This document shows, in pieces, positions 1-43,047 of a stretch of DNA of 43,047 bases. The stretch is from Candidatus Altimarinota bacterium. GTDB lineage: Bacteria; Patescibacteriota; Gracilibacteria; BD1-5; UBA2023. A program made the translations under genes and the position numbers. The stretch spans positions 1-43,047 of the forward strand of contig JANPGO010000060.1 in the NCBI GenBank assembly GCA_031423995.1. The letters run 5' to 3'. Positions within the stretch are counted from its first letter, which is position 1, and every line of letters begins with the position of its first letter. The notes below the pieces were generated by a model. It was not told the origin of the DNA, ran no database searches, and saw only the letters and a list, made by a program, of their open reading frames with translations.

Positions 1-54
1 TGGAAACAACATATGAGAATTATATCTGAAAGTCATAAAACAATAAAAAGGAAA

Positions 55-82
55 TTGCGTTTTCTCACTTTTTCCCTATGAT
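55..82 (+). promoter_or_regulatory. sigma70-like promoter of lepA, probably giving a leaderless mRNA
   Basis: TTGCGT(55-60)-16 nt-TATGAT(77-82); ATG at 89 is 6 nt downstream; no Shine-Dalgarno motif. Confidence 0.55.
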
Positions 83-88
83 GCGCGC

Positions 89-2146
89 ATGAACGCACCA
101 AAATCTATCAGAAATTTCTGTATCATTGCTCATATCGATCACGGGAAATCCACCCTCGCCGATCGCCTCATGGAGATCACAGGAACGCTCGAAAAGCGGG
201 AGATCCAGTCTCAGACGCTCGATCAGATGGATCTCGAACGAGAACGAGGAATCACGATCAAGCTCACCCCAGTCCGTATGGAATGGAAGTGAATCGAACT
301 CAATCTCATCGACACCCCGGGGCACGTCGATTTCCAATATGAAGTCTCTCGATCCCTCGCATCAGTTGAGTGAGCGATCCTCGTCGTCGATGCGACACAA
401 GGTATTGAGGCCCAGACCCTCTCGAATGTCTACCTCGCGATGGAGAATGATCTCACGATCATCCCAGTATTGAATAAGATCGACCTCCCCTCAGCCGATG
501 TCGAACGCGTGAGTGAAGAGGTGATGAATCTCCTCGGATGCAAGCGGGAAGATATCATTCCCGTATCAGCAAAAACAGGGATGAATGTCGAAACGATCCT
601 CGATGAAGTGATCCGACTCATTCCTGAACCGAAAAAACTCGATAATCAGTCGAACTTTGTACCAGTAAGCCCCCCTGAGAAGGGGGGGAGTCCGACTATT
701 TCTGTGGAGGACGGGGGGGTTGGCTTCTGAACGTCAGAGCAAACCCCTCCTCACCTCCCCTTATCAGGGGAGGATTGAGACAAAAAAACAGTGAAGTGAC
801 TCATCTTCGATTCTCAATACGATCCCTACAAATGAGTCGTCGTCTATCTCAAACTCTTCTCTGGACAGATAAAAAAATGAGACAAGCTCGAATTCATCAA
901 TACTGGCGCTCGAATCGAAGCCCTCGAAGTCGGATGTTTTCGTCCGAAATATTCCCCAACCAATGTCCTCTATGAAGGGGAAATTGGGTATGTCGTGACA
1001 GGATTGAAGTCTATCGTCGAGGCTCGTGTTGGTGATACAATATTTGCTGGGAATCCTGAAGCCAAGTATGCCATCAAGGGATTCAAGAAGATCACCCCCT
1101 ATATCTATGCAGGGATATTTCCTGTCGAGACCGATGAATACCCGAAGATGAAGGATGCCATGGAAAAACTCATGCTCAATGACTCCTCCCTCGTTGCAGA
1201 ACATGAAGCCTCTCCAGCACTCGGATATGGATTTCGCTGTGGATTCCTCGGACTGCTCCATCTCGATATCGTGAAGGAACGTCTCTGGCGAGAGCACGAT
1301 ATGGATGTCATCATCACGAGTCCTCAGGTTACCTACAAGGTACTCGTAAATGGGAACAAAGTAGCAGAATACCCTCGTGCAGCAGGGGAACTCGTGCACC
1401 TCATCCCTAACCCTTCTCCTAAAGGAGAAGGGAATGAGAAGCTGACATACCTCCCCCTCTCTGAAGGAGAGGGGGTTGGGGGGTGAGGTATATGTACGTA
1501 TCTCTCGATATCGAATCCGGAAGATCTCCCGAAACCTGGAACCTATATCCATATCGAAGAACCGATTGCCAAGGTCGAGATGATCACCCCGAATGAATAC
1601 ATCGGAAATCTCATGAACCTCGCTCAAGAGCGACGATGAGTATTCAAAAATCAGACCTACCTCGATGCGAATCGTGTCATCCTCCACTATGAGATCCCGA
1701 TGAGTGAACTCGTGGGCGATTATTATGATGACCTGAAGAGTCTCTCCAGTGGATATGCGAGCCTCCACTATGAGCCGATCCGTTTCCAGGAGGATGATAT
1801 CGTGAAGATGGATATCCGTGTGGCAGGCGATATTGTGGATGCCTTCTCCATGATGGCACATCGAGCACGGACTCGCTACCTCGGTGGGCGAATATGTGAG
1901 AAATTGAAGGAGAATATCCCGAAAGCACAGTTCGCGATCGCGATCCAGGCTGTAGTGGGCAATGATGTCGTCGCTCGTGAAGATATATCTGCTCTGCGCA
2001 AGGATGTGACTGCGAAGCTCTATGGAGGGGATATCACGCGCAAACGCAAACTCCTCGAGAAACAGAAAGAAGGAAAGAAGAAGATGAAACAATTCGGACG
2101 AGTCTCGATCCCAAGTGAGACGTTCGTAAATATACTGAAGAAGTAG
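89..2146 (+). CDS. lepA: Elongation factor 4 (LepA), 685 aa with two repeat-derived insertions
   Basis: [72 protein letters not shown]; fragments 89, 440, 995 and 1700 share one frame joined by TGA=Gly. Confidence 0.98.
670..773. repeat. Palindromic MITE-like element (family B), in frame in lepA
   Basis: CCCCTGAGAAGGGGGGG(672-688) is the near-perfect inverse of CCTCCCCTTATCAGGGG(754-770); each end is a hairpin; internal hairpin 713-750. Confidence 0.85.
1398..1489. repeat. Palindromic MITE-like element (family C), in frame in lepA
   Basis: ACCTCATCCCTAACCCTTCTCC...GGAGAGGGGGTTGGGGGGTGAGGT inverted ends; hairpins 1411-1432 and 1453-1475. Confidence 0.88.
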
Positions 2147-2150
2147 CTCC

Positions 2151-2498
2151 ATGCTCTCTACCTATAAAAAATCGCATCTCGAGAAGATTATCGCTCTCTA
2201 TATCGCTGAAAATCCGAAAATAGTGACTTTTTGTTTTGGGAAAAAGAGACCTATATTTCTCTCGAAATATTTGGAAGTCAATAGAGATCGTACAGATGGC
2301 ACGAGAAGGCTCCGATTTTTCGACGCTGCTATACGGTATCTGAAGAATGCTCAGCCTAAAGATGTATCCTCATATAGTTCCACGGAGTTCGAGATTATCT
2401 GAATTACGAGATCTGGAGAAAAATTCGCCATGCATATCCGAGAAGAATCGATCCAAAAGGACAAAAAACTCTTCCTCATATCTACTTTCGAAAAATAA
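2151..2498 (+). CDS. Small basic hypothetical protein (115 aa), possibly a RelE/BECR-like nuclease toxin
   Basis: ORF continues through TGA at 2400 to TAA 2496-2498; C-terminal beta-rich pattern FEIIGITRSGEKFAMHIREE...KLFLISTF; fold is inference only. Confidence 0.6.
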
Positions 2499-2634
2499 AA
2501 AAAACGAGAGACTATCTCGCATATAGCGGATTCTCCTCTCGTTCACTTCCTATTATATACCTCCGACTACACTGAAGCAGTACTTATTGCACGGAGACTC
2601 CAAACAGAGAAATGGTTCATGACGAACTTATGAG
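2497..2634 (-). ncRNA. Candidate ~135-nt sRNA convergent on the 2151-2498 ORF
   Basis: Minus-strand TTGCAT(2665-2660)-16 nt-TATACT(2643-2638); stems GACTC/GAGTC and CTCCG/CGGAG; terminator AACGAGAG/CTCTCGTT followed by a U run. Confidence 0.45.
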
Positions 2635-2682
2635 TCCAGTATATATCATACTATGAGAAATGCAAATTTTTTAGCAAAAAGA

Positions 2683-2726
2683 TCTCGATTCCTTCAGAAA
2701 CATTCGTGAATATACTGAAGAAGTAA
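2683..2726 (+). repeat. Duplicate of the lepA 3' end (att-like direct repeat of 2103-2146)
   Basis: Encodes [13 protein letters not shown] exactly as lepA does, with only synonymous differences. Confidence 0.9.
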
Positions 2727-2746
2727 CTATCTATAATAGAACAACT

Positions 2747-3992
2747 CTATTTAGCAGTTGATTTAGCATATAATTGATTAAACATTCTCCTTATAGCAAG
2801 GAAGTCATCAGTACTTATTCATCATACTAATTTTCTCATAGTTAATCATTCGAAACGAATCTGTAAGAGTCAAATAGTTTTTGTGAGTCAGTCAATTTTA
2901 CCTTCTAATCCGTCTATAGTAGCTGCACTCATGGTTCATCGCTCTGTTAAAGTAGTAATTTCTCCATTTTTATCAGATATTTCTCGTTGCAAATCAGTAT
3001 TTGCTCAACTCATACGTGCAATCTCTGCTTGCATCTGAGCTATTGTTGCCTGTGCAGCTTGTAAATTTGCATTTTTTGTACCAATTACCTGATCCTGATC
3101 TGATAGTTCTCATTGGAGCCTACCAACTCTTTCTAAGGCACGTGTGGTAGCATTACGAGCATTGGCAACGGCAGCAATTGTTCAATTTCACCTATACCGT
3201 GGCTCGCTATTTGTATCTATTTGTTTCGTCATTTTCTGACTGTTTTGAAGCGTGAACTGAAGAGTGAGTGTACCATCAGGTAACAAGACATGATTCTCGA
3301 GAGTATCGAAATCTGGAATATCACCAACTCGTGCATCATTCCTATAGACTCACGTAGGTCCGTCTTTCATACTCATTGTATAGAATACTGTATTATTTAC
3401 GGTAATTCAGAGCATTTCTAGTCTTCTATCTTCGATATCTCATGGAGTTTGTATTTTTTGTTGGTTCTGCAGACTTATCAATAGGTTGAGTATATATCTC
3501 TCCGTTGTCGATAAATGCCACTGTATGTTCATTGGTGACATGATCACGAACATCCTTCGTAACGTCGAATGTTCGTCTGTCAAGCTCACCATCCTTATCT
3601 ACAGATAGTGTATGAGGGTTGACGACTATACCCTTTGAGGTTTTTACGATGACTCTCTCTGGATAAAATACGATACTATTTCAAGCGGTATCCCATATTT
3701 GTGGAACTACTTTTCCATTTATCATCAATCGTGTTTCAGAATCTAGATTTGCATTGTAATTATATCCTAAGGTATATTCTCATATTCTGACAACCGTATC
3801 AGGACCTTGTCTACTATATTCTCTATCATTAACATAATTAGCGAGCTCTAATACTGACACTGAACGGCCTATTTCAGGTACACCTTCAATTTTATTTCCG
3901 AAATCAAATGTTTCAAGATCCGTTACTGTATATGGTAATGGCGTTGATTTCATTGCTGCATCTTGAGCATCACTATGTGCTAAGGTTGTCAT
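2747..3992 (-). pseudogene. ~414-aa hypothetical protein with C-terminal coiled coil, split by one +1 frameshift
   Basis: Frame from ATG 3992 stops at 3426; removing one base of the T6 run at 3454-3459 gives an open frame to TAG 2747-2749; heptad-like NLQAAQATIAQMQAEIARM segment. Confidence 0.65.
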
Positions 3993-4142
3993 AGTAAGTA
4001 AGGTAATATGATAAAATCATGTATATGATACAATAATATTAGATAATTTGCAAGTTAATTTCATTTTTTATCGTACAATATATTTCTCTTTTTCTGTTGC
4101 AGGAAATATGAAATCAGATATAGTCTATGACCAGAAAATAGT

Positions 4143-5003
4143 ATGCTCTCTTCATTCCTCGGCTACATCATCGAAATACTCGGACGTGAGTGGATATTTC
4201 TCACGATTCTCTGTGTTGCGATCCTTATCGAACTCATGACCAAGAAGGTGAAGAAAAAACTGAAGAGTAAGATATTTGTCTACTCTGAAGATGCAGAGAA
4301 TATGCATGACCGAGAATACTACCTGGAGTATTATAAAAAAATTCAGGGAATTGACATCATCCGCTCATTCTCCTTCACGATCGCACTCTCCCTGATCCTC
4401 GTCGGGAAAGCAGGACTCAATATCAACTTCTTCGCCCTCGCAGCAGGTGCACTCATTGTGATATTCAAGGATCTCTGGATCTCGATTGCGGCATTTTTTA
4501 TCGTCGTACCGCAGTACAGAATCGGTGATACGATCTCGATCGATGGGATTCAGGGACAGATCATCTTCATTCGAGTATTCTCAGTGGGTATTCTCGGGAA
4601 GGATACCAATGGGGAAAGTACCTGACAACTCTATATGGTGCCCAATTTCAAATTCCTCTCCGAAAATATCCGCAAGGAGCAGATCGGAAGCGATGAGATC
4701 ATGCGAGATTTCTTTCAGATTCCCTACAAGAAAGAATGGTTCAATACAGAATTCGATACCTTCATGGAAGAACTGAAGAAATACCTCGACACGATATTCC
4801 CGATGGGAAGCCGAAAAAATATCGGAAACTATCAGTCCTATATCGGTTACAGGTACAAGCTCGACTATGAATACCGGGAAGACAAGTGTCTCATGATCCA
4901 ACTGTCATTCGTCGGAAAACCTGATCGCAATCACCGAAATATGGAGAAAATAATTACTTTTATCGAAGGACAAAAAGGTAAAAAAGAGAACATCGAAGAA
5001 TAG
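4143..5003 (+). CDS. MscS-family mechanosensitive channel protein
   Basis: N-terminal TM segments, then YRIGDTISIDGIQGQIIFIRVFS...GQLYMVPN, which is the MscS beta-domain pattern; one TGA at 4623. Confidence 0.8.
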
Positions 5004-5012
5004 GGAAGGAAC

Positions 5013-5507
5013 TTACACATCAAGTTCATAGAAGGCGACTCTTTTTCCTTCCGTATCCTTCACTTCTATGAGGTGGAATCAGAGTTCAGAATATATTTGC
5101 ATGAGTTTTGGTTCATGCGCATTGGTATCTACGCATATTTTCGAAACCTTATTTTGTCTCGCAACTTCTTTTGCGAAGTCGATAAGTGTTCATGGAAGTC
5201 CCGCTTTCGCGAATTGGTGATCGATGCAGAGCCATTGAATATACAGATGCCACAATTTCTGATCTCCTCACACTCTCTCGATATGGAGAATGGCGCCTAC
5301 AGCTGGCGTTTCTCAGAGAAATCACACAAAACATTCATCAGGATTTCCATACTGACATATGAGTTCGTGTGTGATACTTTCATATTTCCACCATTCTGAA
5401 ACATGTTTCCCATTCTCTGAAAGCCACTTTGATGATTCCTTGATGAGAAAAATAAGGCTATCAATATCAGCACGGAAGTGGAGTTCTCAATGAGAAATAT
5501 TAGACAG
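5013..5507 (-). CDS. GNAT-family N-acetyltransferase (start codon uncertain)
   Basis: LYIQWLCIDHQFAKAGLPGTLIDFAKEVARQNKVSKICVDT...KLMQIYSELGF; no in-frame ATG after the upstream TAA, CTG at 5507 assumed. Confidence 0.75.
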
Positions 5508-5573
5508 AAATTTTTACGCTAATAGTAAATTAATTTCGCCTCAAAGTACTTTTGAATAGTTTCTCCGAGGAAG

Positions 5574-6866
5574 TTATAATATTGCTCCATCCTTCATCTT
5601 CACTCTTCCTCCTACGAGAGTAGAGACTGCCTTTCCTGTGAGTTTCTTTCCATTGAAGATACAGTTCTTCCCTTTGGAATAGCTCTTCTCAGGATTGACT
5701 ATCCATTCTTGCTTGGTATCGAAGAGTGCAATATCAGCATCAGCTCACTCAGAGAGCGTTCATTTGTCTATCCGAATAATATGGGCAGGACCGCTCGTCA
5801 TCATACGAATACCCTCAACAAGCGGTATATGCCCAGTCTCTACGAGATAAGTATTCATGACCGCGAAGCTCGTCTCGACTCATGTCGATCAGAACGATGC
5901 ATCCTGAAATGACTTCATCTTATCAGGTTCAGTATGTGGAGCGTGATCGGTTGTGAAGGCATCAATCAGTCATTCCTTGATTGCTTCAACCACTGCATCC
6001 ACATGGTCATGAGATCGAAGGGGAGGATACATTTTGGCATTGGTATTGTAGCCGAAACACTCTTCATCCGTGAGAGCAAAGTGTTGAACAGAAACCTCTG
6101 CAGAAATATTGGTGAGTTTTTTTTCTTTTTTCGCAATACGAATAGCACCCATAGCTCACTTGGTTGAGTTATGGAGGAGATGGAATCTGCATCCAGATTT
6201 TTCTGCGAGGAGGATATTCTTCCAGACTGACATATCCTCTGTCACGTCGGAGGTTCCTGGGAGTCCGAGCTGGGTCGATACCCATCATTCATGCATCACT
6301 CCATCCTCAGTGAGATCCTCACATTCACAGTGACTCATGAGGAGCATATCATGCGTCTTAGCGTATTTCATGGCTCTGAGAAGGAGTCACTCATCCTGGA
6401 CGTCATGCCCATCATCCGTGACCGCGACAACTCCTGACTGTTTCATCTCCCACATCTCAGAGAGTTCATTTCATTCGAGTTTTTTTGTGATCGCTCAAGA
6501 GGGATAGACATTGATGAGATCGAGCTCTTTGGAACGATTGATGATGTAGCGAACCTGACTCTGTCAATCAACGGTCGGATGAGTATTCGGCATCGTCACA
6601 ACGGAAGTGATACCTCAGGCGAGACACGCCCTGGATCATGTCTCGATCGTCTCCTTGTCTTCACGTCCTGGTTCACGAAAGTGTACCTGCATATCGATCA
6701 GACCTGGTGTGACGACCAGTCCAGTCGCATCGATAATCTCGTCAGCTTCAACTGCGAGAGATTTTCCTACTTTTTTGATTTTGGTTCATTCGATCAGGAT
6801 ATCGAGTACTTCATCTCGATTATTTGCCGGATCGATCACGTGACCATTTTTGATGAGGATGCTCAT
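5574..6866 (-). CDS. pyrC: Dihydroorotase (long, type I)
   Basis: [32 protein letters not shown]; 430 aa; directly downstream of pyrB. Confidence 0.95.
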
Positions 6867-6886
6867 ACGAGAAGGGGATAAATGTA

Positions 6887-7879
6887 CTAGAAACGGGTAA
6901 ATGACTTGATCTGTCCATCAAAACGCTTTGAGAGGAGCCATAGTATTGCTTTACGGACAGCCATACCATTCTCGACTTGTTTCAGGATATACGACTGAGA
7001 ATGTCGGGCTACGAGCGGTGACATGATATCGATATCACGAATCACGGGACCAGGATGCATCAGTATGGCATCCTTCTTCGCGAGATTGAATCGTCGTTCA
7101 TTGATACCGAATGTCTTCGAATATTCACGTAGGGTTGGAATATATCATTTTGCTCAGCGTTCTTCTTGTACTCGGAGAGCGTAGACGACATCCGCTCCCG
7201 TGATAGCCTCTTCAGAGCTCGTATAGTGAACGACTCAGAATCGTTCTACATGGTCAGGGATGAGTGTGATCGGAGCAGCGATGCGAACTGTTGCACCAAA
7301 ACGTACCAATAACCTGACGAGAGAACCAAAGACTCGCGAATGCATGATATCACCGACGATGGTGACAATCTTTCATGAGAGATCAGTCGTACCGAAATAA
7401 TCAACAATCGTGAGGAGATCAAGAAGTCACTGCGTCGGATGTTCATGCCACCCATCTCATGCATTCACTATCGCTGCCTGCACATGTCGAGCAAGGTGAC
7501 TCGGAATTCAGGATTCTCGTGATCGTACGATGATCACCGATACATTGTACGCGTCGAGCGTCTCGGCAGTATCGACATAGCTTTCTCACTTCTTGACAGA
7601 ACTCGTCGATCCGACGTTATTCGTATCCATCGAGAGGTGCTTCCCTGAGAGATCAAAACTCGACATCGTCCGGGTCGAATTCTCGAAAAACGCATTGATC
7701 ATCGATTGTCATCGGCAGAGATTGAGTTTCTCTGTCTTGGCATCACGAAATACTCTCGCGAGCTCGAAGATGAGTCATATATCCTCATCGGTCATATCAT
7801 CGACCGAGCAGAGGTCAAAAAAAGAAACATCCCGATCGTTTCTGGTACGAAGCAGGACATTTTCTGTTGAATCAATCAT
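6887..7879 (-). CDS. pyrB: Aspartate carbamoyltransferase catalytic subunit
   Basis: FFENSTRT, VNAGDGWHEHPTQGLLD, GDIMHSRV, RVQEER, MHPGP. Confidence 0.96.
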
Positions 7880-7937
7880 ACAATTATATACTTAGGATAT
7901 ACTCTTTCCTATCTTTCTGGAACAATTATCGTGGAGA

Positions 7938-7965
7938 ATTATAGAAATATCAGAATAAATGTCAA
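7938..7965 (-). promoter_or_regulatory. sigma70 promoter of pyrB-pyrC
   Basis: Perfect TTGACA-16 nt-TATAAT on the minus strand, 58 nt upstream of pyrB. Confidence 0.8.
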
Positions 7966-8046
7966 AGACTTTGAAAAAATTTCCTTTGTCAATAATTTCT
8001 ATGAATCGAATTATTCCACAAATACACTTTTGTGAGAAATGAAAAT

Positions 8047-8074
8047 TTGCGATTCTTGAATTTTCTCCTATAAT
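8047..8074 (+). promoter_or_regulatory. sigma70 promoter of the pyrD transcript
   Basis: TTGCGA-16 nt-TATAAT. Confidence 0.65.
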
Positions 8075-8169
8075 CCACACTCATGAATCTCGCTCGAAAC
8101 TCACACTTTCTCCGATGACAAAGGCTCTCCGCTTTTGTCATTTTTTGAAATAATTGATTCTCTCGGGAA

Positions 8170-8212
8170 GAGATTTCTCGACTTCAGCTATCGCCTTCGC
8201 TCGAAATGACAG
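8170..8212. repeat. Family A repeat, right-end half
   Basis: AGATTTCTCG...TTCGCTCGAAATGACAG matches 15216-15265; its 3' end is the inverse of TGTCATTTCGAGCGAA at 29376. Confidence 0.75.
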
Positions 8213-8298
8213 TATAGTTTCATCTATCTGCTCGTCAACATTCCAGCACTCGATCCCTCTAATCTTCCAAGATTCCAACCTTCTAACCTTCTCAGCAT

Positions 8299-9213
8299 AT
8301 GCCATTCTTCTCCAAATTCGCTGTGTTCAATGCCTCAGGTCCACACTGTACCACGCTCGAAGAGCTCGAGCGAATTGCAGAGAGTGATGCAGACTATGTC
8401 GTGATGAAGTCTTGTACCCTCGAGCCTCGAGAAGGCAATCCAGAGCCACGATATCACACATTCGAGGGAGGATCGATCAACTCCATGGGACTTCCGAATC
8501 TCGGCTATGAGAAATACATCGAATTCTCTCATATTCTCACAGAGAAATATAAGAAGCCAGTCATCGCGAGTATCGTCGGGATGAAGCCTGAGGATTTCCC
8601 GACGATCGTTGAGGCATTTGAGTCACGAGGAGCTGCGAAAGCACTCGAAATCAATCTCTCTTGTCCAAATGTAGTCGGGAAACCCCAGATTGCCTATGAC
8701 TTCGATGACTCTCGGGAAATACTTGAGAAGGTCTGCAAGTACAAGAAAAATACTGCCTTCGGCGTGAAACTCCCTCCGTATTTTGACTTCGCTCACTATG
8801 AAGCGATGGCAGCCGTGCTTCGTGACTTTCCGATCGACTTTATCACCTGTGTGAACTCAGTCGGGAATACGCTCGTCCTCGATCCTCTGACCCATCGACC
8901 GGTGATCAAGCCAAAAGGAGGATTCGGTGGACTCGGTGGTGCGATGATCAAGCCGGTTGCCCTCGCCAATGCTCGCAAGTTCTATGAACTCCTTGGGGAC
9001 AGTATCCAGGTCGTCGGATGTGGTGGGATCGTGAATGGGATCGATGCCTATGAGTACTCACTCTGTGGAGCCTCTGCGATCCAGATCGGGACAGAGTATG
9101 ACCGAGAAGGGAATAGCGTCTTCGGCCGAGTGAAGGCAGAAGCAACAGAATATGCACTCACACAAGGATGGGAAAATATCGAGGAATCGAAGGGAAAACT
9201 CGAAGTATTATAA
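8299..9213 (+). CDS. pyrD: Dihydroorotate dehydrogenase, class 1A-like
   Basis: NASG, KSCT, SINSMGLPNLG, EINLSCPNV, VKLPPY, VNSVGN, GFGGLGG. Confidence 0.95.
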   Translation: MPFFSKFAVFNASGPHCTTLEELERIAESDADYVVMKSCTLEPREGNPEPRYHTFEGGSINSMGLPNLGYEKYIEFSHILTEKYKKPVIASIVGMKPEDFPTIVEAFESRGAAKALEINLSCPNVVGKPQIAYDFDDSREILEKVCKYKKNTAFGVKLPPYFDFAHYEAMAAVLRDFPIDFITCVNSVGNTLVLDPLTHRPVIKPKGGFGGLGGAMIKPVALANARKFYELLGDSIQVVGCGGIVNGIDAYEYSLCGASAIQIGTEYDREGNSVFGRVKAEATEYALTQGWENIEESKGKLEVL

Positions 9214-9251
9214 ATAATTTGATTTTATCGAAAACAGATTATACTGAAAAT

Positions 9252-9401
9252 ATGAAAAAAGAACAAGACGACATGACTACTGATGAGCTTTCAGTTCACC
9301 TTGATACTTTTATCGATGAACAGACGGTCTTACTCGGACAAGAAATTCGTGACTATAATATCAGAAAGTCTCACTATGAAAAAGATTATCTGGTCGCATA
9401 G
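9252..9401 (+). CDS. Small acidic protein (49 aa), putative antitoxin
   Basis: ATG just downstream of a TATACT box; overlaps the next ORF; acidic N-terminal half. Confidence 0.45.
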   Translation: MKKEQDDMTTDELSVHLDTFIDEQTVLLGQEIRDYNIRKSHYEKDYLVA

Positions 9402-9699
9402 ATCAAAAAATAACATAAAAGAGTATATCACCGAATACAGGTGATATTTTTTGGAGCTCTACTCTGATACCGGACTCGGTGAAAGTGAAATAGTGATCAA
9501 AGAAAATTATAACAGAGAAGCTAAAATGAGAAGAAGAGAAATACTCCTATTAATAGAAAAACGCCTTTCTTCTGAGGTTATTTTTGGTCGAACTCTTGTG
9601 AATTCACTCATTCTCCAATGGCGATCCAAGGTGATATTCATCACTTGGGAAGAGCTCAATAATGATATACGGAGGATAGTAGATCTAGAAATTCGATAA
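9376..9699 (+). CDS. Putative RelE/ParE-like toxin (107 aa)
   Basis: Starts MKKIIWSHRSKNNIKEYI and ends KVIFITWEELNNDIRRIVDLEIR, resembling RelE/ParE termini; reads through one TGA. Confidence 0.5.
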
Positions 9700-9724
9700 C
9701 TTTTTATTCATTACTGTATTCTTG

Positions 9725-10213
9725 ATGAGAAAAACTATTATCGGTGTTATGTGACCATGACCAAATGCAACAGAAAAAGAAATCAGATCCTGATATGAAA
9801 TCTGAAAGCTTATTGCATCTGAATGATGGATAACGCTTACTGGTTGATCGAATACTGGAATCATGGATTCGGCCCTTCATGGAGCAAAGGATGCAGGAGG
9901 TATGACTATAGGAATCCTCCCCTCGAAAGATCCTTCAAAGACTTCAATTTTTGTAGATATCCCTATCTATACAAATATGGGAAGTGGGAGGAATGTGATA
10001 AATGTTCTCTCGAGCGATATTATCATCGCTTGTGGTATCGGACAATGAACCGCTTCGGAAGTCTCACTTGCACTCAAAGAGAATAAGAAAGTTATTTTAT
10101 ATTGAACAAGTGAATCTGCAGAAAAGTTCTTCCAAGAAATCTGAAAAGAAAATATCTTCATTGCCAGTAATTGTCAGGAAGTAATAGAAATAATAAAAAA
10201 TCAACTTAATTAG
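9725..10213 (+). CDS. LOG/TIGR00725-family (SLOG) protein
   Basis: IIGVMGPG, LTGGSNTGIMDSALHGAKDAGGMTIGILP, GSGRNVINVLSSD, GQGTASEV. Confidence 0.9.
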
Positions 10214-10222
10214 TATTTATTT

Positions 10223-11737
10223 ATGCACGCACTCAATATCGCCTTCGATGGCAAGAGCTCATCTGAACTCAAGGAATTCATCTCAAAAAACAGAGAATTA
10301 TTCTCATCATGAGGGATCCATATCAAGGTCAATGACCTCCTCTCAGAGATCGGGATCGAGTGACTGAAGTTGCTCGCTTGAGAAATCCGGGATGAAACCT
10401 GAATCGATATCATCTGGATGATCGATGGGAAATGGTACGATATCCCGAATACCGTTGCGAACTATGCGAAGAGACTCGATGGACTCGATGTCGCATACTA
10501 CACCGTCCATGCGAGTGGATGAAGAGAGATGATCCAGGCAGCGAAAAAAGCAGCACCAAATACCAAGCTCCTCGCCATCACGATCCTCACCTCGATGCAG
10601 GATGATGAAGTAGTAGATATATATGATGCCAATCGTGCAGATTCTATCCTCCGCCTCGCGAAGTCAGCACTTGCAGCTGGTGCAGACGGGCTTGTCTGTT
10701 CGCCTGCAGATGCTCCGATGCTCAGGGAAGTATTCGGTTATGATTTTCTCCTCGTCACTCCGAATATTCAACGTGAATGAATAGAAAGAAAAGATGATCA
10801 GAATCAAGCTCTCACGAATACTCCACGCGGCGCGATCGAGAATGGTGCCTCAGATATTGTCGTTGGACGACCGATCCTCACGGCAGAGAATCCTGGAGAA
10901 GTCATACGAGAGACATTGGAACAAATGGATGCTGCTCAAGCCCCAATGAGAAGGGGGGAAGTCTGCCATAGCGGACAGGGGGGTTCTGTTTCTAGTCCAT
11001 TCGCCTTCGAAAAACTCCTCCACACTGGAGACTGGGAATCAGTCCTGAAATACATCGGTGCTATCTATATACGACCTATGTGAGGGAAATATGTCCGCTA
11101 TACAAGTGGTCTCATTGCCGATGCTTATACCAATATGGGCGTTCCAGAGAGAGACTATCGTGTACTGCATCGAGTCTGACATGATATCGCAGGACAACTC
11201 CATCAGGCGCACATATCCCCTGACTGAGTCATCGGTGCCCAGATGGGATCTGTCCGTCTCTCACTGTCACTTGCAGAGGCACTCAGTATCCCGGAAAGTC
11301 TCTATACAGAGAAGGATGGTGATAGCATGCTCCTGAAGCGACATGAACTCGGGGATGATGGGCTCAAGGGAAGGAAGATCATCCTCTCAGAAGATGTCAT
11401 CACGAAGGGTTCGACGATAGCGAAAATGATCGAAATCGTAAAAAATGGTGGTGGGGAAGTCGTCGCTGTTACCTGTATCGTGAATCGAAGTGGGAAGGAT
11501 AATTTCGACGGAATACCACTCTTCCACTGCTACACACCAGCACCATTCCAGATGTGGTGGGATGAGAAAACACTCGAAAAAACCCGAGCCAATGAACAGG
11601 CAACAGGGAAATCACCAGAAGAGATCGAAGCTATCATCACAGCACTCCAGTCGAAGTATCCGAGACTCCCATCCGATGCAGAGATATCTGAGAAGCCAAA
11701 AAATGAATGGAATGAACTCGTAAGAAGTATGAGATAA
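10223..11737 (+). CDS. pyrF-pyrE: Fused orotidine-5'-phosphate decarboxylase / orotate phosphoribosyltransferase (504 aa)
   Basis: DGKWYDIPNTV, TVHASGG, LLAITILTS, IVVGRPI in the N-terminal half; IILSEDVITKGSTI PRPP-binding loop in the C-terminal half; no TAA/TAG between them. Confidence 0.92.
10941..10985. repeat. Family B half-element in the PyrF-PyrE linker
   Basis: CCCCAATGAGAAGGGGGG-GTCTGC/GCGGAC hairpin-GGGGGGTT, same layout as 670-721 and 39449-39484. Confidence 0.7.
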
Positions 11738-11746
11738 CTCACCAAT

Positions 11747-12487
11747 ATGCTCGAATTCCAAATATTTCTCATCGCCCTCATATCGTCATTTCTCTGACAG
11801 ATTGTTACCTGAATCACTTCAGCCCTTTCAGTGAGTGTGCTGATCCTTCTCGGGATCCCTGTGCAGATCGCAAAAACAACGTACCAGATAGGAAATGTCT
11901 GAGTCAATCTCTGAGCCCTCTTTCCACTCCTGAAGAGTCAGAGACTCAGAAAAGATATTATTATCCCACTCTTTCTCGTTGCTCTCGTCTGAGGATATAT
12001 ATGATGAAATATACTTATCACGCTTCCGACTGATATCCTTCTAAAACTCACTGGTATATTCATGATGAGCATGCTCGTAGTAAATATATTCTCGAAATCA
12101 CTCTGAGTTATCACAAAAGAAGTGACAAAGTGAAGAAAGTATACTGGATTCATAGCATATTTTCTTCTGAATATATTCTACTCAGTTTTTCCTATAGGAA
12201 CATGAGTACTATTTCAGGCACTCCATACTTTTTTCTTCCGTGTGACCAATCTCGAAGCTCGACTTATCGGATGTGTTCTCACAACTCCTTTCGCGATTGG
12301 ATTCATCTTCCCAGTGATCACTTCAGGACTCTACAATATCTCATATATGATACTCTTCACGGTATGAGGATACCTCGGGTGATATCTCGGTGCACATAGT
12401 GGGATAAAACTCTGAAATTTTTGGCTCAAGAGAATGCTCATGATATGACTCTTTGCAATCGGTACATACTTTCTTCTTTTCGCATAA
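11747..12487 (+). CDS. TauE/SafE (TSUP) family membrane protein
   Basis: 246 aa, about 8 hydrophobic segments, LLGIPVQIAKTT and GGYLGGYLGA motifs; visible only with UGA=Gly. Confidence 0.8.
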
Positions 12488-12502
12488 TTTACTCATTTTT
12501 CT

Positions 12503-12937
12503 ATGATTCTCTCTTTCGGTTACGACCACGGCGCATACGATATTCATGCGACGACTCGAGCATTTCTCGAATCACTCGGTCACACGGTCATCGAGTACGG
12601 TGCAGAGGGGAGTGCATCGACTGATTTTTTTCCTGATTTTGCCCACTCAGTTGCTGAAGATGTCCTCTCATGACGGGCGGAATATGGGATCCTCGTCTGT
12701 GGAAGTGGGAATGGTATGGCGATGACCGCGAATAAACATCCGGGGATCAGAGCATGACTCGCATGGTCGCCTGAGATCGCGAGGCTTGCTCGATACCACA
12801 ATGATGCAAATATCCTCTGCCTCCCTGCTCGATTCATACCTATGGAAGAGCTTCAGTCATGTATTACGACCTTTCTCTCGACACCATTCGAAGGGGGTCG
12901 TCACTGCGGTCGAGTCGACAAAATCAATCTCCACTAA
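12503..12937 (+). CDS. rpiB: Ribose-5-phosphate isomerase B
   Basis: GYDHGA, GILVCGSGNGMAMTANKHPGIRA, ARYHNDANIL, FEGGRH. Confidence 0.96.
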
Positions 12938-12946
12938 TTTTCCCCT

Positions 12947-13822
12947 ATGCTCTATCTCCATCCACATTTTTCCCACATCCAGTCGAAGTATCCTGATGCG
13001 GAAATCGTCCGATTCGAGCAATTCTCTGATGGATGGCCTCGAATTTTTCTCGATGATAAAGAGAGGATTCGAAATGAGGAAATTACCTATATCGGTGATT
13101 TTCGGTATGTCGATGATTTCTTCGGACAACTCGCTTTCCTCGATGGACTCATGCGATACAGTCCTCGTTCTCTCCATATTCATGTGCCATTTTTTCCTGC
13201 GGCATCGATGGAGCGAGATACTCCATCAGGGGAACTCTCGATTGCCAATGTCTTCGCACGGGCACTCTGACTCATCGGAGAGAGGAAATCCGGACAGGTG
13301 TTTATCCACCTGTACGATATTCACGATGAACGAGAGATTTTCTATTTTCCACCGTCACTCCAGATCGTTCACCATACGACCACTGACAACTTCAAACAAC
13401 AAGTGCTCAGAGGAGCGAAGAAACCCATCATCCTCTTTCCTGATGCAGGAGCAAAGAAGGCTTTTTCACGATTCTTTATTGATTATGAAGTAGTCACTTG
13501 TGCAAAGGTACGTACCTGACCGACGACACTTGAGATGTACTTCGAATGAGGGAATCTCGAGGGTCGTGAAGTATTTATCATCGATGATCATATACGCAGC
13601 GGATGAACCCTCATTGAAGCGGCGAAATACGCTCGTGAGAAATGAGCTATTTCCGTCTCTGCATTTGCCCCCCATGCGGTCTTTGCTGAGTGAATGAAGC
13701 AAACTTTTCTCGATGCATTCGATAGTTTCTACACGACGGATACTATTCCACTCAATAGAGAACGATTCCAATGAATCACAAAAGCGCATGTCCTTGATTT
13801 TGCATCAGAACTCTCTCTCTAG
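12947..13822 (+). CDS. prs: Ribose-phosphate pyrophosphokinase, divergent
   Basis: EQFSDG, PFFPAASMER, YDIH, LFPDAGAKK, VFIIDDHIRSGGTL, HAVF, TTDTIP. Confidence 0.85.
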
Positions 13823-13824
13823 TT

Positions 13825-15687
13825 ATGACCTTCCTCCAGAAAGCAAAACGATTTTTCGAGCCACTCAAGGAAAGTAGACTTTTAGTTCTCCTTTCGGTTT
13901 TGAAATTTTCAACGTGGGCACTGTATGGACTTTTCTCTGTCTATATGATTAGAGAGTCCGTGAGACTTTTTTCCCTTTCTGATCTCCATTGACTCACTAT
14001 TCTCCTCTATGAATTTATCACATTCTCGATAGGGTATCTCTGTATCACATGGATATCTCGGAAAACGGATTGGCCATATCTCTACTATGCTATTGTAAAA
14101 TGGATCTATCAACAATACCTCCAAAAACTCTTTCTTATCGATGGGAATTATATAGAACGGATGGGGACAGGGAAGCTCATTGCTATCATCACTTCATGAG
14201 AAAAAGCATGGGTCGAATGACTCACAAATTTTATCAAAGAAGGAACTCGGATGATTATATTGACGAGTTTTATTTTCTATATATTTCTCCAAGTTCAGAT
14301 TCTCTACGGAGTAATATTTCTCATTGTTCTCATTGTTCTGCATATTGTTGTCGTGATTGCGGACCAATACGCTCACAGGTACCGTCGAATGCGAACAGAG
14401 AAAAAGAATGAATTCACTCGACAACTCGTCCGGATTATTATGTCTCGCAATGAGATCATACAGTGATCGAGAGCGAATGAAGAACTCACGAAAAATGCAT
14501 CACTCGTAGATGAGATCTGAATGACAAATATTGGAATCAATAATGCACTATTCTTTGTCTTCAACTCAGTCAGAGTCCTGACGATCAGCTTCAGAATTAT
14601 CCTCTTTCTCCTCATCATATTCACGGGTATTCGTACTTCGATGAATCCTGCTGATCTTGCTGGTATCCTTGCACTCTTTGTTGTATTTGAGAACTTTCTT
14701 CTGGATTCTGTGGAGTTCTACAAGAACTTCTCGAAAGAATTCTCTGATATTGAGAAAATATGGGAAATCATCGACACCGCTCCAGTCATGCGATGATACT
14801 CCACCTGATCCCCCTTCACTCCTGAGAACAAGAATATCGAGATAGAGCAAGTCACCTATGGCTACACTGAGTCTAAAGTCTTCTCTGACTTTTCTCTCAC
14901 CATCGAGAAAGGGAAGAAGACAGCACTCGTCTGAGTCTCAGGAGGAGGAAAGACTACACTGATCAAGCTTATTGCTGGATACCTCCATCCAGAATCTGGA
15001 AGTATCTCAGTCCTCGGGAATCCACTGGATTCTACAGCCCTGAAAACCTACTATCCTCATATTGGTTATCTCACACAAGATCCGAGCGTCTTCGATGGAA
15101 CAATCAGAGAGAACCTCATAAGTGCAGTTTCGAGTGTACCAGTCATGTCGACAGAGTCGTCTGTGCCTGTGACGACGACGAGACATCTTGCTCAGAAATG
15201 ACGAGAAAAAAAGCAAGATTTCTCCCTTCCCCTGAAACAAGTTCAGGGTTCGCTCGAAATGACAGATACACAGGGCCTCGAACAAAAACTGACACAAGCA
15301 CTTAAACTTGCCCACTGTGACTTCGTCTTCGAACTCGAGAAGGGTCTCGATACTGAGATAGGAGAACGAGGTGTCCGATTGAGCTGATGACAGAAACAAC
15401 GTCTTGCCATTGCGAAGATATTTCTCAAGGATCCAGAAATAATACTCCTGGATGAACCTACTTCAGCCCTTGACTCCTTCAGTGAAGAGAAGATTACAGA
15501 AGCACTGGGTAATCTCTTCGAGTGACGAACCGTCATCATCGTGGCTCATAGACTGCAGACCGTGAAGAAGGCAGATGATATCATCGTCATCGAGTGAGGA
15601 TCGGTCGTGGAACGATGAACACACACAACCCTCGTAGAACAGGGAGGGATTTATGCGAGGATGCTCGAGTTACAGAGTGGATTTTAG
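13825..15687 (+). CDS. ABC exporter, fused permease and ATPase (620 aa)
   Basis: N-terminal TM domain; [17 protein letters not shown] (both Gly are TGA), [16 protein letters not shown]. Confidence 0.93.
15142..15263. repeat. Family A empty element (MITE-like), in frame in the ABC ATPase domain
   Basis: GTCATGTCGA...TCGAAATGAC outer IR; GAGACATCTTGC/GCAAGATTTCTC inner IR; hairpins 15156-15176 and 15230-15248. Confidence 0.85.
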
Positions 15688-15786
15688 ATGAGGAAAAACT
15701 TGCTTTTTCCCGTTTTTCTATATCATTTGCAGAAAGAAACACCTCTTGTATTCTTCACTTTTCATTTACTTCTTCACTTTTTCCCT

Positions 15787-16224
15787 ATGGCAGAACGTTC
15801 ACTTATTATCCTGAAGCCTGATACAGTCCACCGTGGTCTCATCGGTCAGGTTCTCTCTCGCATCGAAGCTCGCGGACTCAAGGTCGTCGCGATGAAGATG
15901 GCAAAAGTCACGCAGGCAAAACTTGATGAGCACTATGGTCACCTCACGAGTAAGCCATTTTACCCTGAAATTGTTGCCTATATGACTATGGGCCCAGTGG
16001 TATTTCTCATCGTCGAAGGAGACAATGCTGTCGGTGGCATGCGCCAGCTCTGTGGTGCTACTGATCCTGCTCAAGCAGATATGGGAACAGTTCGTGCAGA
16101 CTTCGCACTCACGATCAGGTATAATCTCATCCATGCTTCTGACTCCGTCGAGAATGCTACGGCAGAGATCGCACGATTCTTCGCTGAAGATGAAATCTGT
16201 GGGTATGAGAGAAAAGTTATCTAA
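15787..16224 (+). CDS. ndk: Nucleoside diphosphate kinase
   Basis: ERSLIILKPD, GATDP, GTVRADF, NLIHASDS. Confidence 0.97.
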   Translation: MAERSLIILKPDTVHRGLIGQVLSRIEARGLKVVAMKMAKVTQAKLDEHYGHLTSKPFYPEIVAYMTMGPVVFLIVEGDNAVGGMRQLCGATDPAQADMGTVRADFALTIRYNLIHASDSVENATAEIARFFAEDEICGYERKVI

Positions 16225-16239
16225 TTTCAGAAAATAATA

Positions 16240-16602
16240 ATGCAAAAATTAGAGGCAACGATTCCTACAATTATATCTGTCTTGAGAGAAGCTATTAAGA
16301 AGAAATATATTGTATTAGGACTAATAATTGTGGTTTCTATTAGTGCATATATCATTACGCACACTGAATTAAATGATGGATTAAGTTGCATCACCCTATT
16401 GGACAATAATGCTCATGACCCATCATATAATGACTATTCGTGTTTTTCTATAAAAAATTCTCTCCAGTGCTGGCTGTGAATATGACGATATGTGTTTGAC
16501 GGACAAATGGGCTCCATTAGTTGCAGAGATTCATATTGGACTAATGAGTGTTGATTCTGATGTATGTATTATAGAATAATTGGTTTAATTCTTAGGAAAT
16601 AA
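16240..16602 (+). CDS. Hypothetical protein with N-terminal TM helix and Cys-rich domain (120 aa)
   Basis: AT-rich ORF open through TGA codons to TAA 16600-16602. Confidence 0.6.
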
Positions 16603-16603
16603 C

Positions 16604-17671
16604 TTGCGCTCTTCTAACAACTACACGACATCATTATTCTGTGTTCTCGCAGATCCTCGAGAAACTCGAAGAGTCGACACTTACTTGTCGGCTCTTTTTC
16701 CTGAGAAATCACGCAGCTACATCCAGAAGATGATCGAGGAGGGGAATATCACGGCGAATGGAGAACATTTCACGAAGAATAAGAAGATCTACCGTGGAGA
16801 TCTGATCGAGATGCGATGGAAAGTAGAAGCGATGCATCTCGAAGCAGAAGACCTTCCGATCGATATCGTCTATGAGAATGACGATTTCGCGATTATCAAT
16901 AAAGATGCTGGTATGAATACCCATCCAACACCAGGTGAAGATGGAAGAAAGGGAACTCTCGTGAATGCGCTTCTCTACCATTTTAAAAAACTTCCTCATC
17001 CCCCAGCCCCTTCTCCTTCAGAGAAGGAGGGCGACTACTACTATTATCCAATATCTTCTGAATGAGAAAGTATAGATAATGAGAAAACCCTCTCCTTTAG
17101 GAGAGGGCAAGGGTGAGGTAGTATTATCAATTGAGTTGAACGACCAGGTATCGTTCATCGATTGGATAAAGACACAAGCTGACTCATCATCATCGCGAAA
17201 AATGATCGTTCGATGCATGCACTCCAACTCAAGATCGCCAAGCGCACGATTGAAAAGACCTATCTTGCTCTGGTCACCGGAAGAGTGAAAGATCAGGAGG
17301 GGTATATCGAATCTTTTATCGGGCGTGATCCCTATGATCGAAAAAAAATGACTGTAGTCAATCCTGTCAATCCAAAAATCGCTAAAACGAAATTTATCAA
17401 TAGATGATATTTTGCCTCAAAATACACACTTCTCGAAGTTGATCTCCTCACTGGACGAACTCACCAGATCCGAGTCCACCTTGCCTCTATTGGATTTCCC
17501 ATTCTCGGTGATAAGATCTATGGAAATGAGAAGATGAACAAAGAGGCGCAAGAAGAATACGAACTGACTCGTCAATGGCTCCATGCATGGAAGCTCCGGT
17601 TCATGCTCTTCGGTGAAGATTTCCTATTCGAATGACCGCTCAAAGACGATCTCAAGAAAGTCATCGAATAG
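16604..17671 (+). CDS. rluD: RluA/RluD-family pseudouridine synthase
   Basis: S4 domain (RVDTYL...SRSYIQKMI), [39 protein letters not shown]; TTG start approximate. Confidence 0.93.
16994..17118. repeat. Family C element, in frame in rluD
   Basis: CCTCATCCCCCAGCCCCTTCTCC...CCCTCTCCTTTAGGAGAGGGCAAGGGTGAGG; same ends as 1398-1489. Confidence 0.85.
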
Positions 17672-17754
17672 GTTTCAGTTTTTCCATATTTTTCATATAC
17701 TAACGGTGGCTTTTCTGTACTCATTTTATTTTGCTTCAATCTCAAAACTCAATA

Positions 17755-18117
17755 ATGAATCTCCGTCAAAAGCGTCTTGCAGACGCCATACGCAACTATG
17801 CAAGCGAATCGATACTCCTCTTCGAACAGATGCAACCCCATACTTTTGGGATTATTTCTGTCACGATGGTTGATATCAGTCCTGACTACTCCTATGCCGA
17901 TATCTATCTCTCTGCCCAATCTGATGAAAAAAAGCTTCCTCATTTTATCGCTCCAATAGCGCATGATATAGAACGATATATCGGGAAGACCTTCTCTTTG
18001 AGAAAGACTCCCCACATCCGATTCAAGCTCCAAAAAGAAGCATCAAAAGCAACAAATGTCCTAGAACTTATCAACACCCTTGACCACCAATATGGACTTT
18101 CTCAGATGGATTCGTAG
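17755..18117 (+). CDS. rbfA: Ribosome-binding factor A
   Basis: RQKRLADAIR, ISVTMVDISPDYSYADIYLS, LRKTPHIRF. Confidence 0.88.
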   Translation: MNLRQKRLADAIRNYASESILLFEQMQPHTFGIISVTMVDISPDYSYADIYLSAQSDEKKLPHFIAPIAHDIERYIGKTFSLRKTPHIRFKLQKEASKATNVLELINTLDHQYGLSQMDS

Positions 18118-19156
18118 CTTCTCGAAAAAATATAAAAATCGTGGATTTCAGACGGAAGTGAAGCGTGAAAGAGAACAAAAATATCTCTTTCGTGATACCT
18201 GACCCGTTCTCCAGACAAAACGATGAGGGATTTTTCGTGAAAAAAAACGTGCACTCAAGCCCTTCACGAACTTCTTCCAAGAGAGTATTCTCGATAAAAC
18301 TTCATCTTTTTTCGAAGATCAGAGACTTCTTTGATATATTGGAATTATCCTCATATTTCTCTGTGGATATATTTTCTTTTTCTCATCATACTTCCAGATA
18401 TCACCATCCAAAGTCCTTATAGGATGAGAAGAAGGAAATGAAGGAATCGATATCAATATTGCCTATCGTGCCATAGAGGATATCTATGGGAAGAACGTAT
18501 TTCTTTTTGACGAAAGTGCTGTTGCACTCAGTCTGAAAAGATACCAGAACAATATCGAAAAAGTGAGTATCGAACGACTCTACCCAAACTGACTCAAAAT
18601 CATACTCAAAAGCTTTCCTATTCTCTACAAGGCAAGTATTAGTAGTCGGATCAACAAGTACTGGTGACTCTCAGCGAATGGTGTGCTCGTACCCCTTGCG
18701 AAAGAAAAAATTGATTCTCTTCCTTCTTTTGAAATACATGCGAATCTGAGTGAGGATGAGCTTCTAGATTACAAAAATATCATCAGTGAGACCCGCCTTA
18801 CTGCAATGAACAAAGTGCTCGAAATCTTCAAACAAGAATGGACTGATATCCATCTCTGAAAATTTCGATACCTCACAGAAGAGAATGAATTCCATATTAG
18901 TCTCGAAAAAGGATGAAAGATTCTTTTTGCACTTCAAGATTTCTCAATTGATAGCACTAAGACAACCGTTGACTTGTATGCAAACCTCAAAAATCAGATC
19001 CTCACACTCAAAGCATATCTCAAAGAGAATCGTCCAGTACTTGAGAGTGATACACTCTCATATATCGATGTGCGTATTCCTGGAAAGATATTTCTCTGTC
19101 GAGTCAAAGATATTTGTGCGAAAAATCTCATTACCGTTTATTGAGAAAATTATTAA
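18092..19156 (+). CDS. FtsQ/DivIB-like POTRA-domain membrane protein (354 aa)
   Basis: Basic N-terminal tail, one TM ending FFSSYFQI, GKNVFLFD, IEKVSIERLYPNGLKI, C-terminal YIDVRIPGKIF. Confidence 0.75.
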
Positions 19157-19161
19157 TAATT

Positions 19162-19815
19162 TTGTTCACAGATTCTGATCTCAGTCACATCCTCAGTATA
19201 CTCGTAGAGCTCTATGGATGAAAGAAAATAGAGCTCAATTACGAAACGCCATTTCAGCTTCTCTGTGCTGTTATCCTCTCGGCACAAACAACTGATAAGC
19301 AAGTTAATCGAATTACACCACCATTTTTTGCACTGGTTCGGGAAGCATGAGATGTAGAAGATCTCTCTCTTGAAGCCATCGAGTCACATCTTCGATATGT
19401 GAATTTTTATCGAAATAAATCAAGATACATAAAGGAAACTGCTTCTCGTCTTGCCCGTGAATACAATGGATGCATTCCCAATGAACTCAAACTCTTGCAA
19501 ACTTTTCCAGGTATTGGCATCAAAACGGCCAAGGTAGTTCTCTCGGTCCTCTATGATATGCCGTATGTAGGTGTAGATACCCATATTCATCGTGTGATGA
19601 ATCGTCTTGGAATCGTCATGACAAAAACCCCAGAACAAACTGATAAAGCAATCGATGCGATCTTTTCTCAGGAACAGAAACGAGTACTTCATCATCCAAC
19701 AGTGCTTTTTTGACGGTATACCTGTACAGCGAGGAATCCAAAGTGTAGTACTTGCAAACTCAAAAAATGGTGTACATATTATCATGCACACCATAAGGAG
19801 AAGACTGAAGACTAG
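19162..19815 (+). CDS. nth: Endonuclease III
   Basis: PFQLLCAVILSAQTTD, PGIGIKTA, VDTHIHRV, CTARNPKCSTCKLKKWC [4Fe-4S] motif; TTG start. Confidence 0.95.
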
Positions 19816-22800
19816 AAGCTCAGTTGCCCGAGGAGAGCATCGAGCGAAGGATCTGAGGATAGATCTGTTGATCCGTTCAATTGATTTCTCGAAGTTGAGC
19901 TAGATGGTGCGGAATTCAGATCTCGATTTGTCATCTCTTCATACATTCTCTGATGGAATTTGAGAATTCTGAGAGCATACTCTTTCGTGAGAGTCAATCG
20001 TACATCTCCATTCGTCGAAACAAGTTGTATTTGAATAAGAGCGTTGTCTATTGCTCATACCGGATCATTTGAAGTTTCTGCTTCTCAGAGAACATGACGA
20101 ATAATGGCTCTCAGATACACAGCTGTATCATCTACGAGGGAAAGTCTTGGGAGCATAGTCTCAAGTGCCGATTGAGCAGAGGTTACTGTTTCGCTTGGAG
20201 TTATAGTGAGCTGATCTGGATGATTGATTTTGAGTCCTGATGCCGTGAGTTCACGATTCATAAGGAGAAGCTGGGAAGCGAGTCCTGTAGAATCATTTGC
20301 CATAGTGAAGACCGTACCATTAATTGTCTGATGCTGTTGTATTCCTGGTGTATTTGGTGCAGAAGTGAATGTATCACCTCCCGAAACTGCACTACTCGAT
20401 CCACCTCAACCACCGCCATTTCATACAATCGGACCTTGAATGATCACTGCCTGTGTTGGATCAATGGTCCTAATAGTCACCATTCCAGTACTACTCGTAA
20501 GGAGACCATCTGAAACGGTATACGTAAATGAATCACTTCCAAAGTACCCAATCGTCGGAGTATAGATAAACGATCCTGAAGCATTAAATACGAGTATCCC
20601 GTGTGATGGACTTCCTATCTGTGCATAGCCAGTAATGACACTATCAACATCTGTTCAGAAAAGCATACCACTGAGGACATTTCCAGAATTTGATACTGTA
20701 TTGCCTGTCATATTGTATGCGACATTATTCGCAATTGGTGCATCATTCACTGGGAGGACAGTGAGTGTAACTGTCTTTGATGCTGAAGAGAGTGATCCAT
20801 CTGTTACATGGTAGGTGAATGAGAGTATTCCATTGTAGTTCAGTGCTGGAGTGAAATTCACTGTTCCAGAAGACTGAAGTGAGAGTGTTCCTGTAGCAAC
20901 TGAGGTATCAAGAACATATGTGATCGGATTGCCATCAGGATCACTGCCAGAAAGTGTGAAAACCTTCAGTGTATCTTCGTTGGTGGTAAATGAACCACTC
21001 AAAGCTACCGGTGCAGTATTGGTTGCATTTGCACTCATCGTGATATTCACAACAGCGGGATTACTATTCGCGATTCCGTCATTTGCTACATAGGAGAATG
21101 TATCACTACCGACATATCCGACATTTGGAGTATAGGTGAACACCCCTGAAGCAGTCATAGAAAGTATTCCATTTGACGGCAATGCTGCTGAAGTAAAGCT
21201 AAAGGTAACACTATCAATATCTGTCGCTGTTCCTGTGAATATAAGGTTGTGGGTATTGTCAGCAATAATATTTCCTGTGATGGTAAAGCTTCCAGATGCA
21301 GCAATTGGTGCATCATTGACTGGAAGAACATCAATCGTAACGGTCTGGATTGGAGAAGGGAGGAGTCCATCTGTTACATGATAGGTGAATGAGAGTGTTC
21401 CATTATAATTCAGAGCCGGAGAAAAATTCACGGTTCCAGAAGATTGGAGAGAGAGAATGCCTGAAGGTGTTGATGTATCAAGTACATAGGTCACTCCATT
21501 TCCATCTGGATCACTGCCTGAGAGTGTGAAGCTCACTAGAGTATCTTCGTTGGTGACGAAGGAACCGCTGGAAGCGAATGGTGCAGAATTGATACCAGAA
21601 ATCATGAAGTCTACTGTTCCAGTATTTGAAACTGCCTGTCCATCATCAATTCTGAAGGTAAATGAATCAGTTCCTGTGTATCCATAGGCTGGAGTATATG
21701 CATAGATCCCTGTACTCGTCATATTGAGGAGTCAGTGAACTGGAAGGGTTGATGCAGCATACGTGAGAATCATGCTATCGATATCTGAACCTGAGAGTGT
21801 TCCGGTGAAAGTATTTCCACTACTTGCATAGGAATTTCCAGCAATAGTATGGGAAGCATTGTAAGCAACTGGTGTATCATTGACTGGAGTGATCGTCAGA
21901 CTTATTGAGGCAGTATTTGAGTCATAGAGACCATCATTGACATGGAAACTAAAGGAATCAGATCCATTGTAGTTCGGATTTGGAGTGTAGATAAACCCTC
22001 AAGTTCCATTCAGAGAGACTGTTCCGCTTGTTGGAAGAGAGTTGAGAATATAGGTGAGTGTGGCACTCTCTGGATCAGCAGCAATAAATATTCCTGTCAA
22101 TGAAGTATCCTCACTGAGAGAAAGAGAAGCTCACGTCGCTACTGGTGGAGTGTTCGATGGAGCTACAGTCAGTGTGACCGTCGCGAGATTCGAAATGAGT
22201 GAAGTCTCATCGACGAGACGGTAAGAGAGTGAATCGCTACCAGAATATCCCGTGTTCGGTGTGTAGAGAAATCCTGAAGCTGTAGGAGAAATGCTTCCAT
22301 TGGTAGGATTCGAGAATCCAGTGAGTGTCAACTGCCCTGAGAGAGAATCGACATCATAATCATTATTCATGACCGGAACAAAGAACGATGTGTCTTGAAC
22401 AAGTGAGAATGCATCATTGACTACAACTGGCGCATCTGGGACAGAAGTGATATTGAAATCGATATTGGCTCATGAAGAATAGGCAGAACCATCGAACACT
22501 CGATAGATGAACGTATCAGTTCAATTATAGTTCAGTGTCGGCGTATAGCTAAAGGATGATCCTATAAGTGAAACGGTTCCATGAAGCGGAAGGGTACTCA
22601 CAGTGAATGATAGGGTATCAGGATTGATGTCAGTTCATGAGAGTGTTCCCATAAAGTTAGTATCCTCATTTGTCACGTAGACAGCTCCAGAGTCTGTCGG
22701 AGGGGTATTCGGTACACTGACGGTGATATTGACGGTTCCAGTGTTCGAAAGAGCTCCACTCTGATCCTGAAGAGAATAAGTAAAACTATCAGGTCAGATA

Positions 22801-25643
22801 TATCCATTATTGACAGCATATTGGAACTGATTTCCATTAATAATAACAGAGCCATGAATTGGTTGTGTAAAGCCAGAAAGAGACAAAGTCTGAGCTACAT
22901 ATGGACTATCTGGATCTGTATCATTGGCAAGGACATCGAAGTTGGTAAGTGCCCCTGTGACGGTCATAGAATCATTGACTGCAACAGGTGCATCATTCAC
23001 ACAGTTGACGACGATAGAAGCACTGACAGGATCTGCATAGTTACTATACTGATCATATGCTCGGTACATGAATGTATCTACACCACAGAAATTTGGATTC
23101 GGTATATAGGATGCCGTTCCAGAGATATCGATCGAGAGAGAGCCATTCGGTGGATTGACAAACTGATCAAAAAAGACCGTATCACCAGGATTGTAGTCGA
23201 CTCCAGAAAGTGTTCCAATAATGAGAGGATCGTCCTCGTTTCCAGAGAAGCTCACTGGAAATACCACTGGTGGAGTATTCGTCGTCGTCACATCTACTTG
23301 GTTGATTCGTGAGCCGATCTCGTTCTGCGTGTAGAGATAGGTTGTTGACGTTGCGCCAGTAGGTGGCTCGAAATATATATCTCAGATATTTGAAGCAGGA
23401 ATATTCACGGATCCTGTAACAGTCGTATATGCAAGATTTGTCTGAGTTGAGCCGGTAGCAATCCATGACACATGTGCAAGTGTACCGCTCGGAATAGAAC
23501 CAGAGTCAATTGTCATAGAAACGGTTGGAACCGTCACAAGGTTGGGACTGTTATTCCAGAGAGCAAGACTTGCTGAATGAGCAGGCAGAGAGAGAGAAAG
23601 TGTTGGCCATCCAGTCGTTGCATTCGAAGTATCTACATACTGTGCACAAGGCACTCCTGAGGGACAAGACTGAGAGATTGATGTGCTTCCAGTATTCACG
23701 AGAACGAGCACTTCATTCACATTTGTATTCTTTTGGACGATATTTTTGCGACGGATACTCATCTCATCGATTTCTAGAGGAATATTTTGATTCGAGATTT
23801 CGAGTGCAAACTGTGCATCAGTCGCTGTCGTATTCGCATAAATATAGTATAAAAATGAACGACCAGTACTCATAGAATATGTTTCTGCATTACTATCAGA
23901 GTAGAGTGTAGTTTGGTATCATGCCCTATGGAATGATCATTTTATATTCAGACTTCCTGTCACTGACGATTTCAGGTATCCTGATACTTCATAAACTTGT
24001 CCACCCGTAATAGAAAGTACTGAATTGTTTGTTATATACATGTGACTCGGGGTGCTATCCTGAGGAGCAATCATCATAGATGATCAGCTGTATGATCAAC
24101 TTACTTTTTGTGTAAGAGTTGGAGCGAGTCATGTAGATGTACTGGGAGTCCATCCGGAAACATCAGTCTCAAAGCTCGGATTCGTGAGGAGATTCGCTGT
24201 CACATATGAACCTGTATTCGTATATGGCTTGTATCCGAAAGATTGGAACACATTTGCACTCGGATCAAATGAGGTAATACTTGATTTCGTCGCATATTCC
24301 ATACTTTCTCATCAGAATTTTATACTTCTGATATACGAAGTATCTGGCTTATAGAGTGTGACAAAATTATTCCCAATTGCAGTGATGAGTGAGGCAGTTC
24401 CTGTTCCTGGAGTTTCATCTCGCATCTCGATATATGGATATTCTACGTTGCGTTGGAAGAGAGTATTACTATTCATACTAACATTCGCAACAGTTCCTGG
24501 AGTATTCTGTATCACTAAGATTGAGTTTCTTGGAGCGTTGAGGATAGTATTTGAGTTGATAGCAGTATTTGATGAGTCAATGAGATGAATACCATTATTT
24601 CAAACAAGTGAAGGTATATACTTGATAATATTAGAACTGATATTTACTGAGTCGACTGATGAGAGCCATATGCCATCAGCGCTTGAGTACTCTATGTAAT
24701 TGTTTATGATAGTGGAATTGTAAATTGTTCCTGTATTGTAATTTTGAATCACTCAACAAAGATTGACTGTATTGCCAGCTATACAAGGGAATCAGCCATC
24801 TGGACTATAAAAAATATTATTTTGGATGGTTGTATTTGGACTCATAGCAATAGCAGAATAAAGTGCTCCTCCAAATTTATAAGGAAAAGTATTGCTCTGA
24901 ATAAGATTAATCCCGGTTCATGTCATAAAAATTCCGTAATAATTATATTGAATTATATTATTTTGGATGGTTGAATTACTATTATTGATATTTATTGCAT
25001 CATGAATACGATCATCGAAATTATTATTATCCACAATAACGCTCGTAGAGCTCGTAGAACGAATCCCCGAAATACTATGCGATGAGACTCAGCTAAAGCT
25101 ATTCCCCGAAATAGTAATAGTATCTGTAGAAATGATACGAAGTAAGTCAGTGAGTGTATTCCCACTAAAGCTAAATTGGCTGTTGGTTACATTGATATTA
25201 TTTGAATTATTGACTACTCCCGCACTTCATGAACTCGAGAGGAGTTTTAGGTTGTTAATATTGACGAAATTAGCACTAGAAATACTCATATTCTCAATCT
25301 GAGGTCTATTTGTTGTAGTACATCATGTTCCATAAGAATTATATGTGATAGGTGAACCAAAAATACCTGACTCGAATGAATCAAGCGTTCCTGTCCATGA
25401 TTCTCCACAGAGAAATGATACTGTATCTCCCTGAGAAAAAGTCTGACCATTTACAAATGCAACTGATCGCCAAGGAGTTGCTGGTGAGAGTCAATCATTG
25501 GTATCATTCCCAAGCGTTGCATCGACATAGTATTGCGTCGATGCTGCAAACGTATACTGTATTGTTGGTGCGAGCGTATTTGAGAGAAATGCTGAGAATA
25601 CCAGAGAAGCGAGTATTCGGTAGAATATATTTGTATGTGTCAT
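19812..25643 (-). CDS. Giant secreted/surface protein (~1943 aa): beta-helix, CBM-like region, ~10 cadherin-like/tandem-95 Ig repeats
   Basis: Track fragments 19812-24515 share one frame; signal-like N-terminus, [23 protein letters not shown] opening, Asn-rich strands, ten N-x-[AP]-P-[VIF]-type repeats with YTPxxxYxGxDSF. Confidence 0.88.
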
Positions 25644-25716
25644 ACAAGGAAATTAAAAAGTGTCCTATTGATTAGAACACAATTTGTAATTTTTTGCAAG
25701 AAATGTACTTGACAGA

Positions 25717-26259
25717 TTAAAAATCTGTATCATTTATTGTCTTAATTCCATAGATCACATAGTCTGCCGGGGTGAGTTTTTCTACATTAATTCATGCCTT
25801 CTGACAGACAAGAGCAAAATAATTGGCGGGAAGGGAATCGAGATTCACCATCCGTGGAAGAATGATGGCAAGTTTTCCAAGGTTCTGAGAAAGAAAAATA
25901 ATGCCTTCCTCTCGAGTATTAAGCTCATCGAGTGTACGCAGGACTCGGCGATCTTGCGCTGTGAATCGATCGACTCGGATATGTATATCTGAGAGCTTCT
26001 CAGGATTCTGGATTTCGAGAGAAAATCTCTCATCCTTGAGGCAGAGAAGGGTATTATCGATACACTCATAGAGTGTATTCTCCTTCTTGCATTGGATCCT
26101 CCCACTCGAGGCAATCACTTTTCCTTCGTAGTAGAGCGTGACAAAAACTGACATTTTTGTCTTCGTATGTTCGAGGAGGGAAGTATCAATATCCGAAAGT
26201 GTGATGATGCGTTTTTCTCGGAGATAGATTTCGAGCGTTTTTTGTACGAGTTCGTGCAT
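25717..26259 (-). CDS. AMMECR1-domain protein
   Basis: SVFVTLYYEGKVIASSG, DERF, EGII, AIILP, CQKAGI. Confidence 0.8.
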
Positions 26260-26265
26260 AGAATT

Positions 26266-27033
26266 TTATTTATGGAATTGTGTTAGAATCGCTGTCGCCT
26301 CCTTCTCCAGTTCTTTCTCATCCATCTCGATCCGAGCAAAGATCGACCCAATCGGATCATATCCAGTCACGGTATAGCTCTGATAGTAGGCATAGCTTAT
26401 ACCATGAGATACAAGTGCACCGACCGTCTGAGCGATGATGACGAGCCCAAGAAGGAGAAAAAGAGCATTCGATGAACTCGAGAGCAAACTATAGGCAAGT
26501 GCCGCGATGATCGACGAGAAAAGAAAGCTCGCTATACTTCCATAGAGGATGAGGAGCGCATATCGATACTGCGCGATAATCCCGATAATGAGCTGAAGTG
26601 CGAAGGTATTCACGAGTACATGGAGAGCAAATGCGAGAAGCACAATAGATGGCTCGGGAAAAATGCTCGTCAGGATGAGATATACTGGTGCAAAGAAAAT
26701 ATAGAGAACCAGTGACATGATAGCAACCTGAGATATCGAGGTTCGACCACGAGTATAGATATCAGGAAATATCCGTGAAAGGAGGAAATAGTAGAGGAGA
26801 TTCCCCGCTGAGAGTCAGAAAAACGTGATCATCGCAAGGAGAATCGGTGAGGCTCCACTCTCGAGAGAAAATTTCCCGATCGAGAGATATGATGCAAGGA
26901 GGATAATAACCCCAGATACAACAGAGATAACAAATGCTGATATAACAGTCATTCCCACTCCTATAGCATCGTACTTGGGTGGAGTGAGATAGTCTTCTGC
27001 AGAGTTACTCATGGGTGTGTCGATATCAGGCAT
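26266..27033 (-). CDS. Multi-pass membrane protein (255 aa)
   Basis: Two in-frame fragments joined by TGA; about 7 hydrophobic segments. Confidence 0.75.
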
Positions 27034-27583
27034 AGTAGGCAAGGATGATAAATGCAACTCCAATAGAGATGAATATATCTGCAAAGTTCAGGATTGCAAA
27101 ATATTTCACTGCAATGAAGTCGACCACGTGTCCTACAAAGATGCGTTCATAGGCATGTGACAGGGCTCATGCGAGGATCAGAATATATCCGATATCAAGA
27201 AGTTTCGATTTTTTCGAGAAATCGACTCGTAAATACTGATAGAGGAGCCCTCCGATCAAGAAGAGCGTAACTAACTGGAGAAAGATTCAACGGACAGGGA
27301 GGGAGAATGCAACTCAGGAATTGTATGAGAGCTGGAATCCGAGATACGCTCCCAGAATCGGCGAATAAGAATCTTTGTAAACTTGATCATAAAAATCAGC
27401 TCCAGTTCGTACGTCTTGCGAACAGGATCATATGAGTCTTCCATCTCATAATCCATCAGGAACGAGATACGGAGATGAAGCATGGCAATATTGCTCCCAA
27501 GCAATATGATCGAAATAATACTTCGATCCCATGTCGAGACCAATACATACAAGAAATATGCAAATAAGGGTAATTATGCGCAT
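27005..27583 (-). CDS. lspA: Lipoprotein signal peptidase II
   Basis: LDMGSK, YNSGVAFS, GALSHAYERIFVGHVVDFI, LNFADIFISIG. Confidence 0.88.
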
Positions 27584-27987
27584 TACATGAAGTATTTATA
27601 TGTCTGGAACATTACGAGAGCAATAATAACAGTCAACACTGTTCCCCATGTTGTATCGATCGCAACCATATTCCAACTCCACCCCCTCATCACACTCATC
27701 GAGGTGAGTTCATAGGTCATATAGGCTCAGAATCCGAAAAGAGCAGACTTCTCGATAACTTGCATGAGAGAAGCTTTTGACTCAACTCCTGGAATGACAA
27801 CCAGAAGGAGAAGCACGAGTATATAGAGTAAGTAGAAAGCAATTGCAGCAAGGAAGTTCATATCTGTATTGAGATATGTGGGAATATACTTCCGAAATGT
27901 CGGCAGGATCACGAAATAGATCATGACGCCATCGAGAACGAGAAGTGTCACGATTCACGAGATGTAGGAGAGAAGGGGAGCGAGCAT
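27583..27987 (-). CDS. DUF2177-family membrane protein
   Basis: LLVLDG, AAIAFYLLY, ALFGFGAYMTYELT, WSWNMVAIDTTWG. Confidence 0.85.
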
Positions 27988-27998
27988 GGGAGAAAAGA

Positions 27999-28325
27999 TT
28001 AATGGTGAATTGATAGTTGTGAATTATTTTGTATCCAGTTTTCATATTTCTCATTTGCACTTACTTCGGCAAGTCGGATAATACACGGAGTATTGTATTT
28101 ATGAGACGACTCGATCATGGATTTCACACTTTTCCAGTTCTCTGTTCGAGTCTTGTAGATCGTGACGATCTCATCATTTTTCGTGAGTCTCCCTTCCCAC
28201 CAGTACATACTCTCGATGGGGAAGAAATTCGCACAAGCAATGAGATGAGCATTCAGGAGATCAGCAGTGATCCTGATCGCTTCAGGTTTCGATGGATGTG
28301 TCACGTAGAGAAGGAGGAAGGGCAT
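27999..28325 (-). CDS. cutA: Divalent-cation tolerance protein CutA
   Basis: LYVTHPS..EA, LIACAN, SMYWWEG, KT, HKYNTPCI. Confidence 0.92.
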   Translation of the reverse strand: MPFLLLYVTHPSKPEAIRITADLLNAHLIACANFFPIESMYWWEGRLTKNDEIVTIYKTRTENWKSVKSMIESSHKYNTPCIIRLAEVSANEKYENWIQNNSQLSIHH

Positions 28326-28326
28326 A

Positions 28327-28938
28327 TTATTTCTGGTTATGAAATATCCAAGTAATTTTATCAAGCGCATCTGGATAGGTGAGTTCTATGATTTTCCTGA
28401 TTTGTGACTCCACGTCAAGAAAATAGGGATCAAGAAAGTTCACGATGCGATCAGCTTTTTCTCCGAACTTTCAACTATAGAAAAATATTTCTTCTTCAGG
28501 AAAATATCCCAGCCTCCAGAGATACGTCGCCGCTGCAAGTATAGGACACGAGTATTCTATGCCACTCGGGAGATATCTACAGAGTATGAATTCCATTTCT
28601 GATGCATACCTCTCGGTACTCACCTGTAGCCATATACCCTTCGAGTTCTCACGAAATGAAGCATTTTTCTTGTCAATCTTCTTCAGAAGCTTCTCTGCTA
28701 TAATGGAGAATGATTTTTCAGAGTATACATTGTCTGGCTTGATCTGAAGTCGATCAATCCAAGAATGTATAGTTAACGTATTGATGGAAGTGTCGTAGAG
28801 GTCATCTACAAGTACTCCGAGAGAAACTCTGTCCTTATTAGCAAAGTAGGTAATCAATTCTTTCGATGAATTCACTGAAGCAATAATATCATTTGGATTC
28901 AGATTCGGCGTGATATGTGCATATTCTATATGAATCAT
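28327..28938 (-). CDS. Hypothetical protein (203 aa)
   Basis: Open through TGA 28471 to TAA 28327; HIEYAH, VLVDD and YSCPILAAATYLWRLG motifs, family not recognised. Confidence 0.7.
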
Positions 28939-28944
28939 ATGATA

Positions 28945-29337
28945 TTAATGGTTAGTACTAGATTCCTTCTCGAGTCTTTCTTTCTGCATTTTTTTCACTG
29001 CATACCAATCCCCGTTATTCGAACCATCGCCATTGAGTCGCTCAGAGAATTTGGTCCAGCATCGTTCGAATACTTTTGCTTTCGAGATTTTCCCTTCATG
29101 TTCGAGATTCTCGAGGAGACAGATATAGTCCCAGAATATATCTCCGAGTTCATCTTCGAGAAAGACTCGATCTCATGACTTGAGCTCCGCTTTCATTTCT
29201 CGTATCTCATCCTCGATTCACCGAACGAATGTCTCACTTCCCTCATAGAATTCGCTATATCCAGAGTCTCCGTTTTTCATGAGCTCTGGAATTCGTGCTT
29301 CTGCGAGAATGATGATTTTTTGGATGGTGGGAAGCAT
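28945..29337 (-). CDS. MazG-like nucleotide pyrophosphohydrolase
   Basis: IEDEIREMKAEL...LEDELGDIFW, then VFERCWTKFSER...W. Confidence 0.82.
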
Positions 29338-29402
29338 GTATTGGATGGTAATAGTTTCCGTCGTCCTGAGTGAAATGTCATTTCGAGCGAATCCATGGGT
29401 TT

Positions 29403-29771
29403 CTGTCATTCCTGCGTATGCAGGAATCCAGGGTATTATTGGGTTATTTCGTTGAATAAATCATTCCATTCAGGATTATTTGCTTCTATTTTATTGAGTT
29501 TATATTCTCGTTTCCATTTTTTCATCCTCTTTTCAGTAGTAATTGCATCATATATATTCTGAAAAGATTCATACCATACAAGTATATTCACGTTATATCT
29601 TTTTGTAAATCATTCATTCAATTTCTCTTTATGTTCTAGTATTCTCCGAATCAAGTTATCTGTCACTCCGATATAGAGTGTTCCATTTCTCTGACTTGCG
29701 AGTATGTACACATAGTATGTATTCATAGGAATGCGTTAATGACTGGATTCCTGCATACGCAGGAATGACAG
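29403..29771. mobile_element. Minimal GIY-YIG element bounded by perfect 29-bp inverted repeats
   Basis: CTGTCATTCCTGCGTATGCAGGAATCCAG(29403-29431) and its exact reverse complement (29743-29771); each copy is itself a hairpin. Confidence 0.8.
29436..29726 (-). CDS. Small GIY-YIG nuclease (96 aa)
   Basis: [30 protein letters not shown]...GFTKRY...[17 protein letters not shown]...NPEWNDL; missing from the ORF track because of one TGA. Confidence 0.93.
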
Positions 29772-29776
29772 GCAAG

Positions 29777-30976
29777 TTACAGAAACACTCTTTTTGCCTT
29801 CTTTTTTCCCATTTCTATTAAAATAAATTCATTTCATTCAGGACGAATCATGAACTTGGGATCAGTTACTGTCTCTCAATTAATACGAACACTTCATCAA
29901 TGTAATGCATTTCTGGCATCTCACATAGTTCAACAAAATCCCATATGGCATAGTAAGTTAACTATTGGAGTTCATGTAAATGGAAGAATTCCTCCTCCCA
30001 TATCTCTGTATAGACTGTATTCAAATATTTCCACATTTGATATATCATTCGCATCATATAGCTTCCCATGATACATCGTCACGATGCGTTGTGCGAGTTC
30101 TTTTTTGAGGACATTCGGATGTTCACCTCATTCGAGACGCTTCTTGATGACTTCAACTTCCTCGAGGGTGGCATCAGTCGCGAGTTCGAAATACTTCACG
30201 ATGAGATCATCAGAAATATTGATGAGTTTCTGGTACATACTCTGCGGAGCCTCATCGATGGCGACGGTATTTGGACTCGTTTTCGACATCTTCTTGCCAT
30301 CAGAACCGACAAGGAGATCGAAGGTCATGATATCCTGCTTCGGGAGCCTATGTGCGTCCATGAGCGTACGACCAGCGAGGAGATTGAAGTACTGATCATT
30401 GCCGCCAAGTTCGACATCACAGGCACCGTATTTCTTCGCGATGGCAACAGAATCATATCCCTGCATGATCGGGTAGAGGAATTCCTGGAGAGATATACGG
30501 ATACCTCACTTGTAGCGCTTCGAGAAATTATCCCGATCGAGCATCTCGGCAACAGAGAAATTCTTGGCAAGCTCACCGACAGAGGCGAAGTTCACGGCAT
30601 CAAGTCATTCGCTATTCCAGTAGACCTCAGTCTTCTCGAGATCGAGGACCTTCGCGAACTTCTGGAGGAAGATCTCTGCATTGTGACGAGTCTCTTCTCG
30701 TCTGAGCATAGGACGCTCAGCATCTTTATCAGATGCATCACCGACCTGTGCGGTGGCATCACCTATGGTGAGGACGATCGTATGACCGAGGGATTGGAAT
30801 GCCTTCAGTTTCAGTATTGGCACCATATGCCCGATATGGACAATAGTTCCAGAGGGATCGATCCCGAATTTCACGACGAGCTTGTCACCGCGTTCGAGAC
30901 GCTTTGTTAGATTGACTTCATCGATGACGCGAGAAGTACCTTTATGGAGGAGATTGTGGATGGAAGAATTTGTCAT
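29777..30976 (-). CDS. tyrS: Tyrosine-tRNA ligase (399 aa)
   Basis: KFGIDPSG, HIGH, MQGYDS, GGNDQYFN, KMSKT, C-terminal S4 domain. Confidence 0.97.
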
Positions 30977-30998
30977 AGATTAATTTTTAAACAATTTT

Positions 30999-31610
30999 TT
31001 ACGGATAAAATCGATTCGATATTTTTGATTTTTCTGACTCAGTAGTTTCAGAAAAATATGCATAGACATTTCATTTTTCTACTGAGAATTTCTTGAAACA
31101 ACCACTTGGTCAATCACATTTGCTACTTAACTTTCTGAAATCAGAATAACTAAAAACTGGATAGTACTTCTTCGATTTCATATCTACAATTCACATATTT
31201 TCCCCTCATCATCCAAGAACTCATCACCAGATTAGGTAGTATCTCCTATCCCCAATCGAGGAAACATAAACAGAGATATTGTTAGTATCTTCATGTGAAA
31301 TATATGCTATTTTATTTGCTTTTTTGGATGAACATGAATACCGGAAAATAATATTATCAACTCATTGAATTCATGAAGAAGAGAGAGTGACGCTGTAGAA
31401 GAGTGTAGTATATTGCTTGAGAAATCAGTGAACTTTTGCCTCAGATCAACTCCACCTTGCTTCGAGAAGGTCGTAGTCAGGATGAGACTCTCAGAAAGTA
31501 TATTCTCCATCATTCATACGACAAGCCTCAGACTTGGAGAGTATTCTCTCAGAAGCAAAAAGTAAACCTGGGATTATAAAGAACAGTGGAATGAGAAAAA
31601 GTTTATTCAT
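30999..31610 (-). CDS. Secreted hypothetical protein (203 aa)
   Basis: Signal peptide MNKLFLIPLFFIIPGLLFA; open frame with many TGA. Confidence 0.7.
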
Positions 31611-31616
31611 ATAACT

Positions 31617-32336
31617 TTAGAAACTGATTGTTTTCTTTGATTTCTGGGACGGAGTGAGGACTATATTTCCTGCAGCATTCTCGGTGTAGGGTGTGTAACT
31701 GATATCGATATTGCGATTGCGGATCTTGAATCCATCGATTCTGATCGATGCACCGCCATGATCCTGGAAAGTACATTCGTCAAACAGGGAAGTGATGACT
31801 CCTCATTTATAGAGAAGAATCGATCTTTCGCAAGGGGAACCGATATTTCTCACGAGTGTGATGAGATTCCCATCACGCGTTGTTTGGAAGGTCAGTGCAT
31901 TATTGATGATCGCATGAGAGAATTTCTTTGTTCGAATATCGTAGATAGATATACGATTCCCATCGGTGGATGGACCGAGAAAGAGGATATACCGAGCACG
32001 AATGAGCTGTGTCTGAAGGACGAGACAGGAACGCAAGTATTCACGACCGATGATATCCTTGGTGCGGTTCGATGGGATAGTATTGTGAAGAGAATTGTAG
32101 CAATCTGGATCTTCATCAGGTCAGTGAGGGAGGAGCTCAGTCGCGAATTCCGAATTCACATAACTCTTGATGAGGATACGATTGTAGAAGAGATCCGTAT
32201 ATGTCTCAGTCTGAGCAATCTCTATGCCCTTCAGAAGTGGCTTCTTGTAGAGACGAAATTCATCGAATCCTCCTCCATCCGCATAGGAAATCATAGGAAG
32301 GATACAGAGGAGAGAGATGAGGAGAAATCGTTTCAT
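31617..32336 (-). CDS. Secreted hypothetical protein (239 aa)
   Basis: Signal peptide MKRFLLISLLCILPMISYA; in-frame fragments joined by two TGA. Confidence 0.75.
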
Positions 32337-32354
32337 AGGAATTTCGAGAGAGAA

Positions 32355-33020
32355 TTATCCAATCTTTTTGAGTTTTTTGGTCGTGAATTGGTATTGGTAT
32401 CGAGAATAGAATGACTCTTCTGTATCTGTATGATACTCTTCTATATCGAACTGGATGCGACCATCCTCGAGTGCCCTGTACATGCTCCGCCCGACACAGA
32501 GAGTACTACTCGATTTAGGTAGAGCGACCATTCGATCGAGACGCATGCGTGCAATCCTCGTCATATCGAGGAGATCATCAGGACCGGTCGTACAAGTATT
32601 GCGATCATAGCCGACAAGGGAATATGAGAGGTAGTTTCCGAGGATCCAGTTGAGCTTGCCAAAGGCAGTCCCTCCAAAAGAACGAACTTGAGGATAGAAC
32701 TTCACCTTCGACCGACTACAGTCATACGATGCGAGATAGGAACCATCATTTCTGAGGATCGCACCAGGGATTTCTGGATTATTTCCATTTTTTCGATAGG
32801 CATCGAGGGTTGCCTGATCTGGGAAGACATGGATGAAGTAGTAGAGAAACCCGTCTTTTTTCAGGAATTCATCGACTCTCACGAACTTTCCTGGCCAGAG
32901 AATATAGACTTCATTCTGATGAATTCCTTCGGGATAGGCACAGGCATCTTGCTTCGAGAGACTGCTTGCGAAGGAAAGGGTAGGGAAGATGATGCAGAGT
33001 AAAACAAGAATTATTTTCAT
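32355..33020 (-). CDS. Secreted hypothetical protein (221 aa)
   Basis: Signal peptide MKIILVLLCIIFPTLSFA; uninterrupted ORF. Confidence 0.8.
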   Translation of the reverse strand: MKIILVLLCIIFPTLSFASSLSKQDACAYPEGIHQNEVYILWPGKFVRVDEFLKKDGFLYYFIHVFPDQATLDAYRKNGNNPEIPGAILRNDGSYLASYDCSRSKVKFYPQVRSFGGTAFGKLNWILGNYLSYSLVGYDRNTCTTGPDDLLDMTRIARMRLDRMVALPKSSSTLCVGRSMYRALEDGRIQFDIEEYHTDTEESFYSRYQYQFTTKKLKKIG

Positions 33021-33064
33021 AAGAAGGTATCAGACAGTAGTTATCAGTTATCAGATTGGTATTT

Positions 33065-33709
33065 TTATCTATATAGTTCACGATATGGATTCACATAACG
33101 GATAAATGAGTTAAATACTGGCCTATTAAGACTAAAATATTCAGAATTATAGCTATAGTTCAATCAATTACTTAACATTAAATCAGTATGCTCAGAAAAA
33201 TCTTCAAATCTTGTAAATACTTTTGTGACTGACAACTTATCTCCTACATTAATTTTTATCATTTCATTATCGATTTTTATAGAACTTCATGTAAAAACAC
33301 AGTTGGGATCAAGTGAAAGATTTTGAAAATCAGATGGGTTTTCTACTTTAGAATGATAAAAATCATATAGACAATATGCTTCAATACGACTACTAAAACA
33401 CACAGAATCTTTATAACAAAAGCCATTTTTTATAACCTCAATATTTTCTCACTTGAGGATAGGAGTAAAGTAAGGTATATTAGTAATATATTTGTTAAAA
33501 GTAAATCAAACTACTGAAAGTAAAAAAATACTGATGATCCAAATTCTTGATGATTTTCATTTTAAAAAAAATCAAATAAATCAAAGGATAAGTATAGCAT
33601 ATCTATCTTCAAAAAAAATCAATATTTCACTCTCACTAACAGAAAATGAGAGACGGATTATTCCATATATTATAGCAATACGAAAAAAAATAAGTATTAT
33701 TGATTTCAT
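33065..33709 (-). CDS. AT-rich hypothetical membrane protein (214 aa)
   Basis: Open frame with UGA=Gly; about three N-terminal TM segments and a Cys-containing soluble domain. Confidence 0.65.
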
Positions 33710-33718
33710 TTTAATACT

Positions 33719-34339
33719 TTACAATACCTTATCAATAAGCCCATACTTCAGTGCATCCTCGGCAGTCATATAGTTATCACGGTCACAGTCCTTGCGGACG
33801 GTGTCGATTTTTTGTCCTGAATGCGTCGCGAGGATCTTATAGAGGACTTCTCCCGTCTTGATGATATGATCGGCGGCGATCTTGATATCGATTGCCTGTC
33901 CTTCCATGCCCCCAAGTGGCTGATGGATCATGATCTCTGAGTGTTTCAGTGCATAGCGCTTTCATTTTGCACCACCTGCGAGGATGATCGATCCCATCGA
34001 GGCTGCCAGCCCGACACAGACAGTGACGACATCAGGCTTTACGTGTTGCATCGTATCGTAGATCGCGAGCCCTGCTGTGACATGTCCTCCAGGAGAGTTC
34101 ACGTACATGGTGATAGGAGCCTTCGGATCGGACTTCTCGAGGTAGAGGAGCTGGGCGATGACGGTATTCGCGACATTGGAGTCGATCGCATCTCCGAGAA
34201 ATATAATACGGTCCTCGAGAAGTCTCGAGTAGATATCATAGGCTCGCTCCTGACCACCGACCTTATCGATAATGGTCGGGACGAGGAAGTCAGAGATAAT
34301 TTTCGATTTTTTTCCTTTTGTTTGGACTTTCTTGGACAT
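33719..34339 (-). CDS. clpP: ATP-dependent Clp protease proteolytic subunit
   Basis: [47 protein letters not shown]. Confidence 0.98.
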
Positions 34340-34404
34340 ATGTGAGATGAGGTTAGGAGACTTTTGTAGTATACGAGAATTTCTATTTTTGCAATCGAAA
34401 AATA

Positions 34405-34432
34405 TTGCAAATGGCCTATCAAATCCTATAAT
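34405..34432 (+). promoter_or_regulatory. sigma70 promoter, divergent from clpP
   Basis: TTGCAA-16 nt-TATAAT; the opposite-strand clpP promoter is TTGCAA(34394-34389)-15 nt-TATACT(34373-34368). Confidence 0.7.
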
Positions 34433-34468
34433 CTTTCTGCTTGTTTAATTTTCTTACTTTTTTCGATT

Positions 34469-35077
34469 ATGAAAAGTTTTTCTAGTTTCGTATTGATTGC
34501 CCTGTGTACTCTCGGGAGTATAGTACTCGTCTCCGCTGAGTGAGGAAATATGTGAGGCGGACAGATGGGAAGATGAATGCAGTCGGGTGAAAATGGTGGA
34601 TGAATGATGAAAAAGGGACAAAAAATGGAAGGTGGAATGATGGGAAGTGGAGCCGTACGACCAAAGATGGGAAGTGGCATGATGATGCCTCGTGATGGGA
34701 TGAAGGGAGGGAAGTCTCAGTCTGGGACAACTGTTCTCACCTCTGAGCAACTCACGTGTCTGCGAACTGCAGTTGCGAAGAGAGAATCAGCACTCATGGG
34801 AGAGGTCACAATGATGAATAGCACTATCAGTTCTGCGTTCATGACTCGTGCAACTGCACTCGACAGTGCCTACCAGGTATCTGACAAAGAAGCTCGAAAG
34901 ACTTCCGTCGATACAGCTTGGTCGATATTCAAATCCAGTACTGATATAGCAAGAAAGACTGGTCAGGATACACAGAAATCTACGTGGGATACGTTCAAGA
35001 CAGATACAAAAGCATGTAATGTCTGAGGGGCTGATACTGATGGCAATAAACCGATGATGATGGAAATGGCTCAATAA
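34469..35077 (+). CDS. Secreted Met/Gly-rich protein with helical C-terminal domain (202 aa)
   Basis: Signal peptide, GGMM low-complexity tract, helical domain bounded by two Cys (LTCLRTAVAKRE...FKTDTKAC). Confidence 0.8.
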
Positions 35078-35089
35078 GGAGTAAATTCG

Positions 35090-35118
35090 AAAAAAGTCTA
35101 CTTTTGTAGACTTTTTTT
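35090..35118. terminator. Intrinsic terminator
   Basis: AAAAAAGTCTAC-TTTT-GTAGACTTTTTT. Confidence 0.8.
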
Positions 35119-35208
35119 ATTGATAATCTGCTCCACGATTCGGCTGTTGCAAATAATCAACAAATTTATATACTAAGAATTGTTTTAAACATTCTAATTC
35201 TTTTAACT

Positions 35209-35703
35209 ATGAAAAACAGAATTTTTTCAGTATTTTTTATACTAAATTTAGTACTAATAGCATTTTCATTCATGACAATCAATGGTTATGCAACGACAGA
35301 AAGTAAATCAATAGAAAAAAATGGAAATTCCATGAAATCAAAAACATCTCTAGGTACTAAAAAATTTATGTCATTGGATTTATATCTACAAAATAAGGAA
35401 ATAGCAGAAATTCTTGATTGTGGTGCTACACGGAAAGTTACATATCAAGTACCTAGAACCATGTCGCCCATACACGTATCGTTAAAAATACTTTTCGAAA
35501 AGGAACTCGCTCGTTATGGTACGTATAAGTCAGTGATAGTTTCAAAGGGTATTGCTCGGGTGTATCTAAAGAAATTTTATAATCCAGCTCTGAGTAGTTG
35601 TGAAAGTAGCCACCTCGTCTCAGTAATAGAAGATACCCTTACTCAATATAAGAGTGTTCAGTCCATTGAACTCTATTCCCCAAATGGACGTATACAATTT
35701 TAA
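35209..35703 (+). CDS. Secreted GerMN-like domain protein
   Basis: Signal peptide; IARVYL...LSSCESSHLVSVIEDTLTQYKSVQSIEL; own promoter TTGCAA-16 nt-TATACT at 35147-35174. Confidence 0.7.
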   Translation: MKNRIFSVFFILNLVLIAFSFMTINGYATTESKSIEKNGNSMKSKTSLGTKKFMSLDLYLQNKEIAEILDCGATRKVTYQVPRTMSPIHVSLKILFEKELARYGTYKSVIVSKGIARVYLKKFYNPALSSCESSHLVSVIEDTLTQYKSVQSIELYSPNGRIQF

Positions 35704-35762
35704 GAAAGAGAAACTTTTGTAATGTAATATTGATAACATATAACTTTTATTTCTTATATACT

Positions 35763-37304
35763 ATGTCCCTCCTCACAGATATTATCACTCACTATACTTT
35801 TTCTGGAAAATCATTTCCCATCGGTCTCGGTATGGAGAAATGATCTGTCCTTCCAGGAGCGATTGTCTCACTTCCACTCTCCACGATGAATCGTCATGGA
35901 CTCATCGCTGGTGCGACCGGAACCGGGAAGACGAAGACACTCCAGAAGATGATCGAATCCCTCTCGGTCAATGGTGTCCCAACAGTCGTGATGGATATAA
36001 AGGGAGATGTATCTGGGTTGGCACTTCCATGAGAAATGAATGAAAAAATCAGTGAGAGACTCTCGATCCTCGGGAAATCAGACTGGAAATGAACAGGATT
36101 CCCGACGGAATTCTATACCCTCACTGGCGCCCAGTGAGTGAAACTCAGGGCAACGGTCAGTGAATTTTGAGCCGTTCTCTTTGCTCGGCTTCTCGAGCTC
36201 AATAATACGCAGGAAAGTGTGATTGCGCTGATATTCCAGTATTGTGATGATACTGCTCTCCTCCTCATTGATCTGGAAGATGTAAAAAAGGTCCTACAAT
36301 ATCTCTCAAATGAAGGAAAGGAGGAAATCGAAAAAGAATATGGCATGATCTCAACGTCGACCGTTGGAACGATCATGCGAAAGGTGATCGAACTCGAGTC
36401 ACAAGGGGCAGCAATATTTTTCGGTGAACCGTCATTCGAAGTTGTTGACCTCATGCGAACCGATGAGAGTGGAAATGGTTATGTGAATATCATCCGTCTC
36501 ATGGACATGATGACTCGACCGAAGCTCTTTTCGACCTTCATCCTCTCGCTCCTCTCTGAAATCTATAATACTCTCCCTGAAGTTGGGGATATCGAGAAAC
36601 CGAAGCTCATCCTCTTCATCGATGAAGCACACCTGATCTTCGAGAATGCTTCATCCTCGCTTCTTAGAGAAATCGAGATGATCATCAAGCTGATTCGATC
36701 GAAGTGAGTGGGGATATATTTCTGTACACAGAATCCGATCGATATCCCAGCAAATATCCTCGCTCAGCTCGGATTGAAGGTACAGCATGCACTCCGTGCC
36801 TTCACCGCGAAGGACCACGAAACCATCAAACGTGCGAGTGAGAACTTCCCAACCACCGAGTATTATGATGTCGCCCATGATCTCACGACACTCGGGATCG
36901 GAGAAGCCTTCATCACGGCTCTCGATGAAAAGGGTATCCCAACCCCCCTCGTTCACACGATGATCGCACCCCCTGAGTCTCGTATGGGAATCCTCACGGA
37001 GAGTGAACTCATGGGTCTCACGAGTATCTCCCCGCTCATCTCGAAATATAATATCATCCTCGACCGCGAAAGTGCCCGAGAAATTCTCGAAAGGAGAGTA
37101 TCAGAAAAAATAGCACAAAATACTCCATCGATGATGGAAGGTATGATGAGTGGCACAACGGGGAAAATCGCAAAAAATGTCGGAGGCACCCTTGCTGCCG
37201 AGCTCGGTCGTACACTCGGAAGGTCTCTCGGTGGACGCACGGGTGGAACGATCGGTGCACAGATCGCGAGAGGACTCCTCGGATCTATTTTTGGGGGAAG
37301 ATAG
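35763..37304 (+). CDS. HerA-like / DUF853 (YjgR-type) ATPase
   Basis: [62 protein letters not shown]. Confidence 0.93.
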
Positions 37305-37347
37305 TGGGTGACATATCTCGACATTACTGTTTTAGGTTGCAGAAAAA

Positions 37348-37648
37348 TGTCATTTCGAACAAAATTTTAGGGTAAATTTTCGTGAGAAATCTTCCTTCTA
37401 ATGTTTCATAAATATGTCTGAAGAGATGTACATCTACATTCTTACGAACCACTCTCACAATACCTTCTATACTGTTGTCACGAACAATCTCAAAAGAAGA
37501 ATCCTTGAGCATCGACAAAAACTACCGTCGAGAAAAGAAAATTTATCTCATAGAATCGATAAATCTATTTTGGAAAGATCTTTCTGAAAATTGGTACAAT
37601 TAAAAGGAAGATTTTTCCTTCTCACTTCGCATAGAAGTCGAAATAACT
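37348..37648 (+). pseudogene. Decayed family A GIY-YIG element (nuclease remnant 37414-37603)
   Basis: MYIYILTNHSHNTFYTVVTNNLKRRILEHRQK, then an internal deletion/frameshift to RREKKIYLIESINLFWKDL; flanked by TGTCATTTCGA..GAAATCTTCCTT and AAGGAAGATTT..TCGAAATAAC. Confidence 0.85.
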
Positions 37649-37710
37649 TTCTTATAAGTTATTTATAGAATACCGTATTTTTATCATTTGGTTTCTAATC
37701 ATAACTTCTT

Positions 37711-38481
37711 ATGTTTTCCCTCGCACTTGGCGGATGAGCCGCTCGTGGACTCGCTCATATCGGTGTGATTCGTCGACTCGAAGAGATGGACTTCAAACCA
37801 GCAGCTATTTCTGGAACCAGTATGGGTGCCATTATCGGTGCACTCTATGCCCTCGGGAAGGATTCTCATGAGATAGAGTCGATCGTCGCGAGTGTCCCTT
37901 GGGTGAAGCTCCTCGATCCGGATATGCAGAAGTGACTTCTGAAGGGTGACAAAGTCGAGAAATACCTCGATGATATTTTCGAAGGGAAGAGTTTCGCTGA
38001 CCTCCAGATCCCACTCACGGTCACCTCGACCAATATTGATACTGGGGAGGGGATTATTTTTCGATCATGACAACTCTCTGCCGCTGTGAGGGCATCGATC
38101 GGACTCCCCTGAGTCTTCATCCCGAAAACCTACCTCGGACAAAACTGTGTGGATGGAGGACTCGCGAACAATCTCCCGATCGAATATCTCCCAGAAGGGA
38201 AGGTGATCGCGGTATCCGCCCTCCGTGACCTCACCAGGAAGATACGGTATGAGAAAGAGTTTTTCGGAGTCAATTGGTCGAAGACCATCTTCTGAGTGAC
38301 CTATTCCATCATCCAGAAGACGATCGATATCATGCTCACACAGAATGAATCCCGTTCTGTTAGCTCGAGAAAGGATGTCACCTATATTCGCCCAGAATTC
38401 GACTGACTCGACTACTATGAGTTCGATAAATATCAGAAATTCATCGAGGCAGGCTATGTGGCAGCGAGACTATGACTCTAA
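37711..38481 (+). CDS. Patatin-like phospholipase
   Basis: LALGGGAARGLAHIG, GTSMG, DGG..NNLP. Confidence 0.95.
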
Positions 38482-38547
38482 TATCGAGACGAATCTTGAT
38501 TTTCTCGTGAAAATGAATAGTCTGCACGCAGTCTTCACTTCTTTCTC

Positions 38548-38787
38548 ATGAATCTCATTCTCCTCTGAGTCTATATCGTGATCATTATCGTGATCTTCGC
38601 ATTTATCGGGATTGTACTGATGGATATAGGGAATTTCAAGCAGTATTCGAAATATCTCCCGACCGTCCTCAGGATCTACCTCGCGACGATTATTATCATC
38701 GCGATATTCTGAGCGTACAAAATCTCGACGCACTATACCCCTCCGAAGAAGCAGAGAAATATTCAGACCGAACAGGTGAATTTCTAA
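38548..38787 (+). CDS. Small two-TM membrane protein (79 aa)
   Basis: Native codon style; two hydrophobic segments; upstream TTGATT-16 nt-TAGTCT. Confidence 0.7.
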
Positions 38788-38807
38788 TTTCTAAACACTA
38801 TAATCTC

Positions 38808-39932
38808 ATGCAAGTCGGAATCGTCGGTCTCCCCAATGTTGGTAAATCCACACTTTTTAATGCGCTCACCAAATCCTATGCTGCCGAGGCAGCGAACTTC
38901 CCATTCTGTACGATAGAACCAAATGTCGGAATCGTGAATGTGAACGACGAACGTCTTGAGCAAATCCGTGTGGTCGTGAATGGGGCGAAGATCATCCCAG
39001 CGACTGTCGAATTCGTCGATATCGCAGGGCTCGTCGAGTGAGCAAGTAAGGGTGAATGACTCGGAAATAAATTCCTCTCCCATATCCGTAGTGTCGATGC
39101 TATCCTTCAGGTCGTCCGAGCCTTCGATGACTCCACTGTCCACCATGTAAGTGGCTCAGTCGATCCCAAGCGTGATATCGAGATTATCAATCTCGAACTG
39201 ATATTCGCTGACCTCGAGACTCTCGATAAGCGCATCGGTGACAATCAGAAAAAGGTACGAGCCGGGGATAAGGAAGCAAAATCTCGGGAAGATATCTACA
39301 ATAGACTCAAGGCACACCTCGAATCAGGAGCAATCGCCTCCCTCATGGAAATGACCGACGATGAGAAACTCGCCGTCGCCGACCTCCATCTCCTCACCAA
39401 TAAGCCATTCATCTATGCCGTGAATGTGACAGAAGATTGGTTCTCGAGCCCCCCTGAAAAGGGGGGTAGCGAAGCTGGGGGGTTCAATGACACTGAACTC
39501 AGAGCAATTACTGGCATTTCAGACTCCAAAATCCCGGTCCTTCCCGTAAGTGCGAAGATCGAGATGGATATGCTCGAATTCTCCGAAGAGGATAAGAAGA
39601 TGTTCCTCGCAGATATGGGGATCGACTTCAATCCGATGGATACGATTATCCGGACTTGCTATGATCTCCTCGGACTCCAGTACTACTTCACCGCAGGGGA
39701 GATCGAGGTGCGAGCCTGGACGATCCATCAGGGAGATACAGCTCCTGTCGCTGCAGGAGTGATCCATACGGACTTCCAGAAGAAATTCATCAAGGCAGAA
39801 ACCGTGAACTGGAAGAATCTCGTCGAATTCGGAGGATGGTCAGGAGCACGTGAGAAGGGAAAAGTACGCATGGAAGGGAAGGAATATATCGTCGCGGATG
39901 GGGATGTGATGTTGTTTAAATTTGGGGGGTAA
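38808..39932 (+). CDS. ychF: Obg-family ATPase YchF
   Basis: [48 protein letters not shown] (two TGA), [20 protein letters not shown]. Confidence 0.98.
39449..39484. repeat. Family B half-element, in frame in ychF
   Basis: CCCCCCTGAAAAGGGGGG-AGCGAAGCT-GGGGGGTT; encodes SPPEKGGS, identical to the peptide in the LepA insertion. Confidence 0.82.
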
Positions 39933-39951
39933 TTCTTAATAAGAAATTATC

Positions 39952-40335
39952 ATGAAAATTCATCGAAATACAATACTTAAATACGTGATTGCCTCATCAT
40001 ATATTACGATATATCTAGTGCTATTGATGAGAGGAATATTTTTTCCTAAACCCATTATTCCCAAATTAGGAATAACAGAGGATTGGGATCCAGCATTATT
40101 AATGATTATAAAGCAATGACTTCTCTTGCTTTGTCTATGTATCATACTCTATACAATAGATAAAATATTTTTTCTGTATAGAAAAAATATTACAAACACT
40201 CTTCTCACTCCCGAAGAAAAAAGAATAAAACTGTTTCAATCTCTCCTCTTCTGAATCAATAGCTTTTTCACGGCTATAACATTACTTCTTTTTTTGGACA
40301 ATATCTATTATTTTATATTAGATAATCTTTTATAA
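39952..40335 (+). CDS. AT-rich hypothetical membrane protein (127 aa)
   Basis: Open frame with UGA=Gly; three hydrophobic segments. Confidence 0.6.
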
Positions 40336-40528
40336 GATGACATATAAACTTTTGGCCTAATCCTTGTCACTCCTTTAAAATTTCATATTTTGTATATTCT
40401 TTATACTCTTTTTCAAAAAAAGATATACAAAAATCCAATAAAAAAAAATCCCCTTCACGTTCCGTTGGCTTGAAAAGATTTTTGCATTTTATCGAAACGA
40501 GATATAATCAGTACATAATTTCAAGAAT

Positions 40529-40717
40529 ATGAACCCCATTAAAAATCAGGATATAGATACAACATCCACGATCTATTGGACAAAGTTTATATCTTTTCCA
40601 AAGGTTTCTACAAAAAAGGAGCGAATCGACGCTATCAATGCACGACTTCTTCGAAGTGAAAAATCGAAGAATCCAAAACAAGATATTTCTGAATATGATA
40701 TTGCGGCATATTTTTAA
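40529..40717 (+). CDS. Putative antitoxin (62 aa)
   Basis: Small ORF directly upstream of a PIN-domain gene. Confidence 0.55.
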   Translation: MNPIKNQDIDTTSTIYWTKFISFPKVSTKKERIDAINARLLRSEKSKNPKQDISEYDIAAYF

Positions 40718-40729
40718 GAAAATTCTCAT

Positions 40730-41116
40730 ATGTTCATTATTGACTCAAGTATTTTTTGTGCATGCTTCTTAGATGAGGATACGAACCATGAAAGGGCGAA
40801 AGTACTCTTGTGAGAAATCGAGGAACGGATATTGGTTCCATATATCGTCTTGAGTGAGGTGCTGACTGTATTGACCTATAAACATTCGAAAGATCGTGCA
40901 AATGAATTTGCAGATTTTATACTCTCAGATAATCGATTCATTTTGATAGATGCAGACATGACGAGTGAGGTATATTTCTGGAAATCGATCGATAATAATC
41001 TCTCCTATATCGATATTGTCCTGACCTATGTTGCCCTTCGAAACGATGCCACTCTCCTCACCTTTGACGATGCAATGATAAAGTTCTATCAAAAAATCCG
41101 AGAAAATAAATCGTAA
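40730..41116 (+). CDS. PIN-domain (VapC-like) ribonuclease toxin
   Basis: MFIIDSS...DTNHERA, VLSEV, LSYID, LLTFD acidic PIN motifs; 128 aa. Confidence 0.88.
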
Positions 41117-41195
41117 AAAAATCCCTTTCACGATACGTTGGCTTGAAAAGTTATTATAAGAATAACTGTATTATATCTGCTTACCAATTACAATC

Positions 41196-41477
41196 ATGCA
41201 CTTACAAGATTCACAAATACTCATTCTATTTTTTGTATTCCACATTATTCTTTTTAGTAGTTTTTCTGTCCTAAAACTCAATATTCTTACTTGGAGAATC
41301 ATAACGATTATTCTTGTTTTAGTAGAACCGTACCTCATTCTCTGGCTGATGGGATGATGAGGTCCAGATAATATCTGAGCATGAATCTGAATTATGATTT
41401 TATATATTGTAGTCTGATTTCCGATTTATATACTTTCAGGAATAGTCTATCTCATCTGAAAGCAGCTTCAAAAATAA
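41196..41477 (+). CDS. Small three-TM membrane protein (93 aa)
   Basis: Open with UGA=Gly; stop codon abuts the third repeat. Confidence 0.65.
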
Positions 41478-41770
41478 AAAAATCCCCTTCACGTTTCGTT
41501 GGCTTGAAAAGATTTTTTAGCCTGTGAGGGGATTTTTAATTCATACCTTTTCTTCACGTTGGTATGAGACGAGGTCTACTGCACTTAGGTTAGTTTTACG
41601 AGGATAACCAGCTTTTGTATTGATTTGATATTCCTTTATGGAAGATCGGTTTGTATAGAAAGCATAGTGCTTTGTATGTGTATTTATTTTTTTCTGGAAC
41701 TTCGATCGGTTTAAGCGACCAAATCTCAGAAGGCGGCGAGTGAAGTTCACCAGTGCTCGTGAAGTAGACA
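41476..41770 (-). ncRNA. Candidate structured ncRNA (~295 nt); alternatively an 84-aa basic ORF at 41517-41771
   Basis: TTGACA(41804-41799)-17 nt-TAAGAT(41781-41776) promoter; nested long-range stems; terminal hairpin 41478-41537 followed by a U run. Confidence 0.4.
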
Positions 41771-41929
41771 TAGGAATCTTAGCATGCTTTGGATTCCCTG
41801 TCAAAAATTTGAACCCTTTTTTTCGCTCATTTTCGAACAATAGGTAGAGAGTCCTTTCCCAGACTGGAGAATCGGGAAAACTTGACTAAATCCTCCCAGT
41901 CGCTACACTCTGCTCAATCTCTCTTTTCT

Positions 41930-43047
41930 ATGCTTTCTGATCTTATTGCTCGAGTCATCGCCGTACATCCTGACTTCACCCATGCGGAAGTCGAGGAAGT
42001 ATGTCGTGACTATCTCGACTCGATCACTGAGAAGATCAAGGAAGAGACCAAGATGAAACGCCTCGTGAAGTATATGGAGAAGGAATTCGAGCTCGATAGT
42101 ATGAAGCTCGAGAAGAAATCAAATCGTATCTATTCGCTCGAATCCATTCCTGAATCACTCTTTCGTGGGAAATCGAGCATTGCCTCGAGCCTCGTCACTA
42201 TCCGTAATCTCACGAAGAATATCGAACAGACGGAACTCTTTCTCGATGCCGAGCTCCAGATCAACCGTGAGGACAAGATCGCACTCATCGGGAAGAATGG
42301 AGCAGGGAAGACTACACTCCTGAAGATGATCATCGGTCGAGATGATGACTATAAGGGATCGATCGAACGGGCTACAGGGCTCCAGATCGGATACCTCTCA
42401 CAGGATCTCTTCTGGCAGGATACAAGAAATACTCTCAAGGAAGAGATGCTCATGGTATTTCCCGAGATCAGTGCACAGATCGATCGACTGCATGACATCG
42501 AGCACGATGATGCTCACTGGGAAGAGATTGATATGATTAATAGTTATCTGAGGGAAAACGATGGCTATCGAAAGTATGAACTCCAGACAGAGATACTGAA
42601 GTATTTCTGATTTTCTGACGAACAGCTCGATCTCAATGTTCTCTCACTCTCAGGAGGGGAGCAGACCAAGGTCCAGATCGCGAAATTCCTCATCACCGAG
42701 GTCGATCTCCTTATTCTCGATGAGCCGACGAATCACCTCGATATCGAAGGGATCCTCTTTCTCGAGAAGTTCTGCAAAATCTGGAAAAAAGCTATCATCT
42801 CGATCTCGCATGATGTCCGATTTATCGACAATACTGCGGACACGATCATCGAGATTTCTCAGAAGAAGCTCCATCTCTATCCGGGCAAGTATGAGAAATA
42901 CCAGATCGAGAAACAGGCTCGCTATGATCGACAGATGAAGGCTCACGAGCTCCAGAAGAAGGATATCGAAGAGCAAGAAGCCTGGATCAATCGATTTCGC
43001 TATACGCCGAGCAAGTCCGCGAGTGTCCAGAGTCGCATCAAGCAGAT
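41930..43047 (+). CDS. ABC-F family ATPase, 3' end outside the window
   Basis: GKNGAGKTT, GYLSQD, LSGGEQTK, ILDEPTNHLD, ISHDVRF; promoter TTGACT-16 nt-TACACT at 41882-41909. Confidence 0.93.

Follow-up and report, generated by a model that had tools for sequence, protein, structure and literature searches.

Small palindromic DNA elements occur in several settings, both between and within genes. REP and REPIN units, imperfect G+C-rich hairpins some 35 nt long, are extragenic. Yeast mitochondrial GC clusters are comparable inverted repeats in coding sequence, while mitochondrial 'byp' elements are skipped by the ribosome. GIY-YIG enzymes are found among the homing endonucleases of group I introns and inteins. 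To our knowledge, no nuclease-bearing partner has been described for the Rickettsia palindromic elements (RPEs). RPEs comprise several palindromic families of about 100-150 nt that lie in frame in unrelated housekeeping genes of a bacterium with a small genome (PMC10969869). In mitochondrial coding palindromes, inverted repeats lie inside protein-coding sequence and both arms are translated (PMC6649704). A group I intron homing endonuclease is among the members of the Vsr/DUF559 group (PMC3424549; PMC3239194).

The window analyzed here, a whole 43,047-nt stretch of DNA from a Candidatus Altimarinota bacterium, holds six palindromic insertions in five genes, all on the forward strand. Two lie in lepA (89..2146; 685 aa under code 25; identified by translation, Pfam, and orthologue alignment), whose product is about 85 aa longer than that of most relatives. 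The first is a family B inverted doublet between the G domain and domain II (667..773; in-frame TGA at 728) and the second a family C inverted doublet (1398..1489; in-frame TGA at 1484). The linker of a pyrF-pyrE fusion (10223..11737; Pfam OMPdecase and Pribosyltran) contains a single family B module (10939..10985) translated as QAPMRRGEVCHSGQGGS. In an ABC transporter ATPase/permease gene (13771..15687; Pfam ABC_tran), a family A element with GTCAT...ATGAC ends (15142..15263; in-frame TGA at 15199) lies between the Q-loop and the signature motif, and the ABC_tran match extends over 194 residues versus 137 profile positions. A family C doublet (16994..17119; in-frame TGA at 17063 and 17114) is located in rluD (16604..17671; Pfam S4 and PseudoU_synth_2) directly ahead of the HRLD catalytic motif. 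Finally, ychF (38808..39932; Pfam and orthologue alignment), with the likely start MQVGIVG, carries a single family B module (39446..39484); a longer ORF from 38472 is probably not real. The initial annotation had placed in-frame palindromes at these six sites, and all six are present with the host frame kept, in the hosts it had named from sequence, which Pfam identifies as LepA, a PyrF-PyrE fusion, an ABC ATPase, RluD, and YchF. Its five in-frame TGA codons are genuine, as is the GGG-TGA-GGT right end of both family C copies in the window. In-frame placement thus stands, but none of the lengths it gave for four elements (104, 92, 122, and 125 nt) is divisible by three, and the element boundaries are therefore approximate.

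The elements are built of inverted hairpin modules, single or as doublets, with stem positions that co-vary (CCCTCTCC/GGAGAGGG versus CCTTCTCC/GGAGAAGG). Three families had been proposed; several palindrome families do exist, but their number exceeds three. Further copies, implied by that proposal, were found elsewhere in the genome that carries the window (G000): family B at 12 loci and family C as 28-29 modules at 18 loci, all of the latter within long ORFs. Pfam domains were detected in 14 of 16 host ORFs of G000, the module often lying inside the domain span. Across G000, G003, G004, and G038, every one of the 71 C modules falls within an ORF of at least 150 aa.

Are these segments ancestral parts of their host proteins? 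Orthologue alignment of each host shows every segment to be lineage-specific, missing or replaced in relatives. For LepA, 13 of 20 fetched loci gave usable rows, seven being dropped where another ORF was picked. Among these 13, the family B doublet is common to G000, G003, and G001 only, and the C site is occupied solely in G000 (99 nt, versus 21 nt in G003, the closest relative), with G003, G001, and G004 among those without the element. The LepA C doublet is also present in an independent DNA contig, another contig has 70 nt replacing 1345-1492, and a DNA contig of a separate study covers both LepA elements. The RluD C insert appears in one of 15 alignment rows, and G038, from another genus, has a single C module at the same RluD site. 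At the YchF site, family B is present in G000 and G002, different inserts are present in G003 and G001, and 10 of 14 rows are empty. The three same-genus genomes with the pyrF-pyrE gene have three different inserts in the linker, the elements of G003 and G001 differing. The ABC ATPase A-type insert is common to G000, G002, and G008, while other inserts occupy the site in four of 11 rows and none in another four.

The same turnover is seen in the 27 family C elements of G003, G004, and G038, of which 25 have flanks that map to G000. A C element occurs at the same place in G000 at eight of these sites; the G000 site is clearly shorter at six, ambiguous at one, and holds other sequence, often another hairpin family, at 10. 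The elements therefore come and go among close relatives, and the same tolerant sites are used again and again. By eye, no target-site duplication is visible at 10 full C copies or seven occupied/unoccupied pairs, and no clean empty site was seen among the alleles compared, which differ by replacement rather than simple insertion. Location between conserved motifs, absence at orthologous sites, and multiple copies support the RPE-like reading offered by the initial annotation.

Do the palindromes have a gene-bearing partner? Within the order, we examined 20 strong matches to PF04480 (DUF559, Vsr-like): four in G000, eight in same-genus genomes, and eight in G057, G023, G019, and G040. All 20 are flanked by inverted hairpin modules, scored on both sides or on the single visible side where the contig ends. 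Seventeen lie in frame within ORFs of 247-918 aa and three are free-standing. By Pfam, DUF559 is nested in ApbE, MgsA/RarA, MiaB-type radical SAM, and RecG DEAD domains (PF04480 match E = 1e-20 to 1e-33), and the domain matches PDB 3hrl (E = 3.8e-14). Between G000 and G003, dN/dS of the nested nuclease is 0.115 and 0.137, with host flanks at 0.037-0.084. The nuclease ORF is thus under purifying selection, which argues for its translation. The majority of nested nuclease ORFs have no separate start codon, and they may therefore represent domesticated domains and not mobile genes that are still active.

These nuclease elements share their ends with the short insertions. Each end of the LepA B doublet has its counterpart at an end of the DUF559 element on contig C98 (33 nt at 94%; 16 nt at 100%), and a DUF559 element on C111 shares family B ends as well. 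Family C ends are shared with DUF559 elements in G003, G019, G023, G040, and G057. In RecG, a C-flanked DUF559 sits just ahead of the APTEILA motif in G003 and G019, where G000 has about 80 nt of other sequence. The nuclease is found at the same site of RarA in four species and of MiaB in three, a pattern that could equally reflect old vertical inheritance or homing. One side of a branch holds five C-flanked nucleases, drawn from five genomes and from four host genes; this grouping was recovered in 100% of 200 bootstrap trees and just two of 500 label shuffles scored as low, with modest support for the clade itself (65/73). Across different host genes, the clade of a nuclease goes with the family of its end modules. 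DUF559 gave no match in G038 (five C modules; 86% complete) or in G008, and given the G038 modules, short copies, if still mobile, would move without a resident nuclease. By eye, the spacers of short C doublets contain no clear nuclease ORF remnant. The link of palindromes to nuclease genes goes beyond the initial annotation's reading.

Family A leads to a second nuclease. The element at the ABC ATPase site belongs to a large, mostly extragenic GTCAT...ATGAC superfamily, in which 32 of 113 repeat regions lie inside a predicted CDS (by a crude gene caller). One such element in the window, at 8137..8210, lies between predicted genes and is not an in-frame insertion. On the reverse strand, a GIY-YIG nuclease gene of 96 aa (29436-29726; PF01541, E = 3e-15) is bracketed by a perfect inverted pair of 29-nt GTCAT-type hairpin modules (29403-29431 and 29743-29771), and another two modules lie beside it (29360-29400). 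The terminal motif of the ABC ATPase element recurs next to this gene, at 29376-29391. Modules included, the element spans 29360..29771 and may be a full-length representative of the superfamily to which family A belongs. GTCAT-type modules flank seven of eight small GIY-YIG ORFs, plus one fragment.

Does reading UGA as glycine aid these insertions, as had been proposed? A permissive effect is evident; an excess of TGA-containing frames is not. Of the 36 family C modules that lie within genes and are read from the ...TGAGGT end, 19 have TGA in frame, against 19.2 expected from random choice among frames free of TAA and TAG. Such a module has on average 2.39 open frames under code 25 versus 1.11 under code 11, and the standard code would truncate the host protein at 10 of the 18 family C loci of G000. 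All three frames are in use, barring those with TAA or TAG (15:10:10 for sense-read C ends, counted manually from the module listing). The glycine code is neither sufficient nor necessary for in-frame elements. It is not sufficient, since in two further genomes of the order that also recode TGA these modules lie mostly outside long ORFs (10 of 35 and 17 of 31 inside). It is not necessary, since in a phylum-wide sample, among matches without an internal TGA, 14 of 44 DUF559 matches lie in open frames of at least 269 aa. The one inspected from that sample, in G132, is nested between hairpin modules.

We propose that the six insertions are short, gene-less copies, either inverted doublets (MITE-like) or single ends, of mobile elements with inverted, G+C-rich hairpin modules at both ends. 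Full-length members would carry a small nuclease gene, with DUF559 (Vsr-like, PD-(D/E)xK) as the putative nuclease of families B, C, and at least two other module families, and GIY-YIG as that of the superfamily including family A. Long or short, the elements sit in frame in the loops and linkers of housekeeping proteins. The nuclease may move its element through cleavage and repair of the homing type or through cutting directed by the hairpins, and the short copies may be deletion derivatives, either mobilized in trans or relics. Translation of the pyrimidine-rich and purine-rich arms would yield flexible Pro/Ser/Gly/Glu-rich peptides that the host protein tolerates. Because TGA encodes glycine, the ...GGGTGAGGT end would no longer stop translation, roughly doubling the frames compatible with survival. 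That these are mobile palindromes inserted in frame and translated we hold with considerable confidence; the nuclease link taken by itself, like the whole composite, we consider probable.

Could the elements instead be plain Rickettsia-type palindromes or MITEs whose mobilizing enzyme is unknown or lost, with the nuclease genes as unrelated cargo or palindrome targets? Hairpin modules would then collect wherever they are tolerated, the surroundings of small selfish genes included. Sister species do have different hairpin families at the same hot spots, which indicates that modules gather at tolerant sites, and both the C modules of G038, where DUF559 gave no match, and the lack of visible target duplication or clean excision are in keeping with this account. 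It leaves unexplained, however, why all 20 DUF559 matches are flanked by modules, why nuclease clade tracks module family through four host genes, and why the two ends of the LepA B doublet match those, left and right, of a single DUF559 element; we judge it unlikely. Mobilization of REP doublets by a domesticated Y1 (IS200-like) transposase, as in REPIN-RAYT systems, is suggested by the REPIN-like form of the doublets (two inverted hairpin modules and a short spacer) and by one Y1_Tnp gene in G000. That lone gene has no B or C modules downstream, its upstream side being cut by the contig end. PF01797 has no match in G003 or G057, each with 30 modules, or in G038, and the at least 23 copies in G019 are of an ordinary multi-copy IS200-like gene. 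REPINs are, moreover, extragenic, whereas all 71 C modules of four genomes are intragenic, and a REPIN-RAYT origin is accordingly very improbable.

An equally improbable account holds that the segments never reach the mature protein, through intron-like removal from RNA, intein-like removal from protein, or ribosome skipping. Stable hairpins within a coding RNA might, in principle, guide its processing or cause ribosomes to hop. Yet all 71 intragenic modules preserve the host frame and are free of in-frame TAA and TAG, a constraint that would be needless if the segments were removed. The frame is likewise open throughout the nuclease-carrying inserts, and the nested nuclease evolves in the host frame at a dN/dS of 0.12-0.14. 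Pfam detects no Hint or intein domain in four nuclease-carrying hosts, where the inserts are DUF559 only, and the window holds no Rfam family. An RNA-library contig, possibly derived from DNA, spans 663-843 without a gap and so retains the LepA B element. Might the segments have arisen in place, as flexible linkers or low-complexity expansions selected by the host? Gly, Pro, Ser, and Glu abound in the inserted peptides, which lie in loops and are modeled as disordered: in an AlphaFold2 model of RluD, residues 129-179 have pLDDT <50 and the rest of the protein is mostly at 70-96. The same nucleotide modules are nonetheless found in either orientation and in each of the three frames, where they encode peptides that differ; their stem positions change together; and they are also present outside ORFs in G019 and G057. 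Frame and orientation data already contradict an origin in place.

What would mobile, hairpin-bounded elements with nuclease-bearing members mean? We tentatively suggest an undescribed selfish class: a DUF559 or GIY-YIG cassette bounded by hairpins, at conserved sites of essential genes, without intron or intein, wholly translated, and with gene-less MITE-like offspring. Such a cassette would survive by in-frame translation, nuclease included, its hairpin ends serving as flexible linkers. The class appears to be widespread in the candidate phyla radiation. If this is true, RPE-type 'coding palindromes' would gain a concrete origin and a mobilizing enzyme, and the cassette class would be favored where TGA is a sense codon. 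It suggests a little-known route by which selfish DNA inhabits essential genes.

How do these elements compare with known systems? Like MITEs, short gene-less copies share inverted ends with longer gene-bearing elements (PMC10969869), but the partner here is a small DUF559 or GIY-YIG nuclease rather than a DDE or Y1 transposase, no target-site duplication is seen, and both forms are predicted to be read through as protein. With REP and REPIN units they share single or inverted-doublet, G+C-rich imperfect hairpins of about 35 nt with co-varying stems; they differ from REPIN-RAYT in having no matching Y1 transposase and in being intragenic and, as predicted, translated. Mitochondrial coding palindromes belong to organellar genomes, and the abstract describing them reports no nuclease partner (PMC6649704). 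Homing endonucleases share the nuclease fold families, including the Vsr-like I-Bth0305I (PMC3239194; PMC3424549), as well as fixed, conserved sites in conserved genes (here RecG, RarA, and MiaB) with occupied and unoccupied alleles among relatives. Here, by contrast, no self-splicing intron or intein surrounds the nuclease; the element is predicted to remain in the mRNA and in frame, its hairpin ends being translated as linkers; and homing activity is putative. RPEs, too, add peptides between conserved protein parts and vary in presence among relatives (PMC10969869). The evidence supports calling the present elements RPE-like as a kind of element, not by membership of the RPE-1 to RPE-10 sequence families: they come from an unrelated lineage with a recoded genetic code, their building block is a hairpin module of about 35 nt, single or in inverted doublets, and their ends also bound putative full-length elements that carry a nuclease.

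The organism of the window is represented by an assembly of 1.44 Mb in 121 contigs with 42% G+C, of which the window is contig C60. Since conserved glycine positions of LepA hold TGA and all long genes of the window are open only when TGA is read as sense, NCBI table 25 (code 25, TGA read as Gly) applies. Five of these genes, assigned by Pfam to LepA, a PyrF-PyrE fusion, an ABC transporter ATPase, RluD and YchF, host palindromic segments belonging to three families of hairpin modules, A, B and C. All six segments claimed in the initial annotation were found: LepA at 670-773 (family B) and 1398-1489 (C), the PyrF-PyrE linker at 10941-10985 (B), the ABC ATPase at 15142-15263 (A), RluD at 16994-17118 (C) and YchF at 39449-39484 (B). 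The five TGA codons said to lie in frame within them (728, 1484, 15199, 17063 and 17114) all do so, and both window copies of family C have the right end described, GGG-TGA-GGT. Segments and frames therefore stand as first reported, although the element lengths given there are approximate only. Under code 25, long ORFs antisense to real genes are common throughout the window, for example that at 761-2152 on the minus strand, facing lepA.

Do orthologues of the five proteins share these segments? Alignment with sequences taken from up to 30 related genomes shows that presence of the insert differs among relatives at the LepA, RluD, YchF, PyrF-PyrE and ABC ATPase sites. Because long antisense ORFs are common in the window genome, automatic ORF choice went astray; for LepA, 13 of 20 loci were usable, and the seven at which an antisense or unrelated ORF had been picked were left out. 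The LepA family C segment is present in the window genome alone among the 13 usable rows. The MAFFT gap at this site is misplaced and the site was judged by eye: it measures 99 nt in the window genome versus 21 nt in the closest relative (G003), a net difference of 26 codons between flanks that are 94-99% identical. The LepA family B segment is common to three genomes of the genus only, and the RluD segment occurs in one of 15 rows. At the YchF site, family B is found in two genomes of the same genus and other inserts in two more, with 10 of 14 rows empty. Each of the three same-genus genomes possessing the PyrF-PyrE gene has its own, different element in the linker. In the ABC ATPase the site lies between the Q-loop and the signature motif; of 11 rows, four are empty there and four have other inserts, and the A-type insert is found in three genomes. 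In an AlphaFold2 model the RluD insert (residues 129-179) has pLDDT below 50 and no secondary structure, while the remaining enzyme lies mostly at 70-96. The phenomenon originally proposed, insertion in the manner of Rickettsia palindromic elements, is real.

Family C is built on a unit of about 35 nt, in which ACCTCAYCCC is followed by a short spacer and a hairpin such as CCCTCTCC-TAAA-GGAGAGGG; modules are single or form inverted doublets with a spacer of 10-60 nt. The stem covaries, CCCTCTCC/GGAGAGGG alternating with CCTTCTCC/GGAGAAGG. As two module subtypes differ in hairpin register, the covariance model used (R1) was built without base pairs and scores sequence only. Pattern search and sequence profile together yield 28-29 modules at 18 loci in the window genome. 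The family B unit, a CCCCCC-TGAnAA-GGGGGG hairpin followed by GGGGGGTT, likewise occurs singly or as inverted doublets, at 12 loci. Self-comparison of the genome revealed more hairpin families and placed family A within a large GTCAT...ATGAC superfamily. A tandem form of family C, not seen in the window genus, occurs in A+T-rich relatives; in one of them (G019), hairpins such as those at L137 (C1:1187942-1188236 of that genome) and L140 are followed by three to five tandem terminal units of GGGGTGAGGT plus about 12 nt.

Profile matches to family C are patchy, occurring in 18 of 61 related genomes. Other genomes of the window genus have 30 modules (G003), 8 (G004) or a single one (G001 and G002); two genomes of the order's second family have 32 and 30, and the profile search found none in any of 12 genomes of the third family. 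Among 150 further genomes sampled evenly from the phylum, a match was found in only two, single and weak in each.

Counted as coding versus intergenic, families C and B lie mostly in ORFs in the window genome (18 of 18 loci within long ORFs and 11 or 12 of 12 within well-scoring ORFs, respectively), whereas the GTCAT superfamily has only 32 of its 113 repeat regions in CDS as delimited by a rough gene caller of our own with 74% genome coverage. Modules were scored by the longest ORF spanning them, of at least 150 aa; all 71 family C modules of the window genome, G003, G004 and G038 pass, as do 92-97% of random windows from the same loci in genomes of this kind. Because ORF length discriminates so poorly there, a Pfam check of host ORFs was added. 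Of 16 distinct family C hosts in the window genome, 14 have Pfam domains, whose envelope often spans the module; they include a MurC-type ligase, ArgRS, LeuRS, LigA, a XerC/D-type recombinase, glutamate dehydrogenase, a DHH-family protein, a glycosyltransferase and radical SAM enzymes. In the A+T-rich, TGA-recoded genomes G019 and G057, 10 of 35 and 17 of 31 modules are within ORFs, versus 73% and 85% of random windows from the same loci.

The sites turn over. Flanks of 27 family C elements from G003, G004 and G038 were mapped onto the window genome, and 25 could be placed. Eight of these sites have a C element in the same place, the window genome is clearly shorter at six, and one is ambiguous; at the other 10 it carries different sequence of similar or greater length, often of another hairpin family. 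Between occupied and unoccupied alleles a short variable stretch is replaced, and inspection of family C sites by eye revealed neither clean insertion nor target duplication. Public reads agree with this picture of replacement and turnover. A DNA contig from an independent study covers both LepA elements, and the LepA C element is also present in a related strain; in a second contig of that run, window 1345-1492 is replaced by 70 nt, so that it differs by 78 nt just as G003 does. The entire LepA B element is covered by a metatranscriptome contig (663-843), a weak hint that it is retained in RNA. Small-share sequencing runs (X7 and others) gave module-sized matches only and are uninformative on habitat.

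What is the source of these palindromes? RecG of G003 holds two C modules 390 nt apart where the window genome has only about 80 nt, and the sequence between them is a DUF559 domain (PF04480, a Vsr-like nuclease). We examined every strong PF04480 match, 20 in all: four in the window genome, eight in four genomes of the same genus and eight in G057, G023, G019 and G040. Inverted hairpin modules of one family or another flank all 20; three are free-standing, and the other 17 are in-frame parts of ORFs of 247-918 aa. Pfam places the nested domain in ApbE, between the AAA and lid domains in MgsA/RarA, and inside the DEAD domain of RecG and the radical SAM domain of a MiaB-type enzyme. Occupied sites are conserved: four species have the element at one and the same RarA site and three have it in MiaB, and in RecG the position directly before the APTEILA motif is occupied in G003 and also in G019, a genome of another taxonomic family. 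Between the window genome and G003, dN/dS of the nested nuclease is 0.115 (103 codons) and 0.137 (106 codons), with host flanks at 0.037-0.084; the nuclease is therefore under constraint at the protein level in the host frame. Its match to the solved Neisseria DUF559 protein 3hrl has E = 3.8e-14. For RarA together with the nested nuclease, AlphaFold2 modelling from four sequences gave a mean pLDDT of 42.9, too poor to inform.

Nucleases and module families are associated. Five C-flanked nucleases, representing five genomes and four host genes, form one group (support 65/73) that is kept in all of 200 bootstrap trees; of 500 label shuffles, 2 gave a value as low. As to family B, one end of the LepA doublet matches the left end, and the other the right end, of the DUF559 element that contig C98 carries in ApbE. 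No nuclease ORF remnants were found by eye in doublet spacers. A REPIN-RAYT system, in which a Y1 transposase (PF01797) mobilises REP doublets, is not supported by the distribution of that enzyme: it is multi-copy in G019, represented in the window genome by one IS200-like gene at a contig edge, and absent from G003, G057 and G038. We favour an interpretation in which hairpin-bounded nuclease elements live in frame within genes, with TGA=Gly as a permissive factor, and the short palindromes are single ends or gene-less copies of them; we infer that the nucleases mobilise the elements, that short copies arise from long ones and that the inserts are translated.

How far does the genetic code matter? 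Orientation and frame were recorded for 71 intragenic family C modules. ACCTCA-sense ends use the three frames 15:10:10 (manual count), which argues against selection for one particular peptide. Among modules read from the ...TGAGGT side, 19 of 36 have an in-frame TGA, versus 19.2 expected from random choice among TAA/TAG-free frames; TGA-containing frames are thus as common as chance predicts. These modules have 2.39 of three frames open under code 25 versus 1.11 under the standard code (code 11), which would truncate the host protein at 10 of the 18 loci of the window genome. TGA reassignment therefore clearly widens what is tolerated. It is not sufficient, because modules are mostly intergenic in the recoded G019 and G057. 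In the phylum sample, DUF559 occurs in 26 of 151 genomes, the window genome counted. None of the 44 matches outside the window genome has a TGA inside, on which ground these relatives are taken as standard-code, and 14 lie in open frames of at least 269 aa. Six matches were inspected: G+C-rich hairpin modules are present on both sides in five and upstream only in one. In one of the six, G132, the domain is nested in frame within a 651-aa protein. The nuclease-hairpin architecture is therefore widespread in the phylum and recoding is not needed for it. The in-frame share is higher in the recoded order, 17 of 20 (about 11 of 14 distinct sites) versus 14 of 44 in the phylum sample, the hits being non-independent. 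Thus, the aid first ascribed to UGA=Gly holds as a permissive widening and neither as a sufficient nor as a necessary condition.

The GTCAT superfamily accompanies another nuclease. In the window, perfect 29-nt inverted modules of the GTCAT type stand on both sides of a GIY-YIG gene of 96 aa (29436-29726, minus strand). Across the genome, seven of eight small GIY-YIG ORFs have such flanks, as does one fragment; the remaining small ORF and UvrC are without them. Upstream of the gene at 37711, in a region of approximately 37320-37640, GTCAT-type modules enclose a truncated GIY-YIG remnant (37426-37539), apparently a degraded copy of the element at 29360-29771. The two copies of the final 14 lepA codons, stop included, at 2103-2148 and 2683-2728, are 580 nt apart, differ synonymously and enclose a 115-aa ORF for which Pfam gave no credible match. 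The lepA 3' end looks as if it holds an inserted element with a replacement gene end. On contig C88 (about 900-1400), a small GIY-YIG gene and GTCAT-type modules lie between two copies of a uvr-like gene 3' end (...AAEIRDELLS.RKK, stop), a duplication of the same kind as at lepA.

Other repeats were noted. A 1943-aa ORF at 19812-25643 (minus strand), with internal repeats of about 570 nt in four copies at 20524-22265, is probably a large repetitive surface protein. A 50-nt repeat (AAAAAAATCCCCTTCACG...GGCTTGAAAAG) stands upstream of small genes at 40434-40483, 41107-41156 and 41468-41517; it may be a shared promoter module, since a TATAAT-like box follows the first copy. Long tandem arrays of the 7-nt units AGCAGTT, AAGAACC, TCTAACT and AGAATTT occur genome-wide, often at contig ends (for example C37:1-129, C10:1-132, C81:4481-4601 and C83:22799-22936), and in the window genome a short heptamer run fills the RecG site that holds the nuclease element in G003. 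Two sets of near-identical 140-nt sequences, in 18 and 16 copies, all lie less than 200 nt from contig ends (for example C1:4561-4700, C20:5443-5581, C5:2-142 and C34:1-140 of the window genome) and probably represent the termini of multi-copy insertion sequences at which the assembly breaks.

If the reading of short palindromes as parts of nuclease elements is true, many DUF559 "domain fusions" in databases would be nested selfish elements, and the persistence of mobile DNA within essential genes of very small genomes would be explained. It would also provide a measurable case of stop-codon reassignment enlarging insertion space, from 1.1 to 2.4 open frames per module end, and a warning for annotation, as proteins of these genomes would contain inserted, probably disordered segments and whole nuclease domains. 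In the open full-text literature, subscription journals and supplements aside, we found no such description for Gracilibacteria or the candidate phyla radiation, and no link of DUF559 or GIY-YIG to palindromic repeats. A survey of PD-(D/E)xK enzymes places Vsr, DUF559 and a group I intron homing endonuclease in one group (PMC3424549; see also PMC3239194). Coding palindromes, for their part, are regarded in a review as a peculiarity of Rickettsia, of unknown source (PMC10969869). They are now seen in an unrelated, uncultivated and recoded lineage, where nuclease-bearing full-length elements with the same ends are a candidate engine for them.

Follow-up and report, generated by a model that had tools for sequence, protein, structure and literature searches.

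Homology-facilitated illegitimate recombination with 3'-end displacement substitutes an imported gene end for the native one, whose displaced tail is left behind, with no integrase taking part. Integron arrays consist of short cassettes, often bearing toxin-antitoxin (TA) genes and apparently lacking a promoter, which are read from upstream and have a repeated recombination site between them. Cis-mobilizable elements (CIMEs), such as the ICESt1-related elements at the 3' end of fda in Streptococcus thermophilus, are described as being without integrase or transfer genes (PMC5704250). The minimal mobile elements of Neisseria are presented as whole-gene cassettes without mobility genes that are thought to be moved by transformation and homologous recombination (PMC3787668).

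In the present study a 580-bp unit was identified in the window, i.e. the whole stretch of 43,047 nucleotides that was analysed, as a horizontally exchanged cassette without a recombinase gene, lying in a landing pad of two lepA-tail copies. The lepA gene (elongation factor 4; 89..2146, forward strand) is intact, and genetic code 25 alone gives it one unbroken frame (685 aa); its nine in-frame TGA codons fall at glycine positions in relatives, TGA being read as Gly. The product matched the Pfam families GTP_EFTU (2.7e-58) and LepA_C (9.6e-43). The original prediction, that the last 44 bp of lepA recur 580 bp downstream, agreed with both the alignment and a repeat search, which returned a 46-nt direct repeat (2103-2148 versus 2683-2728; 80% identity, spacing 580). 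The upstream copy, tail A (2103..2146, forward strand), provides the working last 13 codons and stop of lepA and keeps LepA whole, and the downstream copy, tail B (2683..2726, forward strand), is a displaced copy which marks the distal (right) boundary of the islet. The tails share no identical run longer than 17 nt, and the 17-mer common to both occurred exactly twice in the 43-kb window (chance expectation 0.02), a count reached in none of 100 shuffles.

Over the 44 nt up to the stop, 35 bases are the same, and all nine differences are silent. They are spread over seven codons including the stop (A/B: Ile ATC/ATT, Pro CCA/CCT, Ser AGT/TCA, Glu GAG/GAA, Thr ACG/ACA, Val GTA/GTG and stop TAG/TAA), as had been predicted, and the tails encode identical C-terminal residues. 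In 200,000 simulated sets of nine random substitutions, none was entirely silent. The restriction to silent differences supports the earlier suggestion that both copies have been selected as a LepA C-terminus. This suggestion was strengthened because tail B differs between G000, the genome holding the window, and G003, of the same genus, at 3 of 44 positions, all of them third positions and likewise silent (P ~0.01). The identities of the tails to 29 other tails were too alike to assign either of them a donor genus. A diversity-generating retroelement was rejected, the A/B differences not being adenine-specific and the islet having no reverse transcriptase.

Among the 89 genomes of the family that were compared, more than one lepA tail on a contig was found in three only, namely G000, G003 and G001. 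The islet of G003 is the same as that of G000. The lepA site of G001, also of the same genus, holds two TA cassettes in tandem, a lepA tail standing at the end of each, with matches to DUF4258 (1.1e-8) and DUF2283 (1.3e-7) and weak Phd and HigB-like matches. In G004, likewise of this genus, the site is empty and the lepA tail single, and a single tail was also seen in every other genus examined. A comparison of lepA 3' flanks among relatives, as proposed with the original prediction, thus yielded both an empty site and alternative cargo rather than one arrangement throughout. The left boundary of the repeat was the same in all tails, including those of G000 and G001; a common boundary in these two is what would be expected of a defined att site, and counts against recombination. 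Downstream of the islet, the flank differs in G004, in G001, in run X6 and, beyond 4.1 kb, in G003, leaving only lepA and the tail copy as flanks common to relatives, with no conserved downstream gene. G064 showed two perfect tails, which belong to lepA ends that differ from one another (87% identity over 186 nt) and lie on separate contigs; they represent bin heterogeneity, not duplication. One exact-pattern scan for the tail in a metagenome collection returned four loci, three of them unrelated and one a single-tail lepA, and one such scan of viral contigs returned one unrelated contig.

The interior of the islet differs between G000 and G003 at only 6 of 536 nt (98.9% identity), whereas the best of 705 background windows of 536 nt in approximately 20 kb reached 93.3%. 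The islet being more alike than any other window of this length, the exchange was recent. In the corresponding comparison lepA differed at 19 of 247 positions (Fisher p = 4e-6 against the islet interior) and the downstream flank at 102 of 845, the interior being about 10 times less diverged than its flanks. In tail A, G000 and G003 differ at 4 of 44 positions, all within the first 27 nt; in tail B the differing positions include 8 and 20. The stop codon differs between tails A and B in both genomes. Both haplotypes were assembled contiguously in independent runs, and run X6 contained a third, mosaic haplotype on a contig that follows the window as far as 2725 and is unlike it beyond that point. 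No excised, circular or 580-nt-skip junction was present in the contigs of four runs, contigs being a form of data that drops rare forms.

The 536 nt between the tails hold exactly one module, consisting of an ORF of 115 aa (ORF115; 2151..2498, forward strand) and a convergent RNA of about 135 nt, and no recombinase gene was found among the ORFs between the tails. A 115-aa ORF and a convergent transcription unit, with no recombinase, had been predicted here, and both the ORF list and the promoter/terminator scan agreed with this. ORF115 has one TGA codon, and its residues H95, R97 and E98 are invariant. Because the start codon of ORF115 lies 4 nt past the lepA stop, the module is probably expressed by read-through from lepA. 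The family of ORF115 comprises 124 representatives, with members also in other phyla, and its distribution is patchy. Homologs stand alone amid housekeeping genes, often with a uvrD-like gene directly downstream; no conserved neighbouring ORF was seen at the homologous loci, nor any relevant direct repeat around eight other ORF115 loci.

No family was found for ORF115 in Pfam, NCBIfam or PADLOC, and Pfam returned none for any of all 15 family members searched. A sequence-profile search of the PDB gave nothing meaningful, and the matches in a protein atlas were to unnamed clusters, with a PBECR3 lead (0.85) that fell below the threshold. The AF2 model (pLDDT 93.5) showed a predicted fold like that of RelE and BrnT. 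While a Foldseek search of the PDB with this model returned nothing at E <= 1e-3, the best VIA-align matches were toxins of the RelE superfamily (Z 5.6-3.3, residues 31-115), led by 7vd7_A (5.6), BrnT (5.2) and RelE (4.7); a Z below 8 may reflect a common arrangement, and a best value of 5.6 is modest. By our count, 21 of the best 33 matches were RelE/ParE/HigB/YoeB/BrnT-type toxins and four were CdiA-CT RNases. A gene for a protein antitoxin was sought in 2499-2682, which contains no ORF of antitoxin size.

This stretch overlaps instead with a structured sRNA (2496..2632, reverse strand; covariance model, 124.5 bits), whose terminator-like stem (2504-2510 with 2536-2542, plus a U-run) abuts the stop codon of ORF115. 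A promoter scan placed a promoter-like site (-35 TTTGCA, -10 TATACT) at 2638..2666 on the same strand, and an ATATACT box occupies the same position in five of nine aligned homologous loci. The sRNA model contains 28 pairs, 15 of them with compensatory changes, and on 15 distinct sRNA sequences the number of compensatory pairs was 21 of 28. In the alignment 90.3% of cells were paired, compared to 40-52% with slid partners, and the pairing score was matched in none of 500 shuffles. RNAalifold gave no structure on the first alignment (A4, nine sequences) and gave one on a closer subset. A search of Rfam over 1900-4300 at E <= 1 found nothing, and ARAGORN detected neither tRNA nor tmRNA in the window. 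In the 89 genomes, 10 of 11 matches of the model abut the stop of an ORF115 homolog in convergent orientation, three of these 10 lying outside the training set of the model, and the pair travels jointly in several genera of Gracilibacteria; an orphan sRNA without ORF115 occurs in G055. Predicted pairing of the sRNA with the 5' region of ORF115 was inconsistent (z +0.95 to -4.87 at six loci, one start coordinate being off). The sRNA ends at the ORF115 stop, and judging from the sequence it may overlap with a read-through 3' UTR.

Insertions that duplicate a gene tail were also found in the same genome at uvrB, rplO and a ribonucleotide reductase gene. The repeats at the four target genes are unrelated in sequence and differ in length. 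In relatives, the islets at uvrB and rplO are as diverged as host sequence or more so. G004, which is empty at lepA, is also empty at uvrB and rplO, so that several of the insertions could be single old events of a sub-lineage rather than recurrent ones. A further candidate tail repeat (C84:16349) was dropped, its upstream ORF reading like a shadow frame. RecA and ComEC are present in the genome. G000, G001 and G003 have one tyrosine recombinase each; that of G000 is Xer-like and scored 114 bits against an integron-integrase model (cut-off 265). Neither a serine recombinase nor a dedicated integrase was found in G000, an assembly 87% complete in which an integrase may be unassembled and its absence is therefore not proven. 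No integrase adjoins any of the cassettes, and neither the 89 genomes nor the exact-pattern scans of metagenome and viral contigs yielded an autonomous element with the lepA tail.

Compared with CIMEs, the islet likewise has direct repeats taking in the 3' end of the target gene, leaves LepA intact, and contains no integration or transfer genes; tandem accretion of CIMEs yields arrays with att copies between their members, a layout like that of G001. The islet is unlike them in that no related integrase-bearing element was found (89 genomes, metagenome and viral scans; genome 87% complete), in that the unit is far smaller (0.5-1.3 kb, one module), and in that four targets with unrelated repeats occur in one genome and the exchange tracts misfit a single fixed crossover. 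With the minimal mobile elements it shares cargo that varies at a fixed site among close relatives (the ORF115 module, two TA cassettes or none) and the lack of mobility genes; RecA and ComEC are present in this genome. The arms of those elements are two conserved flanking genes, whereas at lepA conservation is lacking in the downstream flank, for which the 44-nt tail copy appears to substitute. A displaced tail with silent differences and no integrase recalls 3'-end displacement, but a single such event leaves unexplained the G001 cargo at the same boundary, the tandem tails and the silent-only tail polymorphism. The apparently promoterless cassette and the array with a repeated site resemble integron arrays; unlike integrons, the locus has no IntI, attI or attC-type site, and its repeat is coding sequence.

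The mechanism we favour is homologous recombination in which the displaced tail acts as a portable arm. Cassettes would enter, and be swapped, by RecA-type recombination after DNA uptake, lepA providing homology on the left and the displaced tail a portable arm on the right, so that insertion would not depend on the downstream sequence. Recombination between the tails and with incoming lepA alleles would keep the displaced tail coding-like, and the same process would also account for the other three insertions with a duplicated tail (uvrB, rplO and ribonucleotide reductase). A tract of 44 nt at about 80% identity is a poor RecA substrate, which counts against this explanation, and in its entirety, with a TA-like cargo included, we regard it as evenly balanced between being right and wrong.

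Of the mechanisms named in the original prediction, mobilisation of a satellite in trans and acquisition by homology-assisted recombination, the evidence decides for neither but leans to the latter. As a cis-mobilizable element or minimal satellite, the unit would have integrated site-specifically at the lepA 3' end, with the tails as attL and attR, excision and integration effected in trans by an integrase encoded elsewhere (on a phage, plasmid or ICE) or by the Xer-like enzyme, and the G001 array arising by tandem accretion. Such integration classically leaves direct repeats at the 3' end of a restored gene, and tandem cassettes separated by tail copies, independent cassettes with the same left boundary, and a hybrid tail A, whose 5' part is host-like and whose 3' part is the same in G000 and G003, with the A/B stops different in both, are all in keeping with it. 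CIMEs and their accretion are documented (PMC5704250). The satellite reading is nevertheless rather unlikely: it must account for cassettes with no adjoining integrase, genomes with a single tyrosine recombinase (Xer-like in G000, where no serine recombinase was found) and scans that found no autonomous element with a lepA tail. Moreover, four targets with unrelated repeats of different length mean that it needs several specificities, and the G000/G003 differences at positions 8 and 20 of tail B fall where a fixed crossover makes element-derived sequence. In our reading, the tail patterns of the two genomes cannot both be derived from one circle with a fixed crossover point. Alternatively, the islet may be a static scar of one old homology-facilitated illegitimate recombination in the ancestor of G000, G003 and G001, inherited vertically and no longer mobile, with the low G000/G003 divergence due to a single allelic conversion or to selection. 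Such a history would fit the empty sites of G004 and the divergence of the uvrB and rplO islets, and in our reading the A/B arrangement must predate the recent exchange in both G000 and G003. The other cargo at the same pad in G001, the position of the islet as the most similar segment in the approximately 20 kb compared, the third haplotype with its different downstream context in run X6, and the purely silent polymorphisms of the displaced tail, unexpected for a dead relic, make it very improbable.

With regard to the cargo of the portable-arm explanation, ORF115 and the sRNA may form a TA-like unit of selfish or defensive character, in which the RNA acts as antidote. RelE, ParE and BrnT are of type II, type I systems use antisense RNA, and type III systems are ToxIN-like (PMC8860590, PMC5772629, PMC8309996). 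The predicted, modestly matched RelE-like fold, small gene size and patchy distribution recall these systems, and the RNA partner agrees with types I and III; the lack of a protein antitoxin sets the pair apart from type II. Type III RNAs are tandem-repeat, upstream and co-transcribed, whereas the sRNA is a single unit, downstream and convergent; type I toxins are small membrane peptides, unlike ORF115, an alpha/beta protein of 115 aa. Alternatively, ORF115 could be an RNA-binding or RNA-processing protein with the RNA as its substrate or regulator, or the RNA could be an independent regulatory sRNA, with no role in addiction or defence. A fold match of only Z 5.6, the missing family name, the solitary position of homologs between housekeeping genes, often upstream of a uvrD-like gene, and the persistence of the orphan RNA in G055 would suit such a role. 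It appears unlikely in view of the consistent enrichment of RelE-superfamily toxins among the fold matches, the strict linkage and convergence of the pair, its patchy, multi-copy distribution, and the classical TA genes at the equivalent site of G001.

Tail-duplicated islets without an integrase are usually classed as decayed integrative elements. What sets this case apart are the four islets at core genes in one small genome, with unrelated repeats and typical selfish cargo, the recent exchange with end points falling in the tails, and the presence of recombination and DNA-uptake genes with no dedicated integrase. The ORF115-sRNA pair is absent from Pfam and Rfam, its RNA covariation is strong, and members of the protein family occur in several phyla. 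Should the pair prove to be a toxin of RelE fold countered by an RNA antidote, the known TA types would be extended. The joint claim, that the pair is a new TA class in which a RelE-fold RNase is checked by one structured convergent RNA, and that duplicated gene tails serve generally, without an enzyme, as portable homology arms inserting selfish cassettes behind any conserved gene of naturally transformable, reduced Gracilibacteria, whatever lies downstream, is speculative and rather doubtful in its full extent. The gene tail as a portable homology arm becomes directly testable, and insertions of like kind at uvrB, rplO and the ribonucleotide reductase gene suggest that these tiny Gracilibacteria genomes acquire selfish genes without an integrase.

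In G000, the Gracilibacteria genome to which the window belongs, TGA encodes glycine, and lepA is fragmented under table 11. Under table 25 it forms a single 685-aa frame with full-length LepA domains (89..2146, plus strand). The original prediction that the end of lepA recurs 580 bp downstream was confirmed: a repeat search of the window detected a 46-nt direct repeat (2103-2148 vs 2683-2728, 80% identity, spacing 580), and a 17-mer common to both tails occurs twice in the window vs 0.02 expected. The functional end (tail A, 2103-2146) and the displaced copy (tail B, 2683-2726) share 35 of the 44 bases ending with the stop codon. As had also been claimed, the differences are all synonymous: nine substitutions alter seven codons, among them the stop codon and a serine codon switched between AGT and TCA, without changing the encoded peptide. 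A simulation of 200,000 sets of nine random substitutions in the tail yielded none that was wholly silent.

ORF115, a 115-aa protein gene (2151..2498), starts 4 nt past the lepA stop and has no family match in Pfam, NCBIfam or PADLOC. Its homologs (115–125 aa) are patchily distributed, with several copies in some genomes. Matches at E <= 1 were found in 24 of the 89 genomes of the bacterial family, and at E <= 1e-10 in 12 places in 10 of these genomes. A profile search returned 124 cluster representatives, and a scan of the genome collection gave 16 loci, some of them in MAGs of Nitrospinota, Peribacteria and Scalindua. Invariant residues of the family include R33, Y40, D49, R53, H95, R97 and E98, together with a C-terminal LISTF motif. 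The AlphaFold model is confident (pLDDT 93.5); Foldseek gave no match to it at E <= 1e-3, and an exhaustive VIA-align search ranked RelE-superfamily toxins top (Salmonella TA toxin, Z 5.6; BrnT, 5.2; RelE, 4.7; then ParE, HigB, YoeB, YafQ and MqsR), all covering residues 31–115. Because these Z values are modest, a RelE-superfamily toxin fold is predicted as likely for ORF115, not proven.

No antitoxin-sized ORF lies downstream of ORF115. In other genomes, about 180 nt 3' of its homologs are similar to window 2499-2640, and the minus strand there has in common a TATACT -10 box, a GUGCAAUAAU-like internal loop and a long terminator stem with a U-run adjoining the ORF stop codon. RNAalifold analysis of eight sequences of this convergent partner RNA (2496..2632, minus strand) gave 28 pairs, with compensatory changes in 15. 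In a control test 90.3% of cells were paired vs 40–52% with slid partners, double changes occurred in 15 pairs vs 2–5 in the slid controls, and none of 500 shuffles matched the observed score. G-U pairs are frequent and compatible with the minus strand only. The RNA has no match in Rfam. A covariance model had 11 matches in 9 of the 89 genomes. Ten of these adjoin the stop codon of an ORF115 homolog in convergent orientation, including three loci absent from the training set. Across 15 distinct sequences 21 of the 28 pairs showed compensatory changes, a count biased toward the structure because the alignment was fitted to the model. One orphan RNA (L119, G055:C1:89094-89227, 69 bits) has no adjacent ORF115, and a 159-aa membrane-protein ORF stands in its place. 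At three other loci (L050 in G076, L052 in G002 and L062, a second copy in G003) the module lies directly 5' of a uvrD/pcrA-like helicase gene, whose start codon is overlapped by the RNA promoter region.

The islet interior (2147-2682) thus amounts to exactly one protein-RNA module and its promoter, in agreement with the earlier description of a cassette without a recombinase gene. No flanking repeats surround the module at eight other loci. The cargo is a conserved protein-RNA pair, and we infer a TA-like module with an RNA antidote. It does not fit the definition of type II TA systems (a protein antitoxin is absent), of type III systems (the upstream repeat array is absent) or of classical type I systems (the predicted toxin is not a small peptide).

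The lepA gene was present in 41/41 genomes of the first survey. Among 30 lepA loci, two tails within the first flanks occurred only in the window and in G003, of the same genus. In a whole-genome pattern survey of the 89 genomes, contigs with multiple tails were confined to G000 (two tails), G003 (two) and the same-genus G001 (three); a double tail in G064 proved to be two different lepA ends and was rejected. The original prediction had proposed looking for empty sites and alternative cargo among relatives, and both exist. In G004, also of this genus, a single tail is followed directly by a hairpin and T-run. G003 has this very islet, in a segment collinear with 42-4101 of the window. In G001 two cassettes stand in tandem, with a tail copy closing each; the first encodes DUF4258 and DUF2283 and the second weak Phd-like and HigB-like matches. 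Two further genomes have relatives of the second cassette at sites other than lepA. All tail copies start at one and the same position, a Ser codon. One nucleotide is inserted in the third G001 tail, the final 34 nt of which equal the functional G001 tail exactly. Sequence 3' of the tails is not conserved across the four genomes. The islet is an inserted cassette bounded by lepA tails. The last 95–100 nt after the third G001 tail (L041 3762-3860, end of G001:C219) belong to a multi-copy repeat that recurs in G002 and at three further G001 contig ends and that probably broke the assembly of this contig.

Comparison of G000 with G003 showed that the islet underwent recent lateral exchange. Identity between the two stands at 78.6% across an alignment of 19,999 bases, and in 705 windows of 536 nt the background median was 75.6%, with a maximum of 93.3% outside the islet, vs 98.9% for the islet. 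Differences amounted to 15/203 (7.4%) in lepA 1900-2102, 4/44 (9.1%, all within the first 27 nt) in tail A, 3/348 (0.9%) in ORF115, 3/184 (1.6%) in the RNA region 2499-2682, and 3/44 (6.8%) in tail B, then 102/845 (12.1%) in 2747-3592 and 109/451 (24.2%) in 3593-4064. Divergence of the interior vs the lepA flank differed significantly (Fisher p = 4e-6), as did third codon positions (17/82 lepA codons vs 2/116 in ORF115, p = 8e-6). The tail B differences are all third-position and silent (P ~0.01 for three random substitutions). Contigs from the independent runs X2 and X4 reproduce both haplotypes unbroken through tails and flanks, which argues against an assembly chimera. In run X6, one contig represents a third haplotype, a mosaic of G000-like and G003-like alleles whose match to the window ends at 2725; another, a lepA-tail contig, ends its match at 2145. 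On the minus strand, window 2747-4064 holds two long ORFs (281 and 212 aa; coiled-coil and putative secreted protein). Their divergence from G003 is 12% and 24%, with unbiased codon positions (37:30:35 and 31:38:40), indicating either very fast evolution or non-coding sequence in those frames.

Self-comparison of G000 screened 99 short direct-repeat pairs for a copy over the stop of an ORF with 150 codons or more and a downstream copy with a conserved in-frame peptide. Three cases beyond lepA were found: uvrB (C88; 65-nt repeat, 528 nt apart) with a GIY-YIG gene (PF01541, 7.5e-14), rplO (L15; C84; 58-nt repeat, 1330 nt apart) with an AAA/DUF4143 gene (PF13635, 1.6e-42), and the gene of the ribonucleotide reductase large subunit (C108), whose last 14 codons recur at a spacing of 885 nt with the peptide unchanged (100%) and 87% of nucleotides identical, with a KilA-N gene (2.5e-24). 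The rplO copy has GGA(Gly) for TGA(Gly), a change that only code 25 makes silent. The target-gene repeats are of unequal lengths and share no evident common core. The uvrB and rplO sites, too, are unoccupied in G004; the uvrB islet also occurs in G003 (79% identity) and G002 (71%), and the rplO cargo is a deleted remnant in G003 and a 66%-identical version in G001.

Ten PF01541 (GIY-YIG) matches are present in G000, and the window contains two of these (29499-29717, minus; 37426-37539, plus); the copy 3' of uvrB is flanked by hairpin repeats. Within lepA, 640-800 and 1393-1492 are G+C-rich, hairpin-forming insertions translated in frame, at which alignments with all relatives break; X4 and X6 contigs have 21 other letters instead of window 1393-1493. 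A similar multi-copy in-frame insert lies in uvrB (C88, about 374-620). An intergenic repeat of ~45 nt occurs three times (40434-40483, 41114-41158, 41468-41519), bounding small genes, one of which (40730-41116) appears PIN/VapC-like by eye; these features could represent a further array of small cassettes bounded by a repeat of its own.

As to how the cassette moves, we favour homologous recombination, at about an even chance, with the displaced tail as its putative distal arm. Exchange between tails, and with lepA alleles coming in, would also account for a displaced tail with silent differences only. G000 encodes RecA and a ComEC-type channel. Two RecA matches of near-equal score lie on separate contigs (G000:C36:7655-8446 and G000:C100:3315-4106) and may reflect bin redundancy or real duplication. 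Against recombination, the left boundary is common to the tails, their homology is short and diverged, G000 is incomplete, and no excised or circular islet junction was found among contigs of the independent runs.

An integrase acting in trans seems unlikely as the mover of the cassette, because no integrase or autonomous element was found for it, the four target repeats are unrelated, the third haplotype is a mosaic, and the G000 and G003 tails cannot both derive from one circle with one crossover point (tail B differs at positions 8 and 20, tail A up to 26). PF00589 matches number one each in G000, G001 and G003 and three in G004, none near lepA; the single G000 match is an Xer-like protein that scores highest with XerD, XerC and XerA, each under cut-off, and no serine recombinase was detected in G000, which is 87% complete. 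That the islet is a static scar is quite improbable.

Among known systems, the footprint is the same as that of cis-mobilizable elements, but the cognate integrase-bearing element these require (PMC5704250) was not found. The islet behaves like the Neisseria minimal mobile elements (PMC3787668), but unlike them has no conserved second flanking gene. Integron arrays are similar in form only. A full-text literature search gave no relevant paper, judging by titles, on lepA as an integration site. New in this case are the pairing of ORF115 with its RNA as cargo, the presence of several tail-duplicated islets in one reduced genome, and a dated exchange.

Follow-up and report, generated by a model that had tools for sequence, protein, structure and literature searches.

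Units made up of a small GIY-YIG nuclease gene of the Ssn family between inverted hairpin repeats, and gene-less pairs of such repeats, were found to appear and disappear as discrete blocks, within a coding gene too, in a Candidatus Altimarinota bacterium and its relatives. Ssn-SRM cassettes are, in our judgement, very probably the best explanation overall for the repeats in the window (the whole stretch of DNA analysed, 43,047 nucleotides). How repeats of the dRS3/NTS type multiply has been a standing question since their description. Ssn nucleases (cd10448) with SRM hairpins (NTS, dRS3) were described by Chenal et al. 2025 (Nat Commun 16:2388; PMC11893778), where cleavage of single-stranded DNA beside the hairpin was demonstrated and the analogy to IS and RAYT-REP systems was raised; that account ties the repeats to the nuclease and words mobility of Ssn/NTS as a hypothesis only. 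The first-pass annotation of the window had proposed a new kind of system, which does not stand, because the pairing of nuclease and repeat, its biochemistry and the IS/RAYT-REP analogy were already published in that paper.

The intact cassette and its nuclease

The intact unit (29403-29771, 369 bp) consists of a 96-aa GIY-YIG gene between perfect 29-bp inverted repeats (arms 29403-29431 and 29743-29771), as had been annotated from the letters and as verified by the repeat coordinates and a PF01541 match. The 5' (gene-upstream) SRM hairpin end lies at 29743..29771 on the minus strand, where it reads CTGTCATTCCTGC-loop-GCAGGAATCCAG; the 3' (gene-downstream) end, at 29403..29431 on the plus strand, is its perfect inverted copy. 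The ssn gene between them (29436..29726, stop included, minus strand) encodes a single-domain GIY-YIG nuclease and is open only when its single in-frame TGA is taken as a residue; this codon aligns with a conserved Gly (code 25 reading). Across the whole window, long ORFs were obtained only with TGA as sense. The host genome is a 1.4-Mb, code-25 genome.

The window protein was matched by PF01541 over residues 4-76 (E=3.4e-15), with no further significant family and no DNA-binding domain beyond the 96-aa core in the profile search. Compared with the N. gonorrhoeae homologue (the sole one in two N. gonorrhoeae chromosomes), 54/89 residues were identical (61%, E=1e-38); the gonococcal gene has canonical NTS copies on its flanks, and we infer that it is the orthologue of N. 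meningitidis SsnA. Tyr7, Tyr18 and Glu65 of the window protein align with the gonococcal protein and match the catalytic Tyr, Tyr and Glu of SsnA (Y6, Y17 and E64; PMC11893778). The window protein belongs to the Ssn nuclease family, for which no specific model was found in NCBIfam. Seven diverged paralogues (45-80% identical, 95-98 aa, one cut at a contig end) are present in the genome, each with its own hairpin ends; Tyr18, Arg28, His32 and Glu65 are invariant in 7/7, and the first catalytic Tyr is kept in 6/7 and replaced by Trp in the C88 copy. For one orthologous ssn pair (G000 versus G003) dN/dS was 0.10, and the gene is under purifying selection. Assignment to the GIY-YIG homing endonucleases (I-TevI/Seg type), in which a C-terminal DNA-binding region follows the GIY-YIG domain and double-stranded empty alleles are cut, was rejected on the length of only 96 aa, a TIGR01453 score of 19.9 bits against a cut-off of 56, and a search for phage matches that found none.

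Decayed, gene-less and single copies in the window

The remaining copies proposed from the letters (a decayed unit at 37348-37648, a doublet inside a coding sequence at 15142-15263 and solo ends near 8170-8212 and 29376-29391) were all recovered. The decayed cassette has a left end at 37348..37395 (plus strand; TGTCATTTCGA, an inner hairpin, then GAGAAATCTTCC) and a right end at 37606..37648 (minus strand; GGAAGATTTTTC, a hairpin, then TCGAAATAAC), the terminus of which is GTTAT, not GTCAT. The decayed ssn ORF (37414..37668, plus strand) is recognisable as GIY-YIG only in its N-terminal ~36 residues, the PF01541 match being confined to residues 5-41 (E=1.4e-4; 22.5 bits, cut-off 22.6).

The gene-less inverted doublet with TTTCGA-type ends (15142..15263) has the form GTCAT...ATGAC, with its ends ~20 nt apart, and is an in-frame insertion in the part of an ABC exporter gene (13771..15687, plus strand) that encodes the ATPase domain. 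When the exporter was aligned with solved ABC structures, query residues 311-450 and 507-636 corresponded to chain residues 363-506 and 517-649; from the gap in this alignment, ~46 extra exporter residues are placed exactly at the doublet, in an ATPase loop, which bears out the proposal that these repeats are a source of in-frame protein insertions. For comparison, 2% of NTS were reported to lie inside genes in N. meningitidis (PMC11893778).

Exact copies of TGTCATTTCGA occur at four positions of the window, 8201(-), 15254(-), 29376(+) and 37348(+); the chance expectation of 2.16 is for matches with up to one mismatch, and all four matches are exact. The single TTTCGA-type end at 8166..8211 (minus strand) lies upstream of a dihydroorotate dehydrogenase gene; by eye, a degenerate partner may sit at ~8135-8160. 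The other, at 29376..29399 (plus strand), is a short leftover end of a second, TTTCGA-type cassette beside the intact one.

Hairpin motif and its association with the gene

Compared with the published NTS consensus, the repeat arm CTGTCATTCCTGCGTATGCAGGAATCCAG is the same at 23/28 positions; two of the five mismatches form a compensating stem pair and two are in the loop. The resemblance to Neisseria dRS3 noted in the first reading is real, the shared core being ATTCCY-N8-RGGAAT, and one repeat copy (C63:5832-5855) has the Neisseria ATTCCCGCGAAGGCGGGAAT core. The published degenerate SRM pattern matched 15 sites genome-wide versus 1-5 in 10 shuffles, with 0 matches in the window, because a stem variant (a T:A pair where V is demanded) breaks one position of the pattern. 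Compact GTCAT-hairpin-ATC units numbered 67 genome-wide versus 12-21 in 10 dinucleotide shuffles. Among AT...AT hairpins genome-wide (n=1097), GTC precedes 58, and in 53/58 of these C follows. PMC11893778 reports that binding depends above all on the C after the palindrome, and cleavage on the 3 nt that precede the palindrome; in this genome these bases are the invariant GTC and C. The cognate hairpin motif of the cassettes was written as YYYY-GTC-[AT..stem-loop..AT]-C. Upstream of GTCAT only ~4 pyrimidines are conserved, consistent with cleavage of single-stranded DNA a short way (a few nt) to the 5' side of the hairpin. The elements end in inverted repeats (TTTTGTCAT/ATGACAAAA), and the gene-less inverted doublets of this genome comprise 13 convergent pairs versus 1 divergent pair.

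Gene and hairpins show an oriented association and, as first proposed, belong together. An oriented upstream end was present in 8/8 ssn copies of this genome; the downstream end was clear in 6/8, weak in C89 and unseen in C15, where the contig end cuts it. Relatives from many phyla were surveyed as well (n=80): 60/80 had one or more ends in the correct orientation within 120 nt of the gene (49 upstream, 53 downstream, 42 on both sides), the wrong orientation was seen in 8 and 10, and distal control windows had a correctly oriented end in 0/77 and 0/68. Both ends of a unit were of the same stem class in 28/42 units (shuffle mean 6.2, maximum 13). At the gonococcal gene the flanking NTS copies have the opposite direction to the ends here. 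Doubled ends were found at C88, C20 and G003:C80.

Empty sites and movement

A search for orthologous sites lacking the element, suggested with the original annotation, was successful at four loci. Presence and absence were compared among metagenome assemblies, which break at these repeats, and in an unrooted manner, so that gain and precise loss read alike. At the tyrS-mazG junction the cassette of the window sits past the stop codon of tyrS (tyrosyl-tRNA synthetase; 29777..30976, minus strand), together with the leftover end (G000), and ahead of a MazG-family gene (28945..29337, minus strand); a cassette of the other, TTTCGA type occupies the same tyrS 3' site in G002 (same genus), and the site is empty in G008 and G011, where the MazG-family gene begins 6-11 nt past the tyrS stop. 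The C83 cassette is present in G000 and G003, with a base-level empty site in G008 (GGATAATCAT|ACTATTCG) that has no hairpin. The herA-patatin spacer measures 50 nt in G002 versus 406 nt here, where it holds a decayed remnant. The C107 doublet is absent from G001 and G002 and present in G003, with copies at unrelated G003 loci.

The C112 cassette (~380 bp) was matched at 79-85% in G008:C2, G002:C54 and G002:C50, the homology running from TTGTCAT to ATGACAAAA; the three sites are distinct and their flanks unrelated. Homology is bounded by the cassette ends. Gene and both ends together span ~370-380 bp, gene-less end pairs ~60-120 bp, and cassettes occupy gene junctions of 1-6 nt. MITE-like non-autonomous elements would combine terminal inverted repeats with a target-site duplication; the aligned junctions of the cassettes and the C107 doublet showed no such duplication, and a 51-nt flank duplication accompanied 1/6 cassettes. 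At two elements, contigs of related strains from two studies were checked for an empty allele, and none was seen. Strong ssn matches numbered 0 to 7 per genome in 30 relatives, with none in 18/30. Nothing in this genome points to very recent bursts, since no two paralogues exceed 80% identity and doublet spacers vary between copies. From the empty sites, the cassette-bounded homology, the doublets, the paralogues and dN/dS it follows that the units move as discrete cassettes, and their proposed mobility holds on an evolutionary scale.

Between them, this genome and those of its relatives amount to a set of clean natural experiments (a sharply bounded ~380-bp cassette, base-level empty sites, doublets, one site that is empty or occupied by this or another type across genomes, and seven nuclease-hairpin pairs per cell), which make nuclease-driven spread and a nuclease-hairpin specificity code directly testable. 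Nuclease-hairpin pairs are also of interest as tools for single-stranded DNA.

Proposed mechanism and alternatives

By analogy with characterised homologues, the protein would bind the hairpin in single-stranded DNA and cut a few bases 5' of GTCAT, which at an inverted pair would place a cut at the outer cassette boundary on each strand. In this lineage gene and both ends behave as one discrete mobile cassette, and gene-less end pairs as non-autonomous derivatives; gain, loss and replacement of both forms take place at narrow gene junctions and in a protein loop that tolerates them. The likeliest route would be nicking of hairpins extruded in single-stranded DNA during replication or DNA uptake, the nicks provoking recombination or repair by the host, through which the cassette would be copied from one hairpin-bearing site to another. 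That the nuclease itself drives this spread is put forward tentatively, at slightly less than even weight. It is established that GIY-YIG enzymes are hydrolases that form no covalent DNA intermediate, so an Ssn nuclease cannot work like a RAYT/HUH transposase, and strand transfer of the transposase type is unlikely. Ssn-SRM may represent a class of autonomous and non-autonomous mobile elements, a generalization we hold possible but somewhat short of probable, in which the sole encoded function would be a hydrolytic ssDNA endonuclease without transposase, integrase or reverse transcriptase, the nuclease would nick hairpins at the outer cassette boundaries and leave the copying to host repair, and several specificity types would co-reside, swap at one site and seed in-frame protein insertions. 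Homologous recombination between hairpins could shift cassettes without any nuclease.

Ssn proteins could instead have a domesticated host function only, as restriction or processing enzymes for single-stranded DNA that is incoming or replicating, with the hairpins as their genomic recognition sites and with homologous recombination and horizontal transfer, not the nuclease, passively reshuffling cassettes and doublets. The role published for N. meningitidis, modulation of transformation (PMC11893778), is in keeping with this, as are the strong purifying selection on ssn, the conservation of hairpins while doublet spacers diverge (which fits selection on sites), the lack of recent identical copies in this genome and the whole-doublet matches in G004, a genome without a strong ssn gene. 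Passive recombination, however, requires a hairpin already at the target, and homology that stops exactly at hairpin termini at three unrelated sites, placement in 1-6-nt gene junctions and very patchy copy number among close relatives are traits of selfish elements; as a full account it is considered rather unlikely. Host function and mobile cassettes are compatible, not exclusive. Spread by homing, in which ssn would be a free-standing homing endonuclease gene directed at gene-less doublets and a cut doublet would be repaired from an occupied copy with the hairpins as homology arms, would suit the GIY-YIG superfamily membership, the architecture common to doublets and cassettes, the replacement of one cassette type by another at the tyrS site with an end left behind, and the doubled ends mentioned above. 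It is nevertheless improbable: the protein has no DNA-binding domain outside its core, characterised homologues are reported not to cut double-stranded DNA (PMC11893778), occupied sites retain both recognition sites, unlike in classical homing, phage matches were not found, and homing as the only route is weighed against by the hairpin-free empty site in G008.

Movement of the hairpins in trans by a conventional transposase (RAYT/IS200-type Y1 or IS110-type), with the GIY-YIG gene as a passenger, could draw on the one Y1 transposase gene of the genome (PF01797, C2:91-444) and on a Neisseria IS110-type recombinase reported to target dRS3 (PMC11893778). Neither GTCAT nor ATGAC occurs within 900 nt of that Y1 gene, which has hairpins of another kind, no IS110-type match was found in the genome (87% complete), and the linkage of gene and hairpin persists across phyla, all of which make this reading highly improbable. 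Scarcely credible is the reading in which the hairpins terminate transcription of, or regulate, ssn and the genes next to it and are not the ends of mobile elements: they are stable and lie in intergenic spacers, and regulation was considered first by the 2025 authors, but they stand inverted on both sides of the gene, doublets occur inside coding sequence, the stem is not followed by a T-run, and the characterised Ssn is described as showing no RNA binding (PMC11893778).

Relation to known repeat systems

The cassettes share with published Ssn/SRM loci the ~95-aa single-domain GIY-YIG protein, the GTC-ATTCC..GGAAT-C hairpin signature, the motif on both sides of the gene and many further genomic copies. 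They differ in the presence, within a single genome, of seven diverged paralogues whose hairpins fall into distinct classes, in ends that face the gene (GTCAT> gene <ATGAC; reversed at the gonococcal locus), in a doublet in frame within a gene, and in the empty sites and cassette-bounded homology documented here, as compared with the account in PMC11893778.

REPIN-RAYT and REP-BIME systems likewise have one enzyme gene between inverted hairpin repeats, inverted doublets without a gene scattered over the genome, and a hairpin that is recognised in single-stranded DNA. Here, however, the enzyme is a hydrolytic GIY-YIG nuclease and not an HUH Y1 transposase, so that no covalent strand transfer is expected, several paralogues occur per genome, and the doublets are not near-identical swarms. 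Membership of REPIN-RAYT was rejected: the flanked gene is GIY-YIG, and the sole PF01797 gene lacks these repeats. IS200/IS605 elements, too, have terminal hairpins that are recognised in single-stranded form, and they make no target duplication, but the transposase is of the Y1 HUH type and the ends are not inverted copies; the one IS200-type gene of this genome is unrelated to the cassette repeats. The core geometry is that of Neisseria dRS3/NIME, which form arrays around surface-protein genes, unlike the cassette ends and short doublets seen here. Rickettsia palindromic elements (RPEs) are palindromic repeats that lie in frame in protein genes, in permissive loops; to our knowledge they are longer than the repeats here and have no assigned nuclease. 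In their in-frame position they resemble the doublet in the ABC exporter, which shows that repeats of the cassette type can lengthen proteins in frame.

Genetic code and the ssn cassette of the window

Under translation table 11 the open reading frames (ORFs) of the window were short; under table 25 they were long, as in a 1943-aa ORF on the reverse strand (19812-25643), which also contains tandem repeats with a unit length of ~570 nt (families D1, D2 and D7). TGA was read as a residue across the window (e.g. at 19812-25643 and 29780-30976) and stood at a conserved Gly in the ssn genes (genes for a small GIY-YIG nuclease), in agreement with code 25. The ssn ORF of the window (29436-29726, reverse strand) encodes 96 aa under table 25 and matched PF01541 GIY-YIG with E=3.4e-15, and its single in-frame TGA was aligned with a conserved Gly of its paralogues. 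The paralogues on contigs C20 and C88 show a TGATGA pair where other copies show K/D/H-W, with the second TGA on the usually-Trp position.

The ssn ORF is surrounded by perfect 29-bp inverted repeats (29403-29431 and 29743-29771), and each arm forms a hairpin by itself, composed of GTC, the ATTCCTGC stem, a 4-nt loop, GCAGGAAT and C. Besides this cassette, the decayed unit (37348-37648, an ORF with an N-terminal GIY-YIG remnant only), the gene-less doublet (15142-15263, two inverted ends) and the single ends (~8166-8211 and 29376-29399) listed in the first-pass annotation were all present in the window, and TGTCATTTCGA occurred exactly four times in it. Rfam gave no match on the window at gathering thresholds, NCBIfam has no specific family for the GIY-YIG protein, a PDB sequence search with this protein returned only the distant UPF0213 protein 1ywl (E=0.005), and the phage records searched gave no match.

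Identification as an Ssn-SRM element

The feature is real and belongs to the already known Ssn-SRM kind. Chenal et al. 2025 (PMC11893778) define the NTS, CGTCATTCCCGCGMAVGCGGGAATCYRG, as an oriented extension of the Neisseria dRS3, the wider class being termed Ssn-related motifs (SRM), and describe ssnA as a 94-aa GIY-YIG gene (CDD cd10448) with SRM near 71% of its homologues and on both sides in 42%. Four purified Ssn homologues bound the hairpin in single-stranded form only, and their cleavage site lay a few nucleotides upstream; binding depended most on the C that follows the palindrome, cleavage on the three bases that precede it (PMC11893778). The link between enzyme and repeat is thus published fact for relatives of the window protein. 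The Discussion of that paper notes that the NTS-ssnA-NTS layout resembles an insertion sequence, draws a comparison to IS200/IS605 and to REP/RAYT, and puts forward domestication (PMC11893778); the proposal of the first-pass annotation that the GIY-YIG protein mobilises the hairpin repeats is therefore an already published hypothesis. In the literature from 2023 on, a search for Ssn mobility returned, beyond this paper, only unrelated ones.

The window protein was 61% identical (54/89, E=1e-38) to the N. gonorrhoeae homologue, the only one in two N. gonorrhoeae chromosomes (filed as plasmids in PLSDB), which has canonical NTS on its flanks, and the catalytic Tyr and Glu positions were retained. 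The window arm agreed with the NTS consensus at 23/28 positions; of the mismatches, two compensate each other as a pair and two fall in the loop. In the window's own genome (G000) the degenerate SRM pattern of the paper had 15 matches vs 1-5 in shuffles, with none on the window's own arms, which it misses because of their stem variant (the compensating pair). In N. gonorrhoeae NZ_CP119142.1 (L134, 1881319-1882385), the NTS copies face away from the gene, unlike those of G000 and most relatives, which have the reverse orientation. The homologue of this strain has no in-frame ATG before the conserved VYILAS start.

Association of nuclease gene and hairpin in relatives

A scan with one genome per species gave 589 relatives, and the best 80 of 589 (48-69% identity; Omnitrophota, Pseudomonadota, Bacteroidota, Planctomycetota, several candidate phyla and others) were used for flank counts. 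Within 120 nt of the gene, a correctly oriented end was found upstream in 49/80 of these best relatives, downstream in 53/80 and on both sides in 42/80, and the wrong orientation in 8/80 upstream and 10/80 downstream. At least one side had an oriented end in 60 of these best 80, as against 0/77 and 0/68 distal control windows, an independent replication of the gene-hairpin association. The stem class was common to both ends in 28/42 units (shuffle mean 6.2).

Co-phylogeny of nuclease and repeat was analysed on a tree of 66 nucleases (98 columns), in which the three G000 paralogue pairs were recovered with support of 99, 93 and 82 and the phyla were strongly mixed (26 changes on 66 rows). Hairpin class required 36 changes vs 42-50 with shuffled labels, which supports co-evolution weakly because kin share labels; resolution of the tree was poor (4/63 inner branches starred).

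Copies and hairpins across the genome

The G000 assembly (1.44 Mb, 121 contigs, 87% complete, the window being contig C60) contains one remnant and seven full-length ssn paralogues, whose identity is 45-65% to the copy in the window and 80% in the closest pair. A YGTCAT-hairpin-ATC end lies upstream of every ssn copy, and the inverse downstream end, where sequence was available, was clear in six copies and weak in that of C89; the C15 copy is cut by a contig end. Stem sequences vary among copies, in C83 even between its two ends, with base pairing preserved.

A loose census (stem of at least 6, loops to ~70 nt) gave 175 matches vs 125-169 in Markov controls and was non-discriminating, so stricter hairpin rules were adopted. 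Compact GTCAT-hairpin-ATC units numbered 67 in G000 vs 12-21 in ten dinucleotide shuffles. Among 1097 AT...AT hairpins whose Watson-Crick stem measured at least 7, GTC preceded 58, and C followed in 53/58; T came after ATC in 42/53 units, and beyond the unit conservation reached no further than about four pyrimidines on the 5' side of GTCAT.

Five 69-nt composite SRMs (C86:2698-2766, C44:18312-18380, C75:3806-3874, C53:15459-15527 and C12:12903-12971) have an invariant outer ATTCCTGC/GCAGGAAT stem and two inner hairpins in place of the loop, one of which covaries (GATGC/GCATC, GGAC/GTCC, CTCAC/GTGA); these five loci gave no Rfam match at E<=1. A second, weaker GIY-YIG family (G000:C62:8041-8274; E ~1e-9 to 1e-16 against the ssn profile, positions 3-84) was present at one locus in most of 30 relatives, ssn-free ones included, and probably represents a distinct family that is inherited stably.

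Cassette-bounded homology and empty sites

What is new here is that the gene-plus-hairpins unit, like the doublets without a gene, behaves as a discrete mobile cassette. All genomes compared were metagenome assemblies, which break at the repeats. The C112 cassette had matches of 79-85% at G008:C2, G002:C54 and G002:C50 in two related genomes, with similarity beginning at TTGTCAT and ending at ATGACAAAA and with unrelated flanks; only G008:C2 and G002:C54 are one site, so that this cassette stands at three distinct sites. At its G000 site it is absent in G008 and G004, where the spacers show further differences, and this is therefore not a base-precise empty site.

Empty orthologous sites were found at three other places, gain and precise loss being unpolarised. 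The C83 site is empty in G008 (GGATAATCAT|ACTATTCG, the stop of one gene lying 1 nt from the next start), and in G000 and G003 the cassette occupies this very junction point. At the 3' site of tyrS, G008 and G011 have mazG starting 6-11 nt past the tyrS stop; in G002, which is of the same genus, a cassette of another type (TTTCGA) occupies the site, and the window has the ATTCCTGC-type cassette together with a leftover TTTCGA-type end at 29376-29399. For this site 14/18 relatives had other neighbours and were uninformative, and L103 (G001), whose contig stops within tyrS, was excluded. The herA-patatin spacer measured 50 nt in G002; in the window, where it contains the remnant, it measured 406 nt, G013 being uninformative because its herA neighbour differs. 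G002 carries 882 nt of sequence at the C89 site.

Strong ssn matches (E<1e-25) numbered 0 to 7 per genome among 30 relatives, with none in 18/30. The ssn gene is maintained (dN/dS = 0.10 for the orthologues of G000 and G003). One 28-nt stretch, the end of the C83 cassette, recurs with 100% identity at 12 loci of G003, several of them at the start of a contig, which points to an expansion to high copy number in this species. No target duplication was seen at the cassette and doublet junctions compared. On C88, ~51 nt of a uvrB-like 3' end (94% identical) are duplicated on either side of the ssn cassette (G000:C88:838-904 and 1362-1429), the left end of which is doubled too; flank duplication was found in 1/6 cassettes.

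Contigs (not reads) from two studies, four public runs in all, were compared over 14500-34400; none joined across either element, and no empty allele within populations was seen in these assembled contigs. They break at 29399, the repeat edge, and the joint 29214>29398 had 30 letters on the shorter side.

Gene-less doublets and in-frame insertions

Filtered units in G000 formed 15 convergent pairs, 13 gene-less and 2 gene-carrying, and only one divergent pair; the gene-less pairs mostly have 2-25 nt between the ends. The doublet on C107 occurs in G000 and G003 but not in G001 or G002, and its copies at two unrelated G003 loci had only the TTTTGTCATTC...GAGAATGACAAA block in common, with hairpins conserved and the spacer diverged. 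G004 had whole-doublet matches but no strong ssn gene.

The doublet at 15142-15263 sits in frame within the ATPase domain of an ABC exporter gene, and solved structures align on both sides of the ~46 extra residues. Ten orthologues and paralogues were compared: the doublet is common to G000, G008 (another genus) and G002 with varying inner hairpins, G006 has no insertion, the paralogous exporter on G000 C105 has another doublet at this loop, and five of the ten have other inserts; the loop is therefore a permissive hot spot. The doublet was also found in two of the public contig sets (X2 and X4), and related strains of a second study carry it. For this exporter, the ten-gene comparison and the structures support the earlier suggestion that the repeats seed protein insertions. 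A uvrB-like gene (G000:C88:373-620) has an in-frame insertion of ~80 aa, absent from five relatives, with a GGGGACAAA...TTTGTCCCC palindrome and a part of ~140 nt that occurs in multiple copies in each of the five; it represents a second type of in-frame repeat, which is not SRM.

Proposed route of movement

Relatives of the window protein cut single-stranded DNA 5' of the motif (PMC11893778), by which the cuts in an inverted pair would fall at the two outer cassette boundaries, one per strand. These expected positions coincide with the points where homology between genomes stops. GIY-YIG enzymes hydrolyse DNA without a covalent intermediate, and RAYT-like cut-and-paste chemistry is therefore not expected. 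A conventional mobiliser is not linked to the SRM repeats: the single IS200-type Y1 gene of G000 (C2:91-444) has flanking hairpins of its own (AAGACCC..GGGTCTT and CCACCCCC..GGGGGTGG), which are not SRM, and an IS110-type search of the 87%-complete genome gave no match. The likeliest route, put at somewhat under an even chance, would be a nick at the hairpin extruded during replication or DNA uptake, after which host recombination or repair would copy the cassette; the doubled ends and the replacement at the tyrS site are compatible with such nick-and-repair copying.

Other repeats in the window

Two further families are unrelated to the SRM motif, a CCCCCC..GGGGGG hairpin (667-692, 10938-10963 and 39446-39471) and a 50-nt repeat (40434-40483, 41107-41156 and 41468-41517). 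Another palindromic repeat, of the CCCTCTC..GGGGTGAGG type, forms a 34-nt inverted pair (1455-1488 and 16994-17027); contigs of related strains have loose ends and a replaced stretch at 16994-17089, and this repeat therefore looks polymorphic.

Follow-up and report, generated by a model that had tools for sequence, protein, structure and literature searches.

Between ychF and the gene of an ABC-F ATPase, three uncultured Gracilibacteria carry a small, strain-variable row of accessory genes in which a 43-nt direct repeat, here called R, stands after each gene. From the comparison of three genomes we read this locus, with modest confidence, as a locus-specific hotspot of accretion and deletion that recombines at R by means of an enzyme supplied in trans. 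The three genomes are that of the window, by which we mean the whole stretch of 43,047 nucleotides that was analysed, and those of two relatives, L001 and L002.

Gene content of the islet in three genomes

The left flank of the row is ychF (38808–39932, plus strand), which encodes a ribosome-binding ATPase (Pfam YchF-GTPase_C, 2e-35, and MMR_HSR1), and the right flank is the ABC-F gene (41882–43045, plus strand; Pfam ABC_tran and ABC_tran_Xtn), which has its own promoter-like site at 41882–41909 and a probable start at 41930. The genome reads TGA as glycine (code 25), a reading required by both flanking genes and by two of the genes lying between them, vapC and a 93-aa membrane ORF. The earlier note, made from the letters of the window, had let the array begin at 40443, but its start is the ychF stop codon at 39932, and the first slot (slot A) is occupied by a 127-aa membrane ORF with two TGA glycine codons and no family match (39952–40335, plus strand). 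The segment 40441–41537 is the right-hand part of a strain-variable islet of about 1.6 kb (39933–41537), in which the order is the 127-aa membrane ORF, a vapBC pair and the 93-aa membrane ORF.

The vapBC module has a promoter-like site, TTTGCA-16-TATAAT (40481–40508, plus strand), that abuts the first repeat and is followed by a 62-aa ORF (40529–40717, plus strand) and a PIN-domain (VapC-like) gene with one TGA glycine codon (40730–41116, plus strand). The claim of a VapBC-like pair stands as regards the putative toxin, whose PIN domain was recognized by Pfam (PF01850, E 3.1e-14, 54.0 bits versus a cut-off of 23.6), the NCBIfam VapC models matching below their cut-offs only. With type II VapBC systems the pair shares a PIN gene, a short ORF 12 nt upstream of it and a promoter of its own, but it differs from them in that the 62-aa partner falls into no described family. 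The only relatives found for this ORF are four protein clusters (97, 81, 79 and 77% identity; 43 of 62 columns invariant), and from its position we treat it as a putative VapB-like antitoxin.

The last module of the window is a glycine-rich 93-aa membrane ORF (41196–41477, plus strand), an orphan with seven TGA glycine codons that reaches the third repeat under code 25 only; it matched no family, and the protein search found no homologue. Read under code 25, the repeats do bound a VapBC-like pair and a membrane-protein gene, as had been proposed. In all three genomes the module genes lie on the plus strand, and the cargo consists of small membrane proteins and of toxin-antitoxin pairs that have a promoter of their own, all in code 25. 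Modules measure 0.36–0.67 kb, and the slot-A gene of L001 about 1.05 kb. Packing is tight: four of the seven ORFs enter R directly, with a stop codon within or abutting it, and a fifth ends 3 nt before it.

Family profile scans of the 67 ORFs across the 43-kb window gave no match to recombinase, integrase or transposase families, which bears out the remark that no integrase is nearby. The L001 and L002 locus stretches likewise held no recombinase, and an integrase domain or a recognizable fragment of one was absent from all seven modules of the three genomes. A phage or plasmid origin was rejected, blastn of 39933–41880 having found no match among 50,697 phage or 72,556 plasmid records.

L001 is the closer relative (ychF 94% identical) and L002 the more distant one (ychF ~84–88%). 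The blastn alignments to both end precisely at the stop codon of ychF (39932) and pick up again where the terminal R begins. The stretch 41474–43047 is 92.8% identical to L001, and the flanks together with the terminal hairpin are conserved across the window, L001 and L002. Between these identical breakpoints the arrays differ in all three genomes. L001 holds a single module, an Acyl_transf_3 gene in three fragments, and L002 holds three, namely a 149-aa membrane ORF, a weakly ParE-like pair and vapBC. The fragmented Acyl_transf_3 gene and the 149-aa ORF are the counterparts of the slot-A gene of the window, and the three slot-A genes are unrelated to each other (E 0.21 and 3.4).

The vapBC module is common to the window and the distant L002 and is absent from the closer L001. 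Its leading segment, made up of R1, the promoter and the 5' UTR (40442–40528), is the same as the L002 copy upstream of vapBC at 87 of 87 aligned bases, and in L002 the same promoter stretch of ~27 nt after R also precedes the unrelated toxin-antitoxin-like pair. Between the two genomes the interior of the module has 89.7% identity, and the block is a mosaic, nearly identical over 40442–40690 and 85.6% identical in vapC. The TGA glycine codon of vapC is conserved in the L002 orthologue, from which the ATG and the stop codon have both disappeared. Third-codon identity is 73.6% for vapC versus 75.5% for ychF. As the two genes have diverged equally at these positions, the vapBC module is as old as the lineage split and must have disappeared from L001, the closer of the two relatives; part of the variation is thus loss rather than capture.

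The earlier note had proposed serial capture of cassettes, a view to which fixed gene content in relatives would be contrary. The contents were found to differ in three of three genomes between conserved flanks, and to this extent the proposal stands; capture itself is a reading of that pattern, a part of which differential loss explains.

The repeat and the terminator of a minus-strand unit

R is present in the window as three direct copies of 43 nt on the plus strand, R1 (40441–40483), R2 (41114–41156) and R3 (41475–41517), spaced by 673 and 361 nt. A repeat search returned them as one family of 50 nt (40434–40483, 41107–41156 and 41468–41517, with identities of 100, 76 and 92%). When three or fewer mismatches were allowed, a 29-nt IUPAC core matched exactly three places in the window versus 0.00 expected from 100 shuffles, and either half of R alone found the same three places only. 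The observation that the second and third copies start at the stop codon of the preceding gene holds, R2 opening with the TAA of vapC (41114–41116) and R3 with that of the 93-aa ORF (41475–41477). R2 is the most divergent window copy, with 5–7 mismatches to the non-degenerate copies and 17 to a degenerate copy in L002, which departs from the others at 12–17 of 43 positions. Six mismatches in 43 positions separate R2 from R3, the copies on either side of the module that is putatively the newest. Copies of R equal modules in number (3, 1 and 3 in the window, L001 and L002), not modules plus one, a difficulty unless slot A changes its contents by some other route. The first slot varies too, yet no R stands beside the stop codon of ychF.

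A scan of a genome collection for R, in which an exact 21-base match was required so that diverged copies would be missed, and in which the MAGs are incomplete, found two loci only, both of them the ychF...ABC-F locus, in two Gracilibacteria MAGs. This is not the distribution of a dispersed, REP-like repeat or of the generic terminator family that the earlier note had weighed against its own proposal: the three window copies lie at one locus with none elsewhere in the window, and each MAG found has a single locus. Sites of the dif type have an 11-6-11 layout and lie at the replication terminus; judged by eye, R contains no such layout.

R is the ychF-proximal half of an intrinsic terminator and forms the last ~45 nt of a divergently promoted minus-strand unit. 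In the terminal copy, R3 supplies the left arm and loop of this bidirectional terminator, and a unique complementary arm (41519–41537, plus strand) that is conserved in L001 and L002 closes the hairpin. The two together fold at −23.7 kcal/mol (z −3.58), and none of 200 shuffles was as good. R1 (z +0.08 on the plus strand, −0.16 on the minus strand) and R2 (z −0.49 and −1.37) folded no better than shuffles. The fold tests confirm that only the third copy has a complementary arm, support the claim that the repeat is part of a terminator hairpin forming the 3' end of a minus-strand transcription unit, and agree with the view that R is not attC-like. The constant ACG-nnn-CGT mini-stem that had been suggested did not survive them: it is unused in the predicted fold, in which the far arm is the partner of ACG and the variable triplet sits in an unpaired bulge. 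Over the seven copies in three genomes the middle triplet reads TTC, ATA, TTT, TTA, TTA, TTC and TTA. Because the internal copies lack the partner arm, R1 and R2 are not terminators, and our best reading is that R3 is the working terminator copy and that R1 and R2 mark module boundaries. Other short G/C palindromes recur in this genome.

The minus-strand unit is probably a structured non-coding RNA of ~300 nt (41470–41770), running from promoter to terminator with R as its 3' end. Its promoter-like site (41776–41804, minus strand), TTGACA-17-TAAGAT with a TG upstream, has both hexamers identical in L001 and three substitutions in the spacer. The unit agrees with L001 at 233 of 238 nt and with L002 at 87 of 88, a conservation far above the third-codon identity of the flanking genes (75–86%), and its fold gave z −5.26 on the minus strand versus −2.25 on the plus strand. 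None of the 59 predicted pairs was compensatory in a comparison of two near-identical sequences, that of L001 being without the terminator. A hairpin adjoining the terminator bears in its loop an 11-mer (41552–41562, plus strand) that equals the R core minus its middle 5 nt and has one match in the window versus 0.01 expected. Loops of the predicted fold may also pair with each other through complementary 6-mers.

ARAGORN found no tRNA or tmRNA gene, and Rfam gave no match at the gathering score, nor a credible one at E values up to 10. Hence, a tRNA, a tmRNA or a known RNA family was rejected as the target; the best candidate, CRISPR-DR21, scored 27.1 bits versus a gathering score of 48 and is nothing but the terminator hairpin. 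A protein gene in the minus-strand ORF of 84 or 107 aa (41517–41840), the only long ORF of the unit, was rejected also: all five differences between the window and L001 are non-synonymous, the tail is frame-shifted in L002, and beyond the L001 copy, to which it is 96% identical, the ORF has no relatives.

Possible routes of gain and loss

In the reading that we favour, co-oriented modules of 0.36–0.67 kb would be gained when a circle or fragment that bears R integrates, and lost by R x R deletion. Catalysis would be in trans, by a tyrosine-recombinase-type enzyme or by RecA with R as portable homology, and we infer that the recombination takes place at R itself.

Possible, though rather unlikely in our judgement, is ordinary homologous recombination anchored in the flanks (ychF on one side and the RNA unit plus the ABC-F gene on the other), for instance following DNA uptake, with R retained as a selected functional 3' module. 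The minus-strand RNA, to whose 3' end R in a plus-strand mRNA is complementary, might then pair with each module transcript. Several observations fit this explanation: the first slot varies with no R on its left and its break falls exactly at the ychF stop, R copies equal modules in number, an internal copy of R is conserved beyond the neutral level, no recombinase was found in the window, and a mosaic such as the vapBC block shared with L002 is what homologous exchange would be expected to leave. It does not explain, however, how unrelated genes should each carry one 43-nt sequence that is otherwise unique to the locus, and the internal copies, having no partner arm, are no terminators.

We are more doubtful of a wider proposal, that of a new type of integron-like capture platform in which sub-kb, code-25 modules would be shuffled in trans at R, a double-stranded site of 43 nt that is also the terminator of a structured RNA. 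The minus-strand RNA may take part in such a platform: its 3' end is complementary to the R tag carried by every module transcript, and the R core recurs in its loops. On this view an islet at the 3' end of lepA, where a 46-nt duplicate of the gene 3' end surrounds a 0.54-kb insert, would represent another target for machinery of this kind. The likeness in geometry that the earlier note had drawn between the two islets is real, but in sequence the lepA repeat is unlike R (the alignment score was reached by 45–85% of shuffles), and for this reason a general micro-cassette mechanism is conjecture only.

The hotspot reading must also be set against the view, which we think improbable, that the modules are stumps of larger integrase-carrying elements that integrated at the 3' end of the RNA gene and eroded, their small size being the outcome of decay. 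Cis-mobilizable elements decay by such a route, which the sections cited describe for elements that lie in tandem at the 3' ends of tRNA and other genes (PMC5704250; PMC3146451), and signs of decay are present here in the three fragments of the L001 Acyl_transf_3 gene, the L002 vapC that lacks ATG and stop, and the one degenerate R in L002. Against this view, none of the seven modules has a recognizable integrase fragment; ORFs packed so tightly against R (four of seven running into it and a fifth 3 nt short) are not what stumps left by random deletion should look like; and two unrelated toxin-antitoxin modules open with the same R-plus-promoter unit.

A generic dispersed family of terminators or palindromes, or a mis-assembly of metagenomic reads in which R bridged strain variants, is very improbable. 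The first finds some footing in the recurrence of short G/C palindromes in this genome and the second in the apparently metagenomic derivation of all three sequences. However, neither half of R is found elsewhere in the window, the exact 21-base scan found one locus in each of two genomes, the junction of R, promoter and vapBC is present in two independent assemblies, and a chimeric join would need reads spanning R with both flanks.

Integron arrays are made of small co-oriented cassettes, including toxin-antitoxin cassettes with their own promoters, and have a repeat at the cassette 3' end. The modules described here are likewise small and co-oriented, with own-promoter toxin-antitoxin pairs and a repeated site after each, but an integron-type array without its integrase (CALIN) is scarcely credible: R is not the self-folding attC that each cassette should have, its internal copies folding no better than shuffles on either strand and the terminal copy alone forming a hairpin by means of an outside arm that is unique chromosomal sequence in the terminator of the RNA gene, and neither intI nor any other integrase family was matched among the 67 window ORFs, an absence that is part of the definition of a CALIN.

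Relation to tandem islands at RNA genes

Tandem islands separated by partial copies of tRNA or tmRNA 3' ends, some of them without an integrase, are described in the parts of three reports that bear on this subject (10.1101/2020.12.28.424599; PMC3146451; PMC5704250). Our best reading, by analogy, is that the islet most resembles such islands in a miniaturized form that lacks an integrase. In the Dehalococcoides ssrA and Prochlorococcus tycheposon islands, as far as the cited passages go, elements pile up downstream of one RNA gene, direct repeats of the gene 3' end form the boundaries, number and content vary from strain to strain within conserved flanks, and some elements have no integration genes (PMC3146451; 10.1101/2020.12.28.424599). 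In the present islet each boundary repeat copies the 3' end of what is probably an RNA gene, the contiguous copy (R3 plus its arm) is intact, and content varies while the flanks stay conserved in three of three genomes.

The differences are that the target here, the terminator of an unclassified unit of ~300 nt, is neither a tRNA nor a tmRNA gene, that the units are of 0.36–0.67 kb in contrast to the ~7 kb of one amplified stretch of integration module plus cargo given in the cited section of PMC3146451, that none of the seven modules has an integrase, and that the host belongs to the code-25 Gracilibacteria. The CIMEs and the accretion of the ICESt1 family are a second likeness, being, in the sections seen of PMC5704250, non-autonomous elements that keep att-like repeats, have no integration or transfer genes and lie in tandem at a 3' end. 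The same source treats CIMEs as decayed ICEs or IMEs that are moved by a functional neighbour, whereas here there is no such neighbour and the modules look compact rather than decayed. The portions of the literature consulted on integrons, attC sites, toxin-antitoxin systems and islands of Gracilibacteria and Patescibacteria held nothing on such arrays, and neither did those on tandem repeats that lie at small RNA genes and lack an integrase.

Bacteria of the candidate phyla radiation have tiny genomes, and to our knowledge little has been learned of gene exchange among them. The ychF...ABC-F locus would be a defined, PCR-addressable hotspot at which accessory genes are gained and lost a few hundred bases at a time, and it points to a conserved but unclassified RNA candidate of ~300 nt. 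TGA serves as a sense codon in all of the modules, which therefore seem to circulate within lineages that use code 25. If only decay and homologous exchange are at work, the locus is an ordinary flexible islet that has an unusual boundary repeat. If the units are mobile as such, the principle of islands at the 3' ends of RNA genes would be extended down to the size of integron cassettes and also to a target that is neither tRNA nor tmRNA.

Repeat R and the genes it bounds

A repeat search of the window gave one family of three direct copies of a 43-nt repeat, here called R (R1, 40441-40483; R2, 41114-41156; R3, 41475-41517), spaced 673 and 361 nt apart. With three or fewer mismatches allowed, the 29-nt core of R was found at exactly three places in the 43,047 bases (0.00 expected from 100 shuffles), and neither half of R occurred in the window outside these copies at the same tolerance. 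The three direct repeats of the earlier note thus stand, as does its complementary arm at the third copy alone (41519-41537). R3 plus this arm folds at -23.7 kcal/mol (z -3.58; 0 of 200 shuffles equal). For R1 and R2 neither strand gives a better fold than shuffled sequence. The proposed ACG-nnn-CGT mini-stem did not hold up. Its variable triplet reads TTC, ATA, TTT, TTA, TTA, TTC and TTA in seven copies of R, and as the predicted hairpin leaves the triplet unpaired in a bulge there is no sign of a conserved mini-stem.

TGA encodes glycine in the source organism and the window is chromosomal DNA. Only NCBI table 25 leaves ychF, lepA, the ABC-F gene and the bulk of the other conserved genes open. 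Essentially all conserved genes use TGA as a sense codon. Gene calling with code 11 would fragment the contig. The plus strand of the array encodes a 127-aa membrane ORF (39952-40335, code 25), a 62-aa ORF (40529-40717, code 25) upstream of a PIN-domain gene, vapC (40730-41116; PIN E 3.1e-14), and a 93-aa glycine-rich membrane ORF (41196-41477, code 25) with seven TGA codons. Under code 25 the first triplet of R2 is the stop codon of vapC and that of R3 the stop codon of the 93-aa ORF, as the earlier note had it. From 39933 to about 41880 the G+C content is low throughout (0.31-0.37 versus about 0.42-0.49 in the surroundings). Further low-G+C patches at 33001-34000 (0.32) and 35001-36000 (0.35) carry orphan membrane ORFs (e.g., 33065-33709) and may be further accessory islets; the window repeat search found no flanking repeats at either.

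The only other intergenic direct-repeat family in the window is at lepA. A second copy of the last 13 codons and stop of lepA (2103-2148) lies 580 nt further downstream, at 2683-2728 (80% identity). By eye the two encode the identical 13 residues via synonymous changes, as if an element originating in a diverged lineage had brought in a surrogate lepA 3' end. The 0.54-kb insert between them (2149-2682) contains a 115-aa orphan ORF (2151-2498). The match to the array drawn earlier holds for the parallel geometry but not for the repeats, which have no sequence similarity to R. The other four direct-repeat families lie within the adhesin gene or resemble chance matches. Most other direct repeats are the ~570-nt internal repeats of a 1943-aa surface protein (19812-25643, minus strand) having a beta-helix N-terminus and ten stretches each of Big_9, Cadherin_4 and Cadherin_5.

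The locus in related genomes

We searched a 185,579-species genome collection for exact matches to a 24-letter R pattern with 21 bases specified. This gave two loci, one each in two Candidatus Gracilibacteria MAGs, the only relatives found, and both were the window's own locus (L001 from the closer relative, L002 from the more distant). In blastn alignments L001 is homologous to the window precisely as far as 39932, where ychF stops (94.2% over 926 nt), and again from 41474, at the start of the terminal R, with 92.8% identity to the window end. L002 ychF is 84.5% identical, and its terminal R plus downstream part 94.9%. Between the breakpoints L001 has a single Acyl_transf_3 gene, broken in three, and behind it one R that keeps the full hairpin. 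The L002 order is a 149-aa membrane ORF, a degenerate R, a two-gene pair (the second weakly ParE-like, E 0.023, under the cut-off), then R, vapBC and the terminal R. The survey suggested by the earlier note therefore found gene content that differs among the three genomes rather than being fixed. The genes of the first slot, after the ychF stop, are mutually unrelated, the 149-aa ORF of L002 included, and all module genes are on the plus strand in 3 of 3 genomes. The degenerate R has 12-17 mismatches in 43; the other copies differ pairwise at 1-7 of 43, R2 being the most divergent.

Several conserved genes contain, in frame, a short palindrome rich in G/C (four matches with three or fewer mismatches versus 0.07 expected), at 39450-39465 in ychF, 671-686 and 756-771 in lepA, and 10942-10957. 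At the equivalent place (about 2300-2370) L002 ychF has another palindromic insert, which is longer and not the same. All of these resemble palindromic elements inserted in frame.

The vapBC module has its own history. Its third positions in vapC are 73.6% identical between the window and L002, matching ychF (75.5%), which argues that the module was present in their common ancestor and must therefore have been lost in the L001 lineage. The R copies that precede vapBC in the two genomes are orthologues. Over this R, the promoter and the 5' UTR, 87 of 87 aligned bases agree, versus 89.7% identity for the module interior, and thus internal R copies are constrained or homogenised. The near identity of 40442-40690, the left part of the block, shows later exchange or constraint. 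The same R plus a ~27-nt promoter unit opens two unrelated toxin-antitoxin-type modules. In the L002 vapC orthologue (36-530, minus strand) ATA replaces the ATG start, and the frame, having no stop at R, continues for about 40 codons across R into the unit beyond. In L002 the toxin gene may thus be in decay, with its 62-aa partner still 97% conserved.

A minus-strand unit behind R

The stretch right of the hairpin is conserved beyond the surrounding genes: 233 of 238 bases (41538-41775) are identical to L001 and 87 of 88 aligned bases (41538-41628) to L002, third-codon identities being 85.7% (ychF) and 81.2% (ABC-F) with L001 and 75.5% (ychF) with L002. A promoter search found a minus-strand sigma-70-like site, TTGACA-17-TAAGAT with an upstream TG (41804-41776). 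Both hexamers are kept in L001 and the three substitutions are confined to the spacer, as is likewise the pattern at the ABC-F promoter-like site (41882-41909). For 41470-41772 the fold of the minus strand has z -5.26 (0 of 100 shuffles) and that of the plus strand -2.25. The one long ORF of this stretch, on the minus strand, is unconvincing as a protein gene: each of its five differences between the window and L001 is non-synonymous, L002 has a frame-shift in its tail, and the protein collection offered no relative other than the L001 copy, 96% identical. The unit matched no tRNA, tmRNA or Rfam family. Together these data lead us to read the stretch as a putative non-coding RNA gene of ~300 nt, divergent from ABC-F, with a structure predicted by thermodynamics alone. 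On this reading the ychF-side transcripts would use its intrinsic terminator too, and R would provide the terminator's loop, descending arm and U-tract.

The R core minus its middle 5 nt recurs once (41552-41562; 0.01 expected), within the loop of a hairpin adjoining the terminator. The 6-mer CTTCAC, present 42 times in the window, occurs four times in the 303-nt candidate (41487 and 41552, plus strand; 41740 and 41759, minus strand). These recurrences may reflect loop-loop pairing within the RNA, or else a motif repeated for protein binding.

Formation of the array

With boundary repeats that are the 3' end of the putative RNA gene, conserved flanks and strain-variable content, the anatomy as read from sequence is that of accretion at an RNA-gene 3' end. 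A like arrangement is described in Dehalococcoides, where tandem ssrA islands carry 20-bp repeats (PMC3146451), in Prochlorococcus, whose tycheposon islands have partial tRNAs (10.1101/2020.12.28.424599), and for cis-mobilizable elements lacking an integrase (PMC5704250). In contrast to those systems, the units here are only 0.36-0.67 kb, none of the seven modules in three genomes encodes an integrase, the target is neither tRNA nor tmRNA, and the ychF-side slot varies yet has no R beside ychF. The serial capture at the 3' end of a minus-strand transcript put forward earlier agrees with this anatomy and the variable content, but loss explains part of the pattern, the vapBC module being ancestral and lost in L001. 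Having compared the three genomes, we lean toward an array built and trimmed by recombination at R. The agent could be a dedicated recombinase acting in trans, or RecA with R as portable homology. None of the 67 ORFs across the window matched recombinase, integrase or transposase families, in keeping with the integrase absence reported before, and the islet matched nothing in the phage or plasmid collections. A small ORF (37414-37668, plus strand) between the HerA-like ATPase and patatin genes weakly resembles a GIY-YIG nuclease (E 1.4e-4, narrowly missing the cut-off).

The main rival, which we hold less likely, is that the content is exchanged by homologous replacement anchored in the flanks, which are conserved on both sides, R being kept for a transcript function, for example pairing with the RNA, whose 3' end is complementary to it. 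We give a smaller chance to the modules being stumps of larger elements. An integron/CALIN array, mis-assembly and a dispersed repeat family are unlikely. To the extent that exact matching in incomplete MAGs can tell, R is not a dispersed generic terminator.

The TGA codon of vapC is kept in the window and L002 orthologues and TGA is sense in every module, from which it follows that the module pool belongs to code-25 organisms.
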